Positions 1 to 64,000 of a stretch of DNA of 64,000 nucleotides are shown piece after piece. The notes beneath the pieces are model-generated. The model was not told the DNA's origin, made no database searches, and saw nothing but the letters and a program-made list of their open reading frames with translations. Within the stretch, counting starts at the first letter, position 1. Every line of letters begins with the position of its first letter. This DNA comes from Abditibacterium sp. (lineage in GTDB: Bacteria; Armatimonadota; Abditibacteriia; Abditibacteriales; Abditibacteriaceae), in contig CBDASK010000003.1 of assembly GCA_965199495.1 (NCBI GenBank), positions 1,472,001 through 1,536,000 on the forward strand, given 5' to 3'. Position numbers and translations under genes: made by a program.

Positions 1-1230
1 CGGCTCGGCGGTCAAACCGGTCACTTCGACGTAGCGGAAACCGTGAAAAGTAAAGCGCGGCTCCCACGTCTCTTCGCCGTCGCCGCGCAGCGTGTAATGG
101 TTGGTCTGCTCGGCGGCTTGGCCGCGCAGGTTCGCCGTATAAATCGGGCCGGATGTGGCGAGCGGGCCGTCCGCCAACATTTCGGCGAAGCGAAATTTGA
201 GCGTCTGCCCGGCCTCGCCGCTCACTTTGATATGAATGCGCCCGACCATGTTCTGGCCCATATCGAAAATCACCGACGCGCCGTGGCTGTGCGTGCCAAT
301 CGGCTTGATTTCCTGCGCTTTAACAATCGGCGGCGATAAAGGCGCGCTGATTTCAATATCGGGTTGGGGCGCGACAAGCGCCGCGCGCCAATTGTCGGGC
401 GCAAAACCGGGCGCGCTCCAACCGTCGAACTGCAAACGCGCGTCGAAGTCTTCGCCGATGAGCAAATCGGCGCTTAAAATCGGGCCGTAAGAAAACTGCC
501 AACTGCTATCGCTGGAGATAATCTGGCGTGAACCGTCAGCGAACTCGATTTCGAGTTGGCCGCAAAAGTTCGGTTTGGCGCCATAATTCTGGCGGCGCCG
601 CCAACCGATATGCCCGCAATACCAACCGTCGCCCAACACGGCGCCCAACACGTTTTCGCCTTGTTTTAATAGCGCGGTCACATCGTAGGTTTGATAATCG
701 AGACGCACATGGTAATCCGTCCAGCCGGGCGCCAAAACCTGCGCGCCGACTTTGCGCCCGTTGATTTCGCATTCGTAAACGCCCAGCGCCGTCGCGTAAA
801 GTCGCGCGCGTTTAATCGGTTGCGAAACTTCAAAACCGCGTCGCAAAAACGGCGAGGGCATCGGATTGTGCGGGCCGCCGACCAAATCGCCGCCGATAAA
901 TTGAGCTTGCCAGTCGTCGCGCTCTAAAAGTCCCATTTCCCAGAACGCCTCGTCGCTACGCGTTTTGGCGCCGGTTTCGTCCTCGACTTCGACGCTCCAA
1001 ACAACGCGTTGGCGCGAAGTTAAAGCCGGGCCGTCGTATTCGATTTGCGTGGACTGCGCCGACTCGACGCGACCCGAATCCCAACCGTTATCGGTCGTGA
1101 CGCGATAGGCGACTTGGCGAGCGCCCGCGCGTTCGGTTTGCATTTGCCAGAAAAAACGGGGACGCGTGACACCCAAACCCAGCGGGTTTTCGAGGTATTC
1201 GCAGCGCAGACGATGGATTTGTAGGGACAT
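1..1230 (-). CDS. Alpha-L-rhamnosidase (GH78), N-terminal part; runs off the left edge
   Basis: Not in the ORF track (no stop in the window). Manual translation from ATG at 1230: MSLQIHRLRCEYLENPLGLG..PRFFW..ARLYATALGVYE..LAPGWTDY..LGDGWY..FDMGQNMVG, all typical GH78 motifs. Confidence 0.9.
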   Translation of the reverse strand, partial: MSLQIHRLRCEYLENPLGLGVTRPRFFWQMQTERAGARQVAYRVTTDNGWDSGRVESAQSTQIEYDGPALTSRQRVVWSVEVEDETGAKTRSDEAFWEMGLLERDDWQAQFIGGDLVGGPHNPMPSPFLRRGFEVSQPIKRARLYATALGVYECEINGRKVGAQVLAPGWTDYHVRLDYQTYDVTALLKQGENVLGAVLGDGWYCGHIGWRRRQNYGAKPNFCGQLEIEFADGSRQIISSDSSWQFSYGPILSADLLIGEDFDARLQFDGWSAPGFAPDNWRAALVAPQPDIEISAPLSPPIVKAQEIKPIGTHSHGASVIFDMGQNMVGRIHIKVSGEAGQTLKFRFAEMLADGPLATSGPIYTANLRGQAAEQTNHYTLRGDGEETWEPRFTFHGFRYVEVTGLTAEP

Positions 1231-1358
1231 AAAATGGAGAACGAAAACAATTTTAACCCAACTCAAGCCGCGCGTGGGTCTCTGCTCTATGGCAAGCATA
1301 ATTTTGAACAAGCGCGATGATTTGAATGAATCGAGCAAACTAAATTAAATTCGCTTTT

Positions 1359-2054
1359 ATGCAATTCACCCTTCTTCTTTTCGCCACGCTCAAAGACATT
1401 GCGCCCAACGGTCAATTAACCTTGGAAGTGCCCGACGGCGCGCGCGTGGCTGATGTCTGGGACGCCGCGATTGCACGCGCGCCGCAACTGCAAAAGTGGC
1501 GCAATTACGCGCGCATGGCGGTCAACCAAAGCTACGCGCGCGATGACGAAATCGTGCCCGATGGCGCCGAAATCGCGCTAATTCCACCGGTTTCGGGCGG
1601 CGCGTCGGATAGCGAACCGTTTGTTGCGGTGCGCGAAACCGAGCTTTCCCTTGATGAAGTCGTGCGCGCGGTGCAAAGCGAAATGGGCGGCAGAGCGGGC
1701 GCGATTTGCACGTTTCTGGGCGTTGTGCGCTCGAACTCGACCGATCCCGACGGCAATCAACACGACGACATCGAATACTTGGATTACGAAGCCTACGCGC
1801 CGATGGCCGAAAAAGAGTTGCGCGCGATTTGCCAGCACGTCCGCGAAACGTGGGACGGCGCCTGTGCCATCACGCATCGCACCGGACGCTTAAACGTCGG
1901 TGAAGCGAGCGTAGCGATAGCAGCAGCCACGGCGCACCGGGCCGCGAGTTTCGAGGCGTGTCGTTATGCGATTGAGACGCTGAAAAAGCAGGTGCCAGTC
2001 TGGAAAAAAGAAACGGCGAGCGACGGTTTTTGGTGGGTTGAAAGTGCGGGATGA
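1359..2054 (+). CDS. moaDE: Fused molybdopterin synthase MoaD-MoaE (MoaX-like)
   Basis: N-terminal ubiquitin-like domain ending in IPPVSGG, followed in frame by MoaE motifs (GAICTFLGVVR, LDYEAY, HRTG, PVWKKE). Confidence 0.92.
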   Translation: MQFTLLLFATLKDIAPNGQLTLEVPDGARVADVWDAAIARAPQLQKWRNYARMAVNQSYARDDEIVPDGAEIALIPPVSGGASDSEPFVAVRETELSLDEVVRAVQSEMGGRAGAICTFLGVVRSNSTDPDGNQHDDIEYLDYEAYAPMAEKELRAICQHVRETWDGACAITHRTGRLNVGEASVAIAAATAHRAASFEACRYAIETLKKQVPVWKKETASDGFWWVESAG

Positions 2055-2128
2055 GGGGAAACGCACAAATCAGTTCTTCAAAATCCCAAAACAGGAACCC
2101 GCGACATTTCTCAATCGCCGAATCTATT

Positions 2129-2398
2129 ATGTCTAATTCAAACCAAAATCAGCCGAACGCCAGTGTGCCGCGTTGGGAAACATGGACGATGATCCTTTCG
2201 TTTGTGGCATTGTGGGTGTGGTTCATCGCGCATCAGAGCGCCGGGCGCGCGGGTCAACCACTTTCGTTGTGGTGGCAAATCCCGCTCGTCGTCAGTCTGG
2301 TATTTTTAATCTGGATTTTCGTGCGCCGCACGCGACGCGCGATGGCTGGAATTAAAGCTGTTAGTCCGGCGCGGCGCGGGCGTCCGGGGCAAAATTAA
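2129..2398 (+). CDS. Small membrane protein, two predicted TM helices
   Basis: Hydrophobic stretches and a basic tail; start probably ATG 2129 (track start 2051). Confidence 0.65.
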   Translation: MSNSNQNQPNASVPRWETWTMILSFVALWVWFIAHQSAGRAGQPLSLWWQIPLVVSLVFLIWIFVRRTRRAMAGIKAVSPARRGRPGQN

Positions 2399-2403
2399 AA
2401 ACC

Positions 2404-2438
2404 AAAAGCCGTCGCTCTATTTCGAGCGACGGCTTTTT
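2404..2438. terminator. Bidirectional intrinsic terminator
   Basis: AAAAGCCGTCGCTC-tatttc-GAGCGACGGCTTTTT between convergent genes. Confidence 0.85.
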
Positions 2439-2441
2439 GCA

Positions 2442-2567
2442 TTATTTAGCTTCGGGTTTCCAGCCGCGATCCATGATCACGGTTTTGAGAATTCCGGCGG
2501 CGATCACGACGAAAGCCGAAACGAAAAAATAGAGCCACGAGCGCGTGCTTTTATCCAAATCTTCCAT
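2442..2567 (-). CDS. 41-aa single-TM small protein
   Basis: Below the ORF-track cutoff. MEDLDKSTRSWLYFFVSAFVVIAAGILKTVIMDRGWKPEAK*, with AAGGAAG RBS upstream and a terminator directly downstream. Confidence 0.65.
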   Translation of the reverse strand: MEDLDKSTRSWLYFFVSAFVVIAAGILKTVIMDRGWKPEAK

Positions 2568-2644
2568 GAGTTTGCACTTCCTTAATTAAATTTTTCGGTC
2601 GCTGCATTCAACGCTTCGATGGCAACGGCGCTCACGCGTTGTTC

Positions 2645-3286
2645 TCATAACTCTGTGCGCTTTGTTTGCCAAGGCAATTGGCGCGCCGATGACGTGTCAT
2701 CGGCGAATTTTGGTAACCGCGTTTCTTCGTCGTAAAAGGCGCTTTCGATTTGCTCGCGCCGCAGATGGCGCGCGCCCGATAAATCGGCACCGCGCAAATC
2801 AGCGTTATCCAGATTGGCGCGTTGCAAATTGGTCTGCCACAGCCACGCGCCGCGTAAATTGGCGCCATCCAACAGCGCGCCTTCCAAATCGCAATCGTAG
2901 AGCAGCGCGCCCGCGAAGCGAGCGCCGGGCAAAAACGCGCCGCGCAGCGCAATGCCGTGCAAATCGAGCGGCGCGACTTTTTCCGCGCGCTTCATGCGCC
3001 CCAACACCGCCAGCGCCGCTTGAACATCGCCCGGCACGCGCGTGTGAGCAGCCACGCCGAGTTCCGAACGCGCGCCACCCGCGCGTCGCCGCACGAGGGC
3101 CGCCAGAATTTCGCTGGCACTTTCGCTCGCGTTCGCGTCGCGGCGCACCAACGATTCCAACGCGTAAATGCCCGCCGCACGAGTCGAGATTTCTTCGCTT
3201 TCCAGCAGTTCGAGCGCGCCGCTCAATACGCCGAAATGCGCGCGCGCCCGCGTGCGTTGCGCCAAGGGAGAAAGAGATTGAGACAT
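2645..3286 (-). CDS. Pentapeptide repeat protein
   Basis: RAAGIYALE motif plus A(D/N)LxGA repeats; paralog of 3312-4313. Confidence 0.85.
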   Translation of the reverse strand: MSQSLSPLAQRTRARAHFGVLSGALELLESEEISTRAAGIYALESLVRRDANASESASEILAALVRRRAGGARSELGVAAHTRVPGDVQAALAVLGRMKRAEKVAPLDLHGIALRGAFLPGARFAGALLYDCDLEGALLDGANLRGAWLWQTNLQRANLDNADLRGADLSGARHLRREQIESAFYDEETRLPKFADDTSSARQLPWQTKRTEL

Positions 3287-3311
3287 AATTAATTTGCTGA
3301 TCCGCCAGTTT

Positions 3312-4313
3312 TCAAGCGCGCATTGAAGGCAATTTCAAATTTTCGGCACTGGCGCTGGCGGGCACATCTTTGGGCGCTCCGTTAGACGAATTTTTGGGCG
3401 ATGCGGCACTCACTTTGGCGGCGCTGGCCTGCGCCATAGCGCGCAGGTGCGGCGGAAATTTGGTCGCACCGTCGCATTGCGCGCCCTTCAACTGCGTTGG
3501 TGTCAAGCCAGAAACGCCGGTCAAGTCAGCGCCTTGCAATTGGGCGCCTTCGAGCGTGGCGTCGGTTAAGTCGGCGTTCCACAGGCGAGCGCCGCGCAAG
3601 TTGGCACCTTGCAAAATCGCGCCCTGCAAATTGGTCTGATACAAAAAGGCGCCCGCCAGATTGGCGCCCGGCAAATAAACCCGCGCCAGCGAAATCGCGT
3701 GCAAATCAATGTGGCCCTCGCTCGGATCGAACGCGGCGTGGCGACGCCCGATGACGGTGGCAATCGCCTGCAAATCGGCGGGCAGATGCGCGGCGACGGT
3801 TTCGCCCGCGATCCACGCGGCGTGATCGCGCAGCGTCGCCGCCAAAACTTCCATGATCGGCCCGTGATCGCTTTCCGATTCGCGCGCCAAGCGTTCGAGC
3901 GCGTAAACGCCGCCCAATCGAACTTCCAATTGCGACGAAGCCAAGAGCGCCATCGCCGCCGCGTAACGCTGGGTTTCGCCCGCCTGCGCCGCGAAAAACG
4001 TGGTGCGCTCGGCAGCCGCCAAGGTCAAGGCCGAATTTTCGATAACCGTGCCCAAACCCTGCAAATAACGCCAGACCGTCGTCGCGCCCCAGAAGATGAA
4101 AATGGCTTCGGCCACGCGCGTCAATGAATCGCGGAGGGCGCTTTCGGCCATCAACCGCGCGGCGGGCGCCAGCTTTTCGCCCGCGACCAAAACGTGCGGC
4201 AAAACCCACCACACAAGCAACAACAGCGCACCGCCGCCTATCAGAAAAGCCAGCCCATTTTGAGATTTATTTGGTGCCACGAAATCGGGCCGTTCCGATG
4301 AAGACGAGTTCAT
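3312..4313 (-). CDS. Membrane-anchored pentapeptide repeat protein
   Basis: Two N-terminal TM segments, RLGGVYALERLA motif, ANLxGA repeats. Confidence 0.87.
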   Translation of the reverse strand: MNSSSSERPDFVAPNKSQNGLAFLIGGGALLLLVWWVLPHVLVAGEKLAPAARLMAESALRDSLTRVAEAIFIFWGATTVWRYLQGLGTVIENSALTLAAAERTTFFAAQAGETQRYAAAMALLASSQLEVRLGGVYALERLARESESDHGPIMEVLAATLRDHAAWIAGETVAAHLPADLQAIATVIGRRHAAFDPSEGHIDLHAISLARVYLPGANLAGAFLYQTNLQGAILQGANLRGARLWNADLTDATLEGAQLQGADLTGVSGLTPTQLKGAQCDGATKFPPHLRAMAQASAAKVSAASPKNSSNGAPKDVPASASAENLKLPSMRA

Positions 4314-4370
4314 TGCCCTTACGCCATCAATAAACTGGCCTTTAATCCGATTCTTTTACAAATTTGGAAT

Positions 4371-4790
4371 TTAAGTCCAAGTTTCGGGACGGCATACCAG
4401 AACTTCAATCGAGGTTTGCTCGAACAAACGCGTGACCGTATCGCGCGCGCGGCTCACCACATCTTTGAGGCCGGAATCGGTCGAGAAATTAGAATTCTCG
4501 TCCTCGATCCAATCGGGAATCGGCAGCAAATCGCCCTGAATCGCGCTCAAAACTTCGCCGATAGAAATCTGGTCGGGGCTGCGGCTGAGTTTGTAGCCAC
4601 CGCCCTGCCCTTTCTTGGATTCGAGCAGACCATTGCTCTTCAAATCGAGCAAAACCTGTTCGAGATATTTGCGCGGAATCTCGCAATGCGCCGCGATGTC
4701 GCCGATCTGCGCCCGCTCATCGCGCGCGTGAGAACGAATCAGATAAGCCAACGCTTGAAACGCGTATTTAGTCGTGTTGCCGAGGCGCAT
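4371..4790 (-). CDS. Rrf2 family transcriptional regulator
   Basis: TKYAFQALAYL..IPRKYLEQVLLDLK..LESKKGQGGGYKL; start placed at ATG 4790. Confidence 0.9.
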   Translation of the reverse strand: MRLGNTTKYAFQALAYLIRSHARDERAQIGDIAAHCEIPRKYLEQVLLDLKSNGLLESKKGQGGGYKLSRSPDQISIGEVLSAIQGDLLPIPDWIEDENSNFSTDSGLKDVVSRARDTVTRLFEQTSIEVLVCRPETWT

Positions 4791-5194
4791 AATAAAGGAA
4801 CGAGACTCAAAGTTTATCCGCGCGCTGAGATTCGCCAATTTCAAAGGGCGCGAGCCGGGCATTTGAACGTTGCTAAGACGAATTTTTAAAACATTTCCGA
4901 ATTTCACGCGCGAAACCTTTTTTGCTGTGGCCACAGTTTTTGACTTCACCTCACCGGAGTGATAAGATATTCGCGACTGCTTTCCGCTCACAACTCATAT
5001 CTTCGCGATTTCAATCGCGCTTGTCTTCCTCAATTTTGTCGGTAGGAACGAGGGGCGTGCCTTTAATTTAGGGTGAGATTTGTGTTAAAATATCGCGCCC
5101 ATCAGTCGCGATTCCCGTTGTTTTTTGCGAACGATACAGGGAGTCAGGTTTAGGGGAGAAGGTCTTTCGGGGCCATCAATTTTCAGGATTTTCG

Positions 5195-8092
5195 ATGAGA
5201 ACTCGCTTTTCAAGTCAACCAACCATGCGATCTTTGCACACTGCGCCCACCGTTACTTCCGAATCTGCCTCCGCCGATTTATCCGCGTTGCGTCCCTTTG
5301 GGCGCGCGGGCTTTGGCGCGGCCAAGCGATTGACATTGGCTTTAGCAATGAGCGCGCCGTTTTGTGCGGGCGCATTATTGGCCAATCCAGCTCAGGCGGC
5401 GCCCACGGTCGAGAGCGATGAAAATGGGCCGATTGTTCAAATTCTCAAGCCGGGCTACAACGACATTCTCAAGGGCAACTATCGCATCTTGATTCAGGTC
5501 ACGGCGCGCAAATACAATCCCCAGTCGGTCGAGATGTTCATTGACGACGTATCAGCCACGCCGGGGCCGTTGGAAATTTCGAGTTTCGCTTCGTCGTCCT
5601 ACAACTTCGATACGCGCCTGATGACCGATGGCCGTCACAAATTGACGGTGCGCGTGACCGACTCGCAGGGATTCCGTGGCTGGAGCGAAGTCACGGTTTT
5701 CGTCAACAACAAAGGCATCGTTGACGATCAGGCGCCGCAATTGGACTGGAAAGGGATTGAGCCGTTCAAGGAATATTCCGGCCCGATGAAAATCGAAGTG
5801 GATGCCGCCGATAATTTCGGCGTCAAGATGATCCAGATTTCGATTAATCCGGCGGATTCTCCCAACAAACCGGCCTATTCGTGGATGATGAACCAGCCGC
5901 CGTATCGCGTCAATCTCGATACCATCGGCAAAAATATTCCCGACGGTTTGTATATTTTGAAAGCCAAGGGTTTCGACTCGCTCGACCAACAGGGTGAGGC
6001 CAAACCTCTGACCATTGGCATCCTCAATAACGCCATCAACGCCACGCGCGTCGGCGAGATGTTGGACGGCCAGCGCCAGATGGCCGATCTGCTCAAATCA
6101 GAGAAACCCGCAGAAGTCGCGACCGCCAAATCTGCAACGGCCAAAACTTCGGCGCCCGCCAAAGCCGCAGCAACACCCGACAAAGTGACCGCGACCGCCC
6201 CGGTTGCGGCGCCCGCTCCCGAAGCAGCCACGGCGCGCAGTTCGCAGCCAGCGCCGCAAACGCGCGCGGTGCCGCAGAACGCGCCCACGCTCAATATTCC
6301 GCAGCAAACGGCTTCCAATCCCGGCATCCAACTGCCACGCGTGAACGTGCCCGCCGCTCAAACGCCCGCCGCAACAGAGCCAACGCGCATCGCGGAAACG
6401 CGCATCGCGGAAACGCCCATTGCGGAAACGCCCACCCCGGAAGTAGATTCGACTTTAACCGAAGTCGTCCCGAATATTGCCGTTGATGCTGGAGTTGACG
6501 CCGCGCCCACCGAAGTCGAGGCCGCAACTGACGCATCTGCCAACACAACTGAAACGCCCGCGCCGACAAACCAAACGCAAGCCGCGCCAACCGAAACCTT
6601 ACCCGCGCAGACGAACGTTGCGACGGAGAAAGTTTTGGTCGCCGCTTTGCCGGGCGCGCCGATTGGGCGCCGCAACGCGGGCGAGGCCAGCCTGAGCCGC
6701 GCCGCCGCCGTCAATCTGGCGATGACTGCGTCGTCGCAAGTCGCGACGGTTGCCGCCAGCAACACGCGCTCTATGGCGCCGATTGAAGTCGCGCGTTTCG
6801 GTCAGCCACGCTTGCCCGGTCGCATGGTCAGCGATGCGCCGGTGTGGAGCCAGCACCCGCAGAGCGACGAATCGCGTTTGAGCAACGCCGAACTCGTGCG
6901 CACGCGCGCCAACAAAACGCGAGTTTTGAGCGCGGCCCGCTCGATCAATGCGGGAATCGCGACCGCTCCATCCAGCGCGCGTATGCTGCAAACCAGCGCG
7001 CCCACGCTCAGTGAGCGCCCGATTCTGAGCCGCACCATCAGTCCCGAAACGCTGACCGCGCCCGCGTCCAAATTGACGCGCCAAGTGCAAAAGCAGAGCG
7101 CACCTTTGGCGAAAAATGCGCCCGGAGCGGGCACTTTCTCCAAAGCGGTGCCGGTGACTCAGCGCGCCCTACCCATCGCGCCCCACATGGAAAGATTGGC
7201 GCCCGCCCCGGTGGCTGCTTTCGCCAAGACCAATACGCAGGGAGCGACGGACAAAGCCGCCGAACTCGAAGTTGCGCCCACGTTTATCGCCAAAAACACG
7301 GCGAAACCCGCCGCGCAAGCTCCGCAGATGAGCGCGATGTCCGCGCCGCGCATGAGCGAATCGGCGTCGGGATTGGGCGTGCCGTCCAAGCTCTCCAAAG
7401 CCGTCACCCGTCTGGCGGGCAAACAACAGAGCGCTTCAACACCCGCAGCCACGCGCGTCGAATCGCGCAATGGCGAGCGCATCGCGGCGTTGCCGCGTCC
7501 CGGCGCCGTCAACCGCCAGCAGAGCGGCGGCGCGGCCATCGTCGCCATTCCGCTCAACGAACCGTTACAGGTCGCCGATCCGACGATCATGCCGGTGCCC
7601 GCGACCTATCGCGCCGAGCACACCACGACATTGCGGGCCATCGCGGCGCGCTTTGGTTTGCCGGTCGAGTTGGTCGCGATTTCCAACGGTTGGACGAGCG
7701 AAATGAAAGTGACGCGCGGCATGGAAGTCAAACTGCCGCGTCCGCTCGATATTTCGTATAACGGCGTGCCGGTCAAAGGCGACGCGCCTTCGATGCTGGC
7801 GGGCGATACCGCCGTCACGGCGTTTCGCTTTATGTTCGAGAAATCCGGCGGCAAACTGCGCTGGGACGCCACCAACCAGCGCGTCATCGCGACCAAAGAT
7901 GGCCGCGAAATCGTGTTGACCATCGGCTCCGATGTCGCCAAAGTCGGCGACCGCGAAGTCATGATGGAAATCGCCGCGTTCCTGTTTCAAGGCCGCGCGA
8001 TGGTGCCGTTGCGGTTCTTCGAGGAAGGTCTCAACGCGCAGGTCGAATGGAATCCGCAGACGGGCCGTTTGGTCGTCGCGATGGCGGGCTGA
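5195..8092 (+). CDS. Large exported cell-surface protein (Ig-like domains, low-complexity linker, LysM, copper amine oxidase N-terminal-like domain)
   Basis: Signal-like AQA motif; DGRHKLTVRVTD and DGLYILKAKGFD Ig-like segments; TLRAIAARFG LysM; GRAMVPLRFFEEGLNAQVEW domain. Confidence 0.75.
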   Translation: MRTRFSSQPTMRSLHTAPTVTSESASADLSALRPFGRAGFGAAKRLTLALAMSAPFCAGALLANPAQAAPTVESDENGPIVQILKPGYNDILKGNYRILIQVTARKYNPQSVEMFIDDVSATPGPLEISSFASSSYNFDTRLMTDGRHKLTVRVTDSQGFRGWSEVTVFVNNKGIVDDQAPQLDWKGIEPFKEYSGPMKIEVDAADNFGVKMIQISINPADSPNKPAYSWMMNQPPYRVNLDTIGKNIPDGLYILKAKGFDSLDQQGEAKPLTIGILNNAINATRVGEMLDGQRQMADLLKSEKPAEVATAKSATAKTSAPAKAAATPDKVTATAPVAAPAPEAATARSSQPAPQTRAVPQNAPTLNIPQQTASNPGIQLPRVNVPAAQTPAATEPTRIAETRIAETPIAETPTPEVDSTLTEVVPNIAVDAGVDAAPTEVEAATDASANTTETPAPTNQTQAAPTETLPAQTNVATEKVLVAALPGAPIGRRNAGEASLSRAAAVNLAMTASSQVATVAASNTRSMAPIEVARFGQPRLPGRMVSDAPVWSQHPQSDESRLSNAELVRTRANKTRVLSAARSINAGIATAPSSARMLQTSAPTLSERPILSRTISPETLTAPASKLTRQVQKQSAPLAKNAPGAGTFSKAVPVTQRALPIAPHMERLAPAPVAAFAKTNTQGATDKAAELEVAPTFIAKNTAKPAAQAPQMSAMSAPRMSESASGLGVPSKLSKAVTRLAGKQQSASTPAATRVESRNGERIAALPRPGAVNRQQSGGAAIVAIPLNEPLQVADPTIMPVPATYRAEHTTTLRAIAARFGLPVELVAISNGWTSEMKVTRGMEVKLPRPLDISYNGVPVKGDAPSMLAGDTAVTAFRFMFEKSGGKLRWDATNQRVIATKDGREIVLTIGSDVAKVGDREVMMEIAAFLFQGRAMVPLRFFEEGLNAQVEWNPQTGRLVVAMAG
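6382..6433 (+). repeat. In-frame 15-bp tandem repeat, about 3.5 copies (TRIAE/TPIAE)
   Basis: aacgcgcatcgcgga x2 followed by aacgcccattgcgga aacgccc. Confidence 0.8.
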
Positions 8093-8102
8093 GGAGCAAG
8101 AA

Positions 8103-8240
8103 TTCAGGAGACGGGGGACAGAAGACAGAAGTTGAAAATGCCGTAAAATAAAACAAAGCACCCGCCGGAAAGCGGGTGCTTTGTTTTGACTGACAGCGTC
8201 CAAATTCCCGTCTCCTGTTTTCCGTCTCCTGTCTCCTGAA
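8103..8240. repeat. Inverted pair of degenerate heptamer arrays (GGAGACR type) enclosing a terminator
   Basis: ttcaggagacgggggacagaagacagaa ... ttcccgtctcctgttttccgtctcctgtctcctgaa. Confidence 0.7.
8150..8187 (+). terminator. Intrinsic terminator
   Basis: AAAACAAAGCACCCGC-cggaaa-GCGGGTGCTTTGTTTT. Confidence 0.8.
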
Positions 8241-8241
8241 T

Positions 8242-9570
8242 ATGGAATTTTTCGTTTGTAAATTCGGCGGTACTAGCCTGGCCGATGCCGTTCAAATCCG
8301 CAAGGTGCGCGAAATCGTGCGCGCCGATGCGCGCCGCCGCTTTGTTGTGGTTTCGGCGCCGGGCAAGCGCAATTCGGATGATCAGAAAATCACCGATTTG
8401 CTGTTGACCTGCTGGCATTTGGCCGGGCAAAACCTCGATTTTTCGCAGCCGTTGGGCTTGATTCGCCATCGTTACGCGCAAATCGCGATTGACTTAGGCA
8501 TCGAGCCGTTGCTTTATCCGATTGACGAAGCGCAAACCGAATTAGAAAAATTGGCGCGCGGCGAGCATTCTTTGGCCACGCGCGATTGGATGGCGGCGCG
8601 CGGCGAATTTTGTCTGGCCCTGGTTTTGGCCGAGTTCATGGGCGCGCAGTTCGTTCCGGCGGGCGAGTGCATTCGCTTTGACGACGATGGGCATTTGGAC
8701 GAAATTTCTTACGGAAATCTGCGCGCGCGCATGGGCGATACCGAAAAAATTTATGTCGTGCCCGGTTTTTATGGGCGCGATAAACAGGGTTTAATCAAAA
8801 CGTTTGGGCGCGGCGGCAGCGATATTACCGGCGCCGTCGTCGCGCGCGCGGTTGGCGCGCGCGTTTACGAGAATTGGACGGACGTTTCGGGTTTGCTGAT
8901 GGCCGATCCGCGCGTGGTGCCCAACCCTAAACCGATTGGCGAAGTGACCTATCGCGAACTGCGCGAGTTGGCCTATGCGGGCGCGCAGGTCTTGCACGAA
9001 GAGACGGTGTTTCCGGCGAGTGAAGCGGGCATTCCGATTCAAATTCGCAACACCAATGCGCCCGACGACGCGGGCACGCGCATCGTAGCCACGCGCGACG
9101 CCAGCAACGGCGATATCGTCGGAATCGCCGGACAAAAAGGTTTTTGGACGATTTATATCGAGAAAGCGTTGATGAACCAACAGCGCGGATTTGGTCGGCG
9201 CGTGTTGGAAATTCTGGAGAACCACGATATTTCGTTCGAGCATATGCCCTCGGCGATTGATTCGATGTCGGTTGTAATCTCGGACGAACAGTTGAACGGC
9301 AAAGAAGAACAGATCATGCGCGAAATGGAGCGCGTGCTGGAACCGGATCGCATCGAACTGTTGCCCAAAATGGCATTATTGGCGACTGTCGGCGAAGGCA
9401 TGAGCTATCGCGTCGGCGTGGCTGGCACTTTGTTCGATGCGCTACGCGAAGCGAGCGTCAACGTGCGCATGATCACGCAGGGCGCCAGCGAAATCAACAT
9501 CATCGTCGGCGTGGACGAAAGCGATTTCGCGCGGGCCATGAAAGCGATTTACGACGCGTTTGTTGTTTAA
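8242..9570 (+). CDS. lysC: Aspartate kinase
   Basis: KFGGTSLA, VVVSAPGK, TFGRGGSDITG, WTDV motifs; C-terminal ACT domains. Confidence 0.93.
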   Translation: MEFFVCKFGGTSLADAVQIRKVREIVRADARRRFVVVSAPGKRNSDDQKITDLLLTCWHLAGQNLDFSQPLGLIRHRYAQIAIDLGIEPLLYPIDEAQTELEKLARGEHSLATRDWMAARGEFCLALVLAEFMGAQFVPAGECIRFDDDGHLDEISYGNLRARMGDTEKIYVVPGFYGRDKQGLIKTFGRGGSDITGAVVARAVGARVYENWTDVSGLLMADPRVVPNPKPIGEVTYRELRELAYAGAQVLHEETVFPASEAGIPIQIRNTNAPDDAGTRIVATRDASNGDIVGIAGQKGFWTIYIEKALMNQQRGFGRRVLEILENHDISFEHMPSAIDSMSVVISDEQLNGKEEQIMREMERVLEPDRIELLPKMALLATVGEGMSYRVGVAGTLFDALREASVNVRMITQGASEINIIVGVDESDFARAMKAIYDAFVV

Positions 9571-9605
9571 CGAGCGAGCGCATAAGCCACGCCGCCATCC
9601 CTAAA

Positions 9606-10046
9606 ATGACCTACGCTCAACTCGATCATATCGCCGACGCGGTTAATCCTCTGCTGGCGATTGGCATTATTGGAGGCGCGATTTGGTTGGAGCGCGGGCG
9701 CGCATGGAACTTTCTGTTGCGCGCGGCAATCGCTTACTTATTGGTGCAGCAGGGCGCCAAATTAGTTCAAAAACTGGGGCCGTTGGGCCATCATTTTCCC
9801 TCCACGCATTTCGCGGTCGCGCTCTGTTTCGCCACTTTGCTGGCGTTGCTACATCGCAAACTTCTCATCGTCGCCAGCGTCGTGGCTGTGGGCTACGGCG
9901 CGCTGATGTTGTATCAACATTACCACACGCCGCTCGAATTAATTGGCGCGCTTTACGCGATTCCCGTCGCTTATTTTTGTTGGAGTTTCAAACGGCGCTT
10001 AGTGCAAACATCCAGTAAAACTGATACAATTATCAATAAGAGCTAA
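9606..10046 (+). CDS. Membrane protein, PAP2-like
   Basis: Multiple TM segments, FPSTH and HYHT motifs. Confidence 0.6.
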   Translation: MTYAQLDHIADAVNPLLAIGIIGGAIWLERGRAWNFLLRAAIAYLLVQQGAKLVQKLGPLGHHFPSTHFAVALCFATLLALLHRKLLIVASVVAVGYGALMLYQHYHTPLELIGALYAIPVAYFCWSFKRRLVQTSSKTDTIINKS

Positions 10047-10065
10047 TTTTTTATCAACAAATCCC

Positions 10066-10473
10066 ATGAACATCAAAACGGATAACTCCATTGGGCAACG
10101 CCAGACCCGGCAACGTGACGCGATTTTGCAGGTGATTAGCGAAGCGCCGGGGCCGCTTTCGGTGCCCGAAATCCACGAGAAAGCCACCGAAAAATTGGAA
10201 ACCCTGGGCATCGCGACGGTTTATCGCACGCTCAAACTTTTGCAGGAAAGCGAGCAGATTCAGCAGGTTATTTTGCCGACGGGTGAATCACGTTTCGAGT
10301 CGGCAGAACATGGGCATCACGAACATTTCCAGTGTCGTTCCTGCACACGCGTTTTCGACGTTCACACTTGTTCACTACCCAAAATGCACGGAGCGACTTT
10401 GCCCGGTGGCTTCGTCGTCGAAGACCACGAACTGACGTATTATGGCACTTGCCCGGATTGCGTGACGCGCTAA
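10066..10473 (+). CDS. Fur family metalloregulator (Zur/Fur/PerR type)
   Basis: TRQRDAIL, LGIATVYRTLKLL, HHEHFQCRSC, GTCPDC. Confidence 0.92.
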   Translation: MNIKTDNSIGQRQTRQRDAILQVISEAPGPLSVPEIHEKATEKLETLGIATVYRTLKLLQESEQIQQVILPTGESRFESAEHGHHEHFQCRSCTRVFDVHTCSLPKMHGATLPGGFVVEDHELTYYGTCPDCVTR

Positions 10474-10484
10474 CGCCGCTTTAT

Positions 10485-10680
10485 TAGACCTCTTGCAAAA
10501 GTCGCAAACGAGCGTGAAAGCGCCCGTGCCAGCGAATGAATTCGCGGCTGGGAGGCTAAAGCCGGGAGTCCGCCTGCGCGGACACGAAGAACCGTCGAAT
10601 TCCTTTGTCCGCGCAGGCGGACTCCCGGCTTTAGCCTCCCAGCCGCGAATTTATTCGCTGGCACTTTTGCAAGAGGTTTA
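10485..10680. mobile_element. MITE-like element: 18-bp terminal inverted repeats around a long REP-like hairpin
   Basis: TAGACCTCTTGCAAAAGT (10485) and ACTTTTGCAAGAGGTTTA (10663), one mismatch; inner ~59-bp near-perfect inverted repeat. Confidence 0.7.
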
Positions 10681-11352
10681 TTGATTGGGCAGTAAATCGC
10701 AAAAAGCGAAACGTTCTTCGCGCACGACGACTTCGCCGCGCTGGCATTTCACGGGCGCGCTAAAACCGGGGCCGTCCCACACGAAGCTGTGGAATTCGCC
10801 GTTTTCACCGCACGGATCAATATTGGGCGGCAGGTCGCGCAACAGAGCCACGTCGAAGGCGCGCCCGGCGAAACTGGCGTCGAGCGCGTGCGTATCCACG
10901 CAACTCAAAACCGCCTGAAAGCCCGCGCCGATGAACTCGCGCGCCAATTCCGCCGTGTCGCGGTTCCACAACGGAAAATGCGCCCGCAGGCCGTGGCTGC
11001 TCAACATGGCCTCGCGATAATCGCGCACATCGCGCAAAAATAGATCGCCCGCCGCGACGCACGCGATATTCTGCGCGCGCAAACTTTGTAGCGCCGCGCC
11101 CATCGCGTTTTCATATTGCGCGTTGGTGCAACGCGCGGGCACAGCGACGATTTGTAGCGGCACGTCCAGCGCCGCCGTCTGCGCTTCCAACAAAACGCGG
11201 CGCACGCCGTGAATACTAATGCGGTCGTAATCTTGCGTCACGGTCGTCAGCAAAACGCGCACGTCGAAATTGGGATCGGCGCGCAGGGCGCGCAAGGCCA
11301 GCGCGCTGTCTTTGCCACCGCTCCACAATAAAGCTATCGGTTCGGGATTCAC
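10678..11352 (-). CDS. Adenine nucleotide alpha-hydrolase / diphthine-ammonia ligase-like ATP-binding protein
   Basis: WSGGKDS PP-loop, GDLFL, DPCGENGEFHSFV; GTG start at 11352 (the track's N-terminal extension overlaps rpmG). Confidence 0.85.
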   Translation of the reverse strand: MNPEPIALLWSGGKDSALALRALRADPNFDVRVLLTTVTQDYDRISIHGVRRVLLEAQTAALDVPLQIVAVPARCTNAQYENAMGAALQSLRAQNIACVAAGDLFLRDVRDYREAMLSSHGLRAHFPLWNRDTAELAREFIGAGFQAVLSCVDTHALDASFAGRAFDVALLRDLPPNIDPCGENGEFHSFVWDGPGFSAPVKCQRGEVVVREERFAFCDLLPNQ

Positions 11353-11484
11353 CCCTTGAATGTAAAAGTTCGGCGCGCGTTCGTCAAGCGCACTTCTCCA
11401 CAGAAATTGGCGCCTGTTGTCCCTCAGCTTGCACTTCGATGGGTGAGTTAGTAAAATAGAAAGGCTGAAAATCAGGAGAATATC

Positions 11485-11646
11485 ATGGCTAAAAAAGGCA
11501 ACACCGTCATCGTCAAATTGCGCTCGTCCGAGAGCGATTACCGCTACTACACCACCAAAAACAAGAAGAACACCACCGGTCGCATGGAAATCAAAAAATA
11601 TGATCCCATCGTGCGCAAACATGTGGACTTCAAAGAGGAACGCTAA
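11485..11646 (+). CDS. rpmG: 50S ribosomal protein L33, cysteine-free (C-) form
   Basis: MAKKGNTVIVKLRSSESDYRYYTTKNKKNTTGRMEIKKYDPIVRKHVDFKEER*; AGGAG RBS; missed by the ORF track. Confidence 0.95.
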   Translation: MAKKGNTVIVKLRSSESDYRYYTTKNKKNTTGRMEIKKYDPIVRKHVDFKEER

Positions 11647-11780
11647 AAACTCAACCAATCGCCTCCAAGGGCGAAGCCTTGACTTCGCCCGCGCAAAAGA
11701 GCGGAACGCAACAGCTTTCCGGGGCGTATTGGAACCTCTAATTGATAATTGCTTCTCTTTATCATAAAAACGTTCTCTCC

Positions 11781-12269
11781 ATGTTTCAATTTATCCGCAC
11801 CGACGATAGCGCCCCCATCGCTTCCTCCGCGCCGAACTTGCGCGCGTCCGCAACCGATGCAAATGACTTAACGCGTCTGGGCAAATTGGATCGAGCGGGC
11901 GCGACGGCTTCGTTTTTGTGCGCGATTCACTGCGCGTTGATGCCGCTTGTAGTGACAATATTGCCGCTATTGGGTTTGGGATTTCTCTCTTCCGAACCCG
12001 TCGAGTGGGCGTTGTTGACGGCTTCAGCGACGTTGGGCAGTTTGAGTTTGTGTCTGGGATTTCGCAAGCATCGCAAGCGCCGCACTTTCATGGTTTTGGC
12101 GATTGCGCTCGCGATTATGGTCGCCGGACGCATTTTCCACGAGCGTCATTTTGGCATCTGGGGGCCGGTTTTGATGGTCATCGGCGGATTGATGATGATG
12201 GGCGCGCATCTGCTCAATCATCGGTTGTGTCACTCGTGCGCGACTTGCAGTTCGCACGAGTGCGGTTAA
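11781..12269 (+). CDS. MerC-domain membrane protein
   Basis: LDRAGATASFLCAIHC motif, four TMs, Cys/His-rich C-terminus CHSCATCSSHECG. Confidence 0.8.
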   Translation: MFQFIRTDDSAPIASSAPNLRASATDANDLTRLGKLDRAGATASFLCAIHCALMPLVVTILPLLGLGFLSSEPVEWALLTASATLGSLSLCLGFRKHRKRRTFMVLAIALAIMVAGRIFHERHFGIWGPVLMVIGGLMMMGAHLLNHRLCHSCATCSSHECG

Positions 12270-12426
12270 AATTTGGAAATGTGTGGAACGCCAGCGCGTC
12301 AAATTGAGTTTTGGCGCGCTGTTTTGCCCACAGTTCTTGGTGCCCTGCCCGCGCGTTACGAGTTCGCGAGCGCGCTCTTTATGTCAAACTTTCGCGGGTC
12401 AGTCATTTTTCCGGGAGATTTCTTCA

Positions 12427-13575
12427 ATGAACGCTAATCCTACCCTCAACGCGCCCGCGCCCAAGCCGGTGGCTCGCCGCGCGGTGCCCAATTCCTCGGC
12501 GACCGAAACTTTGCCGGTGCCCGCCAAGTGGCGCGCCGGGCAACTGTTCTTCATCGCGCTGGTCTTGCTGGGCGCCATCGCCTACAACCTGTTCTTCATT
12601 CAGTGGCCCTTCATCTTTAAAACGATTCAGGCGGGCAACCTCAAAGCGGCATTGCCGATGTTCGCGCTGGGCGACCAACTCGGCTTTGTGCTGCTGGCCG
12701 CGATGATCTGGCTCTGCACGCCTGCCGCTGGGACGGTCGCCGTGGCTACATTGCAGGAGGCGTTGCGGCGGCGCTGGGTCATCGGATTTTTGGCGTTCTC
12801 GACTATCGTGCTGCTCTTTTCCGGCTCGCTGACTTTCGTGCAATTGGGCGAGGAGCAGCGATTTTTGCAGGACATGGGGACTGGCTTCATCATCGCCATG
12901 ACGATTTTGATCGCCATCTTTTTGGGCGTGACGCTCGTGCCACCCGAAGTCGAGCGCCGCACGATTTTCACGATTTTGTCGAAGCCGGTCAATCGTCTCG
13001 AATTTCTCTTGGGCAAGTTTTATGGTTTGTGCCTGACTTTGTTCGTGTGTTTGTTCTGGCTCAGCGCGGTGTTTTTGCTGGTTTTCGTGGTATTCAACCT
13101 GCGGCAAAACCCCGCAGCGTGGACGACGGGCACCGCCTACGAACCAACAGCCACGTTGGGCTTTCAAACCCTCAATCTCGCCAAAGCGTTACTTTTGCAC
13201 TACGGCCAATTGATCGTATTAGCGGCGCTTTCTCTGATGCTTTCGCTGATCGTCACGCCCATCACGGCGATTACCTTTTGCTTTTTAGCCTTTTTCGGCG
13301 GACAGATGTCGTCTTATTGGGGCCATCTGGGCGGAGAAGGTCACGATACGCACGCTGAAGAAGCCGGACACGGCCTCAATGGCGCGATGCAAAACGTTGT
13401 CAAAATCGTTTATTACGCGTTGCCACGCATGGATCACTTCGACGTGCGCCCGCAGTTGGTTACCGATACCGCCATCGCAATTCCGGTGATGTGGAGGGCG
13501 TGGAGCGGCGGCTTGATTTACGTTTCGGTTTTGCTGACCATCGCTTATCTGATTTTTTCGGATCGCGAATTTTAA
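12427..13575 (+). CDS. ABC-2 type transporter permease
   Basis: EVERRTIFTILSKPVNRLEFLLGKF motif; C-terminal FSDREF; GGGAG RBS before ATG 12427. Confidence 0.82.
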   Translation: MNANPTLNAPAPKPVARRAVPNSSATETLPVPAKWRAGQLFFIALVLLGAIAYNLFFIQWPFIFKTIQAGNLKAALPMFALGDQLGFVLLAAMIWLCTPAAGTVAVATLQEALRRRWVIGFLAFSTIVLLFSGSLTFVQLGEEQRFLQDMGTGFIIAMTILIAIFLGVTLVPPEVERRTIFTILSKPVNRLEFLLGKFYGLCLTLFVCLFWLSAVFLLVFVVFNLRQNPAAWTTGTAYEPTATLGFQTLNLAKALLLHYGQLIVLAALSLMLSLIVTPITAITFCFLAFFGGQMSSYWGHLGGEGHDTHAEEAGHGLNGAMQNVVKIVYYALPRMDHFDVRPQLVTDTAIAIPVMWRAWSGGLIYVSVLLTIAYLIFSDREF

Positions 13576-13587
13576 TCTTTCCTAAGC

Positions 13588-13627
13588 AAAAAGCCCCGCG
13601 CTCAAATCATCGAGTGCGGGGCTTTTT
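13588..13627. terminator. Bidirectional intrinsic terminator
   Basis: AAAAAGCCCCGCGCTC...GAGTGCGGGGCTTTTT between convergent genes. Confidence 0.8.
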
Positions 13628-13642
13628 AATTTTGCTATCAAT

Positions 13643-14320
13643 TCACTCGACGCTACTCAAAACAGCTTGAACCACGATGCGATTGGAGGTGTGCGGCATG
13701 GTGCAGGTGATCAGCGTCAGAATCGGTGTTTCGCCGGGTTTGGGTTGCGCCATAATCGAATAATCGGTGTCGGTCGTGGTAAAGACGCGCCCGGTTGTGT
13801 AGGTAAATTTGCCGTCGCGATTTTGCAAAACGATGGGCGCGCCCGGCATAATCTGATCTACGTTATAAAAATAAGAGCCGTAAATATTGCGATGACCGGC
13901 CAAAACGCAGTTGCCCACGCCCGGCATCGCCGAGTTAGGATCGTGACCGGGGCCACGCCGCAACGCGGCTTCGTCCCAGCCCTGCACCGCGTAAGTTTGC
14001 AAATCAATATCGGCGATGCTCATTTTGGTCAAAGGCCACTTCTGTGGCGATTTCGCGACGATTTGTTGCCCCATCGTCGGATCATCGGACGACGATTTCG
14101 AGTTGACCGTAGGTTTAGCCGGTTTGAGCGCGATTTTCTTGGCGTTTTTTTTGGTGGACGTTTGGTTTTGCGCCTCCCACTGCTTTTCCAGTTGGCTTTG
14201 GTTATAACGCGCGTAAACGGTTTGGGCGAACGGCCAGCTCGCCAGCATCAGGCCGCCAACGATGGCGCCGTTGAGGAGCCAGCGCACGGAGCGGCGCGAA
14301 CCCGAAGGAGAAACGGACAT
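13643..14320 (-). CDS. Sortase (class D/E-like)
   Basis: N-terminal TM; GNCVLAGHR (His), TLITC (Cys), NRIVV (Arg) catalytic triad. Confidence 0.92.
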   Translation of the reverse strand: MSVSPSGSRRSVRWLLNGAIVGGLMLASWPFAQTVYARYNQSQLEKQWEAQNQTSTKKNAKKIALKPAKPTVNSKSSSDDPTMGQQIVAKSPQKWPLTKMSIADIDLQTYAVQGWDEAALRRGPGHDPNSAMPGVGNCVLAGHRNIYGSYFYNVDQIMPGAPIVLQNRDGKFTYTTGRVFTTTDTDYSIMAQPKPGETPILTLITCTMPHTSNRIVVQAVLSSVE

Positions 14321-14340
14321 GGGGAAGAGTAGACGCGCAC

Positions 14341-14376
14341 AAAAAACGCCGGTTTCGCAGAGGAAACCGGCGTTTT
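14341..14376 (-). terminator. Terminator between the substrate gene and the sortase gene
   Basis: AAAAAACGCCGGTTTC-gcagag-GAAACCGGCGTTTT. Confidence 0.75.
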
Positions 14377-14414
14377 AATTTCAGCGCGCAAACGCGAATC
14401 TGCGCAATTAAACA

Positions 14415-14810
14415 CTACGCAGCGACTTTGCGACGCATCGCCACAGCCGCGCCCGCGATGGACAAACCGGCCAAAACCGCGATCATCGGCTCGCCGCCGG
14501 TGTTGGGAATCGAGGAGGTGTCGCCGCCCGAAGCCGCATCGTCGGGGGCCACAAAGCCACCGTTACCTGCGACAGAGCCATCGGGGCTAACGCCAGATGT
14601 GGTTGTGGTCGTTGTGGTGTTGGTGATGCCGCCAGTATCGGCGGAACCGGAACCGGCCGAGCCGAATTCACTAGAACCTCCGAACGAGCCGGAAGAAGAT
14701 GGTTGAGTTGGCGCGGGTTGCGGGACGTCACGGGAGCCGGGTTGGGCCTGAGCGATTTGGGTGGTGGCCACCAAAAGGCCACTCAAAAGAATCCAGCGAA
14801 ATTTTTTCAT
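14415..14810 (-). CDS. Small secreted Gly/Ser/Thr-rich protein with an LPXTG-like (IPNTG) sorting signal
   Basis: Signal peptide MKKFRWILL..AQA; C-terminus IPNTGG, hydrophobic helix, RRK tail; GAGGA RBS. Confidence 0.85.
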   Translation of the reverse strand: MKKFRWILLSGLLVATTQIAQAQPGSRDVPQPAPTQPSSSGSFGGSSEFGSAGSGSADTGGITNTTTTTTTSGVSPDGSVAGNGGFVAPDDAASGGDTSSIPNTGGEPMIAVLAGLSIAGAAVAMRRKVAA

Positions 14811-15101
14811 GTTTTTCCTCACTTTCTAAATAGTGGGTCAAAAGCGAAGCCACTGACCCGAATCCCACAGTATGTTTCAAACTGCGTGCCGAGACAACAA
14901 ATTTCTCTTTTGCTCCCTAACGTTTTCTTGATACCAGCGTTTGGCCACCGAAAATTTTCGAGATTTTTCAAAAAAGCGCACCTTTTCTTTACCGCATTTT
15001 CGGCCAGAGGTCAAGTTAAAGCGAAGAATAATTCGCCCCGATTTCCCTCTGACGCTCTTTGCCGTTCCATTTTATCCTGTTAGCCCGCAGCTTTTTCGAT
15101 C

Positions 15102-16097
15102 ATGTTTTTTTCCCGCGCCGCCAAAATCGCTTTTTTGAGCGCGCTTTGTCTTCTCATCATCGCGGGCGCTCTATCCTGGGGCGCTCCGGTTCCGCTCTCC
15201 GATTTGTGGTCGGGCGACGCCAGCCACGCCGAAGTCGCGCGCCATATTTTTCTCGAACTGCGCCCGCCGCGCGCCGTGGCTGCCCTGCTCGTTGGCGCCA
15301 GTCTCGCCATCGCCGGAGCGGGTTTGCAAACGATGTTCAATAACCCGCTCGCCGAACCCTATTTATTGGGCATTTCGGCGGGCGGCGCGTTGGGCGCGAC
15401 GGTTTCGGTCGCGCTCAAACTGCCGCCAATTGGCGCCTTCGACGCGGGCGCCCTACTGGCGTTCGTCGGCGCCTTAATTACGGCATTGGCGGTTTACGCC
15501 CTCGGCCAACCGCGCGGCGAAACATCGGCGGCCAATAGCAGCGCACGATTGCTCTTGGTCGGCGTGGCGATTTCGGCGTTATTATCATCGCTGATGTCTT
15601 TAGTCATCGCGCTTTCGGGCCGTTTAGATTTCGCGCAACAAGTCTCGTTCTGGCTTTTGGGCAGTTTCGAGCGTTCGTCGTGGCCGCAAAACGCGGTTTT
15701 GCTGGGCGCGTTTATCACCGGATTACTACTTTTGTTGGGTAGCGCGCGCGATCTCAACGCGTTGCGCGCCGGAGAAGAGGACGCGTCGGCATTGGGCGTC
15801 GAAGTCCAAGCGGTGCATCGGCGCATTCTTATCGCCGCCAGCTTGCTGAGCGCGGCCAGCGTCGCGGCGGCGGGCCTCATCGGATTTATCGGCTTGCTGG
15901 CGCCCCATATTGTGCGACTACTGGGCGCGCGCGATGTGCGCGCCTTATTGCCCGCCTCGGCGCTGGGCGGCGCGACCTTGCTCATCGCGTGCGATGCCCT
16001 CGCGCGCGGCGCGTTCGCGCCCATCGAAATTCCAGTCGGCATAGTCACGGCACTTTTGGGAGTGCCGTTATTTCTTTCCGTCGCGCGGCGGATGTAA
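15102..16097 (+). CDS. FecCD/BtuC family ABC permease
   Basis: NPLAEPYLLGISAG, GLIGFIGLLAPHI, EIPVGIVTALLG. Confidence 0.92.
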   Translation: MFFSRAAKIAFLSALCLLIIAGALSWGAPVPLSDLWSGDASHAEVARHIFLELRPPRAVAALLVGASLAIAGAGLQTMFNNPLAEPYLLGISAGGALGATVSVALKLPPIGAFDAGALLAFVGALITALAVYALGQPRGETSAANSSARLLLVGVAISALLSSLMSLVIALSGRLDFAQQVSFWLLGSFERSSWPQNAVLLGAFITGLLLLLGSARDLNALRAGEEDASALGVEVQAVHRRILIAASLLSAASVAAAGLIGFIGLLAPHIVRLLGARDVRALLPASALGGATLLIACDALARGAFAPIEIPVGIVTALLGVPLFLSVARRM

Positions 16098-16213
16098 AAG
16101 CGAACCGATAAGCGCAGAGTTTGCGCTTGATGTATTGAAATTTGCCTGCGGCATCGGCGGCGCCATCAACCACGTCGCGCGCCACGCGTTGCCGCAAGGC
16201 AAACTGAAACTTC

Positions 16214-16858
16214 ATGAGCAGAGTCCAACCCAAAGTGCCGCAATTGTCCAGCGACGAACTCGAACCGTGCGATTTGTCCGAAATCGAACTGCGGCCCGAA
16301 GCCGACTGGAGTCACTTAACAGCCACGGGATTGGCCAGTGGCGACGCCAAAGACGCGATATTCGACGAGATCGAATGGCAGGCCGCGCGTCTGGGCGCGG
16401 CGCGTTGGGAGCGCGCGACATGGCGCGATTGTCGCTTTTTCGGTTGCGATTTGGCGGGCGCCCTCGCTACGCGCATCGCCGTGACGCGCACTGAATTTAG
16501 CGATTGTCGTTTGCGCAGCATTAACGCGCCCGAAAGCGATTGGAACGATGTCGAATTTCGCCATTGCAACTTGGCGGGCGCGCATCTGCGGTTTTCGCGC
16601 TGGAAACTTTGTCGCTTCACTGATTGTGATTTGAGCGGCAGCGATTGGACAAACGCCGATGCGCGCGGTCTGGTGTTTCAGGGTTGCGATTTGCGCGGCG
16701 CCAACTTTAATTTTGCCCGTCTAAGCGGCACCGATTGGCGCACTTGTCAAACTGAAAATCTGCACATCAACGACAAAGCGCTCAAAGGTTTAATTTGCGA
16801 ACCGCTGCAAGCCGCACAGTTCGCCAAAGTTCTGGGTTTGGATGTGCGCTGGGATTAA
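16214..16858 (+). CDS. Soluble pentapeptide repeat protein
   Basis: Continuous FxxCDL / CNLAGA repeats. Confidence 0.85.
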   Translation: MSRVQPKVPQLSSDELEPCDLSEIELRPEADWSHLTATGLASGDAKDAIFDEIEWQAARLGAARWERATWRDCRFFGCDLAGALATRIAVTRTEFSDCRLRSINAPESDWNDVEFRHCNLAGAHLRFSRWKLCRFTDCDLSGSDWTNADARGLVFQGCDLRGANFNFARLSGTDWRTCQTENLHINDKALKGLICEPLQAAQFAKVLGLDVRWD

Positions 16859-16859
16859 A

Positions 16860-16942
16860 AATCAGCCACCAAGAAGGAAAATATTAATTTGTAAAAGCAA
16901 GATTATAAAATTTAGTTCTTCTTTGTTCTTCTATGGCTGATT
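16860..16942. repeat. Degenerate AGCCAC-ended inverted repeat
   Basis: aatcagccaccaagaag ... cttctatggctgatt; related to 51309-51420. Confidence 0.5.
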
Positions 16943-16949
16943 ATTAAAA

Positions 16950-17732
16950 ATGAAACTCGATATTCAACATTTACAAGTCCAACTCGGCGCGCGCGCGGTT
17001 TTGAACGATGTTTCGCTCGCCGTCGAAGCGGGCGAATTGTGTTGCGTCATCGGGCCGAACGGGAGCGGCAAATCAACGCTGTTGCGCGCAATTGTCGGCA
17101 TCGTCAAGGCGCAAGCGGGCGCGATTACTTGGAATGGCGCGCCTTTACCCGACGAGCGCGCGGCGCGCGCGAGATTAGTGGCGATGTTGCCGCAAAATAC
17201 GGGAAGCGGCGGCGAAATGACAATCGAAGCGATGGCGATGCTGGGGCGAACGCCGCATCTGCCGCCCTATGGAACGCCCAGCCGCGCCGACCGCGAAATT
17301 GTCGAAGCGGCCCTCGAATTGGTCGCGCCCGATTTGCGCGGGCGCTTGCTGGGCGAACTTTCGGGCGGCGAGCGGCAACGCGCGTTGTTGGGCCGCGCGC
17401 TCGCGACGCAAGCGCCGATTTTGTTGTTGGACGAACCAATTTCGGCGCTCGATATTCGTTATCAACACGAGATTTTGGCTTTAATTAAACGCTTGACGCG
17501 CGAACGCAATCTGGCGACGATTTGCGTTTTGCACGGCATTAATCTGGCGGCGCAGGTCGCCGATTCGATGTTACTTTTGGACGAGGGCGGCGCCGTGGCT
17601 GCATCGGGCGCGCCGTCGCAAGTAATGACCGAAGCCAACATGACGCGGGTTTATGAGGTGCCGCTCAAAATAGCGCCGCACCCGCAAAGCGGTAGGCCGC
17701 AGGCGCAAACGTGGTGGGATTTTGGAGGTTGA
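16950..17732 (+). CDS. ABC transporter ATP-binding protein (FecE/BtuD-like)
   Basis: GPNGSGKST, LSGGERQR, LLLDEP. Confidence 0.92.
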   Translation: MKLDIQHLQVQLGARAVLNDVSLAVEAGELCCVIGPNGSGKSTLLRAIVGIVKAQAGAITWNGAPLPDERAARARLVAMLPQNTGSGGEMTIEAMAMLGRTPHLPPYGTPSRADREIVEAALELVAPDLRGRLLGELSGGERQRALLGRALATQAPILLLDEPISALDIRYQHEILALIKRLTRERNLATICVLHGINLAAQVADSMLLLDEGGAVAASGAPSQVMTEANMTRVYEVPLKIAPHPQSGRPQAQTWWDFGG

Positions 17733-17755
17733 AGCAAACTATCCAACATCAACCA

Positions 17756-18661
17756 ATGCAATTCTCCAAGATTCTGCGCGCGCTCCCGCTTTTCGCTCTC
17801 CTCGCTGGATGCAGCGCGCCCCAACCAACAGCCACGGCGCCCGCCTCGAACGTTCAAAGCGCGCAGTTTCCCAACGATGATCTGAATCGGCCCGTTGATT
17901 TGAAGGCGCCCGCCAAACGCGTGATCGTGATTGGGCCGGGCGCCGTCGAGACGATGTTTGCCATCGGCGCTGGCAAGCAACTCGTCGGGCGCGATAGTTA
18001 TGAGGGCATCCCGCCCGCCGCCAAAGACGTGGCAATTGCGGGCGATTTCAAGGGGCCAAACGTTGAACAATCGGTCGCGCTGCGGCCCGATTTGATCATC
18101 GTGCAGGGCGAAACTTACGACAAAGCGCGCGTCGAAAACTGGCAAACCAAAATCGGCGTGCCCGTCGCTGCTCTGACGCCGACGACTCTCCAAATGGTGC
18201 GCGAAGATATTCTCAAAATGGGACAATGGACGGGCCAAACCGCGCAAGCACAAAAAGTCGCGGACGCTTTGAATGTGCCCGCGCCGACCAAAACTGGCGC
18301 CAAAGCGTTCATCGAAATCGAGCGCAGTCCGCTCTATTCGGCGGGGCCAGAGACGCTGGTTGGCAACGTCATCGAAGCGGCGGGTTTGAGCAACGTCGCG
18401 CGAATTAAGGGTTACGCGCCCTATAATGTGGAGAGTTTGCTGAGCGACCCGCCCGACGTTTACATCGTCACTTCTGATAAACCCAAAACGCAAGTCGTGG
18501 CGGAATTGCGAAAATCACCGGCCCTTTCTAAATTGGATTGCATCCAAAAGGGCCGCGTCATCGTCATGGATGGCGACCTGATTTTGCGGCCCAGTCCGCG
18601 ACTGAAACAGGGCATCGAAAAACTCAAGGAACAAATGGCAGGGAACAAGGGACAAGATTAG
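17756..18661 (+). CDS. Helical-backbone substrate-binding lipoprotein (BtuF/FhuD-like)
   Basis: Lipobox LLAGC; ETMFAIGAG, NVEQSVALRPDL, RPSPRL. Confidence 0.87.
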   Translation: MQFSKILRALPLFALLAGCSAPQPTATAPASNVQSAQFPNDDLNRPVDLKAPAKRVIVIGPGAVETMFAIGAGKQLVGRDSYEGIPPAAKDVAIAGDFKGPNVEQSVALRPDLIIVQGETYDKARVENWQTKIGVPVAALTPTTLQMVREDILKMGQWTGQTAQAQKVADALNVPAPTKTGAKAFIEIERSPLYSAGPETLVGNVIEAAGLSNVARIKGYAPYNVESLLSDPPDVYIVTSDKPKTQVVAELRKSPALSKLDCIQKGRVIVMDGDLILRPSPRLKQGIEKLKEQMAGNKGQD

Positions 18662-18726
18662 GAACGCGAAAGTCCACTCACTTTCGCTCACCATCCTTGT
18701 CCCCTGTTTCTTGCTCCTTGTCCCTT
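18641..18726. repeat. Inverted heptamer arrays (GGRACAA type)
   Basis: gggaacaagggacaag ... ccttgtcccctgtttcttgctccttgtccct. Confidence 0.65.
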
Positions 18727-18736
18727 ACAAATTATT

Positions 18737-20605
18737 ATGTGTGGAATTGTTGGATACACCGGAGCGCAACAGGCCGCTCCCATTTTGACGCAAGGGCTGA
18801 GCAAGCTCGAATATCGCGGCTACGATTCGGCGGGGATCGCCGTCGCGCAGAATAGCGGCGTTGACCAAATCGAAATGCGCCGCGCGCTGGGCAAACTCGA
18901 AAACCTCAAGTCGTCGCTACGCAGTTCGCCCCTGAACGGTCACGCGGGCATCGGCCACACGCGCTGGGCCACGCACGGCGTGCCGTCCGAAATCAACTCG
19001 CATCCGCACGCCGATAATTCGGGACAGGTTTATGTCGTTCACAACGGCATCATCGAAAATTATGCGGCTCTGCGCGCCGAACTCGAAAGCGAAGGCATCA
19101 CCTTTCATTCGCAAACCGATACCGAAGTTTTGCCCAACCTCATCAATCGCGAATACGCGAAAAACGGCGGCAATTTTCCCGGCGCCGTGCGCGACGCGTT
19201 GAAGACCGTGCGCGGCGCTTATGCGCTCGCGGTTTTGCATCGCGAGCATCCCGATACCTTAGTCGCGGTGCGCCAGACGGCGCCGTTGGTCGTGGGACGC
19301 AGCCACGGCGAGAACTTCGTGGCGTCCGATCCGCTCGCGATTTTGCAATGGACGCGCGAAATTCTGTTTTTGGATGACCGCCAAATGGCCGTCGTCACGC
19401 CCGATTCCATCGAAATTCGCGATTTGCAAAGCGGGAAAGTCGTGGACAAAGATTTCGAGACCATCGAGTGGAGCGCCGAAAGTTCGGAAAAAGGCAATTA
19501 TCCGCACTATATGCTCAAGGAAATCCATGAGCAACCCGAAGTCATTGGTCGGCTTTTGCACCATTACGCGCCCGACGGCAAGACGATTCAATTCGAGCAT
19601 CTCGGCCTGACCGCCGACGATTTGCGCGGCGTGCGCCGCATTTTCATTCAAGCGTGCGGCACGTCTTGGCACGCGGGCTTGATTGGCAAATTATTGATCG
19701 AGCGTTTGGGCCTGATTTCGGTGGATGTGGATACCAGTTCGGAGTTTCGCTATCGCAACGTGGCGGCTCACACGCAGGGCGCGATTTTAGGCGAAGACAC
19801 GCTGGTTTTGGCGATTTCGCAATCGGGCGAAACCGCCGACACTTTGGCGGGCGTGCAAGAGGCGCGCGAGCGCGGCCTGAAAGTCATTTCCATCGTCAAT
19901 ATGCCCGCGAGTTCGATTGTGCGCGCGAGCGATGGCGTGATTTACACGCAGGCCGGGCCGGAAATTTCGGTCGCCTCGACCAAAGCCTACATCGGACAAA
20001 TCGGCGCGCTGTATTTATTTTCGCTTTATCTGGGCCAAATTCTCGGTCAAGTGGACGAAGCGCGGATGGAACGTCGTCTGAGCAAATTGGCCGAACTGCC
20101 GCAGTTGATGCGCCAAATTTTGGCCGACACGTCGGAGATAGAGCGCGTCGCCAACCGGTTTTGGGCGTGCCAACACGCGCTGTTTATCGGTCGCAATTTC
20201 GGCACGCCGTCGGCATTGGAAGGCGCGCTGAAGTTGAAAGAAATTTCCTACATCCACGCCGAAGGCTATTCGGCGGGCGAACTCAAGCACGGGCCTTTGG
20301 CGCTCATTGACGAATTGATGCCGGTTTTTGCTATCGCGACGCAGGGCGTGACTTACGAGAAAATTCTGAGCAACATGCAGGAAGTCCGCGCGCGCAAAGG
20401 CAAGTTGGTCGCGATTGCCGGGCAACTCGACCAAGAAATCGAAACGCAAGCCGACTACGTGTTGCGCGTGCCGGAACTGACGGAAAGTTTCACGCCGTTC
20501 GTCGTGGCGTTACCGCTACAATTGTTGGCTTATCACATCGCGGTTACGCGCGGCTACGATGTCGATCAGCCGCGCAATCTGGCCAAGAGCGTGACGGTAG
20601 AATAA
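18737..20605 (+). CDS. glmS: Glutamine-fructose-6-phosphate aminotransferase
   Basis: MCGIVG, GHTRWATHG, SQSGET, PRNLAKSVTVE. Confidence 0.98.
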   Translation: MCGIVGYTGAQQAAPILTQGLSKLEYRGYDSAGIAVAQNSGVDQIEMRRALGKLENLKSSLRSSPLNGHAGIGHTRWATHGVPSEINSHPHADNSGQVYVVHNGIIENYAALRAELESEGITFHSQTDTEVLPNLINREYAKNGGNFPGAVRDALKTVRGAYALAVLHREHPDTLVAVRQTAPLVVGRSHGENFVASDPLAILQWTREILFLDDRQMAVVTPDSIEIRDLQSGKVVDKDFETIEWSAESSEKGNYPHYMLKEIHEQPEVIGRLLHHYAPDGKTIQFEHLGLTADDLRGVRRIFIQACGTSWHAGLIGKLLIERLGLISVDVDTSSEFRYRNVAAHTQGAILGEDTLVLAISQSGETADTLAGVQEARERGLKVISIVNMPASSIVRASDGVIYTQAGPEISVASTKAYIGQIGALYLFSLYLGQILGQVDEARMERRLSKLAELPQLMRQILADTSEIERVANRFWACQHALFIGRNFGTPSALEGALKLKEISYIHAEGYSAGELKHGPLALIDELMPVFAIATQGVTYEKILSNMQEVRARKGKLVAIAGQLDQEIETQADYVLRVPELTESFTPFVVALPLQLLAYHIAVTRGYDVDQPRNLAKSVTVE

Positions 20606-20620
20606 ATTTCGGCGAGATAA

Positions 20621-20659
20621 AACGAACCCCGGCGCAAGTAATTTGCGCCGGGGTTCGTT
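20621..20659 (+). terminator. Hairpin terminator
   Basis: AACGAACCCCGGCGCAA-gtaat-TTGCGCCGGGGTTCGTT. Confidence 0.7.
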
Positions 20660-20714
20660 CATTGACATATCCGCTTAAATTCGCCGTCTCACGCTCGACA
20701 ATTACACTGTCCGC

Positions 20715-22214
20715 ATGGTTAATTTCCCCACGCGCGCCGTTTCGCTCGCGCTGTTCACAACTTTAATCGGCGCCGTGTCCGCGCAATCGCAACCGAATTT
20801 ACCGTCCATCGCGCACCTGAGAAACGATGGCGCGCCGCAAATTCATAGCGCACGCGTGGTAGGAGCCACGCCGGGCGCGCCGTTTCTGTTTGGGGTTGCG
20901 GCGACGGGCGACGAACCGTTGCTTTATCAAACGCAAGATTTGCCGCCCGGCCTGATTTTGGACGCCAAAACCGGCGTGATTCGCGGCACGTTGCTCTACG
21001 CGGGCGCGACGACAGTGCGACTGCGCGTCAGCAACGCGTTGGGCGAAACGACGCGAAATTTGACGATTATTGGCGGGCGACATCTGCTGGCGCAGACGCC
21101 GCCGATGGGCTGGAACTCGTGGAACGCTTACGGTTGCGGCGTGACCGGCGCGCGCGTGCGCGCCGCCGCCGATGATTTGGTCAAGTCGGGATTGGCCCGG
21201 CGTGGCTACGGGTTCGTGACGGTTGACGATTGCTGGCAAGGCGCGCGCGGCTCTGACGGAGTTTTGCGCGCGAATAATAAGTTCGGCGACATGAAAGAGT
21301 TGGGCGACGATATTCACGCGCGCGGTTTGAAGTTTGGGATTTACTCGGCGCCTTCGGCTTTGACCTGCGCCGGATTTACTGGCAGTTTCGGCCACGAAAT
21401 TGGGGACGCCCAAACCTTTGCCAATTGGGGCGTGGATTATCTTAAATACGATTATTGTTCGTATGACAAAGTCAAGCGCACGCCGGGGCGCGCGGGCATT
21501 ATCGAACCGTTCGCACTGATGCGGCGCGCACTCGATGCTTCGGGGCGCGACATCGTTTATAGCATCAGCCACTACGGGCGCGACGAAGATTGGACATGGG
21601 CTGGATTCGCGCCGGTGCAGGCGAATTTGTGGCGCACTTCGCGCGATCTCAAGGGAAATTACAATTCGATGGCGCGCATCGGTTTCGGACAAAACGGCTT
21701 ATATAATTACGCCGCGTCGGGCCGATGGAACGATCCCGATATGCTCTATTTGCACAAATTAAAACCGCAGGAACAACTGACGCAAATGACGCTGTGGAGT
21801 TTGTTGGCCGCTCCGTTATTTATCGGCAGCGATATTAGTCAACTCTCGCCGTTCACGCTCGATGTTTTGGGCAATTCGGAAGTTATCGAAGTGGATCAAG
21901 ACCCACTGGGCATCGGCGCGCGGCGCGTGAGCAAAGTCGGCGAAACCGAAGTTTGGGCGCGTCCGTTGTGGGACGGAACGGTCGCTGTTGGCCTGTTTAA
22001 TCGCGGAAAAAACGCGACGAAAGTTGAGGTTAATTGGAACGAAATCGGTTTGAGCGGGCAACAACCGGTGCGCGATTTGTGGCGACAACGTGATCTGGGC
22101 GCGGTGGAGAATTACGCGACGCAAGTGCCATCGCATGGCGCGATATTGGTGAAAGTTGGGACGCCCAATGCGGGCGATTATGTGCCGAATTGGATGGAAT
22201 CACCGGACAATTAA
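20715..22214 (+). CDS. Secreted alpha-galactosidase (GH27) with Ig-like He_PIG domain
   Basis: TPPMGWNSWN, VDDCWQ, WGVDYLKYDYC, WNDPDML. Confidence 0.92.
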   Translation: MVNFPTRAVSLALFTTLIGAVSAQSQPNLPSIAHLRNDGAPQIHSARVVGATPGAPFLFGVAATGDEPLLYQTQDLPPGLILDAKTGVIRGTLLYAGATTVRLRVSNALGETTRNLTIIGGRHLLAQTPPMGWNSWNAYGCGVTGARVRAAADDLVKSGLARRGYGFVTVDDCWQGARGSDGVLRANNKFGDMKELGDDIHARGLKFGIYSAPSALTCAGFTGSFGHEIGDAQTFANWGVDYLKYDYCSYDKVKRTPGRAGIIEPFALMRRALDASGRDIVYSISHYGRDEDWTWAGFAPVQANLWRTSRDLKGNYNSMARIGFGQNGLYNYAASGRWNDPDMLYLHKLKPQEQLTQMTLWSLLAAPLFIGSDISQLSPFTLDVLGNSEVIEVDQDPLGIGARRVSKVGETEVWARPLWDGTVAVGLFNRGKNATKVEVNWNEIGLSGQQPVRDLWRQRDLGAVENYATQVPSHGAILVKVGTPNAGDYVPNWMESPDN

Positions 22215-22267
22215 AATTTTCTGAAATGTCCACTGGCGGATCAGAAAGCAGTGACATTCAGAAACTC

Positions 22268-22316
22268 AAAACATAAAAAAGCATCGTCCCAAACGGACGA
22301 TGCTTTTTTATGTTTT
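22268..22316. terminator. Bidirectional intrinsic terminator
   Basis: AAAACATAAAAAAGCATCGTCC-caaac-GGACGATGCTTTTTTATGTTTT. Confidence 0.88.
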
Positions 22317-22325
22317 CCACAAAAC

Positions 22326-22958
22326 TCAAGTTCCGATGCGTCCGCCCGGTTTTTTGTTGAGCACGACGAAACCGATGGCGGCCAAAATCGCGCCCACTAA
22401 AATACCGGGAACTAATCCGTGTAGTAGCAGATAACCGACGATAAAGCCCAACACGAAACCGCCGATGCCGCCGAAAATTGGCATCATGCCGTTGCCAGCG
22501 GGCGCCGACGGGCGCGGCGTCGAAGCAGCCACCGGCGGCGCGGGCGCCTTGATAACGCGCGGACGCGCAGGCACCTCTTGCTTGTCCTGCACGCCGAGCA
22601 GACTGGTTTTGTCGGCATCCGATTCGGCGGTGCCCAACAAATCGTTCATGAAAGTCTCGAAATCTACATCGGCGGTGCCCTGACGCGCCGCCGCCAAATA
22701 GGCGTCGTAGCGCGCGCGTTTGGGGTCTTCCAGCAGAGCAATGCGGGCGGCGGGCAACAGTTCCAACAAAGCCTGAAATTCGCGACGTTTGTTCAAGTTG
22801 CGATGATCGCGATTGGCCGAAGCGTAATTATAAAGCGCGCCGATTTTCGAGCGCAACGCTTCGGCATCGGCGTCGGGCGATTCTTCCAGCAACGTATAAA
22901 AATCTATGGTGCCGTTTTCCAATTGCGAGTCAGCCAGGTGATAGGTGATGTCTGCCAT
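22326..22958 (-). CDS. Membrane-anchored J-domain-like protein lacking HPD
   Basis: DFYTLL..DPKRARYD matches both ends of a J domain; C-terminal double TM. Confidence 0.65.
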   Translation of the reverse strand: MADITYHLADSQLENGTIDFYTLLEESPDADAEALRSKIGALYNYASANRDHRNLNKRREFQALLELLPAARIALLEDPKRARYDAYLAAARQGTADVDFETFMNDLLGTAESDADKTSLLGVQDKQEVPARPRVIKAPAPPVAASTPRPSAPAGNGMMPIFGGIGGFVLGFIVGYLLLHGLVPGILVGAILAAIGFVVLNKKPGGRIGT

Positions 22959-22998
22959 GTTAATTTGGGTTGGGTAAATTACTTTACAACAAAGCGCC

Positions 22999-24534
22999 TC
23001 AAGAAATAATCGCCTGCGACAGCAACAACGCTTCTTCTTCGACTTCGGAATCTTCGCGCTCGCCGGTCAGCGAAATCAAGACGCGGCTTTCGCGTCCCGT
23101 ATCCGAATCGCGCGCGACCGCGATGATGCGCCCGTTTTCGTCGCAGCGAAACTCAACCGCGATGTTGGGCCGTCCCGCCGGACGCGCGGGCGTCGTATCC
23201 AGGTTAAACACGCCGATTGGCCCGTTGGGATAGGCTTCGGGATCGCGCGATTCGCCCTCGTAAATGCGCACCTGCACGCGTTCTTGGCCATCGAGCGTCG
23301 TCGTGTAGCCGCCGCGCGTCTGCGAACACGGCAAAGGCGAAAGCGCCGGAATAATATGATCAATTTGCGTGTGCCCGCCCTTGACAGTCGCCACACCCAA
23401 GCTGTGCGCCAAAACGTGGCCGACGTTGACTTCTTCGACGGTTTCGTCTTTGGTCAACAACGCCGCTTGCAGCGCGGCGCCTTTGGCGACGCATTCGTCG
23501 GGATCGTGCAACAGCGGGCGGCGGCCCGACAGGCGCGTCAACATTTCGCGCACCATCGGCATACGGCTCGAACCGCCCACGCACAGCGTTTCGGAAATAT
23601 CGTCCCAACCCAAACCCGACTGTTGCATCACGTTTTCCAGCAACAATTCGGTGCGCGACAGCAAATCCGCGCACATCTCCTCGAACTTTTCGCGCGTCAA
23701 TTCGACGCGAACCGGGATATAGGTTTCCATCGTGCCACCGCCGGTGGCTACGCTGCGCTTGGCCTTGAAGGTAATCGGCACCGCTGGGCGTCCGGTCAAC
23801 TGGCGTTTGGCGGCTTCGGCTTTGAGGCGCAGTTCCGCTTCGAGCGATGGGTCGGGTTCGAGTTCGTAGCCGAACTTCTGTTGCAACTCGTCCTCGATGA
23901 AGTTCATGATGCGGTCATCCCAATCTTTGCCGCCCAGATGAGGGTCGCCGCCCACGCCCAACACGTTCAAATTATCGTTGTCAATCGCCAAAATCGTCAC
24001 GTCGAAAGTGCCGCCGCCCAAATCGTAAACCATGATATTGCGGGGCCGACCGCGCCGCGAAATGCCATAACTCAAGGCCGCCGCCGTCGGTTCGTTGATG
24101 ATGCGCAATACATTTAAACCGGCCAGAGCGCCCGCTTCGTAGGTCGCGTGGCGCTGCGATTCGGTGAAGTAAGCCGGAACCGTGATGACGGCTTGGGTGA
24201 TGGTTTCGCCCAGCGTGTCTTCGGCCTCCTGAACGACTTTGCGCAGGATGACCGACGAAATGAATTCGGGTGAAAACGCTTGTCCGTCCACCATGACGCG
24301 GTAATCAGCCACGCCCATGAAGCGTTTGACGAACTGCACCACGCGCGATGGATCGGTCATCGTTGATTGCAACGCGACTTCGCCCACCACGTAATTGGGC
24401 GGGTCAACGAAGACGACCGAGGGCGTCGTCGTCTGTCCATCCGAGTTTTTGATCACCATTGGCTTGCCGTATTCGTCAACGCAAGCCACTGCGGTGTATG
24501 TCGTTCCGAGGTCAATTCCTATTGCGCGAGACAA
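22999..24534 (-). CDS. Atypical Hsp70/DnaK-family protein without C-terminal lid
   Basis: GIDLGTT, TVPAYF, INEPTAAA, DLGGGTFD, VGGSSRMP; only 511 aa. Confidence 0.92.
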   Translation of the reverse strand: MSRAIGIDLGTTYTAVACVDEYGKPMVIKNSDGQTTTPSVVFVDPPNYVVGEVALQSTMTDPSRVVQFVKRFMGVADYRVMVDGQAFSPEFISSVILRKVVQEAEDTLGETITQAVITVPAYFTESQRHATYEAGALAGLNVLRIINEPTAAALSYGISRRGRPRNIMVYDLGGGTFDVTILAIDNDNLNVLGVGGDPHLGGKDWDDRIMNFIEDELQQKFGYELEPDPSLEAELRLKAEAAKRQLTGRPAVPITFKAKRSVATGGGTMETYIPVRVELTREKFEEMCADLLSRTELLLENVMQQSGLGWDDISETLCVGGSSRMPMVREMLTRLSGRRPLLHDPDECVAKGAALQAALLTKDETVEEVNVGHVLAHSLGVATVKGGHTQIDHIIPALSPLPCSQTRGGYTTTLDGQERVQVRIYEGESRDPEAYPNGPIGVFNLDTTPARPAGRPNIAVEFRCDENGRIIAVARDSDTGRESRVLISLTGEREDSEVEEEALLLSQAIIS

Positions 24535-24685
24535 GGTCTGCTCCTGTTAATTGGGGACGCGAGGCGTCTGCGCCTCGCGTTCTGATTGGGTCAAAAGGCT
24601 CATTTTCCATCGAAATGAAGCCAGAAGAGTTAGCTTTACGGTTACTTGAAAAGAATCGGCCAAATCAGCCGATTTTCAAGAAAAA

Positions 24686-25519
24686 TTATTTGGTTTTCCC
24701 GTTATCGCCGGGCGACGTTTTGGTGGGCGCGCGGAATTTGCCGACTACAACTTCGGCGGGCCGCAGCAACTGTCCGTTAAGAAACCAGCCGCTACGCACC
24801 ACACGCACAATCGTGCCGTCTTTTTCGCGGTCAACTGGCATCACGTCAACGGCTTTGTGGAACTTGGAGTTGAACGCGCCGCGCGGCGCTTCCATGATGG
24901 TGACTTCGCACACTTGCAGCGCCTCGACCAACTGATCGCGGAAATATTCGACGTTCTCGCGCACCACAAACGCCGCCAAGGTGCCCGGCGTGGCTGTTGG
25001 ATTGGGCGCGGCATCTTGGGTCATCGCGACTTCGGTATCGAACTGCTCGATGGAATCGAACAGAAACAATAGCGGGCGCACAACCGGCTTGAGATGCTCG
25101 TAGAGAAAATCATTTTTGTAATCCGACAACTCGGAGTGCAGCGTGTCGAAAACGCGTTCTAAAGAACTTTCGCGCTCGTTGACCTGCGTGACCTGCTGCG
25201 CCAAACGCTCGATTTCGTCGCGCAACCCAGACAGTTCCGCCGCCACAACGCTCGACCGCGCGGGCGCGCCCGGTTGCCCGACTTGAGCGGGCGCGTCCGT
25301 GTGTGCCGCATCTGCGGGCTGAACTTGCGCTTGCATTGCAATTGCTTCGTCACGCGCCTCTGGGCCGGAGTTATCGGCGCTATCGGCGCTGTGAGTAAAG
25401 AATTTGGGCAAGCGAAAAACCGACGCGGAACCGCTACCCGCGTTGGGAATTTCGGTCGCTTCAGTTTCGCGCCCTTTGCCCTTTTGCGGGGCAACCGGTG
25501 TCTTATTAGAATCAGCCAT
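24686..25519 (-). CDS. grpE: GrpE-like nucleotide exchange factor
   Basis: Coiled coil; FNSKFHKAV..VVRSGWFLNGQLLRPAEVVV. Confidence 0.85.
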   Translation of the reverse strand: MADSNKTPVAPQKGKGRETEATEIPNAGSGSASVFRLPKFFTHSADSADNSGPEARDEAIAMQAQVQPADAAHTDAPAQVGQPGAPARSSVVAAELSGLRDEIERLAQQVTQVNERESSLERVFDTLHSELSDYKNDFLYEHLKPVVRPLLFLFDSIEQFDTEVAMTQDAAPNPTATPGTLAAFVVRENVEYFRDQLVEALQVCEVTIMEAPRGAFNSKFHKAVDVMPVDREKDGTIVRVVRSGWFLNGQLLRPAEVVVGKFRAPTKTSPGDNGKTK

Positions 25520-25671
25520 AACAAGTTAAAAATTGAAATCTGCCGCCGAACATCAAAAGCCGCAGCAAGAAACTACGACTTACTTATCAGCAACATTCTT
25601 TCCTTGTGAACTTTACGGCTTAAGTTTGCATCAATTGAAGCGCCATCATGAAAATCGCGCGTGCAAACGCC

Positions 25672-26514
25672 TTATTTTCGAGGGCGCGCGCTTTCCAATT
25701 CGCGAATTTTGCAATAAATCTGCGTGAAATAGTTCATTTTAAGCAACGCGAAAGTCAATCCTCGCACGCCGTCGAAAATACCGCCCATCGCGAAATAGGC
25801 GCCGATAAAATAAATTAAGCCCGAAAGTGGCGATTCCAAAATGCGATACTTAACTTTCTGTTTGGCCGTCATTTTTGCCGCGAAATTCGGATCGTTTTTC
25901 GATTGAATATAACGGTGCGCTTCCCACGACGAATATTCGTTGTGCTTGGTGACGTAGTAGGAAACACCGCGAAAATCGCGATGATCAATGCGTGATTTAA
26001 TCGCGCCGACTTCGCCATCCAAAATCGGATGCTCGTGAATTTCCATGTCGAGCGCGCTCCAACGTTGCTCGTCAATGCGCTCGTATTCGCCCGCGCCAAC
26101 GCGGAAAAGTGCAAGCTTATCTAACGGATAACCATGGCGCAGTCGTTTGCCCAAAAAATAAATCGAGTAAGCCAACCAGTAACCGGCTTTGTCGGAATTG
26201 GACAAAACGTGACGCACTTCGGTTTTCCATTGCGCAGTTAAAAATTCGTCGGCGTCGAGAAATAAAACCCATTTCGTCTGCGGCGTATGATTGCGCAAAT
26301 ACCAGTTGCGCTTTTTGGGAAATTGCCCGTTCCACCTAAAATCAATGATTTGCGCGCCATGCGCACGCGCGATTTCGGCGGTTTGATCTTCGCTGCTTGA
26401 ATCCACAATAACGATATGTTTGGCGAAATCCCGCCCGATGGCTTGGAGACACGCAGCCAAATTGCGTTCTTCGTTTTTGGCTGGGATCACGATAGTTAAA
26501 TCGATTGGCTGCAT
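25672..26514 (-). CDS. Glycosyltransferase family 2
   Basis: IVIPAKNEE, VDSSSED, LFLDADE. Confidence 0.9.
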   Translation of the reverse strand: MQPIDLTIVIPAKNEERNLAACLQAIGRDFAKHIVIVDSSSEDQTAEIARAHGAQIIDFRWNGQFPKKRNWYLRNHTPQTKWVLFLDADEFLTAQWKTEVRHVLSNSDKAGYWLAYSIYFLGKRLRHGYPLDKLALFRVGAGEYERIDEQRWSALDMEIHEHPILDGEVGAIKSRIDHRDFRGVSYYVTKHNEYSSWEAHRYIQSKNDPNFAAKMTAKQKVKYRILESPLSGLIYFIGAYFAMGGIFDGVRGLTFALLKMNYFTQIYCKIRELESARPRK

Positions 26515-26583
26515 AAATAGAAGAAAAAGCGCGCCAGAATTTCGATTTCTGACGCGCTTTTAAGTATAGTTGTTAGTTGAGAT

Positions 26584-27402
26584 TTACGGCTTACCGGTGC
26601 CGTTAAACAGTTCGTTGCTCGTCAAATCGGCGTCTTGGTCAATATCGCCCAGATGATTGGCGCGCAGAGTTGCGGCGGGCGTTTTGAGATAGCCAACTTT
26701 ACCGATACGATAAATAGGGCGCATTAACTGAACGTGGCCGTCGCAAAATAAGACGTTGCCTTTGTCTTCATGGCGTGCGTGAAAATTGGGATAATCGCTC
26801 GAAGGCTTCGATAGATAAGTCGAAGGCCGCAATCGCCCGTTCCTGTTGAGTTGCGCCGCGTCGGCAAACGCGACGGTGCGCGCCGCGTTTTGAATCGAAC
26901 TCAATTTCACCGGACGCGGCGTTGGCGCGAACGCGGGCGCTGGCCCATAACGCGTCGGCGAAAGCGTGCCCGCATTGTAGCCGTAGGAGGCGAGGCCCAA
27001 CTCGCCGCCCTTTACAGTTGCAAAAGCGGGACAACTGTAAGATTTGCCGCTCGTCAAATAAGGTCGCAGCAAACTTTGCGAGGCGTCGTATTTATCGGCT
27101 TCTTGACTGCCCCACCAATAACGAGTCGAAGTGACGGACAACGAAGCGGCGCCCGTTGGAGCGACGCACAAATCGCAGGGTGCGTCTTGCGAAAAGCGCA
27201 TTAGCGTGTTGTCGGAGTCGCGCGCGTATTGCAGCCACGCCAACCCGATCTCGTGCAGATTCGATTGACAGTTGGTGCGACTGGCGTTTTGCCGCGCGCG
27301 TAAAAATGGGGGAAACGTGATCGCCGATAAAACGGAGAATGCGGCGAACACGAAAATGAGTTCGGAGGGCGCGAACGCCGCGTGGGGGTTGCGAGATTTC
27401 AT
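26584..27402 (-). CDS. DUF1559/H-X9-DG prepilin-like protein with degenerate N-terminal motif
   Basis: [38 protein letters not shown]. Confidence 0.85.
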   Translation of the reverse strand: MKSRNPHAAFAPSELIFVFAAFSVLSAITFPPFLRARQNASRTNCQSNLHEIGLAWLQYARDSDNTLMRFSQDAPCDLCVAPTGAASLSVTSTRYWWGSQEADKYDASQSLLRPYLTSGKSYSCPAFATVKGGELGLASYGYNAGTLSPTRYGPAPAFAPTPRPVKLSSIQNAARTVAFADAAQLNRNGRLRPSTYLSKPSSDYPNFHARHEDKGNVLFCDGHVQLMRPIYRIGKVGYLKTPAATLRANHLGDIDQDADLTSNELFNGTGKP

Positions 27403-27459
27403 GGGAAAATAAAGCGCGCCGAAACCTTGGATTGCGGCGCGCTTGCGATTGACCGCGAT

Positions 27460-28278
27460 TTATGGCGTTCCTGTGCCGTTGAAAAGTTCGTTGGTGGCGA
27501 GGTTGCCATCTTCGTCAATGTTGCCGATAAAATTAGCGCGCAAAGCCTGAACGCGCGCGTTGTTGCCAGCGGGAAAAACCGCGCGCATGGCTTTGACGTG
27601 GCCGTCGCAAAACAAAACGTTGCCGGTTTCGAGATGGCGCGCGTGAAAGTTGGGATATTGGCCCGCCGAAGAGGGCGACGAAATATAGGTCGAGCGAATG
27701 ACGTTGAGCGCGGACGTGAAATCCAACTGGGCGCCATCGGCGAAACAAACGGTTTTGGCGCTGTCTTGGATGGCCGCCAAGCTGATGCCCGGAATGCCTG
27801 CGCCATAGGTCGGCGCCAAAGTGCCCGCGTTATAGGCGTAGCCGGTTGTGCCTTCGTAGGGATTGTTGGGAATCGCCGTAAACGATGGACAATTACGCAC
27901 TTGGTCGCTTTTCATATAGGGCTGAATCAATCCACCGCGATAATCGAAATTGGCGCCATCCCACGCGCCCCACCAATAAACCGCCGGATTGGTGGGCGTG
28001 GCCGAACTGGAACCGGCGCCCCGGTTGAAAGCCATCATTTTTTCGTCGTAGTCTTGCGCGTATTGCAGCCAGCCCAAACCGATTTGTTTGAGATTCGACT
28101 GACAAGAGGTGCGGCGCGCATTTTCCCTCGCGCGGGCGAAAACCGGGAAAAGTATCGCCGCCAAAATGGCGATTATCGCGATGACGACGAGCAATTCTAT
28201 CAGCGTAAATGCGGATTTTCCGTTCGAGTACGGTGCGGATGCCGTCGTGAGAGGCGGCGAGAAACGTGTTGTTTTCAT
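27460..28278 (-). CDS. Prepilin-type N-terminal cleavage/methylation + DUF1559 + H-X9-DG protein
   Basis: [52 protein letters not shown]; start ATG 28278. Confidence 0.92.
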
Positions 28279-28464
28279 GGTGTTTTTGGCGCTCCCGACG
28301 AGCGCGAAAAACCAAAAAACCCGACTTCGAGAAAACGAAATCGGGGTGAGAACAAACGTAGTCGCGCGCAGCAGCCACGCCCACGGATGAAACCAATGGG
28401 GCGAGCGGAAACTCGGCGAAAACGGATGCTTCACCCCATTCCCTCGAAGGCGTGTTGCGCGCGC

Positions 28465-28644
28465 AGCCGGTTGTCTCCTGACTCATCGTTTCATCCTTCG
28501 CCCGTCTTCCCAGAAATTCAGAATTTCCAGTGACGTAATTTGGGCGTCGTCGGCGACTACAGTGGCGGGGCCGTCCATATGGGAAAGTCGAAATGCGTTC
28601 GGCTTTCCCTCCGTGTTCCGAAACCTTGCGGTTTCATTCCGGCT
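28465..28644 (-). ncRNA. Cobalamin (B12) riboswitch
   Basis: Minus strand reads AGCCGG..GGGAA..GCCCCGCCACTGTA..GTCACTG..GGGAAGAC..GAGTCAGGAGAC..CCGGCT, i.e. B12-element core motifs with a closing P1 helix. Confidence 0.88.
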
Positions 28645-28852
28645 GTGCGTTGGGTTATTCGGTTGTTCATTGAGCTTAACCGATGAAACGAGTGCGAGAT
28701 AAGGCGCGTTTCGCGAATGACTGTGGCTTGAGTTAGCCAAGCGCACGCAACAGCATTAATTCAACTCAAGCGCGCGAAAAATTCACTTTCGGGGGCTTTC
28801 TCCGATTGACAACGAGCGCGAAATCGCTCCTACTTAGAAGTTGGAATTTTCT

Positions 28853-31800
28853 ATGCGCTTTTTCATGCCCGCTGCGGCAGCCTTGCTTCTGATAAGTCCC
28901 GTCATTCGCCTCGCACAGGCCCAGACAACCCCCGAAAAAATAACGCCGCTCGCGCCCAAAACGCAATCGCAATCCCTCGTCAACCAACTGCTGCGCGAAG
29001 GCAAAGTCATGCGCGCCTCAGACGCCAAACGCGGCATGAAAGGTTACGCGCTCAGCGTGTTTCAGGGCACCAAAATCGAGAAGTTCAACGTCGAAGTTTT
29101 GGGCACGCTCGAACGCGTGCAGGGCGGCGGCGACTTGGTAATGATTAAAGTTTTGGATGGGCCGGTCGTCACGCGACAGAGCGGTATTATTCAGGGCATG
29201 AGCGGTTCGCCGGTTTATATCAACGGTAAACTTCTGGGCGCCATCGCGATTGGTTTTGGCTTTCCCAAAGAACCGATTGGCGGCGTCACGCCCATCACTG
29301 AAATGATCGAGGGCGCCCTGCCCGATAATTCGCAGAAACCCAATCCCGTCAAAGTCGCGGAATTGCCCGCGTTGTCGCGCCGTGTGGCGAATTATAGCGC
29401 GGCCAAAGCCGATAAAGCGCAGGTTTTCACCGCGCCGCAACCGTGGATCGAAGGCGCGTATGTTCCCAAACAGCCGCTGCAAATCGGCGAGCATAACGTG
29501 ACGCGCGTGGCGGTTTCGTCCGACCTGCGCGTGCCCGATTGGAGCGGCGTGGCTGGTGCCGCCACGATGGCGATGCGGCCTTGCACGCGATTAGTTTTGT
29601 TGAGCGGCGTTTCGCCCGATTCTTTGCCGCGCTGGCAACGCTTGTTCGCGCCCTATGGTTTAACGCCGATGATCGGCGGCGGCGCGATGAGCAAATCGGC
29701 GCAAATGCAGGTTTTTGGCACGCCCTCGACCAAAACCGGCGTGCAAGCCAACTTGGCGCCGGGCGCGGCGATTGGCGTTCAACTCGCGTCGGGCGATGTG
29801 GACGCGACTGGCGTTGGAACCGTCACTTATCGCGTGGGCAATCGCCTATTGGCGTTTGGGCATCCGATGTTCAACTTGGGCAGCGTTTCGATGCCGATGA
29901 CGACGGCTTACGTTCACGATATTTTTCCGGCCTACGACATTTCGTTTAAATTAGCCTCGCCAATTAAGGTCGTGGGCGAGTTGCAGCAGGACACCAACTT
30001 CGCGATTGGCGGCACCGTCGGGCGCATCGCGCAGACCGTCCCGATGCACATTTCCCTCGTTGACCCGGCCAAGAAAATCAATCGCGATTGGAACATGAAG
30101 CTCATCAAAGACCCGCTGTTTACTCCGCAGTTGGCGAGCAACACCGCGCAGGAAGCGCTGACCGCCGCATTGGGTTTAGATTCGGGCAAAACCGTCAACG
30201 TCGCGTTTCGCATGCGTCTGAAAAATGGCGCGCTCATCAATCGGCACAACACGGTTTACTCGGACGGCCAAGTTTTGCAGGGCGCCTTGACCGAAATGCT
30301 GACGGCGCTGTCTTTAACGCAGCAAAACCCGTTCGAGAAGGGCGACATCGCCGGAATAGATTTGGCCGTCGAAGTCGTGCCCGAACGCAAAACCGCGACG
30401 ATTCGCGCGATTTCCGCCGACCGCAACAAAGTCAAGGCGGGCGAAAAAGTCACCGTGACCGTCGAATTGGAGCCGACCGGACAGCCCGACGAAACCGTTA
30501 CCAAACGATTTGTCGTGCCGATTCCCGCCGACTCACCTAACGGCACCTTGCGCGTGGCTGTTGGCCCCGCCGACTTGTTCTGGATGCTGCGCGCGCGCGT
30601 CGGTGGCACCCCGCCCAACCCCGGCAACCTGCCCGAACTGTTGCAAGCCTACGATAAAGTCGGCGCCTCCAACGTGTTGACTTTGCAGGCTTCGACGCCC
30701 GACCGATTTTTGTTGGTTGACCGCAAAAAAGTTTCGGATCCGCCGCCGTTGTGGGGTCGTTTGGTGCCGCAAGCCGCGTCGAGTTCGCTACGCGCCTATA
30801 ACGAGACCGTCGAGCAGCAGCAGAAAAGCGAATACGTGTTGTCGGGCCAGCAGTTTTTGGCGATTCCCGTTGAATCGGTGCGCCCCAGCGACCGCAACGA
30901 GCCAACGGACGCGACGCAAAATAGCGGCGCCAGCACCGCGAGCGATGCGACCGACGCGGGCGATATTCTGGACGGCGGACAAACCACGATGTCAACGCTG
31001 GGCGACGATGAAATGGCGACTGATTGGGATCAATTCGACACGCCCGCTCGCTATCGCGCCGTTTTGCGCAAGCTGAATTTGCGCAATCTGCAAATTCCGT
31101 CCAAGGGCAACGAACCGCCCAAACTGCCGCCGACCGAAACGCCCAAAACCACGCCCGCCGTGCCAGCCACGCCGACGCCCAAAGTCGAAGCGACGCCCGC
31201 GCCAACGCCGGTTCCGGCTCCGACGCCCGACCCAACGGCCAATAATATCGCGCGCCCGCCGGGCCGATGGATTCAAAACACGACCGCCGATTTCAACGGC
31301 GGCAATTTCTACGGTTCGGTCGTGAGCGACGACGGTTCGATTGTGCCCGGCCCGCGCGAAAAAGAATTGGTTTCGAGCGCCGAACCGGTCGCATGGAGTC
31401 TGGCGGTCGCACCCGACAACACGCTTTACGTCGGCACCGGTTTTCACGCGCGCCTGTTGCAAATTCGCAACGGCGTTTCGCGCGTGATGTTCGAGGGGCC
31501 AGAAGTCGCCATTACCGCCCTGGCGTTGGGCGAAGACGGCACCCTCTACGCCGGAGCCAGTCCGGGCGGACGCGTTTACCGGTTCAGGCCGGACGGCAAG
31601 CGCGAGGTTTTGCTGCAAACCAAAGAAACATTTATTCACGCGCTCAAAATTACGCCGCAGGGACTTTACGTCGGCACGGGCGGGCCGCGCGCCACGCTCT
31701 ATCGCATCGAAAACCCCGCGACGGTTTCGGCCAACCCGATTGCCAAACCGTTGGTCGTGTTGCCGCAAACGCATCTCAACTCGCTCGAAGTGCGCGGCTC

Positions 31801-33424
31801 CGACATCTATGCGGGCACCGGCGACGACGCGGTTTTGTATCGCGTGGACAGCGCGGGCACGGCGACGGCGCTCTATCAGGCGACCAATCCGACGGCGGCG
31901 AGCGGCGGCACGATTACGATTAGCGGCGCGGGCCAAACGCAGATCATCAACGTCGCGTCAACCGAGGGTGTGGGGATTGGCGGTATATCCGCCAATCCGC
32001 TGTTGAGGCGCGGTGGTTTGACTGGCGGCAACGAAATCACGACGATTGTCGCCGACGATGCGGACGGCGCCGATGCCGTTTATTTCGGCACGTTAGGCGG
32101 CGCTTCGGTTTATCGTTACACCGCCAAGCGCGGCGTCGAAGAGTATTGGAAGGCGACGACAGGCGCGATTTACACGCTCAAAATGAATAACGGCAGCCTC
32201 TACGCGGGTTGCGATGGCGGCGATGTGTGGAAACTCAACGGCGAAATTGGCGACGTGCGCGCCGCCCGCGTTTTGGACGCGACGCAGCCGCAGGTTCTGG
32301 CTCTGGCGGCGCAGGGCCAGACGCTTTATGCCGCGACTGCCAACAACGCGGCGGTTTACAAAATCGGCGCCGACGAGGGCGATAAAAGCAACGAATACGA
32401 TTCGGATATTTTCGACGCCAAAAGCGTGGTGCGCTGGGGCGCGCTCAACACACTGGGCGAGGGCGTGACGATTCAAACGCGCAGCGGAAACACGGTTGAC
32501 CCCGACGCGACTTGGAGCGATTGGGCGGCGCTCGACAACGGAAAAATCGCCTCGCCCGCCGGTCGCTACTTGCAATATCGCGCCAAACTCGAAGACGGCG
32601 GCAAGCTCGCGCGCGTCGAAGCGCTCTATCGCGCGCCCAACCGCGCGCCCAAAGTGACGCTGACTTTGCCCAAAGGCGGCGAAACAATCCGCGCCGACAA
32701 AACTTTGACATGGACAGGCACCGATCCCGACAGCGATGCGCTCCGTTACGCGGTTTCGATTGCGGGCGCCGACGGAAAGTTCGCGCCCGTCCAAGATCCG
32801 ACGCCGACCGACGCCAAAGTTGATCTCGACACCACGAAATACAAAGATGGCGTCTACCGTTTGCAGGTGCGCGCCTCGGACGCCGCGCGCAACCCCGAAG
32901 ACCCGATGAGCGACACGGCGACTTCGCTGCCCTTCACCATTGATAACACGCCGCCGACCTTCGCGAGCTTGAGCGTGGTCAAAGCCGATAACGGCTGGAA
33001 GTTAGAGGGCGTGGCGGGGGACGCGACTTCGCCGTTGGCGGGCGCCGAATGGCGCATCAAGCCCGACGAACCCAAAAAGCCGGACGCAACCAAGAAAGAC
33101 GACAAAAAAGCGGGCGCCAAAGTCGAAACCGTCGCGGTCACGACCGGCGATTCGACCGACGACGCGACGGATGACGCCACAGACGACACGACCAAAACCG
33201 ACGATGCCAAAGCGAAAGCCGACGCCAAAGCCGCAGCCACGGCGCGTAGCGCGTGGCAGGCCGTCGGCGCGGCGGACGGTTTGTTCGACAGCAAAAGCGA
33301 GACGTTAATCGCGATTTTGGATTCGGATTTCGCGCCCGCTCCACTCCAAAGCGGCCTGGAAATCGAAGTGCGTTTGCGCGATGCGGCGGGCAATTCGACG
33401 ATCAAAACGTTGAAGTTGCCGTAG
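28853..33424 (+). CDS. Large secreted protein: SpoIVB-type peptidase S55 fused to beta-propeller and Ig/FN3-like domains
   Basis: IIQGMSGSPVY, AFGHP; Pro/Thr linker; repeated LYVGTG/LYAG propeller blades; RYLQYRA. Confidence 0.82.
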   Translation: MRFFMPAAAALLLISPVIRLAQAQTTPEKITPLAPKTQSQSLVNQLLREGKVMRASDAKRGMKGYALSVFQGTKIEKFNVEVLGTLERVQGGGDLVMIKVLDGPVVTRQSGIIQGMSGSPVYINGKLLGAIAIGFGFPKEPIGGVTPITEMIEGALPDNSQKPNPVKVAELPALSRRVANYSAAKADKAQVFTAPQPWIEGAYVPKQPLQIGEHNVTRVAVSSDLRVPDWSGVAGAATMAMRPCTRLVLLSGVSPDSLPRWQRLFAPYGLTPMIGGGAMSKSAQMQVFGTPSTKTGVQANLAPGAAIGVQLASGDVDATGVGTVTYRVGNRLLAFGHPMFNLGSVSMPMTTAYVHDIFPAYDISFKLASPIKVVGELQQDTNFAIGGTVGRIAQTVPMHISLVDPAKKINRDWNMKLIKDPLFTPQLASNTAQEALTAALGLDSGKTVNVAFRMRLKNGALINRHNTVYSDGQVLQGALTEMLTALSLTQQNPFEKGDIAGIDLAVEVVPERKTATIRAISADRNKVKAGEKVTVTVELEPTGQPDETVTKRFVVPIPADSPNGTLRVAVGPADLFWMLRARVGGTPPNPGNLPELLQAYDKVGASNVLTLQASTPDRFLLVDRKKVSDPPPLWGRLVPQAASSSLRAYNETVEQQQKSEYVLSGQQFLAIPVESVRPSDRNEPTDATQNSGASTASDATDAGDILDGGQTTMSTLGDDEMATDWDQFDTPARYRAVLRKLNLRNLQIPSKGNEPPKLPPTETPKTTPAVPATPTPKVEATPAPTPVPAPTPDPTANNIARPPGRWIQNTTADFNGGNFYGSVVSDDGSIVPGPREKELVSSAEPVAWSLAVAPDNTLYVGTGFHARLLQIRNGVSRVMFEGPEVAITALALGEDGTLYAGASPGGRVYRFRPDGKREVLLQTKETFIHALKITPQGLYVGTGGPRATLYRIENPATVSANPIAKPLVVLPQTHLNSLEVRGSDIYAGTGDDAVLYRVDSAGTATALYQATNPTAASGGTITISGAGQTQIINVASTEGVGIGGISANPLLRRGGLTGGNEITTIVADDADGADAVYFGTLGGASVYRYTAKRGVEEYWKATTGAIYTLKMNNGSLYAGCDGGDVWKLNGEIGDVRAARVLDATQPQVLALAAQGQTLYAATANNAAVYKIGADEGDKSNEYDSDIFDAKSVVRWGALNTLGEGVTIQTRSGNTVDPDATWSDWAALDNGKIASPAGRYLQYRAKLEDGGKLARVEALYRAPNRAPKVTLTLPKGGETIRADKTLTWTGTDPDSDALRYAVSIAGADGKFAPVQDPTPTDAKVDLDTTKYKDGVYRLQVRASDAARNPEDPMSDTATSLPFTIDNTPPTFASLSVVKADNGWKLEGVAGDATSPLAGAEWRIKPDEPKKPDATKKDDKKAGAKVETVAVTTGDSTDDATDDATDDTTKTDDAKAKADAKAAATARSAWQAVGAADGLFDSKSETLIAILDSDFAPAPLQSGLEIEVRLRDAAGNSTIKTLKLP

Positions 33425-33508
33425 GGATTTTGGGTTGAGAAAGGCGAGGGTTTGCGGGATGGTTGGCTGTCGGCGTAACGGCACTGGATTAAGGTTTCGG
33501 CAACTCGC

Positions 33509-33665
33509 ACTCACACCCCCACTGCCTTCGGCATCTCCCCCTCCGAGAGGGGAAGAATGCCTCATCAGGTTGAAGAGCTTTCTTGGTCAATGTGGAGCTG
33601 CGAAGTAACTGAGGCATTCTTCCCCTCTCGGAGGGGGAGATGCCGAAGGCAGTGGGGGTGTGAGT
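33509..33665. repeat. REP-like palindromic element with perfect 56-bp arms
   Basis: 33509-33564 is the exact reverse complement of 33610-33665. Confidence 0.9.
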
Positions 33666-33689
33666 TCAAGTCGCTTCCAACTTAACCCA

Positions 33690-34070
33690 ATGCCACTGCC
33701 AATGCTCAAACGTCTACTGAAAATCGCGCTCATCGTATGCGCCATATTTTCGCTACCGATAATCGCGATAGCAACGTTCGTCTGGTATAGCGATTATCGC
33801 GAAGCGCGCAACACTTTCACGATAGAGCAGGTCTGCTCGATCAAAACGGGCGAAAACATAGACGAGGCGCTGAAGAAATTGGGTGATCCGGTCGAATATC
33901 ACACCTACAATTTCAGCAACGTTTACAGTGGGCAATATCGCAATGTGCGGTGCGGTTACTTCGTTGAAATTCCTTATACGCAGGATAAAGGCATAGTTGA
34001 AGAGATATTTTGGGGACGAGGCCGCACCCAAACTCTGGCACAAAGCGGCGTCTGTGGTAAATCTCGATGA
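33690..34070 (+). CDS. Hypothetical membrane-anchored protein
   Basis: N-terminal TM; lower GC than its neighbours; start uncertain. Confidence 0.5.
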   Translation: MPLPMLKRLLKIALIVCAIFSLPIIAIATFVWYSDYREARNTFTIEQVCSIKTGENIDEALKKLGDPVEYHTYNFSNVYSGQYRNVRCGYFVEIPYTQDKGIVEEIFWGRGRTQTLAQSGVCGKSR

Positions 34071-34203
34071 AAATATAAGCCGCAATTTGGAAATTTCCGT
34101 GCCATAACAATTTCACATTTCCCCCTAACTTTAAAACGGAATTGAGCGGCACTTTCGCGGGTTTAACGCGTCCAAATTCACGGTAAAAACAACGGCCCAT
34201 CCC

Positions 34204-35115
34204 ATGACTTCTGGTAGCCCCACTTCGCAAATCGAGGCGCCCGCGCCCGACACCACAGAATCGCGGCCTGCGGGCGCGACTTCGGCGCCGCCGCGCGCGC
34301 GCATTTCCGCCGCTCCTTCGCGCGTGGTGAAGTGCTATCTTTCTATCGTCGTGCCCGCCTACAACGAGCAAGACCGTTTGCCTGACACACTTACTGCCAT
34401 CGCCGATTACTTGAAAATGCGCGATTTTTCGCACGAATTGCTGGTCGTTGACGACGGTTCGCGCGATTCGACGCGCGATGTCGTGCGCGAATTCGCCGCC
34501 TCGCGCTCGTGGGTTCGCCTGGTGCAATACGACGACGAACACGGCCACGCCTTGAACAGAGGCAAAGGTTTCGCGGTGCGCGCGGGCATCGAAGCCGCCG
34601 TTGGTCGCGACATTCTGTTTTCCGACGCCGATCTCAGCACGCCCATCGAAGATATGGAGCGATTATTGCCGCCGATTTCGCGCGGCGTGTGCGACGTGGC
34701 TATTGCTTCACGCGCGCTGCCCGAATCGAATTTGGACGTGCATCAACCCGCGCACCGCGAATGGATGGGCCGCACTTTTAACCGTTTGGTGCAAGCCATC
34801 GCGGTGCCCGGCGTCGTGGATACGCAATGCGGTTTTAAAGCATTTCGTGGCGATGTCGCCAAACGATTATTCGCGATGGCGCAAATTGATGGCTTCGGTT
34901 TCGATCCCGAAATTCTGTTTCTGGCGCACAAATACGGTTACACCATTCGCGAAATTCCCGTGACGTGGCGCCATCGCGATAACTCGCGCGTTAATCCGAT
35001 CACGGCGCCGTTTTCGATGTTTAAAGAACTTTTGGAAATTCGCTGGAACGATGCGCGCGGCCTGTATGACGAAGAGCCGAAAGTGCAAAAGCAACCCGAA
35101 CCGTCCGAGCGTTAG
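34204..35115 (+). CDS. Polyprenyl/dolichyl-phosphate glycosyltransferase (GT2)
   Basis: VPAYNEQDRL, VDDGSRD, NRGKGFAV, FSDADLSTP, DTQCGFKAF. Confidence 0.9.
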   Translation: MTSGSPTSQIEAPAPDTTESRPAGATSAPPRARISAAPSRVVKCYLSIVVPAYNEQDRLPDTLTAIADYLKMRDFSHELLVVDDGSRDSTRDVVREFAASRSWVRLVQYDDEHGHALNRGKGFAVRAGIEAAVGRDILFSDADLSTPIEDMERLLPPISRGVCDVAIASRALPESNLDVHQPAHREWMGRTFNRLVQAIAVPGVVDTQCGFKAFRGDVAKRLFAMAQIDGFGFDPEILFLAHKYGYTIREIPVTWRHRDNSRVNPITAPFSMFKELLEIRWNDARGLYDEEPKVQKQPEPSER

Positions 35116-35143
35116 GGGCACGAAAACTTTGTGGGGCACACGA

Positions 35144-35209
35144 GGGCACAGAACTTGAGCGACGAAACCGGAAATTTACGCGGTTTTATCGTGCTGAGTT
35201 CTGTGCCCT
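35144..35209. repeat. Imperfect hairpin upstream of nhaA
   Basis: agggcacagaact..aaaccg / cggttt..agttctgtgccct. Confidence 0.5.
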
Positions 35210-35248
35210 TTGTTGTTTTTATCGCGAAATTTTATTGCCCTCCTTTTC

Positions 35249-36457
35249 ATGCTTTCAAAAATTCAGTCCGTCATTCAAGAAACTTTGCCGTCGAGTCCGG
35301 CTTTCAAGGAGTTCACCGACAACGAAAAATCGGCGGGCGTTTTCCTGATGATCTGTTCGATTGTCGCGTTGATTTTAGCCAACTCGCCGCTATCCGCGAC
35401 TTATCTGCATTGGTGGAAAATCTATCTCGGCCCACCCGGTTTATCGTTGAGTTTGTCGCACTGGATTAACGATGGTTTGATGGCGATTTTCTTTATGCTG
35501 ATTGGCCTGGAACTCAAGCGCGAGGTTTATGTCGGCGAACTTTCCGACGTCAAAAACGCGACCTTGCCGATTATCGCCGCGCTGGGCGGCATTTCGGTTC
35601 CGGCGCTAATTCACTTCGCTTTCAATCGCGGTTTGCCCACGCAAAGCGGCTTCGCCATTCCGATGGCGACCGACATCGCTTTCGTTTTGAGCGTCTTGGC
35701 ACTGGCTGGAAACCGCGTGCCGGTTTCGCTGAAAATTTTCTTGACCGCCATCGCCGTCATTGACGATTTGTGCGCCATTATCGTAATCGCGCTCTTTTAC
35801 ACCGCCGATTTGAACCTGACGTATCTCGCGATGGCGGGCGGCGTGGCTGTTCTTTTGGTCATCCTCAACAGAATGCGCGTGATGAGCTTAATTCCCTATC
35901 TATTATTGGGCGCGTTGATGTGGTTTTTCATGCTCGAATCGGGCATTCACGCCACAATCGCGGGCGTAATTCTGGCGTTTGCCTTTCCGTTTCGCTCCAC
36001 AGTTGAGGGCCAAAAATCGCCGATGGCGCGTTTAGAAAGCGCGCTGCACAAACCCGTGGCTTTTATCATTCTGCCGATATTCGCTTTCGCCAACGCGGGC
36101 GTTGTCATCGGCGGCGGCGCCGTTGCCGGTCTGCTTGCGCCCAACGGATTGGGCATCATGGTGGGATTAATTTTGGGCAAGTTCGTCGGCGTTGCTCTGG
36201 CGAGTTTTTTTGCCGTCAAAGTCGGTTTGGGCGCGTTGCCCAACGATATTCACTGGAAGCACGTTGCGGGCGCCGCGTGGCTGACAGGTATCGGTTTCAC
36301 GATGTCCATTTTCATTACCAATTTGGCGTTTGAAACGCAGGGCGATTTGATCAACAGCTCCAAAATGGCGATTTTGCTTTCTTCGATTATCGCCGGTGTC
36401 ATCGGTTATCTTTGGCTCATCACCGTCAGCAAATCATCAACAAAATCGCAGTCGTGA
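35249..36457 (+). CDS. nhaA: Na+/H+ antiporter NhaA
   Basis: WINDGLMAIFF, GLELKRE, PMATDIAF, AVIDDL, GIGFTMSIF. Confidence 0.95.
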   Translation: MLSKIQSVIQETLPSSPAFKEFTDNEKSAGVFLMICSIVALILANSPLSATYLHWWKIYLGPPGLSLSLSHWINDGLMAIFFMLIGLELKREVYVGELSDVKNATLPIIAALGGISVPALIHFAFNRGLPTQSGFAIPMATDIAFVLSVLALAGNRVPVSLKIFLTAIAVIDDLCAIIVIALFYTADLNLTYLAMAGGVAVLLVILNRMRVMSLIPYLLLGALMWFFMLESGIHATIAGVILAFAFPFRSTVEGQKSPMARLESALHKPVAFIILPIFAFANAGVVIGGGAVAGLLAPNGLGIMVGLILGKFVGVALASFFAVKVGLGALPNDIHWKHVAGAAWLTGIGFTMSIFITNLAFETQGDLINSSKMAILLSSIIAGVIGYLWLITVSKSSTKSQS

Positions 36458-36573
36458 ATCAATAAATGGGTTTCAACCCATGATTTCGGCTTCAAGATCA
36501 AAGGGGTTCCGCACGCTACGAGTAACTTGTTCGCATCAGAATTTCCGGCTAAAATGAGATTGAGAATCAATTT

Positions 36574-36897
36574 ATGAAGAGTCGAATTATGTATATCGAA
36601 CGCAAAGCGGGCAATCTTACCGGGACAGCTCGCATCGGTCGCGTCACGTTTTCCAAAACCGGCAAAACACTTTATTATCGCGGTAAGAAGTTGCAAAGCC
36701 TCAAAGGCAATGGCTTCAAAGCGAATTTTTACGATTTGGCAACCGGCGAAGATTTCTGGATTTCTGGCTGCAAAAAAGATGGTACAGATCGGCTCTATGG
36801 CGAACGCTTGCCCATCAAAATAGACGATGATGTGCGAGAAGAGTATTGGCTAAAAATCCGTGAGTTACCCGCAAAAGTTGAAGATTACGTTGCATAA
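36574..36897 (+). CDS. Conserved hypothetical protein
   Basis: MKSRIMYIERK..ARIGRVTFSKTGKTLYY..WISGCKKDGTDRLY; a small family I recall being mislabelled as DXP synthase. Confidence 0.75.
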   Translation: MKSRIMYIERKAGNLTGTARIGRVTFSKTGKTLYYRGKKLQSLKGNGFKANFYDLATGEDFWISGCKKDGTDRLYGERLPIKIDDDVREEYWLKIRELPAKVEDYVA

Positions 36898-36939
36898 ATA
36901 AAAGCGCCGCTTCACCAAAATGGTGAAGCGGCGTTTTAT
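36898..36939. terminator. Bidirectional intrinsic terminator
   Basis: ATAAAAGCGCCGCTTCACCA-aaa-TGGTGAAGCGGCGTTTTAT. Confidence 0.85.
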
Positions 36940-36951
36940 CGTCAGCCGAGC

Positions 36952-37554
36952 TTATTTATCGTTGCCGACGCGCATGGCTTTGTCGAGGATGTGATCGATC
37001 ATGCCGTAGGCTTTGGCCTCTTCGGCGCCCATCCATTTATCGCGTTCGACATCGGCTTCGATGCGTTCAATCGGCTGGCCGGTGTGATGGGCCATGATCG
37101 AGTTGAGCGTGCTTTTGAGCGTCAGCATTTCGCGTAAATTGATTTCGGCGTCGGTGGCCTGACCTTCAAAACCGCCCGACGGCTGGTGAATCATCACGCG
37201 CGCGTTGGGCGTCGCGTAACGCTTGCCCTCGTCGCCCGCGCACAGCAAAAGCGCGCCATAAGACGCGGCGTAACCCGTGCAAATCGTGGCGATGGGACAG
37301 GAAACGGTTTGCATCGTGTCGTAAATCGCGTTGCCCGCGTAAATGGAGCCACCGGGCGAGTTGATGTAGATGTCAATATCGCGTTCGGGGTCTTCTTTTT
37401 CCAAGAACAGAAGTTGCGCCTGCACGACCGTTGCGAGCGCGTCGGTGACTGGCTCGTGAATGAAAATGATGCGCTCTTTGAGCAAGCGGTCGAAGATGCT
37501 CATGCCGCGCTCGCCGCGCGGGGTGTCTTCGACGACGTAAGGAACTAATGGCAT
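36952..37554 (-). CDS. clpP: ATP-dependent Clp protease proteolytic subunit
   Basis: YINSPGG, GYAAS (Ser), MIHQP (His), GMIDHI. Confidence 0.96.
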
Positions 37555-37704
37555 AGTGGTTTTTGGTTTGGGCGTTGGAACGCGAAAGAAAATTGGAAAA
37601 CTCGCTTTCGCAAACGCAAAGAGACGCCGTTTGGCGCCTCTTCACAATCTCCCTATTCCTACGCTTGCGCCCCCGCGACGTTCCGCGTGGCTGCTGACAA
37701 GCAC

Positions 37705-39288
37705 CTACACGCTGGTGTCGGTTTTGGCGTCCTCGACCGGGCCGCCTTCGGGTTCGACAACGCTGCGATCCGTGTCATCAACCGGCACATCTTCGCTCGC
37801 GGCATCGGAAGTTGCGTCCTCGCTTTCGGCGACGAACGTAGTATCGGCGCCCGCGTCTTCGGCTTCGTCCTCCATCGCGTCCAATTCGTCCATCGCGTCG
37901 GCGATGTCAGCATCTTCGAGCGCTTCGTTGGCTTCGTCGTCCATCGCGGGCATATCCATCGAAACGGCGTTGCCCTGCTCGTCGGTGATGGCGGACAAAT
38001 CCACCAAATAATCGATCGCTTTGCGCTGCAAAATCGAGGTGCGCACATTAGCCACCGGCACGTTCTGCACCAATTCTTCGGGCGGCGTGTTGGTGACATT
38101 GGCCATCAACAGATAATGCTGCTCCAACTCTTCGCGCGAAACCGGGAACTGCTGGCCTTCGGCGATTTGATCCAAAACCAACTCGGTTTTGAGTTCGCCC
38201 GCCAATTCTTCTTTCAAGTCGTCTTCGAGCTGTTCCTGCGTCGAATTGATCGCGCTCAAATAGGCTTCCATCGTGGCGCCATTTTGTCCCAATTCCTGCG
38301 TGATGCCTTCCAAACGCTCCTGCAAACGCAGGTCAACCAGAGCCGATGGCACATCGAAATTGGTGCGATCCACGATCTGCTCGACCAAGGCTTCGCGCAC
38401 CTCTTTGCGCGCCTCACGCTCGCCGGTGGCTTGCAGATACTGGCGCAGGTTATTTTTCAAATCTTCGACGTTCTCGCTCTGACGAATCTGGGCGAACTCA
38501 TCGGTCAATTCCGGCACGACTTTCTCTTTGATCGCCGTGACTTTGACCTCGAACTCGGCTTCTTTGCCCTGCAAATCGGCGTCGGGAAATTCGTCCGGGT
38601 AGGTCATGGTGAAACGCTTGGTTTCGTCCAGATTGATGCCGACCAATTGGTCGTCAATCGCTGGCACAAAACCGCTTTCGCCCACGACGAAACCGCGCAG
38701 GTTGGCGGGTTCTTCGCTTCTGGGTTCGCCATCCAAAAAGACCTGCACATCGGCGAACAAAACGTCGCCCATTTCGACCGCGCGTTCGGGCGCGTTCTTC
38801 AAATAGGCCGCTTCCTCGCGCATCTGATTCAAGGCCTGCTCAACGTCTTCGTCGGTGATTTGAATGTCGCGCTTGACGGCGGCCAAACCTTCGGTCGAAC
38901 CCAGTTCGATTTCGGGACGCGCGATGACGCGGGCCACGAAGGTGAACGGCTTCTCGTTGTCGAAGGCGTCGAAATCAATTTCGTCCACTTCGGCGCGTTC
39001 GAGCGGAATCACTTTTTCCTGTTCGAGCGCGGCCTGATAGGCGGCGCCGACGATCTGGTCGGCGACTTCTTGGGCGATGGCTTCGTCGCCGACGTTGCGG
39101 CGCACGATGCCCGCAGGAATCGAACCGGGACGAAAGCCGGGCACGCGAATGCGCTTGGACATCTCTTTCACGACGCGCGCGCGCGCATCGCTGACGGCGC
39201 TGGGCGCGACTTCGATGTTGAGGGTAATGACGCCGCCCTCGCCGGGCGCACGGGTGACATTTTGCAGTTGGATGGGGTTATTTTGCAC
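37705..39288 (-). CDS. tig: Trigger factor
   Basis: VPGFRPG signature, FKBP domain; acidic C-terminal tail; upstream of clpP. Confidence 0.93.
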   Translation of the reverse strand: MQNNPIQLQNVTRAPGEGGVITLNIEVAPSAVSDARARVVKEMSKRIRVPGFRPGSIPAGIVRRNVGDEAIAQEVADQIVGAAYQAALEQEKVIPLERAEVDEIDFDAFDNEKPFTFVARVIARPEIELGSTEGLAAVKRDIQITDEDVEQALNQMREEAAYLKNAPERAVEMGDVLFADVQVFLDGEPRSEEPANLRGFVVGESGFVPAIDDQLVGINLDETKRFTMTYPDEFPDADLQGKEAEFEVKVTAIKEKVVPELTDEFAQIRQSENVEDLKNNLRQYLQATGEREARKEVREALVEQIVDRTNFDVPSALVDLRLQERLEGITQELGQNGATMEAYLSAINSTQEQLEDDLKEELAGELKTELVLDQIAEGQQFPVSREELEQHYLLMANVTNTPPEELVQNVPVANVRTSILQRKAIDYLVDLSAITDEQGNAVSMDMPAMDDEANEALEDADIADAMDELDAMEDEAEDAGADTTFVAESEDATSDAASEDVPVDDTDRSVVEPEGGPVEDAKTDTSV

Positions 39289-39331
39289 GACTTGAGAAAT
39301 CCTTTTCGTTTTAAATTTTGGAATCGCTCTG

Positions 39332-39468
39332 GTTCAGGAAACGGGAAACAGGAGACGAAGGAGACAGTTTGTTTTAACATCGAAATCCAGAGAGCAAAAA
39401 TTTTCCTTGCCCACTGAACTCATGCGAGTTCCTGTCTCCTTCGTCTCCCGTTTCCTTGTCTCCTGAAC
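39332..39468. repeat. Inverted heptamer arrays (GGAGACR type)
   Basis: gttcaggaaacgggaaacaggagacgaaggagacag ... cctgtctccttcgtctcccgtttccttgtctcctgaac. Confidence 0.75.
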
Positions 39469-39552
39469 ATCGCCCGATTCACAAAAATGCCCCGCTCACG
39501 AGAGATGTGCGCGGGGCTTCGGGCTGGTCAAGAGCAAATTGAAATGGAGAAA

Positions 39553-39625
39553 AGCGGAAGACGAGACTCGAACTCGCGACCCTCACCTTGGCAAGGTGAT
39601 GCTCTACCAACTGAGCTACTTCCGC
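39553..39625 (-). tRNA. tRNA-Gly (GCC), CCA not encoded
   Basis: GCGGAAGTAGCTCAGTTGGTAGAGCATCACCTTGCCAAGGTGAGGGTCGCGAGTTCGAGTCTCGTCTTCCGCT. Confidence 0.97.
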
Positions 39626-39640
39626 GTTAGGGCACAAACA

Positions 39641-39669
39641 ATTTTACGGCGAATCCGGCGGCTTGTCAA
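39641..39669 (-). promoter_or_regulatory. Sigma70 promoter for tRNA-Gly (and perhaps tig-clpP)
   Basis: TTGACA-N17-TAAAAT on the minus strand. Confidence 0.85.
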
Positions 39670-39777
39670 GGGCCAACCGCAATTTATTTTTCTGTGCTGA
39701 TTTTTTCATTTATCTAAAGCCCCATTTCCCCAATTCTGAGAAACTCATGGTTAACTCTAATTTTTCGTCGCGCTTCC

Positions 39778-41130
39778 ATGTCCCTCTCCGAATCAAACGA
39801 TTTTGCTTCCAATTCGCTCCAGCCGCCCGACGAAGAGACGAAGGTTTTGCGCGCGCGTTTGCGTCAGCGCGAGCGCCAAATCGAAGCGATTCGTTCGGTT
39901 TCCGAAACCCTGTTTTCGCACGATTCCATCGAAGCGATGCTGGAGGAAACATTAACTTTAGCGATGGAGACGCTTGACGCGGGCGTGGGCGCGGTTCTGC
40001 TCTACGAGGCCGAACGCGACGCGCTGGTTTTTCGCTGCGCTTTTGGCCCCGACGCGCACCAACTTCTCAACCAAACAATCGGCACAAATCAGGGCATCGC
40101 CGGGCGCGTATTTTGTAGCGGCCAGCCCAACCTCACCCCCGATGCGTCCAGCGAACCGGATTTCAACAGCGAACTTCACCACGCGATTGCGACGCGCACG
40201 CGCTCTATCGTGACCGTGCCGCTCAAGCGGCGCGGCGCGGCGCCCATCGGCGTGATGCAGGCGCTCAGTTTCGAGACGGCCTACGACAATTACGATTTGG
40301 AAACCCTCGAAATTATCGCCAGCCAAGCCGCCATCGCCATCGAAGATTCCGAGCGCGAACAACAGACCCGCAAAGCCGCGATGGTCTCGTTCATCGGCGA
40401 TTTGTCGCACGACATCAAAAATATGCTGACGCCGATTCAAACCGGCATGTGGACGCTCGACCCGATGCTGCGCCAGATGTTTGACGAACTCGAAACTGCG
40501 GCCAAGGATTTGACGCCAGAGCAACGCCTGGAAATCGAAAAAGCGACGCACCTCACGCGCGGCGAATACGAGTGGATGCTGCAAAACGCGCTCGATGCCG
40601 CCGACCGCGTGCAAAACCGCACCAAAGAAATCGCCGACGCCGTCAAGGGTATTTCGTCGCCGCCACGCTTCGAGGCTGGCGACTTCAACGACGCCTGCGA
40701 AGAGGCCGTGGCTGCCCTGCGCCTCGTCGCCCACGACGCGCAGGTTGAACTGGAACTCGAACTCGATTCCAACTTGCCGATGGTGCAGTTCGACCGCAAA
40801 CAGATTGATACCGCGCTTTATAATCTGATTAACAACGCGATTCCCGAAACGCCTGAAGATGGCACCATCCTAATTCGCACGCGCGCTTTTATCCCGGAGC
40901 CGGATAAATTTACCGTCGAAGTCGCCGATACCGGCAAGGGGATGCCAGCTAATGTGCGCGAAAAACTTTTCACCGACGAAGCGATTTCGACCAAAATTGG
41001 CGGCACCGGTCTGGGCACGCGCATCGTCGGCGACATCGTCAGACGCCATCACGGCACAATTAGCGTCGAAAGCGTCGAGGGCCAAGGCACGACGTTTACG
41101 TTGATTTTGCCGATGAAACAGGGTGGATAA
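39778..41130 (+). CDS. Cytoplasmic GAF-domain sensor histidine kinase
   Basis: GAF domain, LSHDIKN H-box, NLINNA, DTGKG, GTGLG. Confidence 0.92.
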   Translation: MSLSESNDFASNSLQPPDEETKVLRARLRQRERQIEAIRSVSETLFSHDSIEAMLEETLTLAMETLDAGVGAVLLYEAERDALVFRCAFGPDAHQLLNQTIGTNQGIAGRVFCSGQPNLTPDASSEPDFNSELHHAIATRTRSIVTVPLKRRGAAPIGVMQALSFETAYDNYDLETLEIIASQAAIAIEDSEREQQTRKAAMVSFIGDLSHDIKNMLTPIQTGMWTLDPMLRQMFDELETAAKDLTPEQRLEIEKATHLTRGEYEWMLQNALDAADRVQNRTKEIADAVKGISSPPRFEAGDFNDACEEAVAALRLVAHDAQVELELELDSNLPMVQFDRKQIDTALYNLINNAIPETPEDGTILIRTRAFIPEPDKFTVEVADTGKGMPANVREKLFTDEAISTKIGGTGLGTRIVGDIVRRHHGTISVESVEGQGTTFTLILPMKQGG

Positions 41131-41163
41131 TTACGCTTTATTAAATCAAAATTTGCATTCCAA

Positions 41164-41324
41164 GGCTCATTTGTCATTTCGAGCGAGGCACGAGCCGAGA
41201 AATCTTGCGGCCCCGCGCCAGCGGAGATAACGCTAAATCTTCAACTGTCGAAATTTCAGACTTCCGCTGGCGCGGGGCCGTAAGATTTCTCGGCTCGTGC
41301 CTCGCTCGAAATGACAAATGAGCC
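41164..41324. repeat. GTCAT..ATGAC palindromic REP-like element, copy 1
   Basis: ggctcatttgtcatttcgagcgaggcacgagccgagaaatctt.. and its reverse complement. Confidence 0.88.
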
Positions 41325-41361
41325 ATAATGCGCGAGTCTTCTGAACCATAAACCAGATCGC

Positions 41362-41778
41362 ATGTTAGCCCAATTTCTGCTGCCGATGCTCTCGGCGAAA
41401 TTCGGCGACGACGCTTTTGCGACGGGCGATAATCCCCTCGTCACTTTCGCACCCGCTCACGTCGCTGTCGGCGAATTGCGCGTCTTTGAAGTGGGCCGCG
41501 AAGGCCGCATCGAAATTGATAATTTAACGCACGGTCATTTTTACTCGTTCGGCACTTACGCGACGCCAGAAGCAGCCACGCGGGAGTTAGCCGAGAATTT
41601 ATTCGATTTCATTTGCGATCTTTTCGCGGAAAAATATATTTTGTGGCGCGCCAAAAATGACGGTTCCGGCGGCTGGTTCTACCATGATAACAGCGAACCG
41701 CTTGATTTGCCTGTGGCTGCCGACAACGCCGATTGGTTTTTCTGGTCGGGGCCGATAACAAATATCCAGGCTGTATAA
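41362..41778 (+). CDS. Hypothetical protein
   Basis: ORF with plausible codon usage; no motif recognised. Confidence 0.6.
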   Translation: MLAQFLLPMLSAKFGDDAFATGDNPLVTFAPAHVAVGELRVFEVGREGRIEIDNLTHGHFYSFGTYATPEAATRELAENLFDFICDLFAEKYILWRAKNDGSGGWFYHDNSEPLDLPVAADNADWFFWSGPITNIQAV

Positions 41779-41872
41779 AGCGAGTTTTAGCGCTCTCTAC
41801 AGGGAAACGTGGCAAAAAACCGGAAAAAGTGGTAATTTGTTTTCGTCCCCTTTTTACAATTCGGTGCTTTCT

Positions 41873-43015
41873 ATGCTAATTTCCCAACAGTTCCGCGATC
41901 AATATCGCGTGCAGCCAACGTTTAGCGTGCGCTCGCCGGGTCGCGTCAATCTTATCGGCGAACACGTTGACTATAACGATGGCTTCGTTTTGCCGATGGC
42001 GATTCCACTCCAAACCGAAATGGCGTTGCGCCCGCGCGACGACGGCAAAGTCGTGTTGCATTCGCCTTTGTTCAAAGAGTCGCGCGAGTTCTCGCTGGCG
42101 AATCTGAGCAAACAGGACAACTGGATTGACTACGCGCAGGCCGTCGCGTCCGAAATCGCGCGCGAAGGCATCGAGATGCACGGGTTCGAGGGTGTCGTGA
42201 TGTCGAATTTGCCGTTGGCATCGGGCTTGTCGTCGTCGGCCTCGTTTGAAGTTGGGGTCGCCCTCGCATTTTTGCATCTGGCGAACGTCGAAAAATCGCC
42301 GCGCGAAATCGCGCTACTCTGCCAACGCGCCGAGAATAATTTCATCGGAGTTCAGTGCGGCATCATGGATCAGATGGCCGTGGCTGCTTGCACCGCTGAC
42401 CATGCGTTATTGCTCGATTGCCGCGATTTGGCGATGCGACAGGTGCCGTTCAAACTGCGCGATCACGCGATTGTCATCACCGATTCGGGCGCGCCGCGCG
42501 AACTGGCTTCGAGCGCCTACAATGAGCGCCGCGCGCAATGCGAGGAAGGTCTGCGCATTATGCGTAAGCAGGTGCCAGACGCCAAATCGCTGCGCGACGT
42601 TTCGCACGACGAACTCGACGAAATCGGCAGCGAAATGTCGTCGGTCGTGCGCCGCCGCTTGGAACACGTCATCGGCGAAATCGAGCGCACGCAACTCGCG
42701 GTCGCCGCGCTGGAAAAGGGTGATTTGGAAACGTTTGGCCAGCAGATGAATATGTCGCACGCTTCGCTGCGCGACGATTACGAAGTTTCGAGCGCCGAGT
42801 TAGATTTCCTGACCGATTGGGCGCGCCGCCAACCCGGCGTTTTGGGCAGCCGCATGACGGGCGCTGGTTTTGGCGGTTGCACCGTCACGCTGATGGAAAA
42901 ATCGCGCGCCGACGCGTTTATTCGCGGCCAAATCGCCGCCTACGGCGAAGCGATGAACCGCCAAGCGCGCGCGTGGGTCTGCGAGGCGGTTGACGGCGCG
43001 CAAGTGTTGGTTTAG
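41873..43015 (+). CDS. galK: Galactokinase
   Basis: PGRVNLIGEHVDYN, GLSSSAS, CGIMDQ, RMTGAGFGGC. Confidence 0.96.
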   Translation: MLISQQFRDQYRVQPTFSVRSPGRVNLIGEHVDYNDGFVLPMAIPLQTEMALRPRDDGKVVLHSPLFKESREFSLANLSKQDNWIDYAQAVASEIAREGIEMHGFEGVVMSNLPLASGLSSSASFEVGVALAFLHLANVEKSPREIALLCQRAENNFIGVQCGIMDQMAVAACTADHALLLDCRDLAMRQVPFKLRDHAIVITDSGAPRELASSAYNERRAQCEEGLRIMRKQVPDAKSLRDVSHDELDEIGSEMSSVVRRRLEHVIGEIERTQLAVAALEKGDLETFGQQMNMSHASLRDDYEVSSAELDFLTDWARRQPGVLGSRMTGAGFGGCTVTLMEKSRADAFIRGQIAAYGEAMNRQARAWVCEAVDGAQVLV

Positions 43016-43031
43016 AAGTTTTCCAACAGGG

Positions 43032-43067
43032 AAAAAGGACGAACGCAAAATAGCGCTCGTCCTTTTT
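43032..43067 (+). terminator. Intrinsic terminator
   Basis: AAAAAGGACGAACGC...GCGCTCGTCCTTTTT. Confidence 0.7.
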
Positions 43068-43127
43068 GTTCGACGCGGGCGCTCAACGCGAAATTCGATA
43101 GCAAGCGGGGAGTTAAGTTGACTGCGT

Positions 43128-43311
43128 TAGGATTTACGCATTTGGCCCACGTTTGTCATTTCGAGCGGAGCCGAGAAATCTTACGCCCGCGCGGCAGCGC
43201 AGTTCGAGCGTTTTCCACATTCAAAGCTTTCTGCGACTTCCGCTGGCGCGGGGCCGAAAGATTTCTCGGCTTCGCTCGAAATGACAGGCGAGCGCAACTG
43301 AGTAAATCCTA
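43128..43311. mobile_element. MITE-like element: 13-bp TIRs enclosing GTCAT..ATGAC element copy 2 (43154-43286)
   Basis: TAGGATTTACGCA ... TGAGTAAATCCTA, flanked on both sides by TGCGT. Confidence 0.72.
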
Positions 43312-43377
43312 TGCGTAAACCGCAAATTTTTATAACTCTATTTCATATCTCGCGTAAACTGCTGCATTCCCGCTTTC

Positions 43378-44493
43378 ATGTCCACTTTTCATCCGCCGAT
43401 AGCGTCCGAGGCCAGCGCGAAAATTTCGCTTTCGCACGCGGACATTCGCGATGCGATTTGCCAAAACGCGGGTTTTGACCGCGCGTTTGTCACCATGAAT
43501 GTCCTCGCGGCGATTGTGGCCTGTTATGGTTTGTTGGCCGATAGCGGCGCCGTCGTGATTGGCGCGATGATTATCGCGACTTTGTTGGGGCCAATTTCGG
43601 CGTTTTCGCTGGCGATTGTGGATGGCGAACTGGCGTTGCAAAAGCGCGCGCTGTTGGCGCTGTTGGGCGGAATATTATTGGTGCTGGGCATTTCGTATCT
43701 GATCGGCTGGGTCAATCGCGATGTGCCGCTGACGCACGAAATCAGTTCGCGCACGGCGCCGACGATTTTGGATTTGGCGATTGCCGTGGCGGGCGGCGCG
43801 GCGGGCACTTATGCCACGATTTCGCGAAAATTCAGCGCCAACCTCGTCGGCGTGGCTGTAGCCACGGCGCTGGTGCCGCCGCTCGCCGTTGTCGGAATGT
43901 GTCTGGCGCGCGGCTTAAATCAGATGGCGTTGGGCGCGGCGATGCTGTTTGGCATGAACCTGTTGGGCATTCAAGCGGCGTCTTCGATTGTGTTGTGGAT
44001 GAACGGTTTCCACCAAATCATCTCGCAACGACAAAGCGGCAAACGCCTGCTCGCGCGCAACTTGGTCAGCCCGCTCCTTATCGGCGCGCTGGCGGTTTCG
44101 CTTTCGGTGAGCTTTTATCAAACGCTGGCGCAGCAACAGTTCGAGACCCAAGTGCGCGACAGCTTGAAGCAAACGCTCCGGCAGTATCCCGGCGTTTACA
44201 TGGCCGATTTGCGCTTTGAGGCGCCCGACGAGTTCGACTCGACCAATCGCGTGATTTGCGTGGTGCGCTCGCCCTACTCGCTCGGCCCCGACAAAGTGCA
44301 ATTCTTGCAAGACCATCTGCCCAAAGCCGATGGCCAGCCCATCGAATTGCACATTCGTTCGGTGTTGACCAGCGAAGTCACGACCAAAGGTTACGTCCAC
44401 CAACTGCCCGCAGAAAAAGCCGAAGCAGCAAAAGCAAAAGAAGCGGAAACGGAAGAAATCAAACAAAACGAAACCGCTCAAAGTGAAGATTAA
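43378..44493 (+). CDS. DUF389 membrane protein
   Basis: [33 protein letters not shown]. Confidence 0.87.
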
Positions 44494-44534
44494 AACGAAG
44501 CGAGCGCTGGTTTCAAGCGTTAGATTGGATTGCG

Positions 44535-45320
44535 ATGCTTTCCCGTGACCAGCGCCTTTCGAGCGCGCAATTCGACCGCGCTTATGCCAACAGCCTGAGC
44601 GTGCGTCATCCGCTCGTGGCGCTCAAAGCGCACCGGCGCGACGACGATTGCGACGACGATTGCGACCAAGTGCGCGCGGCGTTTGTGGTGCCCAAAAAGC
44701 AGGGCAAAGCCGTGCAACGCAATCGCACGCGGCGGCGTTTGCGCGAATGTTATCGTTTGCACGCCCGGCGCGACGATTTAACTGGTTGCGATTTAATTTT
44801 TCTGTCTACGCCCGCCACGCATACAGCCACGGCGACGCAAATCAACGACGCCCTCGACGATGTGTTGCGGCGCATGAAACGTAAATTGGGCGAAACGAAC
44901 GGTTCCAATTCGGGCGGTGCGTCGCGGGCGAATGCGTCCAATCGAAATGATGCGGCGCTTAAAAACACGGAGCCGCAACCCGAATTGGCGGAGTTGAAAA
45001 GCGCGCAAACTTCGTTATTTGCGGCGATTGCACTCTCTGTTATTCGCTTTTACCAACGATTCATTTCGCCCGGTTTGCCGCCTTCGTGTCGTTTTTATCC
45101 GTCGTGTTCCCGTTATACTTACGGCGCAATTGAGCGCTTCGGCTTGCCCCGTGGCTTGTGGTTGGGCTGCTATCGCGTGTGCCGTTGTCATCCGTGGAAC
45201 GCGGGCGGCATAGACGAAGTGCCCGCCCAATTTCCCGCGCTGCAAAGCGTGAAAGCGCGCTCAATTGAGAAAACCAAAGCATTCTTCGCGCGGCGCCGTT
45301 TCGATTCCCCACGAAACTAA
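44535..45320 (+). CDS. rnpA-yidD: Fused RNase P protein (RnpA) and membrane insertion efficiency factor (YidD)
   Basis: [14 protein letters not shown] (RNR motif), then in the same frame [22 protein letters not shown]. Confidence 0.9.
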
Positions 45321-45424
45321 CGGCGCCGCAGTTGCGTTCAAGACATCTACAACACGGATAAATCATCATAAACAAAGAACAGATTTCTTTGTGCGCTTAG
45401 TTTTTATCCTTTTCCTTTTCCCCG

Positions 45425-47113
45425 ATGAATCAACAAAACTCGCAAAGCTCGCAGATATTTCGCTTTTTACTGCTGGGATTGGCCGGATTCTTTTTATGGA
45501 ATTCGTTCAACCAGAAAAAAAACGAGAAGCCGGCAGTTCCGCCGCGTCCCGCCATCAAGCTCCTCGAAGCGTTCAATAATATCGCGCCTTCGCAGGGCGC
45601 TCCGCTCGACAAAACCGCCGCGCTCGCCGAAGTTGATCGGCTCGATAAGCTCGTCGCCGTCAACCCCAAAGACGAAGTCGCGATGTGGGCGCACCTGCGC
45701 ACCGGCCTGATTCAGCAATACATTCTGGGCGACCTCAAGCCAGCCACGCGCAAGGGCGGCTTTCTGGGCTTTGGCCCCACGGTTACTTATTATCCGGCCT
45801 ACGATGAAGTCGTACACAACTCGGCCAACGACGACATCGAAGCGCAGGCGCTCTATCAAACCGGCGATTTGCAATGGCGCGAATCGGTCGCCAAAAGTCC
45901 CGATAAAAAAGCCTCGTCCGAAGCCATCACCGCGTTGCAGTCGCTCATCACCAAAGGGCGCGGCGCCTCGGCGTTTCTGGACACCAGAATTTACGTGCCC
46001 CGCTCGGAGTTCGCCGACAAACCCGCCGATCCGCGTCTGGTTGCGCTAACCGGCATTCCGGCCCACGGCTTTACGCGCGTCACCGTGCGCGACCTGCACG
46101 GCACCGTCGCTCAATCTAACCCGGCGGGCATCATTGACCGCGTTGACGCGTCGTTCCAAGACTCAAAATACTTCAAAGTCTTCGATATGATGGTCGGAAT
46201 TTTGGGACGCAATCCAGCTTACTCTTACGGTTTGGCGATTCTGATTTTCGCGGTCTTCACGCGCTCGATCATGCAGCCGATTTATAAGAAGCAGTATGAA
46301 AGCATGAAGGGCATGGCCGTGATTGCGCCCGAAATGAAGAAAATTCAGGCGAAATATAAGGACAACAAAGACCCATCAGCGCAAGTGCAGATGATGAAGG
46401 AGATCAAAGCGACGCAGGCCGCGCACGGCGTCAATCCGTTAATGGGTTGCTTTCTGGCAGGGCTTCAAATGCCGATCTTCTTCTTTGTCGTCTACCCGAT
46501 GATCCAGCATTACGAGCCGCGCATGGAACTGGTCAACGCCTCGTTTTTGTGGATTCACGCTCTGGCGCGCCCCGACATTCCGCTCCTGATTCTCTACGGC
46601 ATCTCGATGTTCTTCTCGTTTCGCCTGTCTTCGACGCCGCCCGCCGACGACATGCAGAAGCAGCAGCAGATGATCATGTCGTTCGTGATGCCGGTGATGT
46701 TTCCGTTCTTTTTGATCTCCTATCCGTCGGCGTTCACGCTCTACTGGATGACCTATAACGTGCTTTCGACGATATTCCAATGGAAGTTGATGAAGCAAGC
46801 CGACCCGACCAAAAATATGCTGCGCACGCTGACGGGCGCCGATCTATTGGCGGCCAATCCGACGGCGGACGCCGTGCCCGCGCGGCCCGAAAAAGAGGGC
46901 ACGGTTTCGGTCGTCAAAAAAGAAAAGCCGTCTTTGTCGAGCGGCAAATCGGGATTGGATTTGGATAGAATCGCAGGCAGCAACGGCCATCTCAATGGCG
47001 GCGCCCAAAACGGCACCAACGGTGACCATCACGCGGCGCCCGAAGGTTCGGTTTTGAAGTCGATTTCGAGCGAAACCAAACGTGGCGGGCGACGCGGCAA
47101 GAAAAAACGGTAA
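45425..47113 (+). CDS. yidC: Membrane protein insertase YidC
   Basis: PEMKKIQAKYK, GVNPLMGC..QMPIF, SFLWI, LYW; follows yidD. Confidence 0.92.
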   Translation: MNQQNSQSSQIFRFLLLGLAGFFLWNSFNQKKNEKPAVPPRPAIKLLEAFNNIAPSQGAPLDKTAALAEVDRLDKLVAVNPKDEVAMWAHLRTGLIQQYILGDLKPATRKGGFLGFGPTVTYYPAYDEVVHNSANDDIEAQALYQTGDLQWRESVAKSPDKKASSEAITALQSLITKGRGASAFLDTRIYVPRSEFADKPADPRLVALTGIPAHGFTRVTVRDLHGTVAQSNPAGIIDRVDASFQDSKYFKVFDMMVGILGRNPAYSYGLAILIFAVFTRSIMQPIYKKQYESMKGMAVIAPEMKKIQAKYKDNKDPSAQVQMMKEIKATQAAHGVNPLMGCFLAGLQMPIFFFVVYPMIQHYEPRMELVNASFLWIHALARPDIPLLILYGISMFFSFRLSSTPPADDMQKQQQMIMSFVMPVMFPFFLISYPSAFTLYWMTYNVLSTIFQWKLMKQADPTKNMLRTLTGADLLAANPTADAVPARPEKEGTVSVVKKEKPSLSSGKSGLDLDRIAGSNGHLNGGAQNGTNGDHHAAPEGSVLKSISSETKRGGRRGKKKR

Positions 47114-47306
47114 AATAGAAGCACTTCATTTTGTCGTGTTCGATGGTTTTCCCCGAAGAACGAAGAAATTGACGAGCATTATGTGTCCTAAACTGGCTTT
47201 CAACTTTCTGTTTTTCATCTGGAAGAAATTGCACGCCGCTTTTGCCCGCTAATTTTTTCTCACTGCGCGGATGAAATCGCATAAAACCGACAAAGCCCTA
47301 AAAACA

Positions 47307-48338
47307 ATGTCCCCCAAATTTAGCCCGATGCGCTTTACCGCCGCGACCGAAGAGGCCGCGATTGAAGGCGCCCTGCAACTCGTGGGCGCCGCGCGCGACG
47401 AAATCAGCTACGACTTCATCTCGCAAACCGCCAAAGGCGTGACGATTCGCATTCGCCCATTCGAGCCGGAAACCGAAGCCGACCAACCCGCCGTGGCTGC
47501 TACGCCCGTCGAGGTTGAAACGGATGATGAAGACGAGGCCGATGCGCCGCTTCACATTGATTCGATGCACGATTTCGACGATACGAATGATGATGCGGAC
47601 AGCATAGTGGACAATGCAGCCACGGCGGACGACGACGATGAAAGTGACGAAGAAGAAAACGAAGATTCCGACGAGAGCGATTCGGATGATGAACTCGATT
47701 TCGACGCGTCACTGGAACTCGCCGACGACGAATACGATTCCGATGATGAAGACGAGGACGAAACAGACGATTTTGAAGAACCAGAGATCGAGATTGACGC
47801 CGAAATGTTGGAACGCGCGTTGACCTTAGCGCGCGCGATGCTCGATAAAATGGGCTTGGATGCGCAGGTTTCGCAAGGTCAAGCGACGGCGGCGGACATC
47901 GTTCCGATTTCGATTGAGGGCGCCGATGTCGGGATTTTGATCGGCAAGCATGGCGCGACGCTGCAATCGTTCCAATATTTGATGAATTTGACGCTGAACA
48001 ACAAGGGCGAAAACACCATGCGCGTTTCGGTGGATGCGGGCGATTATCGCGCGCGTCGCCAGGAATCATTGGAAGCCGTCGCGCGCGGCGCGGCGCAACG
48101 GGCGCGCCGCGAAGGTCGGCCCATCAAAATGGAGCCGATGCCTTCCAACGAACGCCGCATCGTTCACGATATTTTGCAATCCGAACCCGGCGTTTCGACC
48201 CAGAGCGAAGGCCGCGAGCCGTATCGTTGCGTCATCGTCGCGCCCGGACAGAGCGATTATAGCGGCGCTCACGATAATCGTAGCCGTCGCGGCATGGGCG
48301 GCTACACTCGCGGGCGCGGCGGACGCAATCGTAGATAG
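47307..48338 (+). CDS. jag: RNA-binding protein Jag/KhpB/EloR (KH + R3H) with acidic linker
   Basis: LIGKHGATLQSFQ (KH), ERRIVH (R3H); start uncertain (47271 or 47307). Confidence 0.9.
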   Translation: MSPKFSPMRFTAATEEAAIEGALQLVGAARDEISYDFISQTAKGVTIRIRPFEPETEADQPAVAATPVEVETDDEDEADAPLHIDSMHDFDDTNDDADSIVDNAATADDDDESDEEENEDSDESDSDDELDFDASLELADDEYDSDDEDEDETDDFEEPEIEIDAEMLERALTLARAMLDKMGLDAQVSQGQATAADIVPISIEGADVGILIGKHGATLQSFQYLMNLTLNNKGENTMRVSVDAGDYRARRQESLEAVARGAAQRARREGRPIKMEPMPSNERRIVHDILQSEPGVSTQSEGREPYRCVIVAPGQSDYSGAHDNRSRRGMGGYTRGRGGRNRR

Positions 48339-48406
48339 AAAAGAATGAATAACAAAGGATAAAATTTGCTCCGTCATTTTTTATCCTTTAATTTTATTCT
48401 TTCCCC

Positions 48407-48862
48407 ATGTTTCCCAAACTTCCGCCAAAAAAAACGAAAAAACGTGCGCCCGATAGAGCCACGGCGCGGCGCGAATTTTTGGCGCTCAAGCCGTTGCGTA
48501 ATCCGAACCTGGGTTGGGAAGAAGTCGAAAATCGCGTCGTTTTGCGCGTGCCCCGGCCCGATACGTGGCAGGTCAAAATCGTCAACGTTTTTTTTCCCGT
48601 GCCCGAAGAGCGCAAAGTCGTGCTCGATCCCATCGGCAGCGACGTGTGGCGCGCGTGCGACGGCCAAACTACAATCGCTGACGTAACGAAGGTTTTGCAG
48701 CGCGAATATAAATTGGGCGCCAAAGAAGCGGAACTGTCGCTGCAACAATTTTTCAAAGACCTCGGTCGCCGTGGCTACATCGGCTTCGCGATGCCGGTGA
48801 AACAAGGGGATAAGGAACAGGGAACAAGGGACAAGGAGCAGGGAACGGAGGACAGGACGTAA
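48407..48862 (+). CDS. PqqD-family (RRE-like winged helix) protein
   Basis: LDPIGSDVWRACDGQTTI..FFKDLGRRGYI. Confidence 0.75.
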   Translation: MFPKLPPKKTKKRAPDRATARREFLALKPLRNPNLGWEEVENRVVLRVPRPDTWQVKIVNVFFPVPEERKVVLDPIGSDVWRACDGQTTIADVTKVLQREYKLGAKEAELSLQQFFKDLGRRGYIGFAMPVKQGDKEQGTRDKEQGTEDRT

Positions 48863-48916
48863 AATCGAAATTGGCAGCAAAACCCTTGTCCCTTATTCCC
48901 TGCTCCTTGTCCCTTA
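48801..48916. repeat. Inverted heptamer arrays; left array translated as the C-terminus of the PqqD-like ORF
   Basis: aaggggataaggaacagggaacaagggacaaggagcagggaacggaggacag ... ccttgtcccttattccctgctccttgtccctt. Confidence 0.8.
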
Positions 48917-48941
48917 GAATTCGCTAAACTCTCCAATTCCA

Positions 48942-49544
48942 ATGGCTGCAATGAGTTCTTCGCCGCGCGTCGAGCGGCAAATTTCCCTTCCCTTTAATCA
49001 GGCGTTCAAAATCGCGTTGCGCAACATCACGATTCGTCTGGGTCGCGCCATGATTACCGGCGCGGGCACCATGCTTGGTATCGCGTTTTTGATGAGCGTT
49101 TTCGCCGCCGGATTGGTTTTGACGGCCAAAGGCGTCACGCCCAGCGCAGCCCAATCGCAAAAATCGTTGTGGCTGGTCATCATGTCGCTTTTGGTGTGTT
49201 TTGTCGGCATCACCAACTCAATGCTGATGAGCGTAACCGAGCGTTATAAAGAGATCGGCACCTTCAAATGTCTGGGCGCATTGGATAATTTCATCATCAA
49301 ATTGTTCTTGATCGAATCGGGTTTGCTCGGTTTTTTCGGTTCGCTGGCGGGCGCGCTTTTAGGTTTGATTTTCGTGTTGCTCACCAATTTGGGCGTCGTT
49401 ACCAGACTCGACTGGAGCCGCGTTTTGCTTTATCTGGGCGCGTGCATCGTGATTGGCACCCTACTTTCGATTGGCGCGGCGGTTCCACCCGCGTTTCGCG
49501 CCGCCAAAATGCAAGCTGTTGATGCGATGCGTTCGGAAGTTTAG
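48942..49544 (+). CDS. Short FtsX/MacB-type ABC permease
   Basis: GITNSMLMSVTERYKEIGTFKCLGA. Confidence 0.88.
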   Translation: MAAMSSSPRVERQISLPFNQAFKIALRNITIRLGRAMITGAGTMLGIAFLMSVFAAGLVLTAKGVTPSAAQSQKSLWLVIMSLLVCFVGITNSMLMSVTERYKEIGTFKCLGALDNFIIKLFLIESGLLGFFGSLAGALLGLIFVLLTNLGVVTRLDWSRVLLYLGACIVIGTLLSIGAAVPPAFRAAKMQAVDAMRSEV

Positions 49545-49601
49545 TTTCGCACTCTGGAAACCTCGATTAAGTTTTTAGTTTTCAACTCCAATTCAAATAT
49601 C

Positions 49602-50513
49602 ATGGCCCAAGAAAATCTCCCCGACATCGAACCTGTAAACGGCAACTCCGTTTCTGTCGCTAAAAATGGGGTAGCCACGCCAGCGACTCTCACTCCCGAA
49701 GATTACTCCGCCAGCGAAAATATCGTGCGCGTGCGCAACGTGAAGCGCACTTATTACATCGGCCAAAACCCGGTTCACGCGCTACGTGGCATTGACATTG
49801 ATATCCGTCGTGGCGAGTTTATGGCCATCATGGGGCCATCGGGAAGCGGCAAATCCACGCTGTTCAACATGGTCGGCGGACTGGACAAGCCGACCGAAGG
49901 CACGGTTTTCATTGACGAAGTGGACATCGCCCAACTTGATCCGGGCGAATTGGCGTGGTTGCGATGCCGCAAAATCGGCTATATCTTCCAGACGTTCAAC
50001 CTGATTCCCGTCATGACGGCACTCGAAAATGTGACTTTGCCGATGATTTTCGCGGGCGCTTCGCTGGATGAACAAATGGAGCGCGGACGCCGCTTGCTGG
50101 AATTGGTCGGATTGGGCCATCGCCTGATGAACAAGCCAGGCGAATTGTCGGGAGGCCAGCAACAGCGTGTGGCGATTGCGCGCGCGCTGGCCAACGATCC
50201 GGCGATTATTCTGGCCGACGAACCGACGGGAAACTTAGATCAGGAAGTCGGCGAAGAGATCATTCAGATGCTTAAGCGTTTGAACAAAGAGAGCGGCGTG
50301 ACGATTATCACGGCGACGCACGACGACAAAATGTATAAGCGTGCCGACCGCGTGGCTGTTGTTCTGGATGGAGAAATTCTGGACGTTGTGCCGCCCGATA
50401 AAATTGGCGACCACACGGTTGACGGCTTCAAAACGCTCAAAGAACGCAAAGCCGAGCGCGACTCCAAGGAAGACCCCGAAGGTCTCATTGCCTCGTCCGC
50501 CGCGACGATGTAG
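49602..50513 (+). CDS. LolD/MacB-type ABC ATP-binding protein
   Basis: GPSGSGKST, LSGGQQQR, LADEPTGNLD. Confidence 0.93.
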   Translation: MAQENLPDIEPVNGNSVSVAKNGVATPATLTPEDYSASENIVRVRNVKRTYYIGQNPVHALRGIDIDIRRGEFMAIMGPSGSGKSTLFNMVGGLDKPTEGTVFIDEVDIAQLDPGELAWLRCRKIGYIFQTFNLIPVMTALENVTLPMIFAGASLDEQMERGRRLLELVGLGHRLMNKPGELSGGQQQRVAIARALANDPAIILADEPTGNLDQEVGEEIIQMLKRLNKESGVTIITATHDDKMYKRADRVAVVLDGEILDVVPPDKIGDHTVDGFKTLKERKAERDSKEDPEGLIASSAATM

Positions 50514-50529
50514 AAATTTAGGGAGAGGT

Positions 50530-50566
50530 GAAACGCTTCCGCGAATTGAATCGTGGAAGCGTTTTT
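50530..50566 (+). terminator. Intrinsic terminator
   Basis: AAACGCTTCCGCGA..TCGTGGAAGCGTTTTT. Confidence 0.75.
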
Positions 50567-50590
50567 GTTTTTGAATTTTTCTCGCAGTTA

Positions 50591-50691
50591 CAGAGCTTGC
50601 GGATTTGAAAGCCCTATATCTGGCGGCGCGGCTGTGAGGATGAGTGACGCGGCCAAACCGGGCGCCACACGCTCAAATTTTGTAAGCTCTG
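50591..50691. mobile_element. Putative 101-bp MITE with TTA direct repeats
   Basis: tta[CAGAGCTTGCGGATTTGA ... TCAAATTTTGTAAGCTCTG]tta. Confidence 0.5.
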
Positions 50692-50695
50692 TTAC

Positions 50696-51298
50696 ATGGA
50701 TTCTTCAAGCGATCTGGGCATGGTTCTGGTGATTTCCGGGCCGTCGGGCGTGGGCAAAGATACCGTCTGGCAACTTGCCCAAAAATGTTTGCCGACTTTC
50801 GGGCGCGCCGTCACCTGCACGACGCGCGCGCGGCGCGAACACGAAATTGAAGGCGAAGATTATTATTTCGTGTCACACGCCGAGTTCGACCGCATGATTC
50901 GCGAAGATGAGTTGGTCGAATGGGCCGAAGTCCACCAGAACCGTTATGGCGTGCCCAACAAATCCATTTTCGAGCGTATTCTCAACGGCAAAGACGTGGT
51001 TTGCGTGATTGATGTGCAAGGCGCCAAACGCATTCATAATTTGTATCCGACTTCGATTTTAGTTTTTATTAAGCCACCCGCAGGTCAGGAAAACGAAGTT
51101 TTGACGCAACGTATTCAAGGCCGCAGCGCCGTTGATCCGTCCGAATTAGCCACGCGTCTGCAAACCGCGTCGTGGGAAATGTCGCAGGTGCAGCTTTACG
51201 ATTATCAAATCACCAACGACAGCCTCGAACGCGCCGCGCAGGAATTGTGCGAACTTATCGAAAAAGAAAAAGCCGCGCGCGAATTGGTGGCGAGCTAA
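50696..51298 (+). CDS. gmk: Guanylate kinase
   Basis: ISGPSGVGKDT, TTRARR..GEDYYFV, IDVQGA. Confidence 0.95.
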   Translation: MDSSSDLGMVLVISGPSGVGKDTVWQLAQKCLPTFGRAVTCTTRARREHEIEGEDYYFVSHAEFDRMIREDELVEWAEVHQNRYGVPNKSIFERILNGKDVVCVIDVQGAKRIHNLYPTSILVFIKPPAGQENEVLTQRIQGRSAVDPSELATRLQTASWEMSQVQLYDYQITNDSLERAAQELCELIEKEKAARELVAS

Positions 51299-51308
51299 AA
51301 ATTCCATT

Positions 51309-51420
51309 AGCCACAAAGGACACAAAGAAGAACGAAGAAAATAAAAAGTAGAGGAACTAATTTACATAGTTTTGCTTTTACAAATTATTTTTTTCGTGCT
51401 TCTTTGTGTCCTTTGTGGCT
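51309..51420. repeat. Inverted repeat AGCCACAAAGGACACAAAGAAG
   Basis: Matches cttctttgtgtcctttgtggct at 51399-51420; AT-rich spacer. Confidence 0.8.
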
Positions 51421-51429
51421 TGACAAATC

Positions 51430-52638
51430 ATGAAAGGCAAAACGATAATTTTGGGCATTGGCGGCGGCATCGCGTCTTATAAAATCGCCGATTTGGCCTC
51501 CAAACTCACGCAACGCGGCGCCGATGTTCACGCGGTTTTGACCGATTCGGCCACGCGTTTTATCGCGCCGCTCACCTTTCAAGCTCTCACACATAATTCG
51601 GCTTTAACTTCGCTATGGGTCGAGCCAAACAATTCCGATGCCGGTTTGAGCGCCGGAATGCCGCATATTGATTTGGCCGACCGCGCCGATTTAATTTTAA
51701 TCGCGCCAGCGACGGCCAACTTGATTTCCAAACTCGCGCGTGGCGCGGGCGACGACCTGCTGACGACTTTAGTTTTAGCCACGCGCGCGCCCATCGCGGT
51801 GGCGCCCGCGATGAATCCACAGATGCTTGCTCATCCGGCGACGCAACGCAATTTGCGGGTTTTGCGCGAATTCGGCTACTCGATTATCGAGCCAGAAAGC
51901 GGGCGCATGGCGTGCGAACATATCGGCACTGGACGACTACCGGAAACTGCGGAATTAATGGATTGGATCCAAAACGCGCTGTTCCCAGTTCGCGATTTGG
52001 ATGGTTTGCGCGTCGTCGTAACGGCGGGGCCGACGCGCGAAAATTTGGATCCGGTGCGCTATTTGTCCAATCGTTCTTCGGGAAAAATGGGTTACGCAGT
52101 CGCGCAAAACGCGGCAGAGCGCGGCGCGATTGTCACGCTAATTTCGGGGCCGACTTCGCTGGCGGCGCCGCCCGATGTCGAACGAATTGATGTGCAAACC
52201 GCATTAGAGATGCGTGCAGCCACGGCGACGGCGTTCGGCGATTGCGACGCCTTAATCGCCGCCGCCGCGCCCGCCGATTTTCGCGCGTTGGAAGTGCCAG
52301 CGCAAAAAATCAAGCGCGGCGAACAAACCAATTTAACGCTCGAACTCGCCGCCAATCCCGACATCGTGCGCGAATGCGCGGCGCGCAAGCGCGACGGACA
52401 AATCGTCGTCGGTTTCGCCGCCGAAACCGGCGATCCGACAATTGAAGCGACGCGCAAACTGCGCGAGAAAAATCTCGATGCCATCGTCGCCAACGACGTT
52501 TCTGCTCTCGACGCGGGCTTCGATGTCGAAACCAATCGCGTGATTTGGATCGCGCCCGGCAAGACCGAAGCGTGGCCGTTGTTGCGCAAAAGCGAAGTCG
52601 CCGCGCGCATCTGGGACGAAATTTTGAAATTACGGTGA
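51430..52638 (+). CDS. coaBC: Phosphopantothenoylcysteine decarboxylase/ligase
   Basis: GGIASYK, APATAN, PAMN, DPVRYLSNRSSGKMG, GFAAET. Confidence 0.96.
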   Translation: MKGKTIILGIGGGIASYKIADLASKLTQRGADVHAVLTDSATRFIAPLTFQALTHNSALTSLWVEPNNSDAGLSAGMPHIDLADRADLILIAPATANLISKLARGAGDDLLTTLVLATRAPIAVAPAMNPQMLAHPATQRNLRVLREFGYSIIEPESGRMACEHIGTGRLPETAELMDWIQNALFPVRDLDGLRVVVTAGPTRENLDPVRYLSNRSSGKMGYAVAQNAAERGAIVTLISGPTSLAAPPDVERIDVQTALEMRAATATAFGDCDALIAAAAPADFRALEVPAQKIKRGEQTNLTLELAANPDIVRECAARKRDGQIVVGFAAETGDPTIEATRKLREKNLDAIVANDVSALDAGFDVETNRVIWIAPGKTEAWPLLRKSEVAARIWDEILKLR

Positions 52639-52654
52639 GAGAAAGTAAACGAAC

Positions 52655-52689
52655 AAAAACGGCTCCGCCACAATTGGCGGAGCCGTTTT
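52655..52689. terminator. Bidirectional intrinsic terminator
   Basis: AAAAACGGCTCCGCCA-caat-TGGCGGAGCCGTTTT. Confidence 0.85.
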
Positions 52690-52703
52690 CGTTACCCTAA
52701 ATT

Positions 52704-54428
52704 TTACTTCGTTTGCGGTTGAATCTGAATGCCGCCGTTACCGCCCATCATGCCGCCCATGCCGGGTTGCTGTTGCGGTTTGATTTTGGCGCGTTCGGCT
52801 TCGGCCAATTTCGGCTCTTTTAGCAAACCGAATTCGGCGGCGATTTGGCCGCGCGTAGCATCGTCGGGATTGAAACCAAACGGCGAGGGCGCCGAAGGAG
52901 CTTCGTCCAATCGCTTGGAGGCCGCTTTCAATTCGTCCAATGCGAGTTTAGGCTGTCCGGCGTCGCGCAGGGCGCGGGCGTATTCGACGCGCAGAGCGGT
53001 GTCGTTCGGCTGTTTCTCGGACGCAGCTTGGAGCGCTTTTAACTGTTCGGGCTTGTTGCCCTGCCCGGCGTAAAGCTGCGCCAGTTGATAGTTAATCGCG
53101 GCGTTTTCCATATCGCTATCGCCGGGCAAAGCCGATTTATATTGTTCGATGGAAGCGGCGCGCGTTTTCTTCTGTTCTTCGGGCGTTTTGGAGAAAAATC
53201 CCGGATCGTTTTGCGCTTTGTAGGCCAGCAATGCCGCATCAGAAATTGTGGGAGTGGCGGCTTTTTTGATCTCGTCCTGCTTTTTCGTCCACGCTTGTGA
53301 ATCCTGATTCTTCTCGTAATCTTCGAGAGCTTTCTTCTTGTTTTTCGCGTAATCGGCGGGCAACTTCAGCGCGCGCTGCTCGACCAAAAAGATATTTTGA
53401 TTGCCACTGGCGTCTTTGATGGGGCCAACCAGCGTGCCCGTGCTTTTGGCGAGTTGATCGCCGATTTCGGCGCCCAATTCGGCGGGCAATTTCCAACCGA
53501 GTTCGCCGCCTTTGGCGCTGCTGGCCGGGTCGTCGCTCTGCGCCTTGGCAATCGCCGCGAAGTTGGCGGCGGTCGGCGCGGCTTTGAGTTGCGTCATCAA
53601 TTTGTCGGCTTTGGCCTGCGCTTCCTGTTCGGCGGCTTTGGGATCAGTCGGCGTTTTGGCGTCGCTCTTGGGAAGGGGCGGGCGCACCACGATTTGACGC
53701 AATTGCAGTTTGGTCTGGCTGCGTTTGTAATCGTCCTCGCTGACTTTGTTGGCGTCCTCGATCTGCTTTTGATACTTTTCCACGTAAAGCTGATCGCGAA
53801 TGCCCTCGCGCTGGTCGGGCGTGATTTTGGACAGCGTGTCGGCTTTGGCCTTTTCCATCGAACCGTATTGCGCCTCGATCAAACGGCGCAGTTGTGCCTC
53901 GGACTGGCCGGGTTGCGGCTCAAAACTCTTGGCGATTTCCTCGTTGATTTTGGCGTCAACGTCGGCATCGGTGATGTTAATCCCGGCGGCTTTGGCGGCC
54001 TGAATCGTGGCGGCGTTGGCGGTCAAGCCTTCGAGTGTGGACTGCTTGCCCGCGAAATAAGACGCCGCCGTGGTGGTCTGTCCATACTGGCGCATGAACT
54101 GTTCCTGACGATCCATCGCGCCCGCGAGGTCGCCCGCCGAAATCGTTTTCTCGCCGAGTTTTGCGACGGTTGCGGTCGAGTTAATCGCGCGCGGGCCACC
54201 GTGCTGCGCCAGTTGGGCGGGTGGGAAGAGCGACGAGGCCATGAAACCGCCCGCCATAATCACGCCCGAACCGACCAAAAACACCTTGACGATGTTAGAA
54301 GCCACGGCGCCGCGACGGATGCCTTCAATGGAAAATGGCGAAGGTTTTTCTTCTTTGTAACGCGCTTTTTCAACGGTTTCGGGCGCCTTTGGACGCTTAA
54401 CCGGAGTTTGAGAATCTTTGACTGACAT
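52704..54428 (-). CDS. Parvulin-type peptidyl-prolyl isomerase (SurA/PpiD/PrsA-like) with C-terminal TPR
   Basis: N-terminal TM, SurA-N region, FAAIAKAQSDDPASSAKGGELGW, TPR-like helices. Confidence 0.82.
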   Translation of the reverse strand: MSVKDSQTPVKRPKAPETVEKARYKEEKPSPFSIEGIRRGAVASNIVKVFLVGSGVIMAGGFMASSLFPPAQLAQHGGPRAINSTATVAKLGEKTISAGDLAGAMDRQEQFMRQYGQTTTAASYFAGKQSTLEGLTANAATIQAAKAAGINITDADVDAKINEEIAKSFEPQPGQSEAQLRRLIEAQYGSMEKAKADTLSKITPDQREGIRDQLYVEKYQKQIEDANKVSEDDYKRSQTKLQLRQIVVRPPLPKSDAKTPTDPKAAEQEAQAKADKLMTQLKAAPTAANFAAIAKAQSDDPASSAKGGELGWKLPAELGAEIGDQLAKSTGTLVGPIKDASGNQNIFLVEQRALKLPADYAKNKKKALEDYEKNQDSQAWTKKQDEIKKAATPTISDAALLAYKAQNDPGFFSKTPEEQKKTRAASIEQYKSALPGDSDMENAAINYQLAQLYAGQGNKPEQLKALQAASEKQPNDTALRVEYARALRDAGQPKLALDELKAASKRLDEAPSAPSPFGFNPDDATRGQIAAEFGLLKEPKLAEAERAKIKPQQQPGMGGMMGGNGGIQIQPQTK

Positions 54429-54503
54429 GGTTTTATTGGGAGAAGTCGGAAGTTAGAAACTTTAAAGCGCTGTTTGGGCCTTTCATTTCTAACTTTTAAC
54501 TCC

Positions 54504-55145
54504 TTAAAGATGAGAAGTGTCGTTGATATATGAAATCACGAGTGGCAAGCCCTCAAGTTTCTCAGACTCAGCGTTTTGCGGCGCGGCAACGCGAATTTTC
54601 GTCAACGAGCAGTTACCGATTTGCAAACGCCGCGCGTTCGCTGGCGGCGCGCCCAGCAGGTGACACAGCAAAACGCGCAGCGATCCGTTATGCCCGACAA
54701 CCGCGACCGTTTGTCCGGCGTGCTTTTCCAGCAACGCGTTCCATTCCGGCTCTAATCGCGCCCACAACATTTGATAACTTTCGCCATCGGGCGGCGCAAC
54801 CAGCCACGGATCGGCGACGCGCTGTTTCCACAATTCGGCGTAATCCGCGTTGATTTGCGCTTCGCTCAAACCTTCCCACGTGCCATAATTGACTTCGTTC
54901 CAGCCTTCCAAACGCGTCACTTTCAAATCATGATCGGCGGCGATTCCATCGGCAGTGCGCCACGCGCGTTGCAATTTCGAAGCGTAAACCGCGTCGAGAT
55001 GCACGTCTTTCAAACGCGTCGCAATGGCGCGCGCTTGTTCGATGCCGCGCGGCGTCAGTTCTAAATCGCGCGCGCCCGCAAAAGTGCGAATCGCGCCCGA
55101 ATTGCCAGCGACTTCGCCGTGCCGAATCAAATAAATCGTGGTCAT
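54504..55145 (-). CDS. Histidine phosphatase family protein (CobC/GpmB-like)
   Basis: LIRHGE, YASKLQRA, EVNYGTWEG, VVGHNG, INDTSHL. Confidence 0.9.
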   Translation of the reverse strand: MTTIYLIRHGEVAGNSGAIRTFAGARDLELTPRGIEQARAIATRLKDVHLDAVYASKLQRAWRTADGIAADHDLKVTRLEGWNEVNYGTWEGLSEAQINADYAELWKQRVADPWLVAPPDGESYQMLWARLEPEWNALLEKHAGQTVAVVGHNGSLRVLLCHLLGAPPANARRLQIGNCSLTKIRVAAPQNAESEKLEGLPLVISYINDTSHL

Positions 55146-55176
55146 AACTTTGGAAATTTAAAAGTTGCCAGTTACT

Positions 55177-55319
55177 GCTCGCTTGTCATGGGTGCGCAGT
55201 GAGGCACGAACGAAGTCGAAGAATCCAAAGGTTGCGCGTTGACTTCGCTTTGGCCTCACCCGGAGTCCTGGATTCTTCGACTTCGTTCGTGCCTCACTGC
55301 GCACCCATGACAAGCGAGC
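55177..55319. repeat. GTCAT..ATGAC palindromic element, divergent copy 3 (perfect 51-bp arms)
   Basis: gctcgcttgtcatgggtgcgcagtgaggcacgaacgaagtcgaagaatcca and its exact reverse complement. Confidence 0.88.
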
Positions 55320-55335
55320 GTATTAAATTAACTCC

Positions 55336-56355
55336 CTACTTTCGCGCCAATCCCGCTGCTAATTCGGCGTTGCGCATCGCCAAATCGCGCCATTTTTGAA
55401 GCGTCGCATTTGGAACGGGTCGCGCTTGTTCTATCAACTGCGGCAAGGTTTGCACTTCGTCGGGCGAACCTAAACTCGGAGCGCCCAACAGTGTAGCCAG
55501 CGCCGAAACTTTCGGGTCGTAATTGAGGGCGACTGTCGAAACTCCCTGCGAAGCCGCGAAAATCAGCGCGTGCAAACGCATCGCGATCATCAAATCGCCG
55601 CTGCCCGCCAGCGCGACCAATTCGGCGGTCGTTTTTCCTTTGACTTCTAATTTCTCCGACGCTTCGACTAAACCGTTGAGAATTTCGTCGTCGGGGCCGG
55701 GCTGCATCGTCAAGAATTTCAGCGTCGCGCCCGCCGCCGTGGCTGCTGTGCGCAGTGCCGCGATTAATTCGGGAATCGCGCCTTCGCTCGCGCCCGGCCA
55801 ACTGCGCAGCGCGATAACCCATCGTTTTGGCCCGCGCTGCACGCCCGGCGCGGGCGCCAAACTCCACACCGGATCGGCGGTGATTTCGACGGCGCGCGTC
55901 ACGCCGATTTCGCGCAGCAATTGCGCCGAAGCCGGGTCGCGCACCGTCGCGATTTCGGCGCCCTGAAACGCCGCGCGCGCCAACTTGCGTGAAATTGGAC
56001 TTTTCAGCGGCCCGACGCCCTGCGCATACATCATCGCCGGTTTGCCGCTCAAACGCGCCATACGCAACACGCCGGTGTAATAAACCACGTTGCGCACACT
56101 GGTCACGTCCTGCAACAACGAGCCGCCGCCTGACAAAAAAACATCGCAGCGTTTAATTGCTTCCATCAATTCGCGCGGACTCTGGCGCCCAACCGCTTCG
56201 CAACCGTGCAGCGTGCGCGTGGCAGAAACGTCGCCCGCCGTCGCGCAAAAGGTGGCATCTGGGCGCTGAGTTTTGAGCGCGCCAATCATCGCCGCCAAAA
56301 CCGCTTCGTCGCCCGCGTTGGCGAACCCGAAATAACCGTTGATGAGAAAATTCAC
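55336..56355 (-). CDS. csaB: Polysaccharide pyruvyl transferase CsaB
   Basis: GYFGFANAGDEA, SGGGSLLQDVTS, AQGVGP, TVRD, MRLHALI, YDPKV. Confidence 0.92.
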   Translation of the reverse strand: MNFLINGYFGFANAGDEAVLAAMIGALKTQRPDATFCATAGDVSATRTLHGCEAVGRQSPRELMEAIKRCDVFLSGGGSLLQDVTSVRNVVYYTGVLRMARLSGKPAMMYAQGVGPLKSPISRKLARAAFQGAEIATVRDPASAQLLREIGVTRAVEITADPVWSLAPAPGVQRGPKRWVIALRSWPGASEGAIPELIAALRTAATAAGATLKFLTMQPGPDDEILNGLVEASEKLEVKGKTTAELVALAGSGDLMIAMRLHALIFAASQGVSTVALNYDPKVSALATLLGAPSLGSPDEVQTLPQLIEQARPVPNATLQKWRDLAMRNAELAAGLARK

Positions 56356-56394
56356 GAGACAAATAGGTTAGCGGATTTCAAATTTCGGATGTCA

Positions 56395-56582
56395 GATTTC
56401 GGATTTGGCGCGCTGTGTCATTTGGAGTGAGGCACGAACCGAGAAATCTTGTGGCCCCGCGCCAGCGGAAATTACGCGATTCCTTCGACGTGAATCACTC
56501 GCAAAATTGCGCTGCCGCGCGGGCGAAAGATTTCTCGGTTCGTGCCTCACTCCAAATGACACAGCGCGCCAAATCCGAAATC
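56395..56582. repeat. GTCAT..ATGAC palindromic element, copy 4, with GATTTCR heptamer flanks
   Basis: gatttcggatttggcgcgctgtgtcatttggagtgaggcacgaaccgagaaatctt and its reverse complement. Confidence 0.88.
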
Positions 56583-56586
56583 GCTT

Positions 56587-57132
56587 TCACTTCACCAGTT
56601 CGAGCATCGCGCGAAAATCTGGGGTTCCGGCTTCGCCCAACAATTCGTAAATCGCCGCCTCGGTCGAAGTCGCCACGGCGCCCGCGCGCATCATGCGCTC
56701 CCAGCCGACGCGACGATTGTCTTCGCGCCGCGACGAAATCGCATCGTAAGCCGTAAAGACGGTGAAATCGTGGTCAATCAAATCGAGCGCGGTTTGCGCC
56801 ACGCAAATATGCGCTTCGATACCGCACAATAAAACGTTCTGACGCCCGCAATTTTCGATGTTCTCGCGCGCGTCGGGCCACGCCGAAAACCGCATTTTTT
56901 CGACCGCTTCAAATTCGCCCAGCGCGCGTTTTATTGCGTCGGCAGTGCCGCCGATTTTCGCCGTGTTTTGCTGCGAAACCACGACCGGCATTTCCAAACG
57001 CCGCGCGAGGGTCGCCAGCATGGCGATGTTGCGTTCCAATCGCTGCGCCTCGAAAATTTCGGGCAGCAGACGCGTTTGCACGTCGCAGATGAAAAGCAGC
57101 GCGTTGTCGCGCGTTAGTCGAGGCTGGGGCAT
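56587..57132 (-). CDS. Isochorismatase family hydrolase
   Basis: ICDVQ, KMRFS, GIEAHICVAQT; start ATG 57132. Confidence 0.88.
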   Translation of the reverse strand: MPQPRLTRDNALLFICDVQTRLLPEIFEAQRLERNIAMLATLARRLEMPVVVSQQNTAKIGGTADAIKRALGEFEAVEKMRFSAWPDARENIENCGRQNVLLCGIEAHICVAQTALDLIDHDFTVFTAYDAISSRREDNRRVGWERMMRAGAVATSTEAAIYELLGEAGTPDFRAMLELVK

Positions 57133-57270
57133 CAGGAGAGAAAGGATATTAAAGACGAACGATAAAAAGTAGTTTTCCCTTGCCAGTATGTAACTTCTGC
57201 GGCATTGCGTTTGCGTCGCTATTTGCGCCGAAATGGGGCGCAAACGCGCCGTTCATATCGGTAAAATATC

Positions 57271-58173
57271 ATGTCGAACACCAAAAATCAATACGCAATG
57301 CAAAATCCCGTGACGCAATATCCCTCTCCGCCGTTTCCCAAACAGCCGCAAAACGCGCCCGGTCTGGCCCAGAAAATGGAGCCGCAACCCGATCACGGCG
57401 AAGAATCTTATCAGGGTTTCGGCAGATTGGCCGGACGTAAGGCGCTGATTACCGGCGGCGATTCGGGCATCGGGCGCGCTGCCGCCATCGCGATGGCGCG
57501 CGAGGGCGCCGATGTCGCCATCGGTTATTTGCCTTCCGAAGAAGCCGACGCCAAACAAGTCATCGAATGGATCGAAAAAGCGGGCCGCCGCGCCGTTGCT
57601 TTGCCGGGCGACATCAAGGACGAAGCGTTCTGCCAAAAATTAGTCGCCGATGCCGTTGAACAATTGGGCGGATTGGATATTTTGGTCAACAACGCGGGCA
57701 AGCAAACTTCGGCTTCGTCGCTCGAAGAGATCACCACCGAACAGTTCGACGCGACCTTTAAAACCAACGTTTACGCGATGTTTTGGATTACCAAAGCCGC
57801 TTTACCGCATCTTCCGGCGGGCGCGAGCATCATCAATACGGCTTCGATTCAGGCGTTCGACAGTTCCAAGAACTTGCTCGATTACGCGCAGACCAAATCG
57901 AGCATCGTGGCGTTTACGCACGCGCTGGCGAAGAATATCGCCGAAAAAGGCATTCGCGTCAACGCCGTGGCTCCCGGCCCGGTCTGGACGCCATTGCAAT
58001 CGAGCGGCGGCCAGCCGCAGGATTCCATCGAGAAATTCGGCGCCAAAACGCCGATGGGTCGCCCCGGCCAACCCGCCGAATTCGGCCCGGTCTACGTGTT
58101 TTTGGCCTCGCAGGAAGCCAGCTACGTCACCGGCGAAGTTTATGGCGTGACCGGCGGCGAAGGTTTGATGTAA
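57271..58173 (+). CDS. SDR oxidoreductase (YghA/YhxD-like)
   Basis: [31 protein letters not shown]. Confidence 0.93.
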
Positions 58174-58191
58174 ATCGTCAAGACGACGTTA

Positions 58192-58235
58192 AAACAATCG
58201 CGCGCGCCGGGAACTCTCGGCGCGCGCGGTTGTTT
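58192..58235 (+). terminator. Hairpin terminator
   Basis: AAACAATCGCGCGCGCCG..CGGCGCGCGCGGTTGTTT. Confidence 0.6.
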
Positions 58236-58246
58236 ATGCACACAGC

Positions 58247-58957
58247 ATGAAAAACCTGAAATCTCCATTATTCTTTGGCGCCGTCATCGTCGGCGCTTCC
58301 GTCGCGCTCTTTGCAGCCAGCGCCGTGAATCGTCCCACCGTCGCCGATGCCGCCACGGCGAGCGCGCAGACCGAAGACATCGCCAAAAAACCGGCGCCCG
58401 TGATCCTGGCCAAACCCGGCCAAAGCACCGCGACTTTCGCCGGTGGCTGCTTTTGGAGCATGGACGCGATTTTCAATCAAGTCAAAGGCGTTGACAGCGC
58501 GCAACCCGGTTATGCGGGCGGCAATTCCAAAAACCCGACCTACGAAGGCGTCGCGCAGGGCGACACCGGTTATGCCGAAACCATCAACGTGATTTACGAT
58601 CCGAAAGTGATTTCGTATAAAGATTTGGTGGATATTTTTCTCACCGTGCATAATCCGACGCAACTGAATTATCAGGGCAACGACACGGGCACGCAATACC
58701 GCAGCGAGATTTTCTATCGCAGCCCAGAGCAAAAGCAAATCGCCGAAACTGCCATCGCGAAACCGGCCTCGGCTTACGGCTGGAAAGAAACGAGCAAAAT
58801 CGTGACGCAACTCGCACCCTACGACAAGTTTTATCGCGCCGAGACTTATCATCTCAACTACTACAACCAACATCCCAACGAAGGCTACTGCTCCGCCGTC
58901 GTCGGGCCGGAAATCGAGCATTTCAAAGAGAAATTTGGCGACCGTTTGAAAAAGTAA
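58247..58957 (+). CDS. msrA: Exported peptide methionine sulfoxide reductase A
   Basis: Signal peptide; FAGGCFW, GTQYRS, AETYH, GYC. Confidence 0.93.
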   Translation: MKNLKSPLFFGAVIVGASVALFAASAVNRPTVADAATASAQTEDIAKKPAPVILAKPGQSTATFAGGCFWSMDAIFNQVKGVDSAQPGYAGGNSKNPTYEGVAQGDTGYAETINVIYDPKVISYKDLVDIFLTVHNPTQLNYQGNDTGTQYRSEIFYRSPEQKQIAETAIAKPASAYGWKETSKIVTQLAPYDKFYRAETYHLNYYNQHPNEGYCSAVVGPEIEHFKEKFGDRLKK

Positions 58958-58971
58958 GCTGGGCCGAAATG

Positions 58972-59008
58972 AAACCGCCGCGTTCGTAAATGAACACGGC
59001 GGTTTTTT
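58972..59008. terminator. Bidirectional intrinsic terminator
   Basis: AAACCGCCGCGTTC..GAACACGGCGGTTTTTT. Confidence 0.78.
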
Positions 59009-59011
59009 GTG

Positions 59012-59356
59012 TCAGTCCAAACCGTCCGATTCTGGCGCGCGGGCGCCCACAATAAACCAAATCAACATTCCAGCCCCACTACCAGCCACGGCGCCGGTGA
59101 ACAATGCCAAAAACAGGGAAACGATCGCCATAAATGGATTGTCAATATCATCGGTTGCGCTGAGCATCATCCAAAGCAGAGCAAGCGCGCCAAAGCCGCC
59201 CAACGCGCCGCCGCCGAAAAACAAAAGCACGCCGCCAAACCAGCCGACGATCCATTTAGGCGGCGGTTTAAGAGGCTTGCGCCGCTTTTTTGGCGCCGAG
59301 TTGCCAGTGAACTCGATGCGATGTTTCGGCGATTCCGATGGCAAGTTTGAAGACAT
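59012..59356 (-). CDS. Hypothetical Gly-rich membrane protein
   Basis: Two hydrophobic Gly-rich helices. Confidence 0.6.
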   Translation of the reverse strand: MSSNLPSESPKHRIEFTGNSAPKKRRKPLKPPPKWIVGWFGGVLLFFGGGALGGFGALALLWMMLSATDDIDNPFMAIVSLFLALFTGAVAGSGAGMLIWFIVGARAPESDGLD

Positions 59357-59367
59357 AGAAATTGGTT

Positions 59368-59694
59368 TCAACCCGGCAAATAACTCGCGCAACGCGCTTT
59401 GAGAAGTTCGACCAAATCGTCATCCATATATTCGTAATCGTCGGGAATATCCAAAACCGCGACGCGTTTTCCGGCGAGTTCCCGTTTGATCCTGCGATTC
59501 AAACGCGTTTTATGCGCGCTTTCCATTACCAAAATCAAGTCGGCCCATTCGATTTGTTCGCTGCACAATGGAACTTCCGCATCGTTGTTGAGGCCCGCTG
59601 AATCGGTTGCGACGCCTTCATAATCGGCAAACAAATCCGCCGCTGTTGGGCTGCGCAGTTTGTTTTGCGAACAGAGAAAAAGAATATGTTTCAT
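59368..59694 (-). CDS. Low-molecular-weight protein tyrosine phosphatase-like protein
   Basis: LFLCSQNKLRSPTA (CX5R), EWADLILVME, LDIPDDY. Confidence 0.9.
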   Translation of the reverse strand: MKHILFLCSQNKLRSPTAADLFADYEGVATDSAGLNNDAEVPLCSEQIEWADLILVMESAHKTRLNRRIKRELAGKRVAVLDIPDDYEYMDDDLVELLKARCASYLPG

Positions 59695-60060
59695 CGGGAA
59701 TTACGATTGTCTTCCATTTTTCGCCGCCAAACTTCGCCAACAACTTCATCCAAAGCCTTGACCTGCGCTTCCGATGTCGAAGTTTGAGACACGATTTGAA
59801 ACCCGCTGTTGATGCCCGTCGGCCCATGAATGACGCGCACGAATCCGCCACGAGAACTGTGTCCATGCTCGACAACAATATCGGAGACAACGCAAAACTC
59901 GCGCTGAATTTCGGCTAACAATCGCTCTTTGACTTTGCCGACCGATTCGAGCGCCGTAGGCCGCGCGCCGCTCGATGCCAGAGATGGCGTGACCAACGAT
60001 AACCAACGGGCCTTCTTCGTCATAATCTACGCGGATTTGAAAATCTTCGGGACGAATCAT
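59691..60060 (-). pseudogene. Probably one frameshifted gene encoding two similar small domains
   Basis: Start of track ORF 59746-60060 joins the end of ORF 59691-60023 across a CG run at about 59961-59970. Confidence 0.55.
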
Positions 60061-60264
60061 GGACGAAAGTTTACCGGCGATGACCCAACCAGAACGCGAC
60101 TTATCGCACGCCGCTCACTGCGTTGGGGATAACTTATTCGCTTGCGGGCATAAATCGAGTGAAAGCGCGCGTTGGAGCGAATCGCGTTGTTTTCAATGGA
60201 AATTAAACCGCAGAAACAGTTGCCGTTTCGAGTGGCAGAAGTTAGAATGTTTGGGGTTGCTCAT

Positions 60265-60312
60265 TCGCTACATTTTGTGGCACACCCAGACGCGCGGCAC
60301 AAGATGTTGCGC
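60265..60312 (+). promoter_or_regulatory. Tandem NrdR boxes
   Basis: TCGCTACATTTTGTGG (60265) and GCACAAGATGTTGCGC (60297) resemble acaCwAtATaTwGtg, start-to-start spacing 32 bp, directly upstream of the RNR gene. Confidence 0.75.
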
Positions 60313-60332
60313 TTTTCGCTTTTTTTAACCTC

Positions 60333-63300
60333 ATGGATAACACCACTCCCCTCGCCCCCGAAATTGCCGCTCCACAAAACGGCGCGCCCGCAATGGCGAC
60401 GCACCTCACGCCGCCGACCAGCGTGACCAACGGACACACTTCACCCATCGGCGCCGCTTACGGCGATGGAGCCACGCCGACTGACCTCAACGCATCGGTG
60501 ACCGGCAAAAGCGACGGCAAAGGCGGTTGGACGCCCGGCTTTCGCGCCAAGACTTCGCCCGAACGCGCGCTCAAATGGGAGCGCCATTTCACCGAACCGG
60601 GCCAAGACCCATTCGAGACGCTCGACTGGGAAATGCGCACGGCGGGCATTACGGGCGAAGACGGCAAATCGGTCTTTGAACAAACCGATTGCGAAATTCC
60701 CAAACCGTGGTCACAACTCGCCACCAACGTCGTGGTCAGCAAATATTTTCGCGGCCCGATCAATTCGCCCCAGCGCGAACATTCGGTCAAACAGGTGATT
60801 GGCCGCGTGGCGGATACCATCGGTTTGTGGGGCGCGCAGGGCGGCTATTTCGCCAGCGACGAAGACGCCGAAAACTTCCGCGATGAACTGGCTTATTTGC
60901 TCGTTCATCAATACGGCGCGTTCAACTCGCCGGTCTGGTTCAATCTGGGCGTGAAAGACGCGAAACAACAATGCAGCGCGTGTTTTATCAACGATGTTTA
61001 CGACGATATGGAAAGCATCATGGAACTGGCGGCGACAGAAGCGCGCCTGTTCAAAGGCGGAAGCGGTGCGGGCGTCAATTTGTGGCGCATCCGTTCGAGC
61101 AAAGAGCAGTTGCGCGGCGGCGGCATCGCCAGCGGCCCGATCTCGTTTATGCGCGGCTGGGATTCGTTCGCGGGCGCGGTGAAATGTCTGACGCCCGATG
61201 CGCAGATTTATACCGACCAGGGTTTGCGCACGGTCGGCGAGCTGATCGATCCGAATTTGGAGCCGGGTTTTCACGCCGATGATTCGGTTGTTTTGGCGAC
61301 CAAAGATGGCCCGACGCGCATCAGTCAGGTTTACGTCAGTCCCCTCGCGCCGACGCGCGAAATGGAGTTGGGACACACCGGTTTGCGTCTGCGCGGCACT
61401 CATCAGCATCCGGTTTTGACGCTGACGCCGCAATTTGAATTGGAGTGGAAAGCGCTTTCGCAGATCAACGTCGGCGACCGCGTGGCTGTGGCGCGCGGCC
61501 AGGAAATGTGGCCCGAAAACGCGCCGACATTCGACTTCGCGCCGCAAACGACATGGGCAAAACTCGACTTGACTTATCCGACGCAGATGACGCCCGAACT
61601 GGCGCGTTTGTTGGGTTACATGACTTCCGAAGGCTGCATGGATGCGCAGCGTTTCCGCTTTTGTAACGCCGATAAGGACGTGTTCGCCGACTTCTTGCGT
61701 TGCGTCGAAGCCGTCTTTGGGCACGACGGGAGCGGTAACGTCAGCGAACGAATCAACGAAAAAACCGGTGTCACGACGCAGATGTTCGAGGCGTGCTGGA
61801 CCAACGCCGTGCGCTTTTTGCAAGTCGCCGGACTGGGCTTTGAAAAGTCGGACGAAAAGCGCGTGCCGCGCTCGATCCTGAGTTCGCCGCGCGAATTGGT
61901 CGTCGAATTTTTGCGCGCCTACTTCGAGGGCGACGGTCACGTTTCGACGTATGTTTACGCATCCAGCGCCTCGCGCGCGCTCTTGGGTGATGTTCAATTG
62001 CTGCTCTTGAACATGGGAATGTTGCCCTTGTTGCGGCGCCATCCCGTCAACGGCAAAGATTACTGGAATTTGTGTTTGCGCGGCGAAGCGGCGTTTCGGT
62101 TCGTGCGCGAAGTCGGCTTTATTTCGGCGCGCAAACAGGCGGCGTCCGATGTCGCGGGCGACAAAAATACCAACATCGACACGCTGCCATTTTTGGTGGA
62201 CGTGTTGCGCCAATACACTTCCAAAAACAAGTATTTCCATTGCTCCGATGGCCAAACGCGCGAGTTGGGTTTTGGCTTTTTCAATCGCAAAGCGGGCAGC
62301 GCGATTTCGTATAATCGTCTGCGTAACACGCCCGCGCTTTTGGATCATTTGGAACAGGTCAATCCGCAACTCGCCGAAACCTTGGAGTGGTTGATGGAAC
62401 GCGAGTTTTTCTGGGACACCGTTAAGTCGGTCGAAGCAGCCACGCCCGCCGTGACCTACGATTTTACCGTGCCGCAAACGCATTCGTTCGTGGCCAACGG
62501 CATCGTCAACCACAATTCGGGAGGAACGACGCGTCGCGCAGCGAAGATGGTAATCCTCAACGCCGACCATCCTGATATCGGCGAGTTCATCACCTGCAAA
62601 GCCGACGAAGAAAAGAAAGCCTGGGCGCTCATCGAGGCGGGTTATAACGGCGGCTTCAACGTGCCGGGCGGCGCCTACGATTCGGTCGCGTTTCAGAACG
62701 CCAACCACAGCGTGCGCGTGACCGACGAGTTCATGCGCGCTGCCGAAAACGATACCAATTGGCAACTGCGCGCCGTCACCACGGGCGCCGTCGTCGAAAC
62801 CAAAAAGGCGCGCCAGATGCTCAAGGACATCGCTCAGACGACGTGGATTTGCGGCGATCCGGGGATGCAATTCGACACCCTTATCAACGAGTGGCACACC
62901 TGCTCCAATTCGGATCGGATTTACGCGAGCAACCCGTGCAGCGAGTTCATGTTCCTCAACTCAACGGCATGTAATTTAGCCTCGTTGAACTTGTTGAAGT
63001 TTTACAACATGGAAACCGGCGAGTTCGACGCGGCGGGTTATGCGCGCGCGTGCGAAGTCTTTATTACCGCGCAGGAAATTATCGTTTCGTTCGCATCGTA
63101 TCCAACGCAAAAAATCGGCGAGATGAGCGAGCAATATCGTCCGCTTGGTCTGGGTTATGCCAACCTCGGCGCTTTGCTGATGGCCAAAGGTTTGGCCTAC
63201 GACAGCGACGAAGGCCGCGCTTTAGCGGGCGCTTTGACAGCGATTATGACGGGCGCGGCCTATCGTAAATCGGCGCAAATCGCGCGCAACACCGGGCCGT

Positions 63301-64000
63301 TTGAGGGCTACGTCCAGAACAAAGAACCAATGCTGCGCGTCATCGCCAAACACCGCGATGCGGTGAATCGCATTGACACAACGCTCGTCGCCGAAAACGT
63401 GATGCAGGAAGCGCGCAACGCGTGGGACGATGCGTATATGACGGGGCAAAAGTATGGCTATCGCAATTCGCAGGCGACAGTTTTGGCGCCGACCGGCACT
63501 ATATCTTTCATGATGGATTGCGATACGACTGGCGTCGAGCCGGACATCGCACTCGTCAAATACAAGAAGTTGGTCGGCGGCGGTTTGCTCAAAATCGTCA
63601 ATCAGACGGTTCCGGCGGCGTTGCGCAACTTGGGATATAACGAAAGCGAGATCAAATCCATCGTGGATTACATCGACAAAAACGATACCATCGAAGGTGC
63701 GCCCGGCTTGCTCGATGAGCATTTGTCGGTCTTCGATTGCGCGTTCAAGGCGATGAACGGCACCCGTTCGATTCATCACATGGGCCACATCAAGATGATG
63801 GCGGCGACGCAACCGTTTATTAGCGGCGCGATTTCCAAGTGCGTGACGGGCGAAACGTTGGTAGCCACGGCGGGCGGCATCGTGCCGATTGGCAGCTTTT
63901 ATCGAGGCGAAAAGCCGGGCGAATTCACGCCGGTCGCGGCCAAACTCGCTTCGATCGGCGCGCCGCAAGACGCCGACTTGTTCTATTACGGCGGCAATCG
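60333..64000 (+). CDS. nrdJ: Class II (adenosylcobalamin-dependent) ribonucleotide reductase with two inteins; runs off the right edge
   Basis: Not in the ORF track (no stop). Manual translation: WSQLATNVVVSKYF, FNSPVWFN, CSACFI, SGGTTRRAAKM, ASNPCSE, ACNLASLN, LAPTGTIS, SGAISK. Confidence 0.95.
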   Translation, partial: MDNTTPLAPEIAAPQNGAPAMATHLTPPTSVTNGHTSPIGAAYGDGATPTDLNASVTGKSDGKGGWTPGFRAKTSPERALKWERHFTEPGQDPFETLDWEMRTAGITGEDGKSVFEQTDCEIPKPWSQLATNVVVSKYFRGPINSPQREHSVKQVIGRVADTIGLWGAQGGYFASDEDAENFRDELAYLLVHQYGAFNSPVWFNLGVKDAKQQCSACFINDVYDDMESIMELAATEARLFKGGSGAGVNLWRIRSSKEQLRGGGIASGPISFMRGWDSFAGAVKCLTPDAQIYTDQGLRTVGELIDPNLEPGFHADDSVVLATKDGPTRISQVYVSPLAPTREMELGHTGLRLRGTHQHPVLTLTPQFELEWKALSQINVGDRVAVARGQEMWPENAPTFDFAPQTTWAKLDLTYPTQMTPELARLLGYMTSEGCMDAQRFRFCNADKDVFADFLRCVEAVFGHDGSGNVSERINEKTGVTTQMFEACWTNAVRFLQVAGLGFEKSDEKRVPRSILSSPRELVVEFLRAYFEGDGHVSTYVYASSASRALLGDVQLLLLNMGMLPLLRRHPVNGKDYWNLCLRGEAAFRFVREVGFISARKQAASDVAGDKNTNIDTLPFLVDVLRQYTSKNKYFHCSDGQTRELGFGFFNRKAGSAISYNRLRNTPALLDHLEQVNPQLAETLEWLMEREFFWDTVKSVEAATPAVTYDFTVPQTHSFVANGIVNHNSGGTTRRAAKMVILNADHPDIGEFITCKADEEKKAWALIEAGYNGGFNVPGGAYDSVAFQNANHSVRVTDEFMRAAENDTNWQLRAVTTGAVVETKKARQMLKDIAQTTWICGDPGMQFDTLINEWHTCSNSDRIYASNPCSEFMFLNSTACNLASLNLLKFYNMETGEFDAAGYARACEVFITAQEIIVSFASYPTQKIGEMSEQYRPLGLGYANLGALLMAKGLAYDSDEGRALAGALTAIMTGAAYRKSAQIARNTGPFEGYVQNKEPMLRVIAKHRDAVNRIDTTLVAENVMQEARNAWDDAYMTGQKYGYRNSQATVLAPTGTISFMMDCDTTGVEPDIALVKYKKLVGGGLLKIVNQTVPAALRNLGYNESEIKSIVDYIDKNDTIEGAPGLLDEHLSVFDCAFKAMNGTRSIHHMGHIKMMAATQPFISGAISKCVTGETLVATAGGIVPIGSFYRGEKPGEFTPVAAKLASIGAPQDADLFYYGGN
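61185..62516 (+). mobile_element. Intein 1 in nrdJ (444 aa) with LAGLIDADG homing endonuclease
   Basis: ..AGAVK|CLTPDAQIYT ... HSFVANGIVNHN|SGGTTRR; LLGYMTSEG and FLRAYFEGDG blocks; in frame. Confidence 0.93.
63840..64000 (+). mobile_element. Intein 2 in nrdJ (N-terminal part only)
   Basis: ..SGAISK|CVTGETLVATAGGIVPI is intein block A where TVN would normally follow. Confidence 0.85.

Follow-up and report, generated by a model that had tools for sequence, protein, structure and literature searches.

The question raised by this locus is why a short non-palindromic word, AGCCACG (CGTGGCT where it lies on the reverse strand), recurs within and between genes, and what may have spread it. The window, i.e. 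the whole stretch of DNA analysed, comprises 64,000 nt from Abditibacterium sp. (GCA_965199495.1, contig CBDASK010000003.1, positions 1,472,001-1,536,000, forward strand), and its source genome is referred to here as G000. A preliminary description of the window had counted about 65 copies (38 and 27 in the two orientations); exact matching gives 66, viz. 38 AGCCACG and 28 CGTGGCT, and all 26 positions quoted in that description are present in the exact-match list. The copies and selected individual sites are as follows.

1925..63869, + strand: 38 copies of AGCCACG, starting at 1925, 2533, 2841, 3050, 5554, 6226, 6804, 7447, 9087, 9585, 10846, 13149, 15222, 16321, 17830, 19301, 20864, 24307, 27233, 28373, 31165, 33235, 41574, 43860, 44825, 45742, 47618, 48457, 49673, 51148, 51777, 52218, 54300, 54802, 59084, 60470, 62438 and 63863
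282..61487, - strand: 28 copies, reading CGTGGCT on the + strand, starting at 282, 1445, 5675, 9417, 9881, 10992, 12741, 15275, 17594, 21201, 24989, 29548, 30553, 34695, 35842, 36055, 36276, 37686, 40707, 42379, 43851, 45150, 47492, 48770, 50351, 55738, 57966 and 61481
9585..9591, + strand: intergenic AGCCACG directly after the aspartokinase gene
28373..28379, + strand: AGCCACG outside called genes, with a cobalamin riboswitch on one side and a prepilin-like gene on the other
33231..33244, + strand: full-consensus copy GCAGCCACGGCG, read as Ala-Ala-Thr-Ala (the commonest sense frame) towards the end of a 1,523-aa gene
37686..37692, - strand: intergenic copy in the gap between trigger factor and clpP
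43851..43866, both strands: back-to-back inverted pair, CGTGGCT-2 bases-AGCCACG, within a DUF389 gene

The copies at 9585, 28373 and 37686, which had been placed between genes from the start, are so placed by our own gene calls as well. Close inverted pairs of the word occur in excess genome-wide, and the pair at 43851..43866 is one of them.

Abundance, reading frames and consensus

In 100 dinucleotide shuffles of the window the word occurred 8.15 times on average and 19 times at most, and a count of 66 was reached in none of them. The genome as a whole holds 4,553 copies, or 5.2-7.2 times the Markov expectation (orders 0-3), and 4,533 of these lie on the chromosome. Within coding DNA there are 4,084 copies against 728 after synonymous-codon shuffling (own gene calls, 5 shuffles), which is a 5.6-fold excess, and for the 11-mer CAGCCACGNCG the corresponding numbers are 1,978 and 58 (34-fold). 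Intergenic DNA holds 215 copies where 37 are expected (5.8-fold). The enrichment therefore stands against both Markov and codon-shuffled nulls, and for the 7-mer and the 11-mer alike it lies above the two-fold limit that the preliminary description had set for codon-preserving shuffles. These results confirm that the motif is real and chromosome-wide, at about one copy per kb. The density is 1.05 per kb in coding and 0.54 per kb in non-coding DNA, intergenic DNA between convergent genes shows no real excess (0.67 vs 0.48-0.55), and an Rfam search returned no family covering the word.

The coding copies use all six frames, each in excess over the codon shuffle (1.6- to 11.9-fold), and to this extent the frame independence claimed earlier is borne out; however, it was overstated, as two frames hold 2,994 of the 4,084 coding copies (73%) and 44 of 56 in the window. 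The use of uncommon alanine codons was correctly noticed: outside the word GCT and GCA account for 8.9% and 5.4% of Ala codons, and 12% of all GCT codons lie inside AGCCACG. The consensus is (g)cAGCCACG[G/C/T]CG, with a near-invariant core AGCCAC followed by G and by C two bases further on; counts drop steeply from the perfect core to its one-mismatch forms, and the flanks are graded. An A-rich left flank was not found, since only position -3 is enriched (A 0.44-0.47) and the 10 upstream bases are at background A (0.23).

Strand-wise spacing and origin by point change

The comparison of strand with origin and terminus, which the preliminary description had proposed, revealed no polarity. On the leading strand lie 2,236 of the 4,533 chromosomal copies (49.3%), and for any placement of the origin the polarity does not exceed 51.4% either way, whereas a KOPS-like control word, GGGCAGGG, is distributed 201:24 over the same replichores. 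Two copies on the same strand are rarely found less than about 1.3 kb apart, and copies on opposite strands show no such avoidance: at 40-500 bp there are 462 same-strand and 930 opposite-strand pairs (p 1e-36), and for the 11-mer the pair ratio is 0.0-0.3 below 400 bp. A general avoidance of close direct repeats does not account for this, as other frequent 9- and 11-mers show a same-strand excess rather than a deficit, and no such gap. Further, within 40-300 bp of a strong same-strand site only 30 of 152 sites are strong, compared with 691 of 1,208 at 2.5-5 kb, and an opposite-strand neighbour has no weakening effect. It is thus shown that the word is saturating: a further copy on the same strand is disfavoured up to about 1.3 kb away, and copies on the other strand make no difference. 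That spacing is set strand by strand had been missed in the preliminary description.

The same analysis of Pasteurellaceae uptake signal sequences (USS; 38 loci, 596 sites) gave 47 same-strand and 90 opposite-strand pairs at 40-500 bp (p 0.0003), with an exclusion range of about 0.5 kb. A Neisseria-type control was weak (14 vs 26 at 40-200 bp, p 0.08), with no signal beyond that distance. Among the papers listed in a literature search that covered few of the subscription papers and supplements, there was no report of the AGCCACG word or of strand-wise USS spacing. Karlin and colleagues are said to have described USS in 1996 as evenly spaced on each strand.

Enrichment of the word was seen in 3 of the 251 genomes of the phylum that were searched, all from one Abditibacterium clade (G000, G011 and, with a variant form, G004); it is absent from a five-genome sister clade and from relatives of like GC. 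A search of a sequence atlas gave no informative taxon. Comparison of orthologous codon positions with relatives lacking the word, another check proposed at the outset, shows that 188 of 199 sites align without gaps and that the motif is present at 3 of these 188. Amino-acid identity to these relatives at word sites is 0.51, where 0.63 is expected; USS and DUS sites are likewise described at tolerant positions (PMC2817400). The word has thus been made by point change at tolerant codons and not by insertion. G011 retains 89 of 127 orthologous sites, compared with 0.31 in peptide-matched and 0.39 in frame-matched controls, and at the distance of G004 the sites are not conserved (26 of 147 kept, control 0.20-0.27). 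In regions judged by eye to be mobile and in two small contigs the density is about 0.2-0.5 per kb, compared with about 1.0 in the core. The prophage has 38 copies over 73 kb, the islands 8 over 26 kb and 35 over 89 kb, the small contigs 8 over 25 kb and 12 over 65 kb, and a sample of the core 105 over 100 kb. The 38 prophage copies are still 2.7-fold above their own expectation of 14.

Explanations for the word

We tentatively favour the reading that AGCCACG(N)CG is an uptake-sequence-like mark of self DNA, spread by an oriented and saturating drive. In this reading the natural-transformation route (type IV pilus, ComEA, ComEC, DprA) would include an asymmetric protein that reads the word in one orientation, either by tracking along double-stranded DNA or by acting on the entering single strand, so that DNA near a copy would be taken up and recombined more often. 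Biased replacement would fix new copies until each strand carried about one per 2 kb, and past saturation an extra same-strand copy would add little. The lineage-specific uptake sequence suggested in the preliminary description fits every genomic test, including the USS spacing control; however, no receptor was found, and the role is putative. In published uptake data neither orientation nor a second close site matters (PMC1939737; PMC7811141), so that the standard uptake model leaves the strand-wise spacing unexplained, although USS shows it.

Some observations count against the uptake-sequence reading. The exclusion range exceeds that of USS and approaches the distance over which mismatch repair acts (1 kb), coding DNA is richer in the word than intergenic DNA (the reverse of DUS and USS), and competence genes occur irrespective of the word. 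To these are added the lack of site conservation at the distance of G004, the prophage excess, the weak Neisseria-type control, and the lack of enrichment in repair and competence genes (18 copies in 14 kb for eight such genes, p 0.22).

ComEC, ComEA, DprA, PilB/T/C/D, minor pilins and secretins are encoded, and ComM, ComF, RecA and RadA were recognised by eye or motif only. The receptor search that had been called for found ComEA and pilins present, but they are also present in relatives lacking the word: ComEC occurs in 28/28 and ComEA in 26/28 genomes of the order, word or not, and a syntenic pilus locus in 20/20 fetched genomes, with and without it. The ComP_DUS profile matched none of 6 pilin-locus or pilin proteins, and in a genome-wide ComP search none of the controls was detected. 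The one strongly basic pilin, at C3:2,782,760, was rejected as receptor, its close matches being in G010, G012 and G002, which lack the word, with none in G004 at E 1e-25. Gene content and net charge of the pilus locus did not differ between genomes with and without the word. In a residue scan of 10 competence and pilus proteins a group-specific pilin column proved to be a gap artefact, and one ComEC column separates 10/10 word-bearing from 17 other sequences. As 10 proteins were scanned and 4.5% of clade-structured relabellings match this split, the ComEC column is a lead only.

The main alternative, possible though rather doubtful, is that only one strand of the core AGCCAC(G) is modified or bound, which would tell mismatch or heteroduplex repair within about 1 kb which of the two strands to retain, as in a HIP-type ratchet. 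Site-creating mutations would then protect themselves, and sites would accumulate until each strand was covered. Elhai's model (PMC4390886) predicts that sites saturate when there is about one per 1,000 nt and that an enzyme core becomes extended into its flanks, and this matches the observed range and strand-wise tiling. MutS (by eye) and MutL are present in G000, which also encodes MmeI-, ISP- and Eco57I-type proteins, and relatives carry HIP-like palindromes centred on GTAC. As a six-base asymmetric site with A in fifth place, AGCCAC presumably resembles MmeI/BREX targets, and we count this in favour of a repair mark. However, no methyltransferase specific to the clade was found in G000, G011 (87% complete) and G004, where PF02384 and PF00145 proteins were compared by place and size only. 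Among Eco57I-family matches (7 in G011, 7 in G004) none is at orthologue level with G000, the best being 73%, to two different proteins, against orthologue identity medians of 91% and 80%. In G000 the chromosomal region with the C5 methyltransferase has a low GC content and no copy of the word, beta-class methyltransferases occur in 28/28 genomes (scored by presence, not aligned), and USS needs no methylation yet has the same strand pattern. A methyltransferase adjoining mutS is low in GC and is paired, by eye, with a restriction-enzyme-like gene.

It is unlikely that the word is a loading or stop site for an intracellular one-direction DNA tracker (helicase, end-processing nuclease, primase or chromosome organiser), needed on both strands e.g. 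after two-ended breaks. Orientation-specific saturation is expected of a directional tracker, and the weakening of sites by same-strand neighbours only and the prophage excess agree with it, as does an apparent reliance of recombination on RecF/RecO/RecR/RecJ (motif matches only). However, RecB/AddA was not found in G000 (95% complete), where there is one UvrD-family protein only, and RecC is found in 0/28 genomes; a PD-(D/E)XK helicase at C3:4.11 Mb, considered as AddA, is of AAA_11/12 type. A primase or fork-linked site should give a leading/lagging bias, absence from the five-genome sister clade fits an essential chromosome function badly, and no candidate protein was found.

An origin in a mobile REP-like repeat, recognised by the transposase of that repeat or by a domesticated form of it, is quite improbable. 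It is suggested by G004, where 240 kb hold 32 intergenic inverted doublets whose 23-base arms contain both the word and GTAG (in 19 of the 32 the spacing is the same), and by Y1 transposases in G000, G004 and G011 and other GTAG repeats in G000. For the uptake-sequence reading, on the other hand, it counts that DUS and USS form similar pairs in terminators and that coding copies in G004 are fewer near the doublets, 19 of 65 lying within 2 kb where 27.9 are expected (p 0.016). Against this origin, the G000 copies are mostly coding and substitution-made, without complementary covariation on any diagonal (3,503 sites) of the kind a hairpin would leave, near-copies of the doublet arm number only 7 in G000 and are absent from 198 kb of G011, and the G000 transposases lack a flanking copy pattern. 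It is equally possible that a word already under drive was captured by the doublets. Viral contigs gave 25 matches to the G004 long form, single matches each, none clearly word-rich. A classical Chi or KOPS site, or a codon or composition artefact, is very improbable and a Chi/KOPS identity is disfavoured: the word is non-palindromic, 7-11 bases long, genome-wide and dominated by two frames, but it has no replichore polarity, Chi enzymes were not found, and it exceeds codon-preserving shuffles, is enriched between genes and is absent from relatives of like GC.

Lineages of the family outside this clade carry iterated words of their own, which are palindromes; six genomes have AGTACT-centred ones at about one per kb. 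The idea that all of these are dialects of one system was not upheld, because the G017 22-mer lies mostly outside conserved coding DNA (7 of 93) and its arms covary, as those of G014 partly do. The G017 palindrome also occurs singly in G022 and G016, and the 2 of 6 such places viewed shared no flanking gene. A broader proposal, which we regard as speculative and hardly probable, is that Abditibacteriaceae possess a sequence-programmable recognition of self DNA, switched on at least three times (AGCCACG in one clade, AGTACT palindromes in two other genera), whose reader acts on one strand at a time, with USS following the same logic. If true, uptake sequences and palindromes of the HIP type would share a single mechanism, beyond Proteobacteria and Cyanobacteria, and the close relatives that lack any word would serve as natural controls. 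In the literature covered, sequence-specific uptake is documented only in Pasteurellaceae and Neisseriaceae, and HIP1 has so far been explained poorly. As the word is young, confined to one clade and missing from sister species, gain and loss can be compared directly in search of the reader protein. The strand-wise spacing is a simple signature in the genome, for which any mechanism must account. As the standard model does not predict it for USS, the limits and spacing of uptake sequences are testable on existing data.

Comparison with known systems

The intergenic hairpin units with Y1 transposase that characterise REP/REPIN are not seen in G000 and are partly seen in the G004 doublets. Chi (RecBCD/AddAB) and KOPS (FtsK) are short, asymmetric and read in one orientation, as AGCCACG would be; they differ from it in the points given above, and the KOPS-like word of G000 is a different one. 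HIP1 and alternate HIPs (PMC4390886, PMC5861425, PMC13756078) resemble it in their density of about one per kb, location in genes, conservation, lack of strand bias and sporadic replacement among relatives. However, AGCCACG is not palindromic, and no arm covariation or cognate methyltransferase was found for it.

As stated in the preliminary description, the word does not match DUS or USS; it differs from the cores quoted in PMC2817400 and the dialects quoted in 10.1101/2025.10.24.684340. With these sequences it shares a copy number of hundreds to thousands, far over nulls, absence of polarity and fairly even spacing, but enrichment between genes and in terminator-type pairs is found only in G004 and not in G000. 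Like the Neisseriaceae DUS (GCCGTCTGAA; receptor ComP), it is clade-restricted, and a relative, G004, has a variant form as well as inverted intergenic pairs. It differs in that no ComP-family pilin matched among those scanned, in that close pairs make up a few percent of copies in G000 against 163/364 in DUS control loci, and in that strand-wise spacing is weak at DUS loci. From the Pasteurellaceae USS (core AAGTGCGGT; PMC2817400, PMC7811141, PMC3458573) the word differs in its unrelated sequence, absence of AT tracts (G000), location (about 90% of copies in coding DNA), scarcity of terminator-type pairs, longer exclusion range and different phylum. However, both are non-palindromic, occur at about one per kb on both strands, arose by point mutation with a frame bias at tolerant codons, are rare in gained DNA, and are spaced on the same strand only.

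Abundance of AGCCACG and its copies in coding DNA

The AGCCACG signal is real, and its abundance belongs to the whole 4.72-Mb chromosome of the Abditibacterium sp. genome (G000), not to the window alone. An exact count finds 66 copies in the window, 38 on the plus and 28 on the minus strand, where shuffled windows hold 8.15 on average and 19 at most, which bears out the preliminary description's claim of about 65 copies, well beyond chance. The chromosome holds 4,533 copies (2,256 and 2,277 on the two strands; 0.96 per kb), and the two small contigs of this genome carry 0.32 and 0.19 per kb. In a maximal-order model, AGCCAC ranks first among the 6-mers and CAGCCAC/AGCCACG first among the 7-mers of the genome. 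With CAGCCACGNCG as the reference (2,179 seen vs 23 expected), single substitutions within AGCCAC bring the enrichment down to 0.3-3.4-fold and those at the G right after it to 3-5-fold, the outer positions being graded. Proteins clustering with the window's ClpP are labelled Abditibacterium sp. and Abditibacteriota in their source records, in agreement with the impression given by the 16S gene, and the genus assignment rests on this. The gene content of the window is that of ordinary housekeeping DNA, and the features recorded in it are as follows.

1359-2054, plus strand: ThiS/MoaD-MoaE fusion
13643-14320, minus strand: protein with a sortase domain (the bacterium also has secretins)
22999-25519, minus strand: short Hsp70 with GrpE
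26584-28658, minus strand: two prepilin-like DUF1559 genes preceded by a cobalamin riboswitch
28841-33424, plus strand: protein of 1,500 aa that includes a SpoIVB-type peptidase domain
44535-45320, plus strand: one 261-aa frame that combines RNase P protein and YidD domains, upstream of yidC and jag

The last of these, a fusion frame, lies about 0.5 Mb from dnaA, and about 40 prepilin-like DUF1559-type frames occur in the chromosome.

The enrichment is no coding artefact. In the 3,588 chromosomal genes called by a hexamer model, which misses short or atypical genes, 4,084 coding copies are present vs 728 after synonymous shuffling, and 1,978 vs 58 for the 11-mer (the extended consensus), so that the excess stays above 2-fold when codons are preserved. 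The word had been described as occurring in every frame; all six frames do exceed the synonymous-shuffle null, by 1.6- to 11.9-fold, but unevenly, as the Val-Ala and Ala-Ala-Thr frames hold 73% of the coding copies. The tripeptides Ala-Ala-Thr, Val-Ala-Ala and Ser-His-x are raised 1.3- to 1.6-fold, and short intergenic DNA holds 215 copies vs 37 expected. A prophage, the small contigs and two islands have a lower density, 0.2-0.5 per kb, although the prophage count is even so 2.7-fold over what is expected for that prophage. As judged by eye, recombinase-bearing defence islands occupy 1.165-1.254 Mb of the chromosome contig (C3), ending beside a comM-like gene, and the prophage, with queuosine-pathway-like and methylase genes, occupies 4.217-4.290 Mb. 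The single 16S gene found (C3:1,860,971-1,862,487; L001) contains one AGCCACG copy, in a stretch that we take to be a widely conserved region; since protein genes follow it, the rRNA genes appear to be unlinked.

Distribution, history and other dispersed words

Within the order, 3 of 28 genomes reach an excess of at least 20-fold over the reversed control, as do 3 of the 251 in the phylum sample, the next-highest ratios being about 5. The three genomes (G000, G011 and G004) form one branch with support of 100 in a quick 29-row tree built from ComEC, and their five-genome sister clade is without the word. Orthologous positions were compared in seven wordless relatives, as had been proposed earlier: in 189 alignments only 3 of 188 sites match, and another 11 fall in columns with gaps. 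Amino-acid identity at the word sites is 0.51, where 0.63 is expected. A 198-kb sample of G011 yields 93 orthologues, in which 89 of 127 sites are conserved, vs controls of 0.31 and 0.39, while in G004 (122 orthologues) 26 of 147 are kept, vs controls of 0.20-0.27; this retention near the control level indicates turnover.

In G004 the core is preferentially preceded by ACC and followed by TCC, and the word also lies in intergenic inverted doublets (L032-L041), which have 23-base arms containing the word, a mostly fixed spacing and an A/T centre; of the 32 doublets seen in 240 kb, 19 share one spacing. Its coding copies, at about half the G000 density, are scarcer at distances of up to 2 kb from a doublet (p 0.016); because the doublets add to them, the total of 0.84 per kb is similar to that of G000.

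Palindromes centred on AGTACT, HIP-like and with genus-specific flanks, occur about once per kb in six genomes of two other genera (L084-L089, L098-L111, L124-L131), where AGTACT numbers 2,813-4,733; it is strongly avoided by the remaining family members (1-285).

G020, G024, G026: TCGAGTACTCGA
G022: CGAGTACTCG
G014: GCAAGTACTTGC
G018: CAAAGTACTTTG

In G020, 48 of 53 coding palindrome sites align ungapped, in which respect this palindrome resembles HIP1. The 22-24-base palindrome of G017 (L096, L097, L112-L123; n=1,318), open in all frames, looks more like a repeat element; single copies occur in five other family genomes (including L502:500-521 and L503) and several on an integrase-bearing viral contig of 58 kb (L497-L501). 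In 17 other genomes, sampled over 13-80 kb, no comparable dispersed word was seen. Outside the window, the G000 chromosome also carries a GTAG hairpin repeat that resembles REP elements, whose 226 matches lie mostly between genes and as inverted pairs spaced by about 97 bp; a second repeat, with 81 matches of AGGGGGAGA; and eight Y1-transposase matches. Many palindromes are extremely scarce in G000 (CGGCCG, CTCGAG, TTCGAA and CCGCGG stand at 0.01-0.02 of expectation, CTAG at 0.04 and GTAC at 0.11), such palindrome avoidance being common to much of the family.

Spacing of AGCCACG on each strand

The main new observation is that each strand is tiled by AGCCACG separately. Same-strand pairs of the 7-mer occur at 0.41 of expectation at 40-200 bp, 0.50 at 200-500 bp, 0.77 at 500-1,000 bp and 0.94 at 1,000-1,600 bp, whereas opposite-strand pairs are undepleted (0.90-1.07); under 400 bp, same-strand pairs of the 11-mer fall to 0.0-0.3 of expectation. 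Adjacent copies are co-oriented in 1,733 of 4,532 cases, vs 2,265 +/- 33 in 1,000 label shuffles, an effect not visible within the window alone (30 of 65). When a strong site on the same strand lies 40-300 bp away, 30 of 152 sites are themselves strong; at 2.5-5 kb the figure is 691 of 1,208, and no such effect is seen with distance to opposite-strand sites. For other frequent words of G000, close direct pairs are over-, not under-represented. In 198 kb of G011, pairs at 500-1,000 bp number 20 on the same strand and 36 on opposite strands, vs 37 expected for each. Close inverted pairs, mostly genic, exceed expectation at offsets 11, 12 and 14 (convergent) and 15 and 16 (divergent); no hairpin covariation was seen around the G000 sites.

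One proven uptake sequence, the USS of Pasteurellaceae, has the same spacing signature. From 80 listed loci, 41 non-overlapping Pasteurellaceae ones (within L260-L338) were chosen, of which 38 reached a density of 0.4 USS per kb and were kept (722 kb, 596 sites), every locus being centred on a USS. Pairs at 40-500 bp number 47 on the same strand vs 90 on opposite strands (p 0.0003), or 37 vs 77 after masking close pairs; as for AGCCACG the avoidance is same-strand only, but for USS it is confined to 500 bp or less, vanishing beyond. For the DUS of 20 DUS-rich metagenome loci (364 sites), same-strand pairs at 40-200 bp number 14 vs 26 on opposite strands (p 0.08), with no gap at longer distances. 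Same-strand USS avoidance at 40-500 bp was not found in the literature searched. Against this, uptake is reported to be unaffected by orientation or by a second nearby site (PMC1939737, PMC7811141), so that published uptake behaviour does not account for the shared signature.

Candidate mechanisms and comparison with known systems

The analysis shows that an oriented, saturating force that reaches over about 1 kb fixes and maintains AGCCACG on both strands. This force would be biased DNA replacement, for which natural transformation is tentatively the most likely setting. G000 encodes ComEC, ComEA, DprA, PilB/T/C/D, four minor pilins and secretins, together with ComM, ComF, RecA and RadA (by eye or motif). 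Of the receptors suggested earlier, ComEA and pilins are thus present, but wordless relatives carry the same competence and pilus genes, and no pilin, residue or methyltransferase among the candidates compared tracks convincingly with the word. In ComEC (L008 and other loci), all 10 word-bearing genomes have Val at one transmembrane position and none of 17 others does, though no residue was judged a convincing tracker; both the G000 clade and its sister clade have a degenerate metal motif in the nuclease domain of ComEC.

The replacement could instead take place in mismatch repair, as a HIP1-type ratchet; we consider this rather unlikely, and it stays the chief rival because MutL is present in G000. 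The repair ratchet proposed for HIP1 saturates at about 1 kb (PMC4390886). HIP1 has also been linked to transformation (PMC13756078), and therefore natural transformation and the repair ratchet may be compatible. That a putative tracking protein drives the word is improbable. A Chi or KOPS role is unlikely, since no replichore polarity is seen and RecB, AddA and RecC were not found: with the replichores split from dnaA at 2.028 Mb, the leading strand holds 2,236 of 4,533 copies, the share on one strand is at most 51.4% either way for any origin placement, the KOPS-like GGGCAGGG as positive control gives 201 leading vs 24 lagging copies, the search for RecB/AddA in G000 returned a single UvrD-family protein, and RecC matched none of the order's 28 genomes. 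The 201:24 polarity of GGGCAGGG is seen in G000, whose GC skew is very weak.

As far as searched, AGCCACG is undescribed: no report was found in the literature searched, including PMC5861425, PMC3458573 and 10.1101/2025.10.24.684340; the supplements of the last could list further dialects. By analogy, with somewhat less than an even chance, AGCCACG may behave like an uptake sequence. The evolution described for USS and DUS (PMC2817400 and PMC7811141) agrees with the pattern of site retention and origin of AGCCACG. The uptake-like reading of the preliminary description is upheld in part. AGCCACG stands outside both the DUS and USS families by sequence and receptor; its spacing signature is shared with USS.
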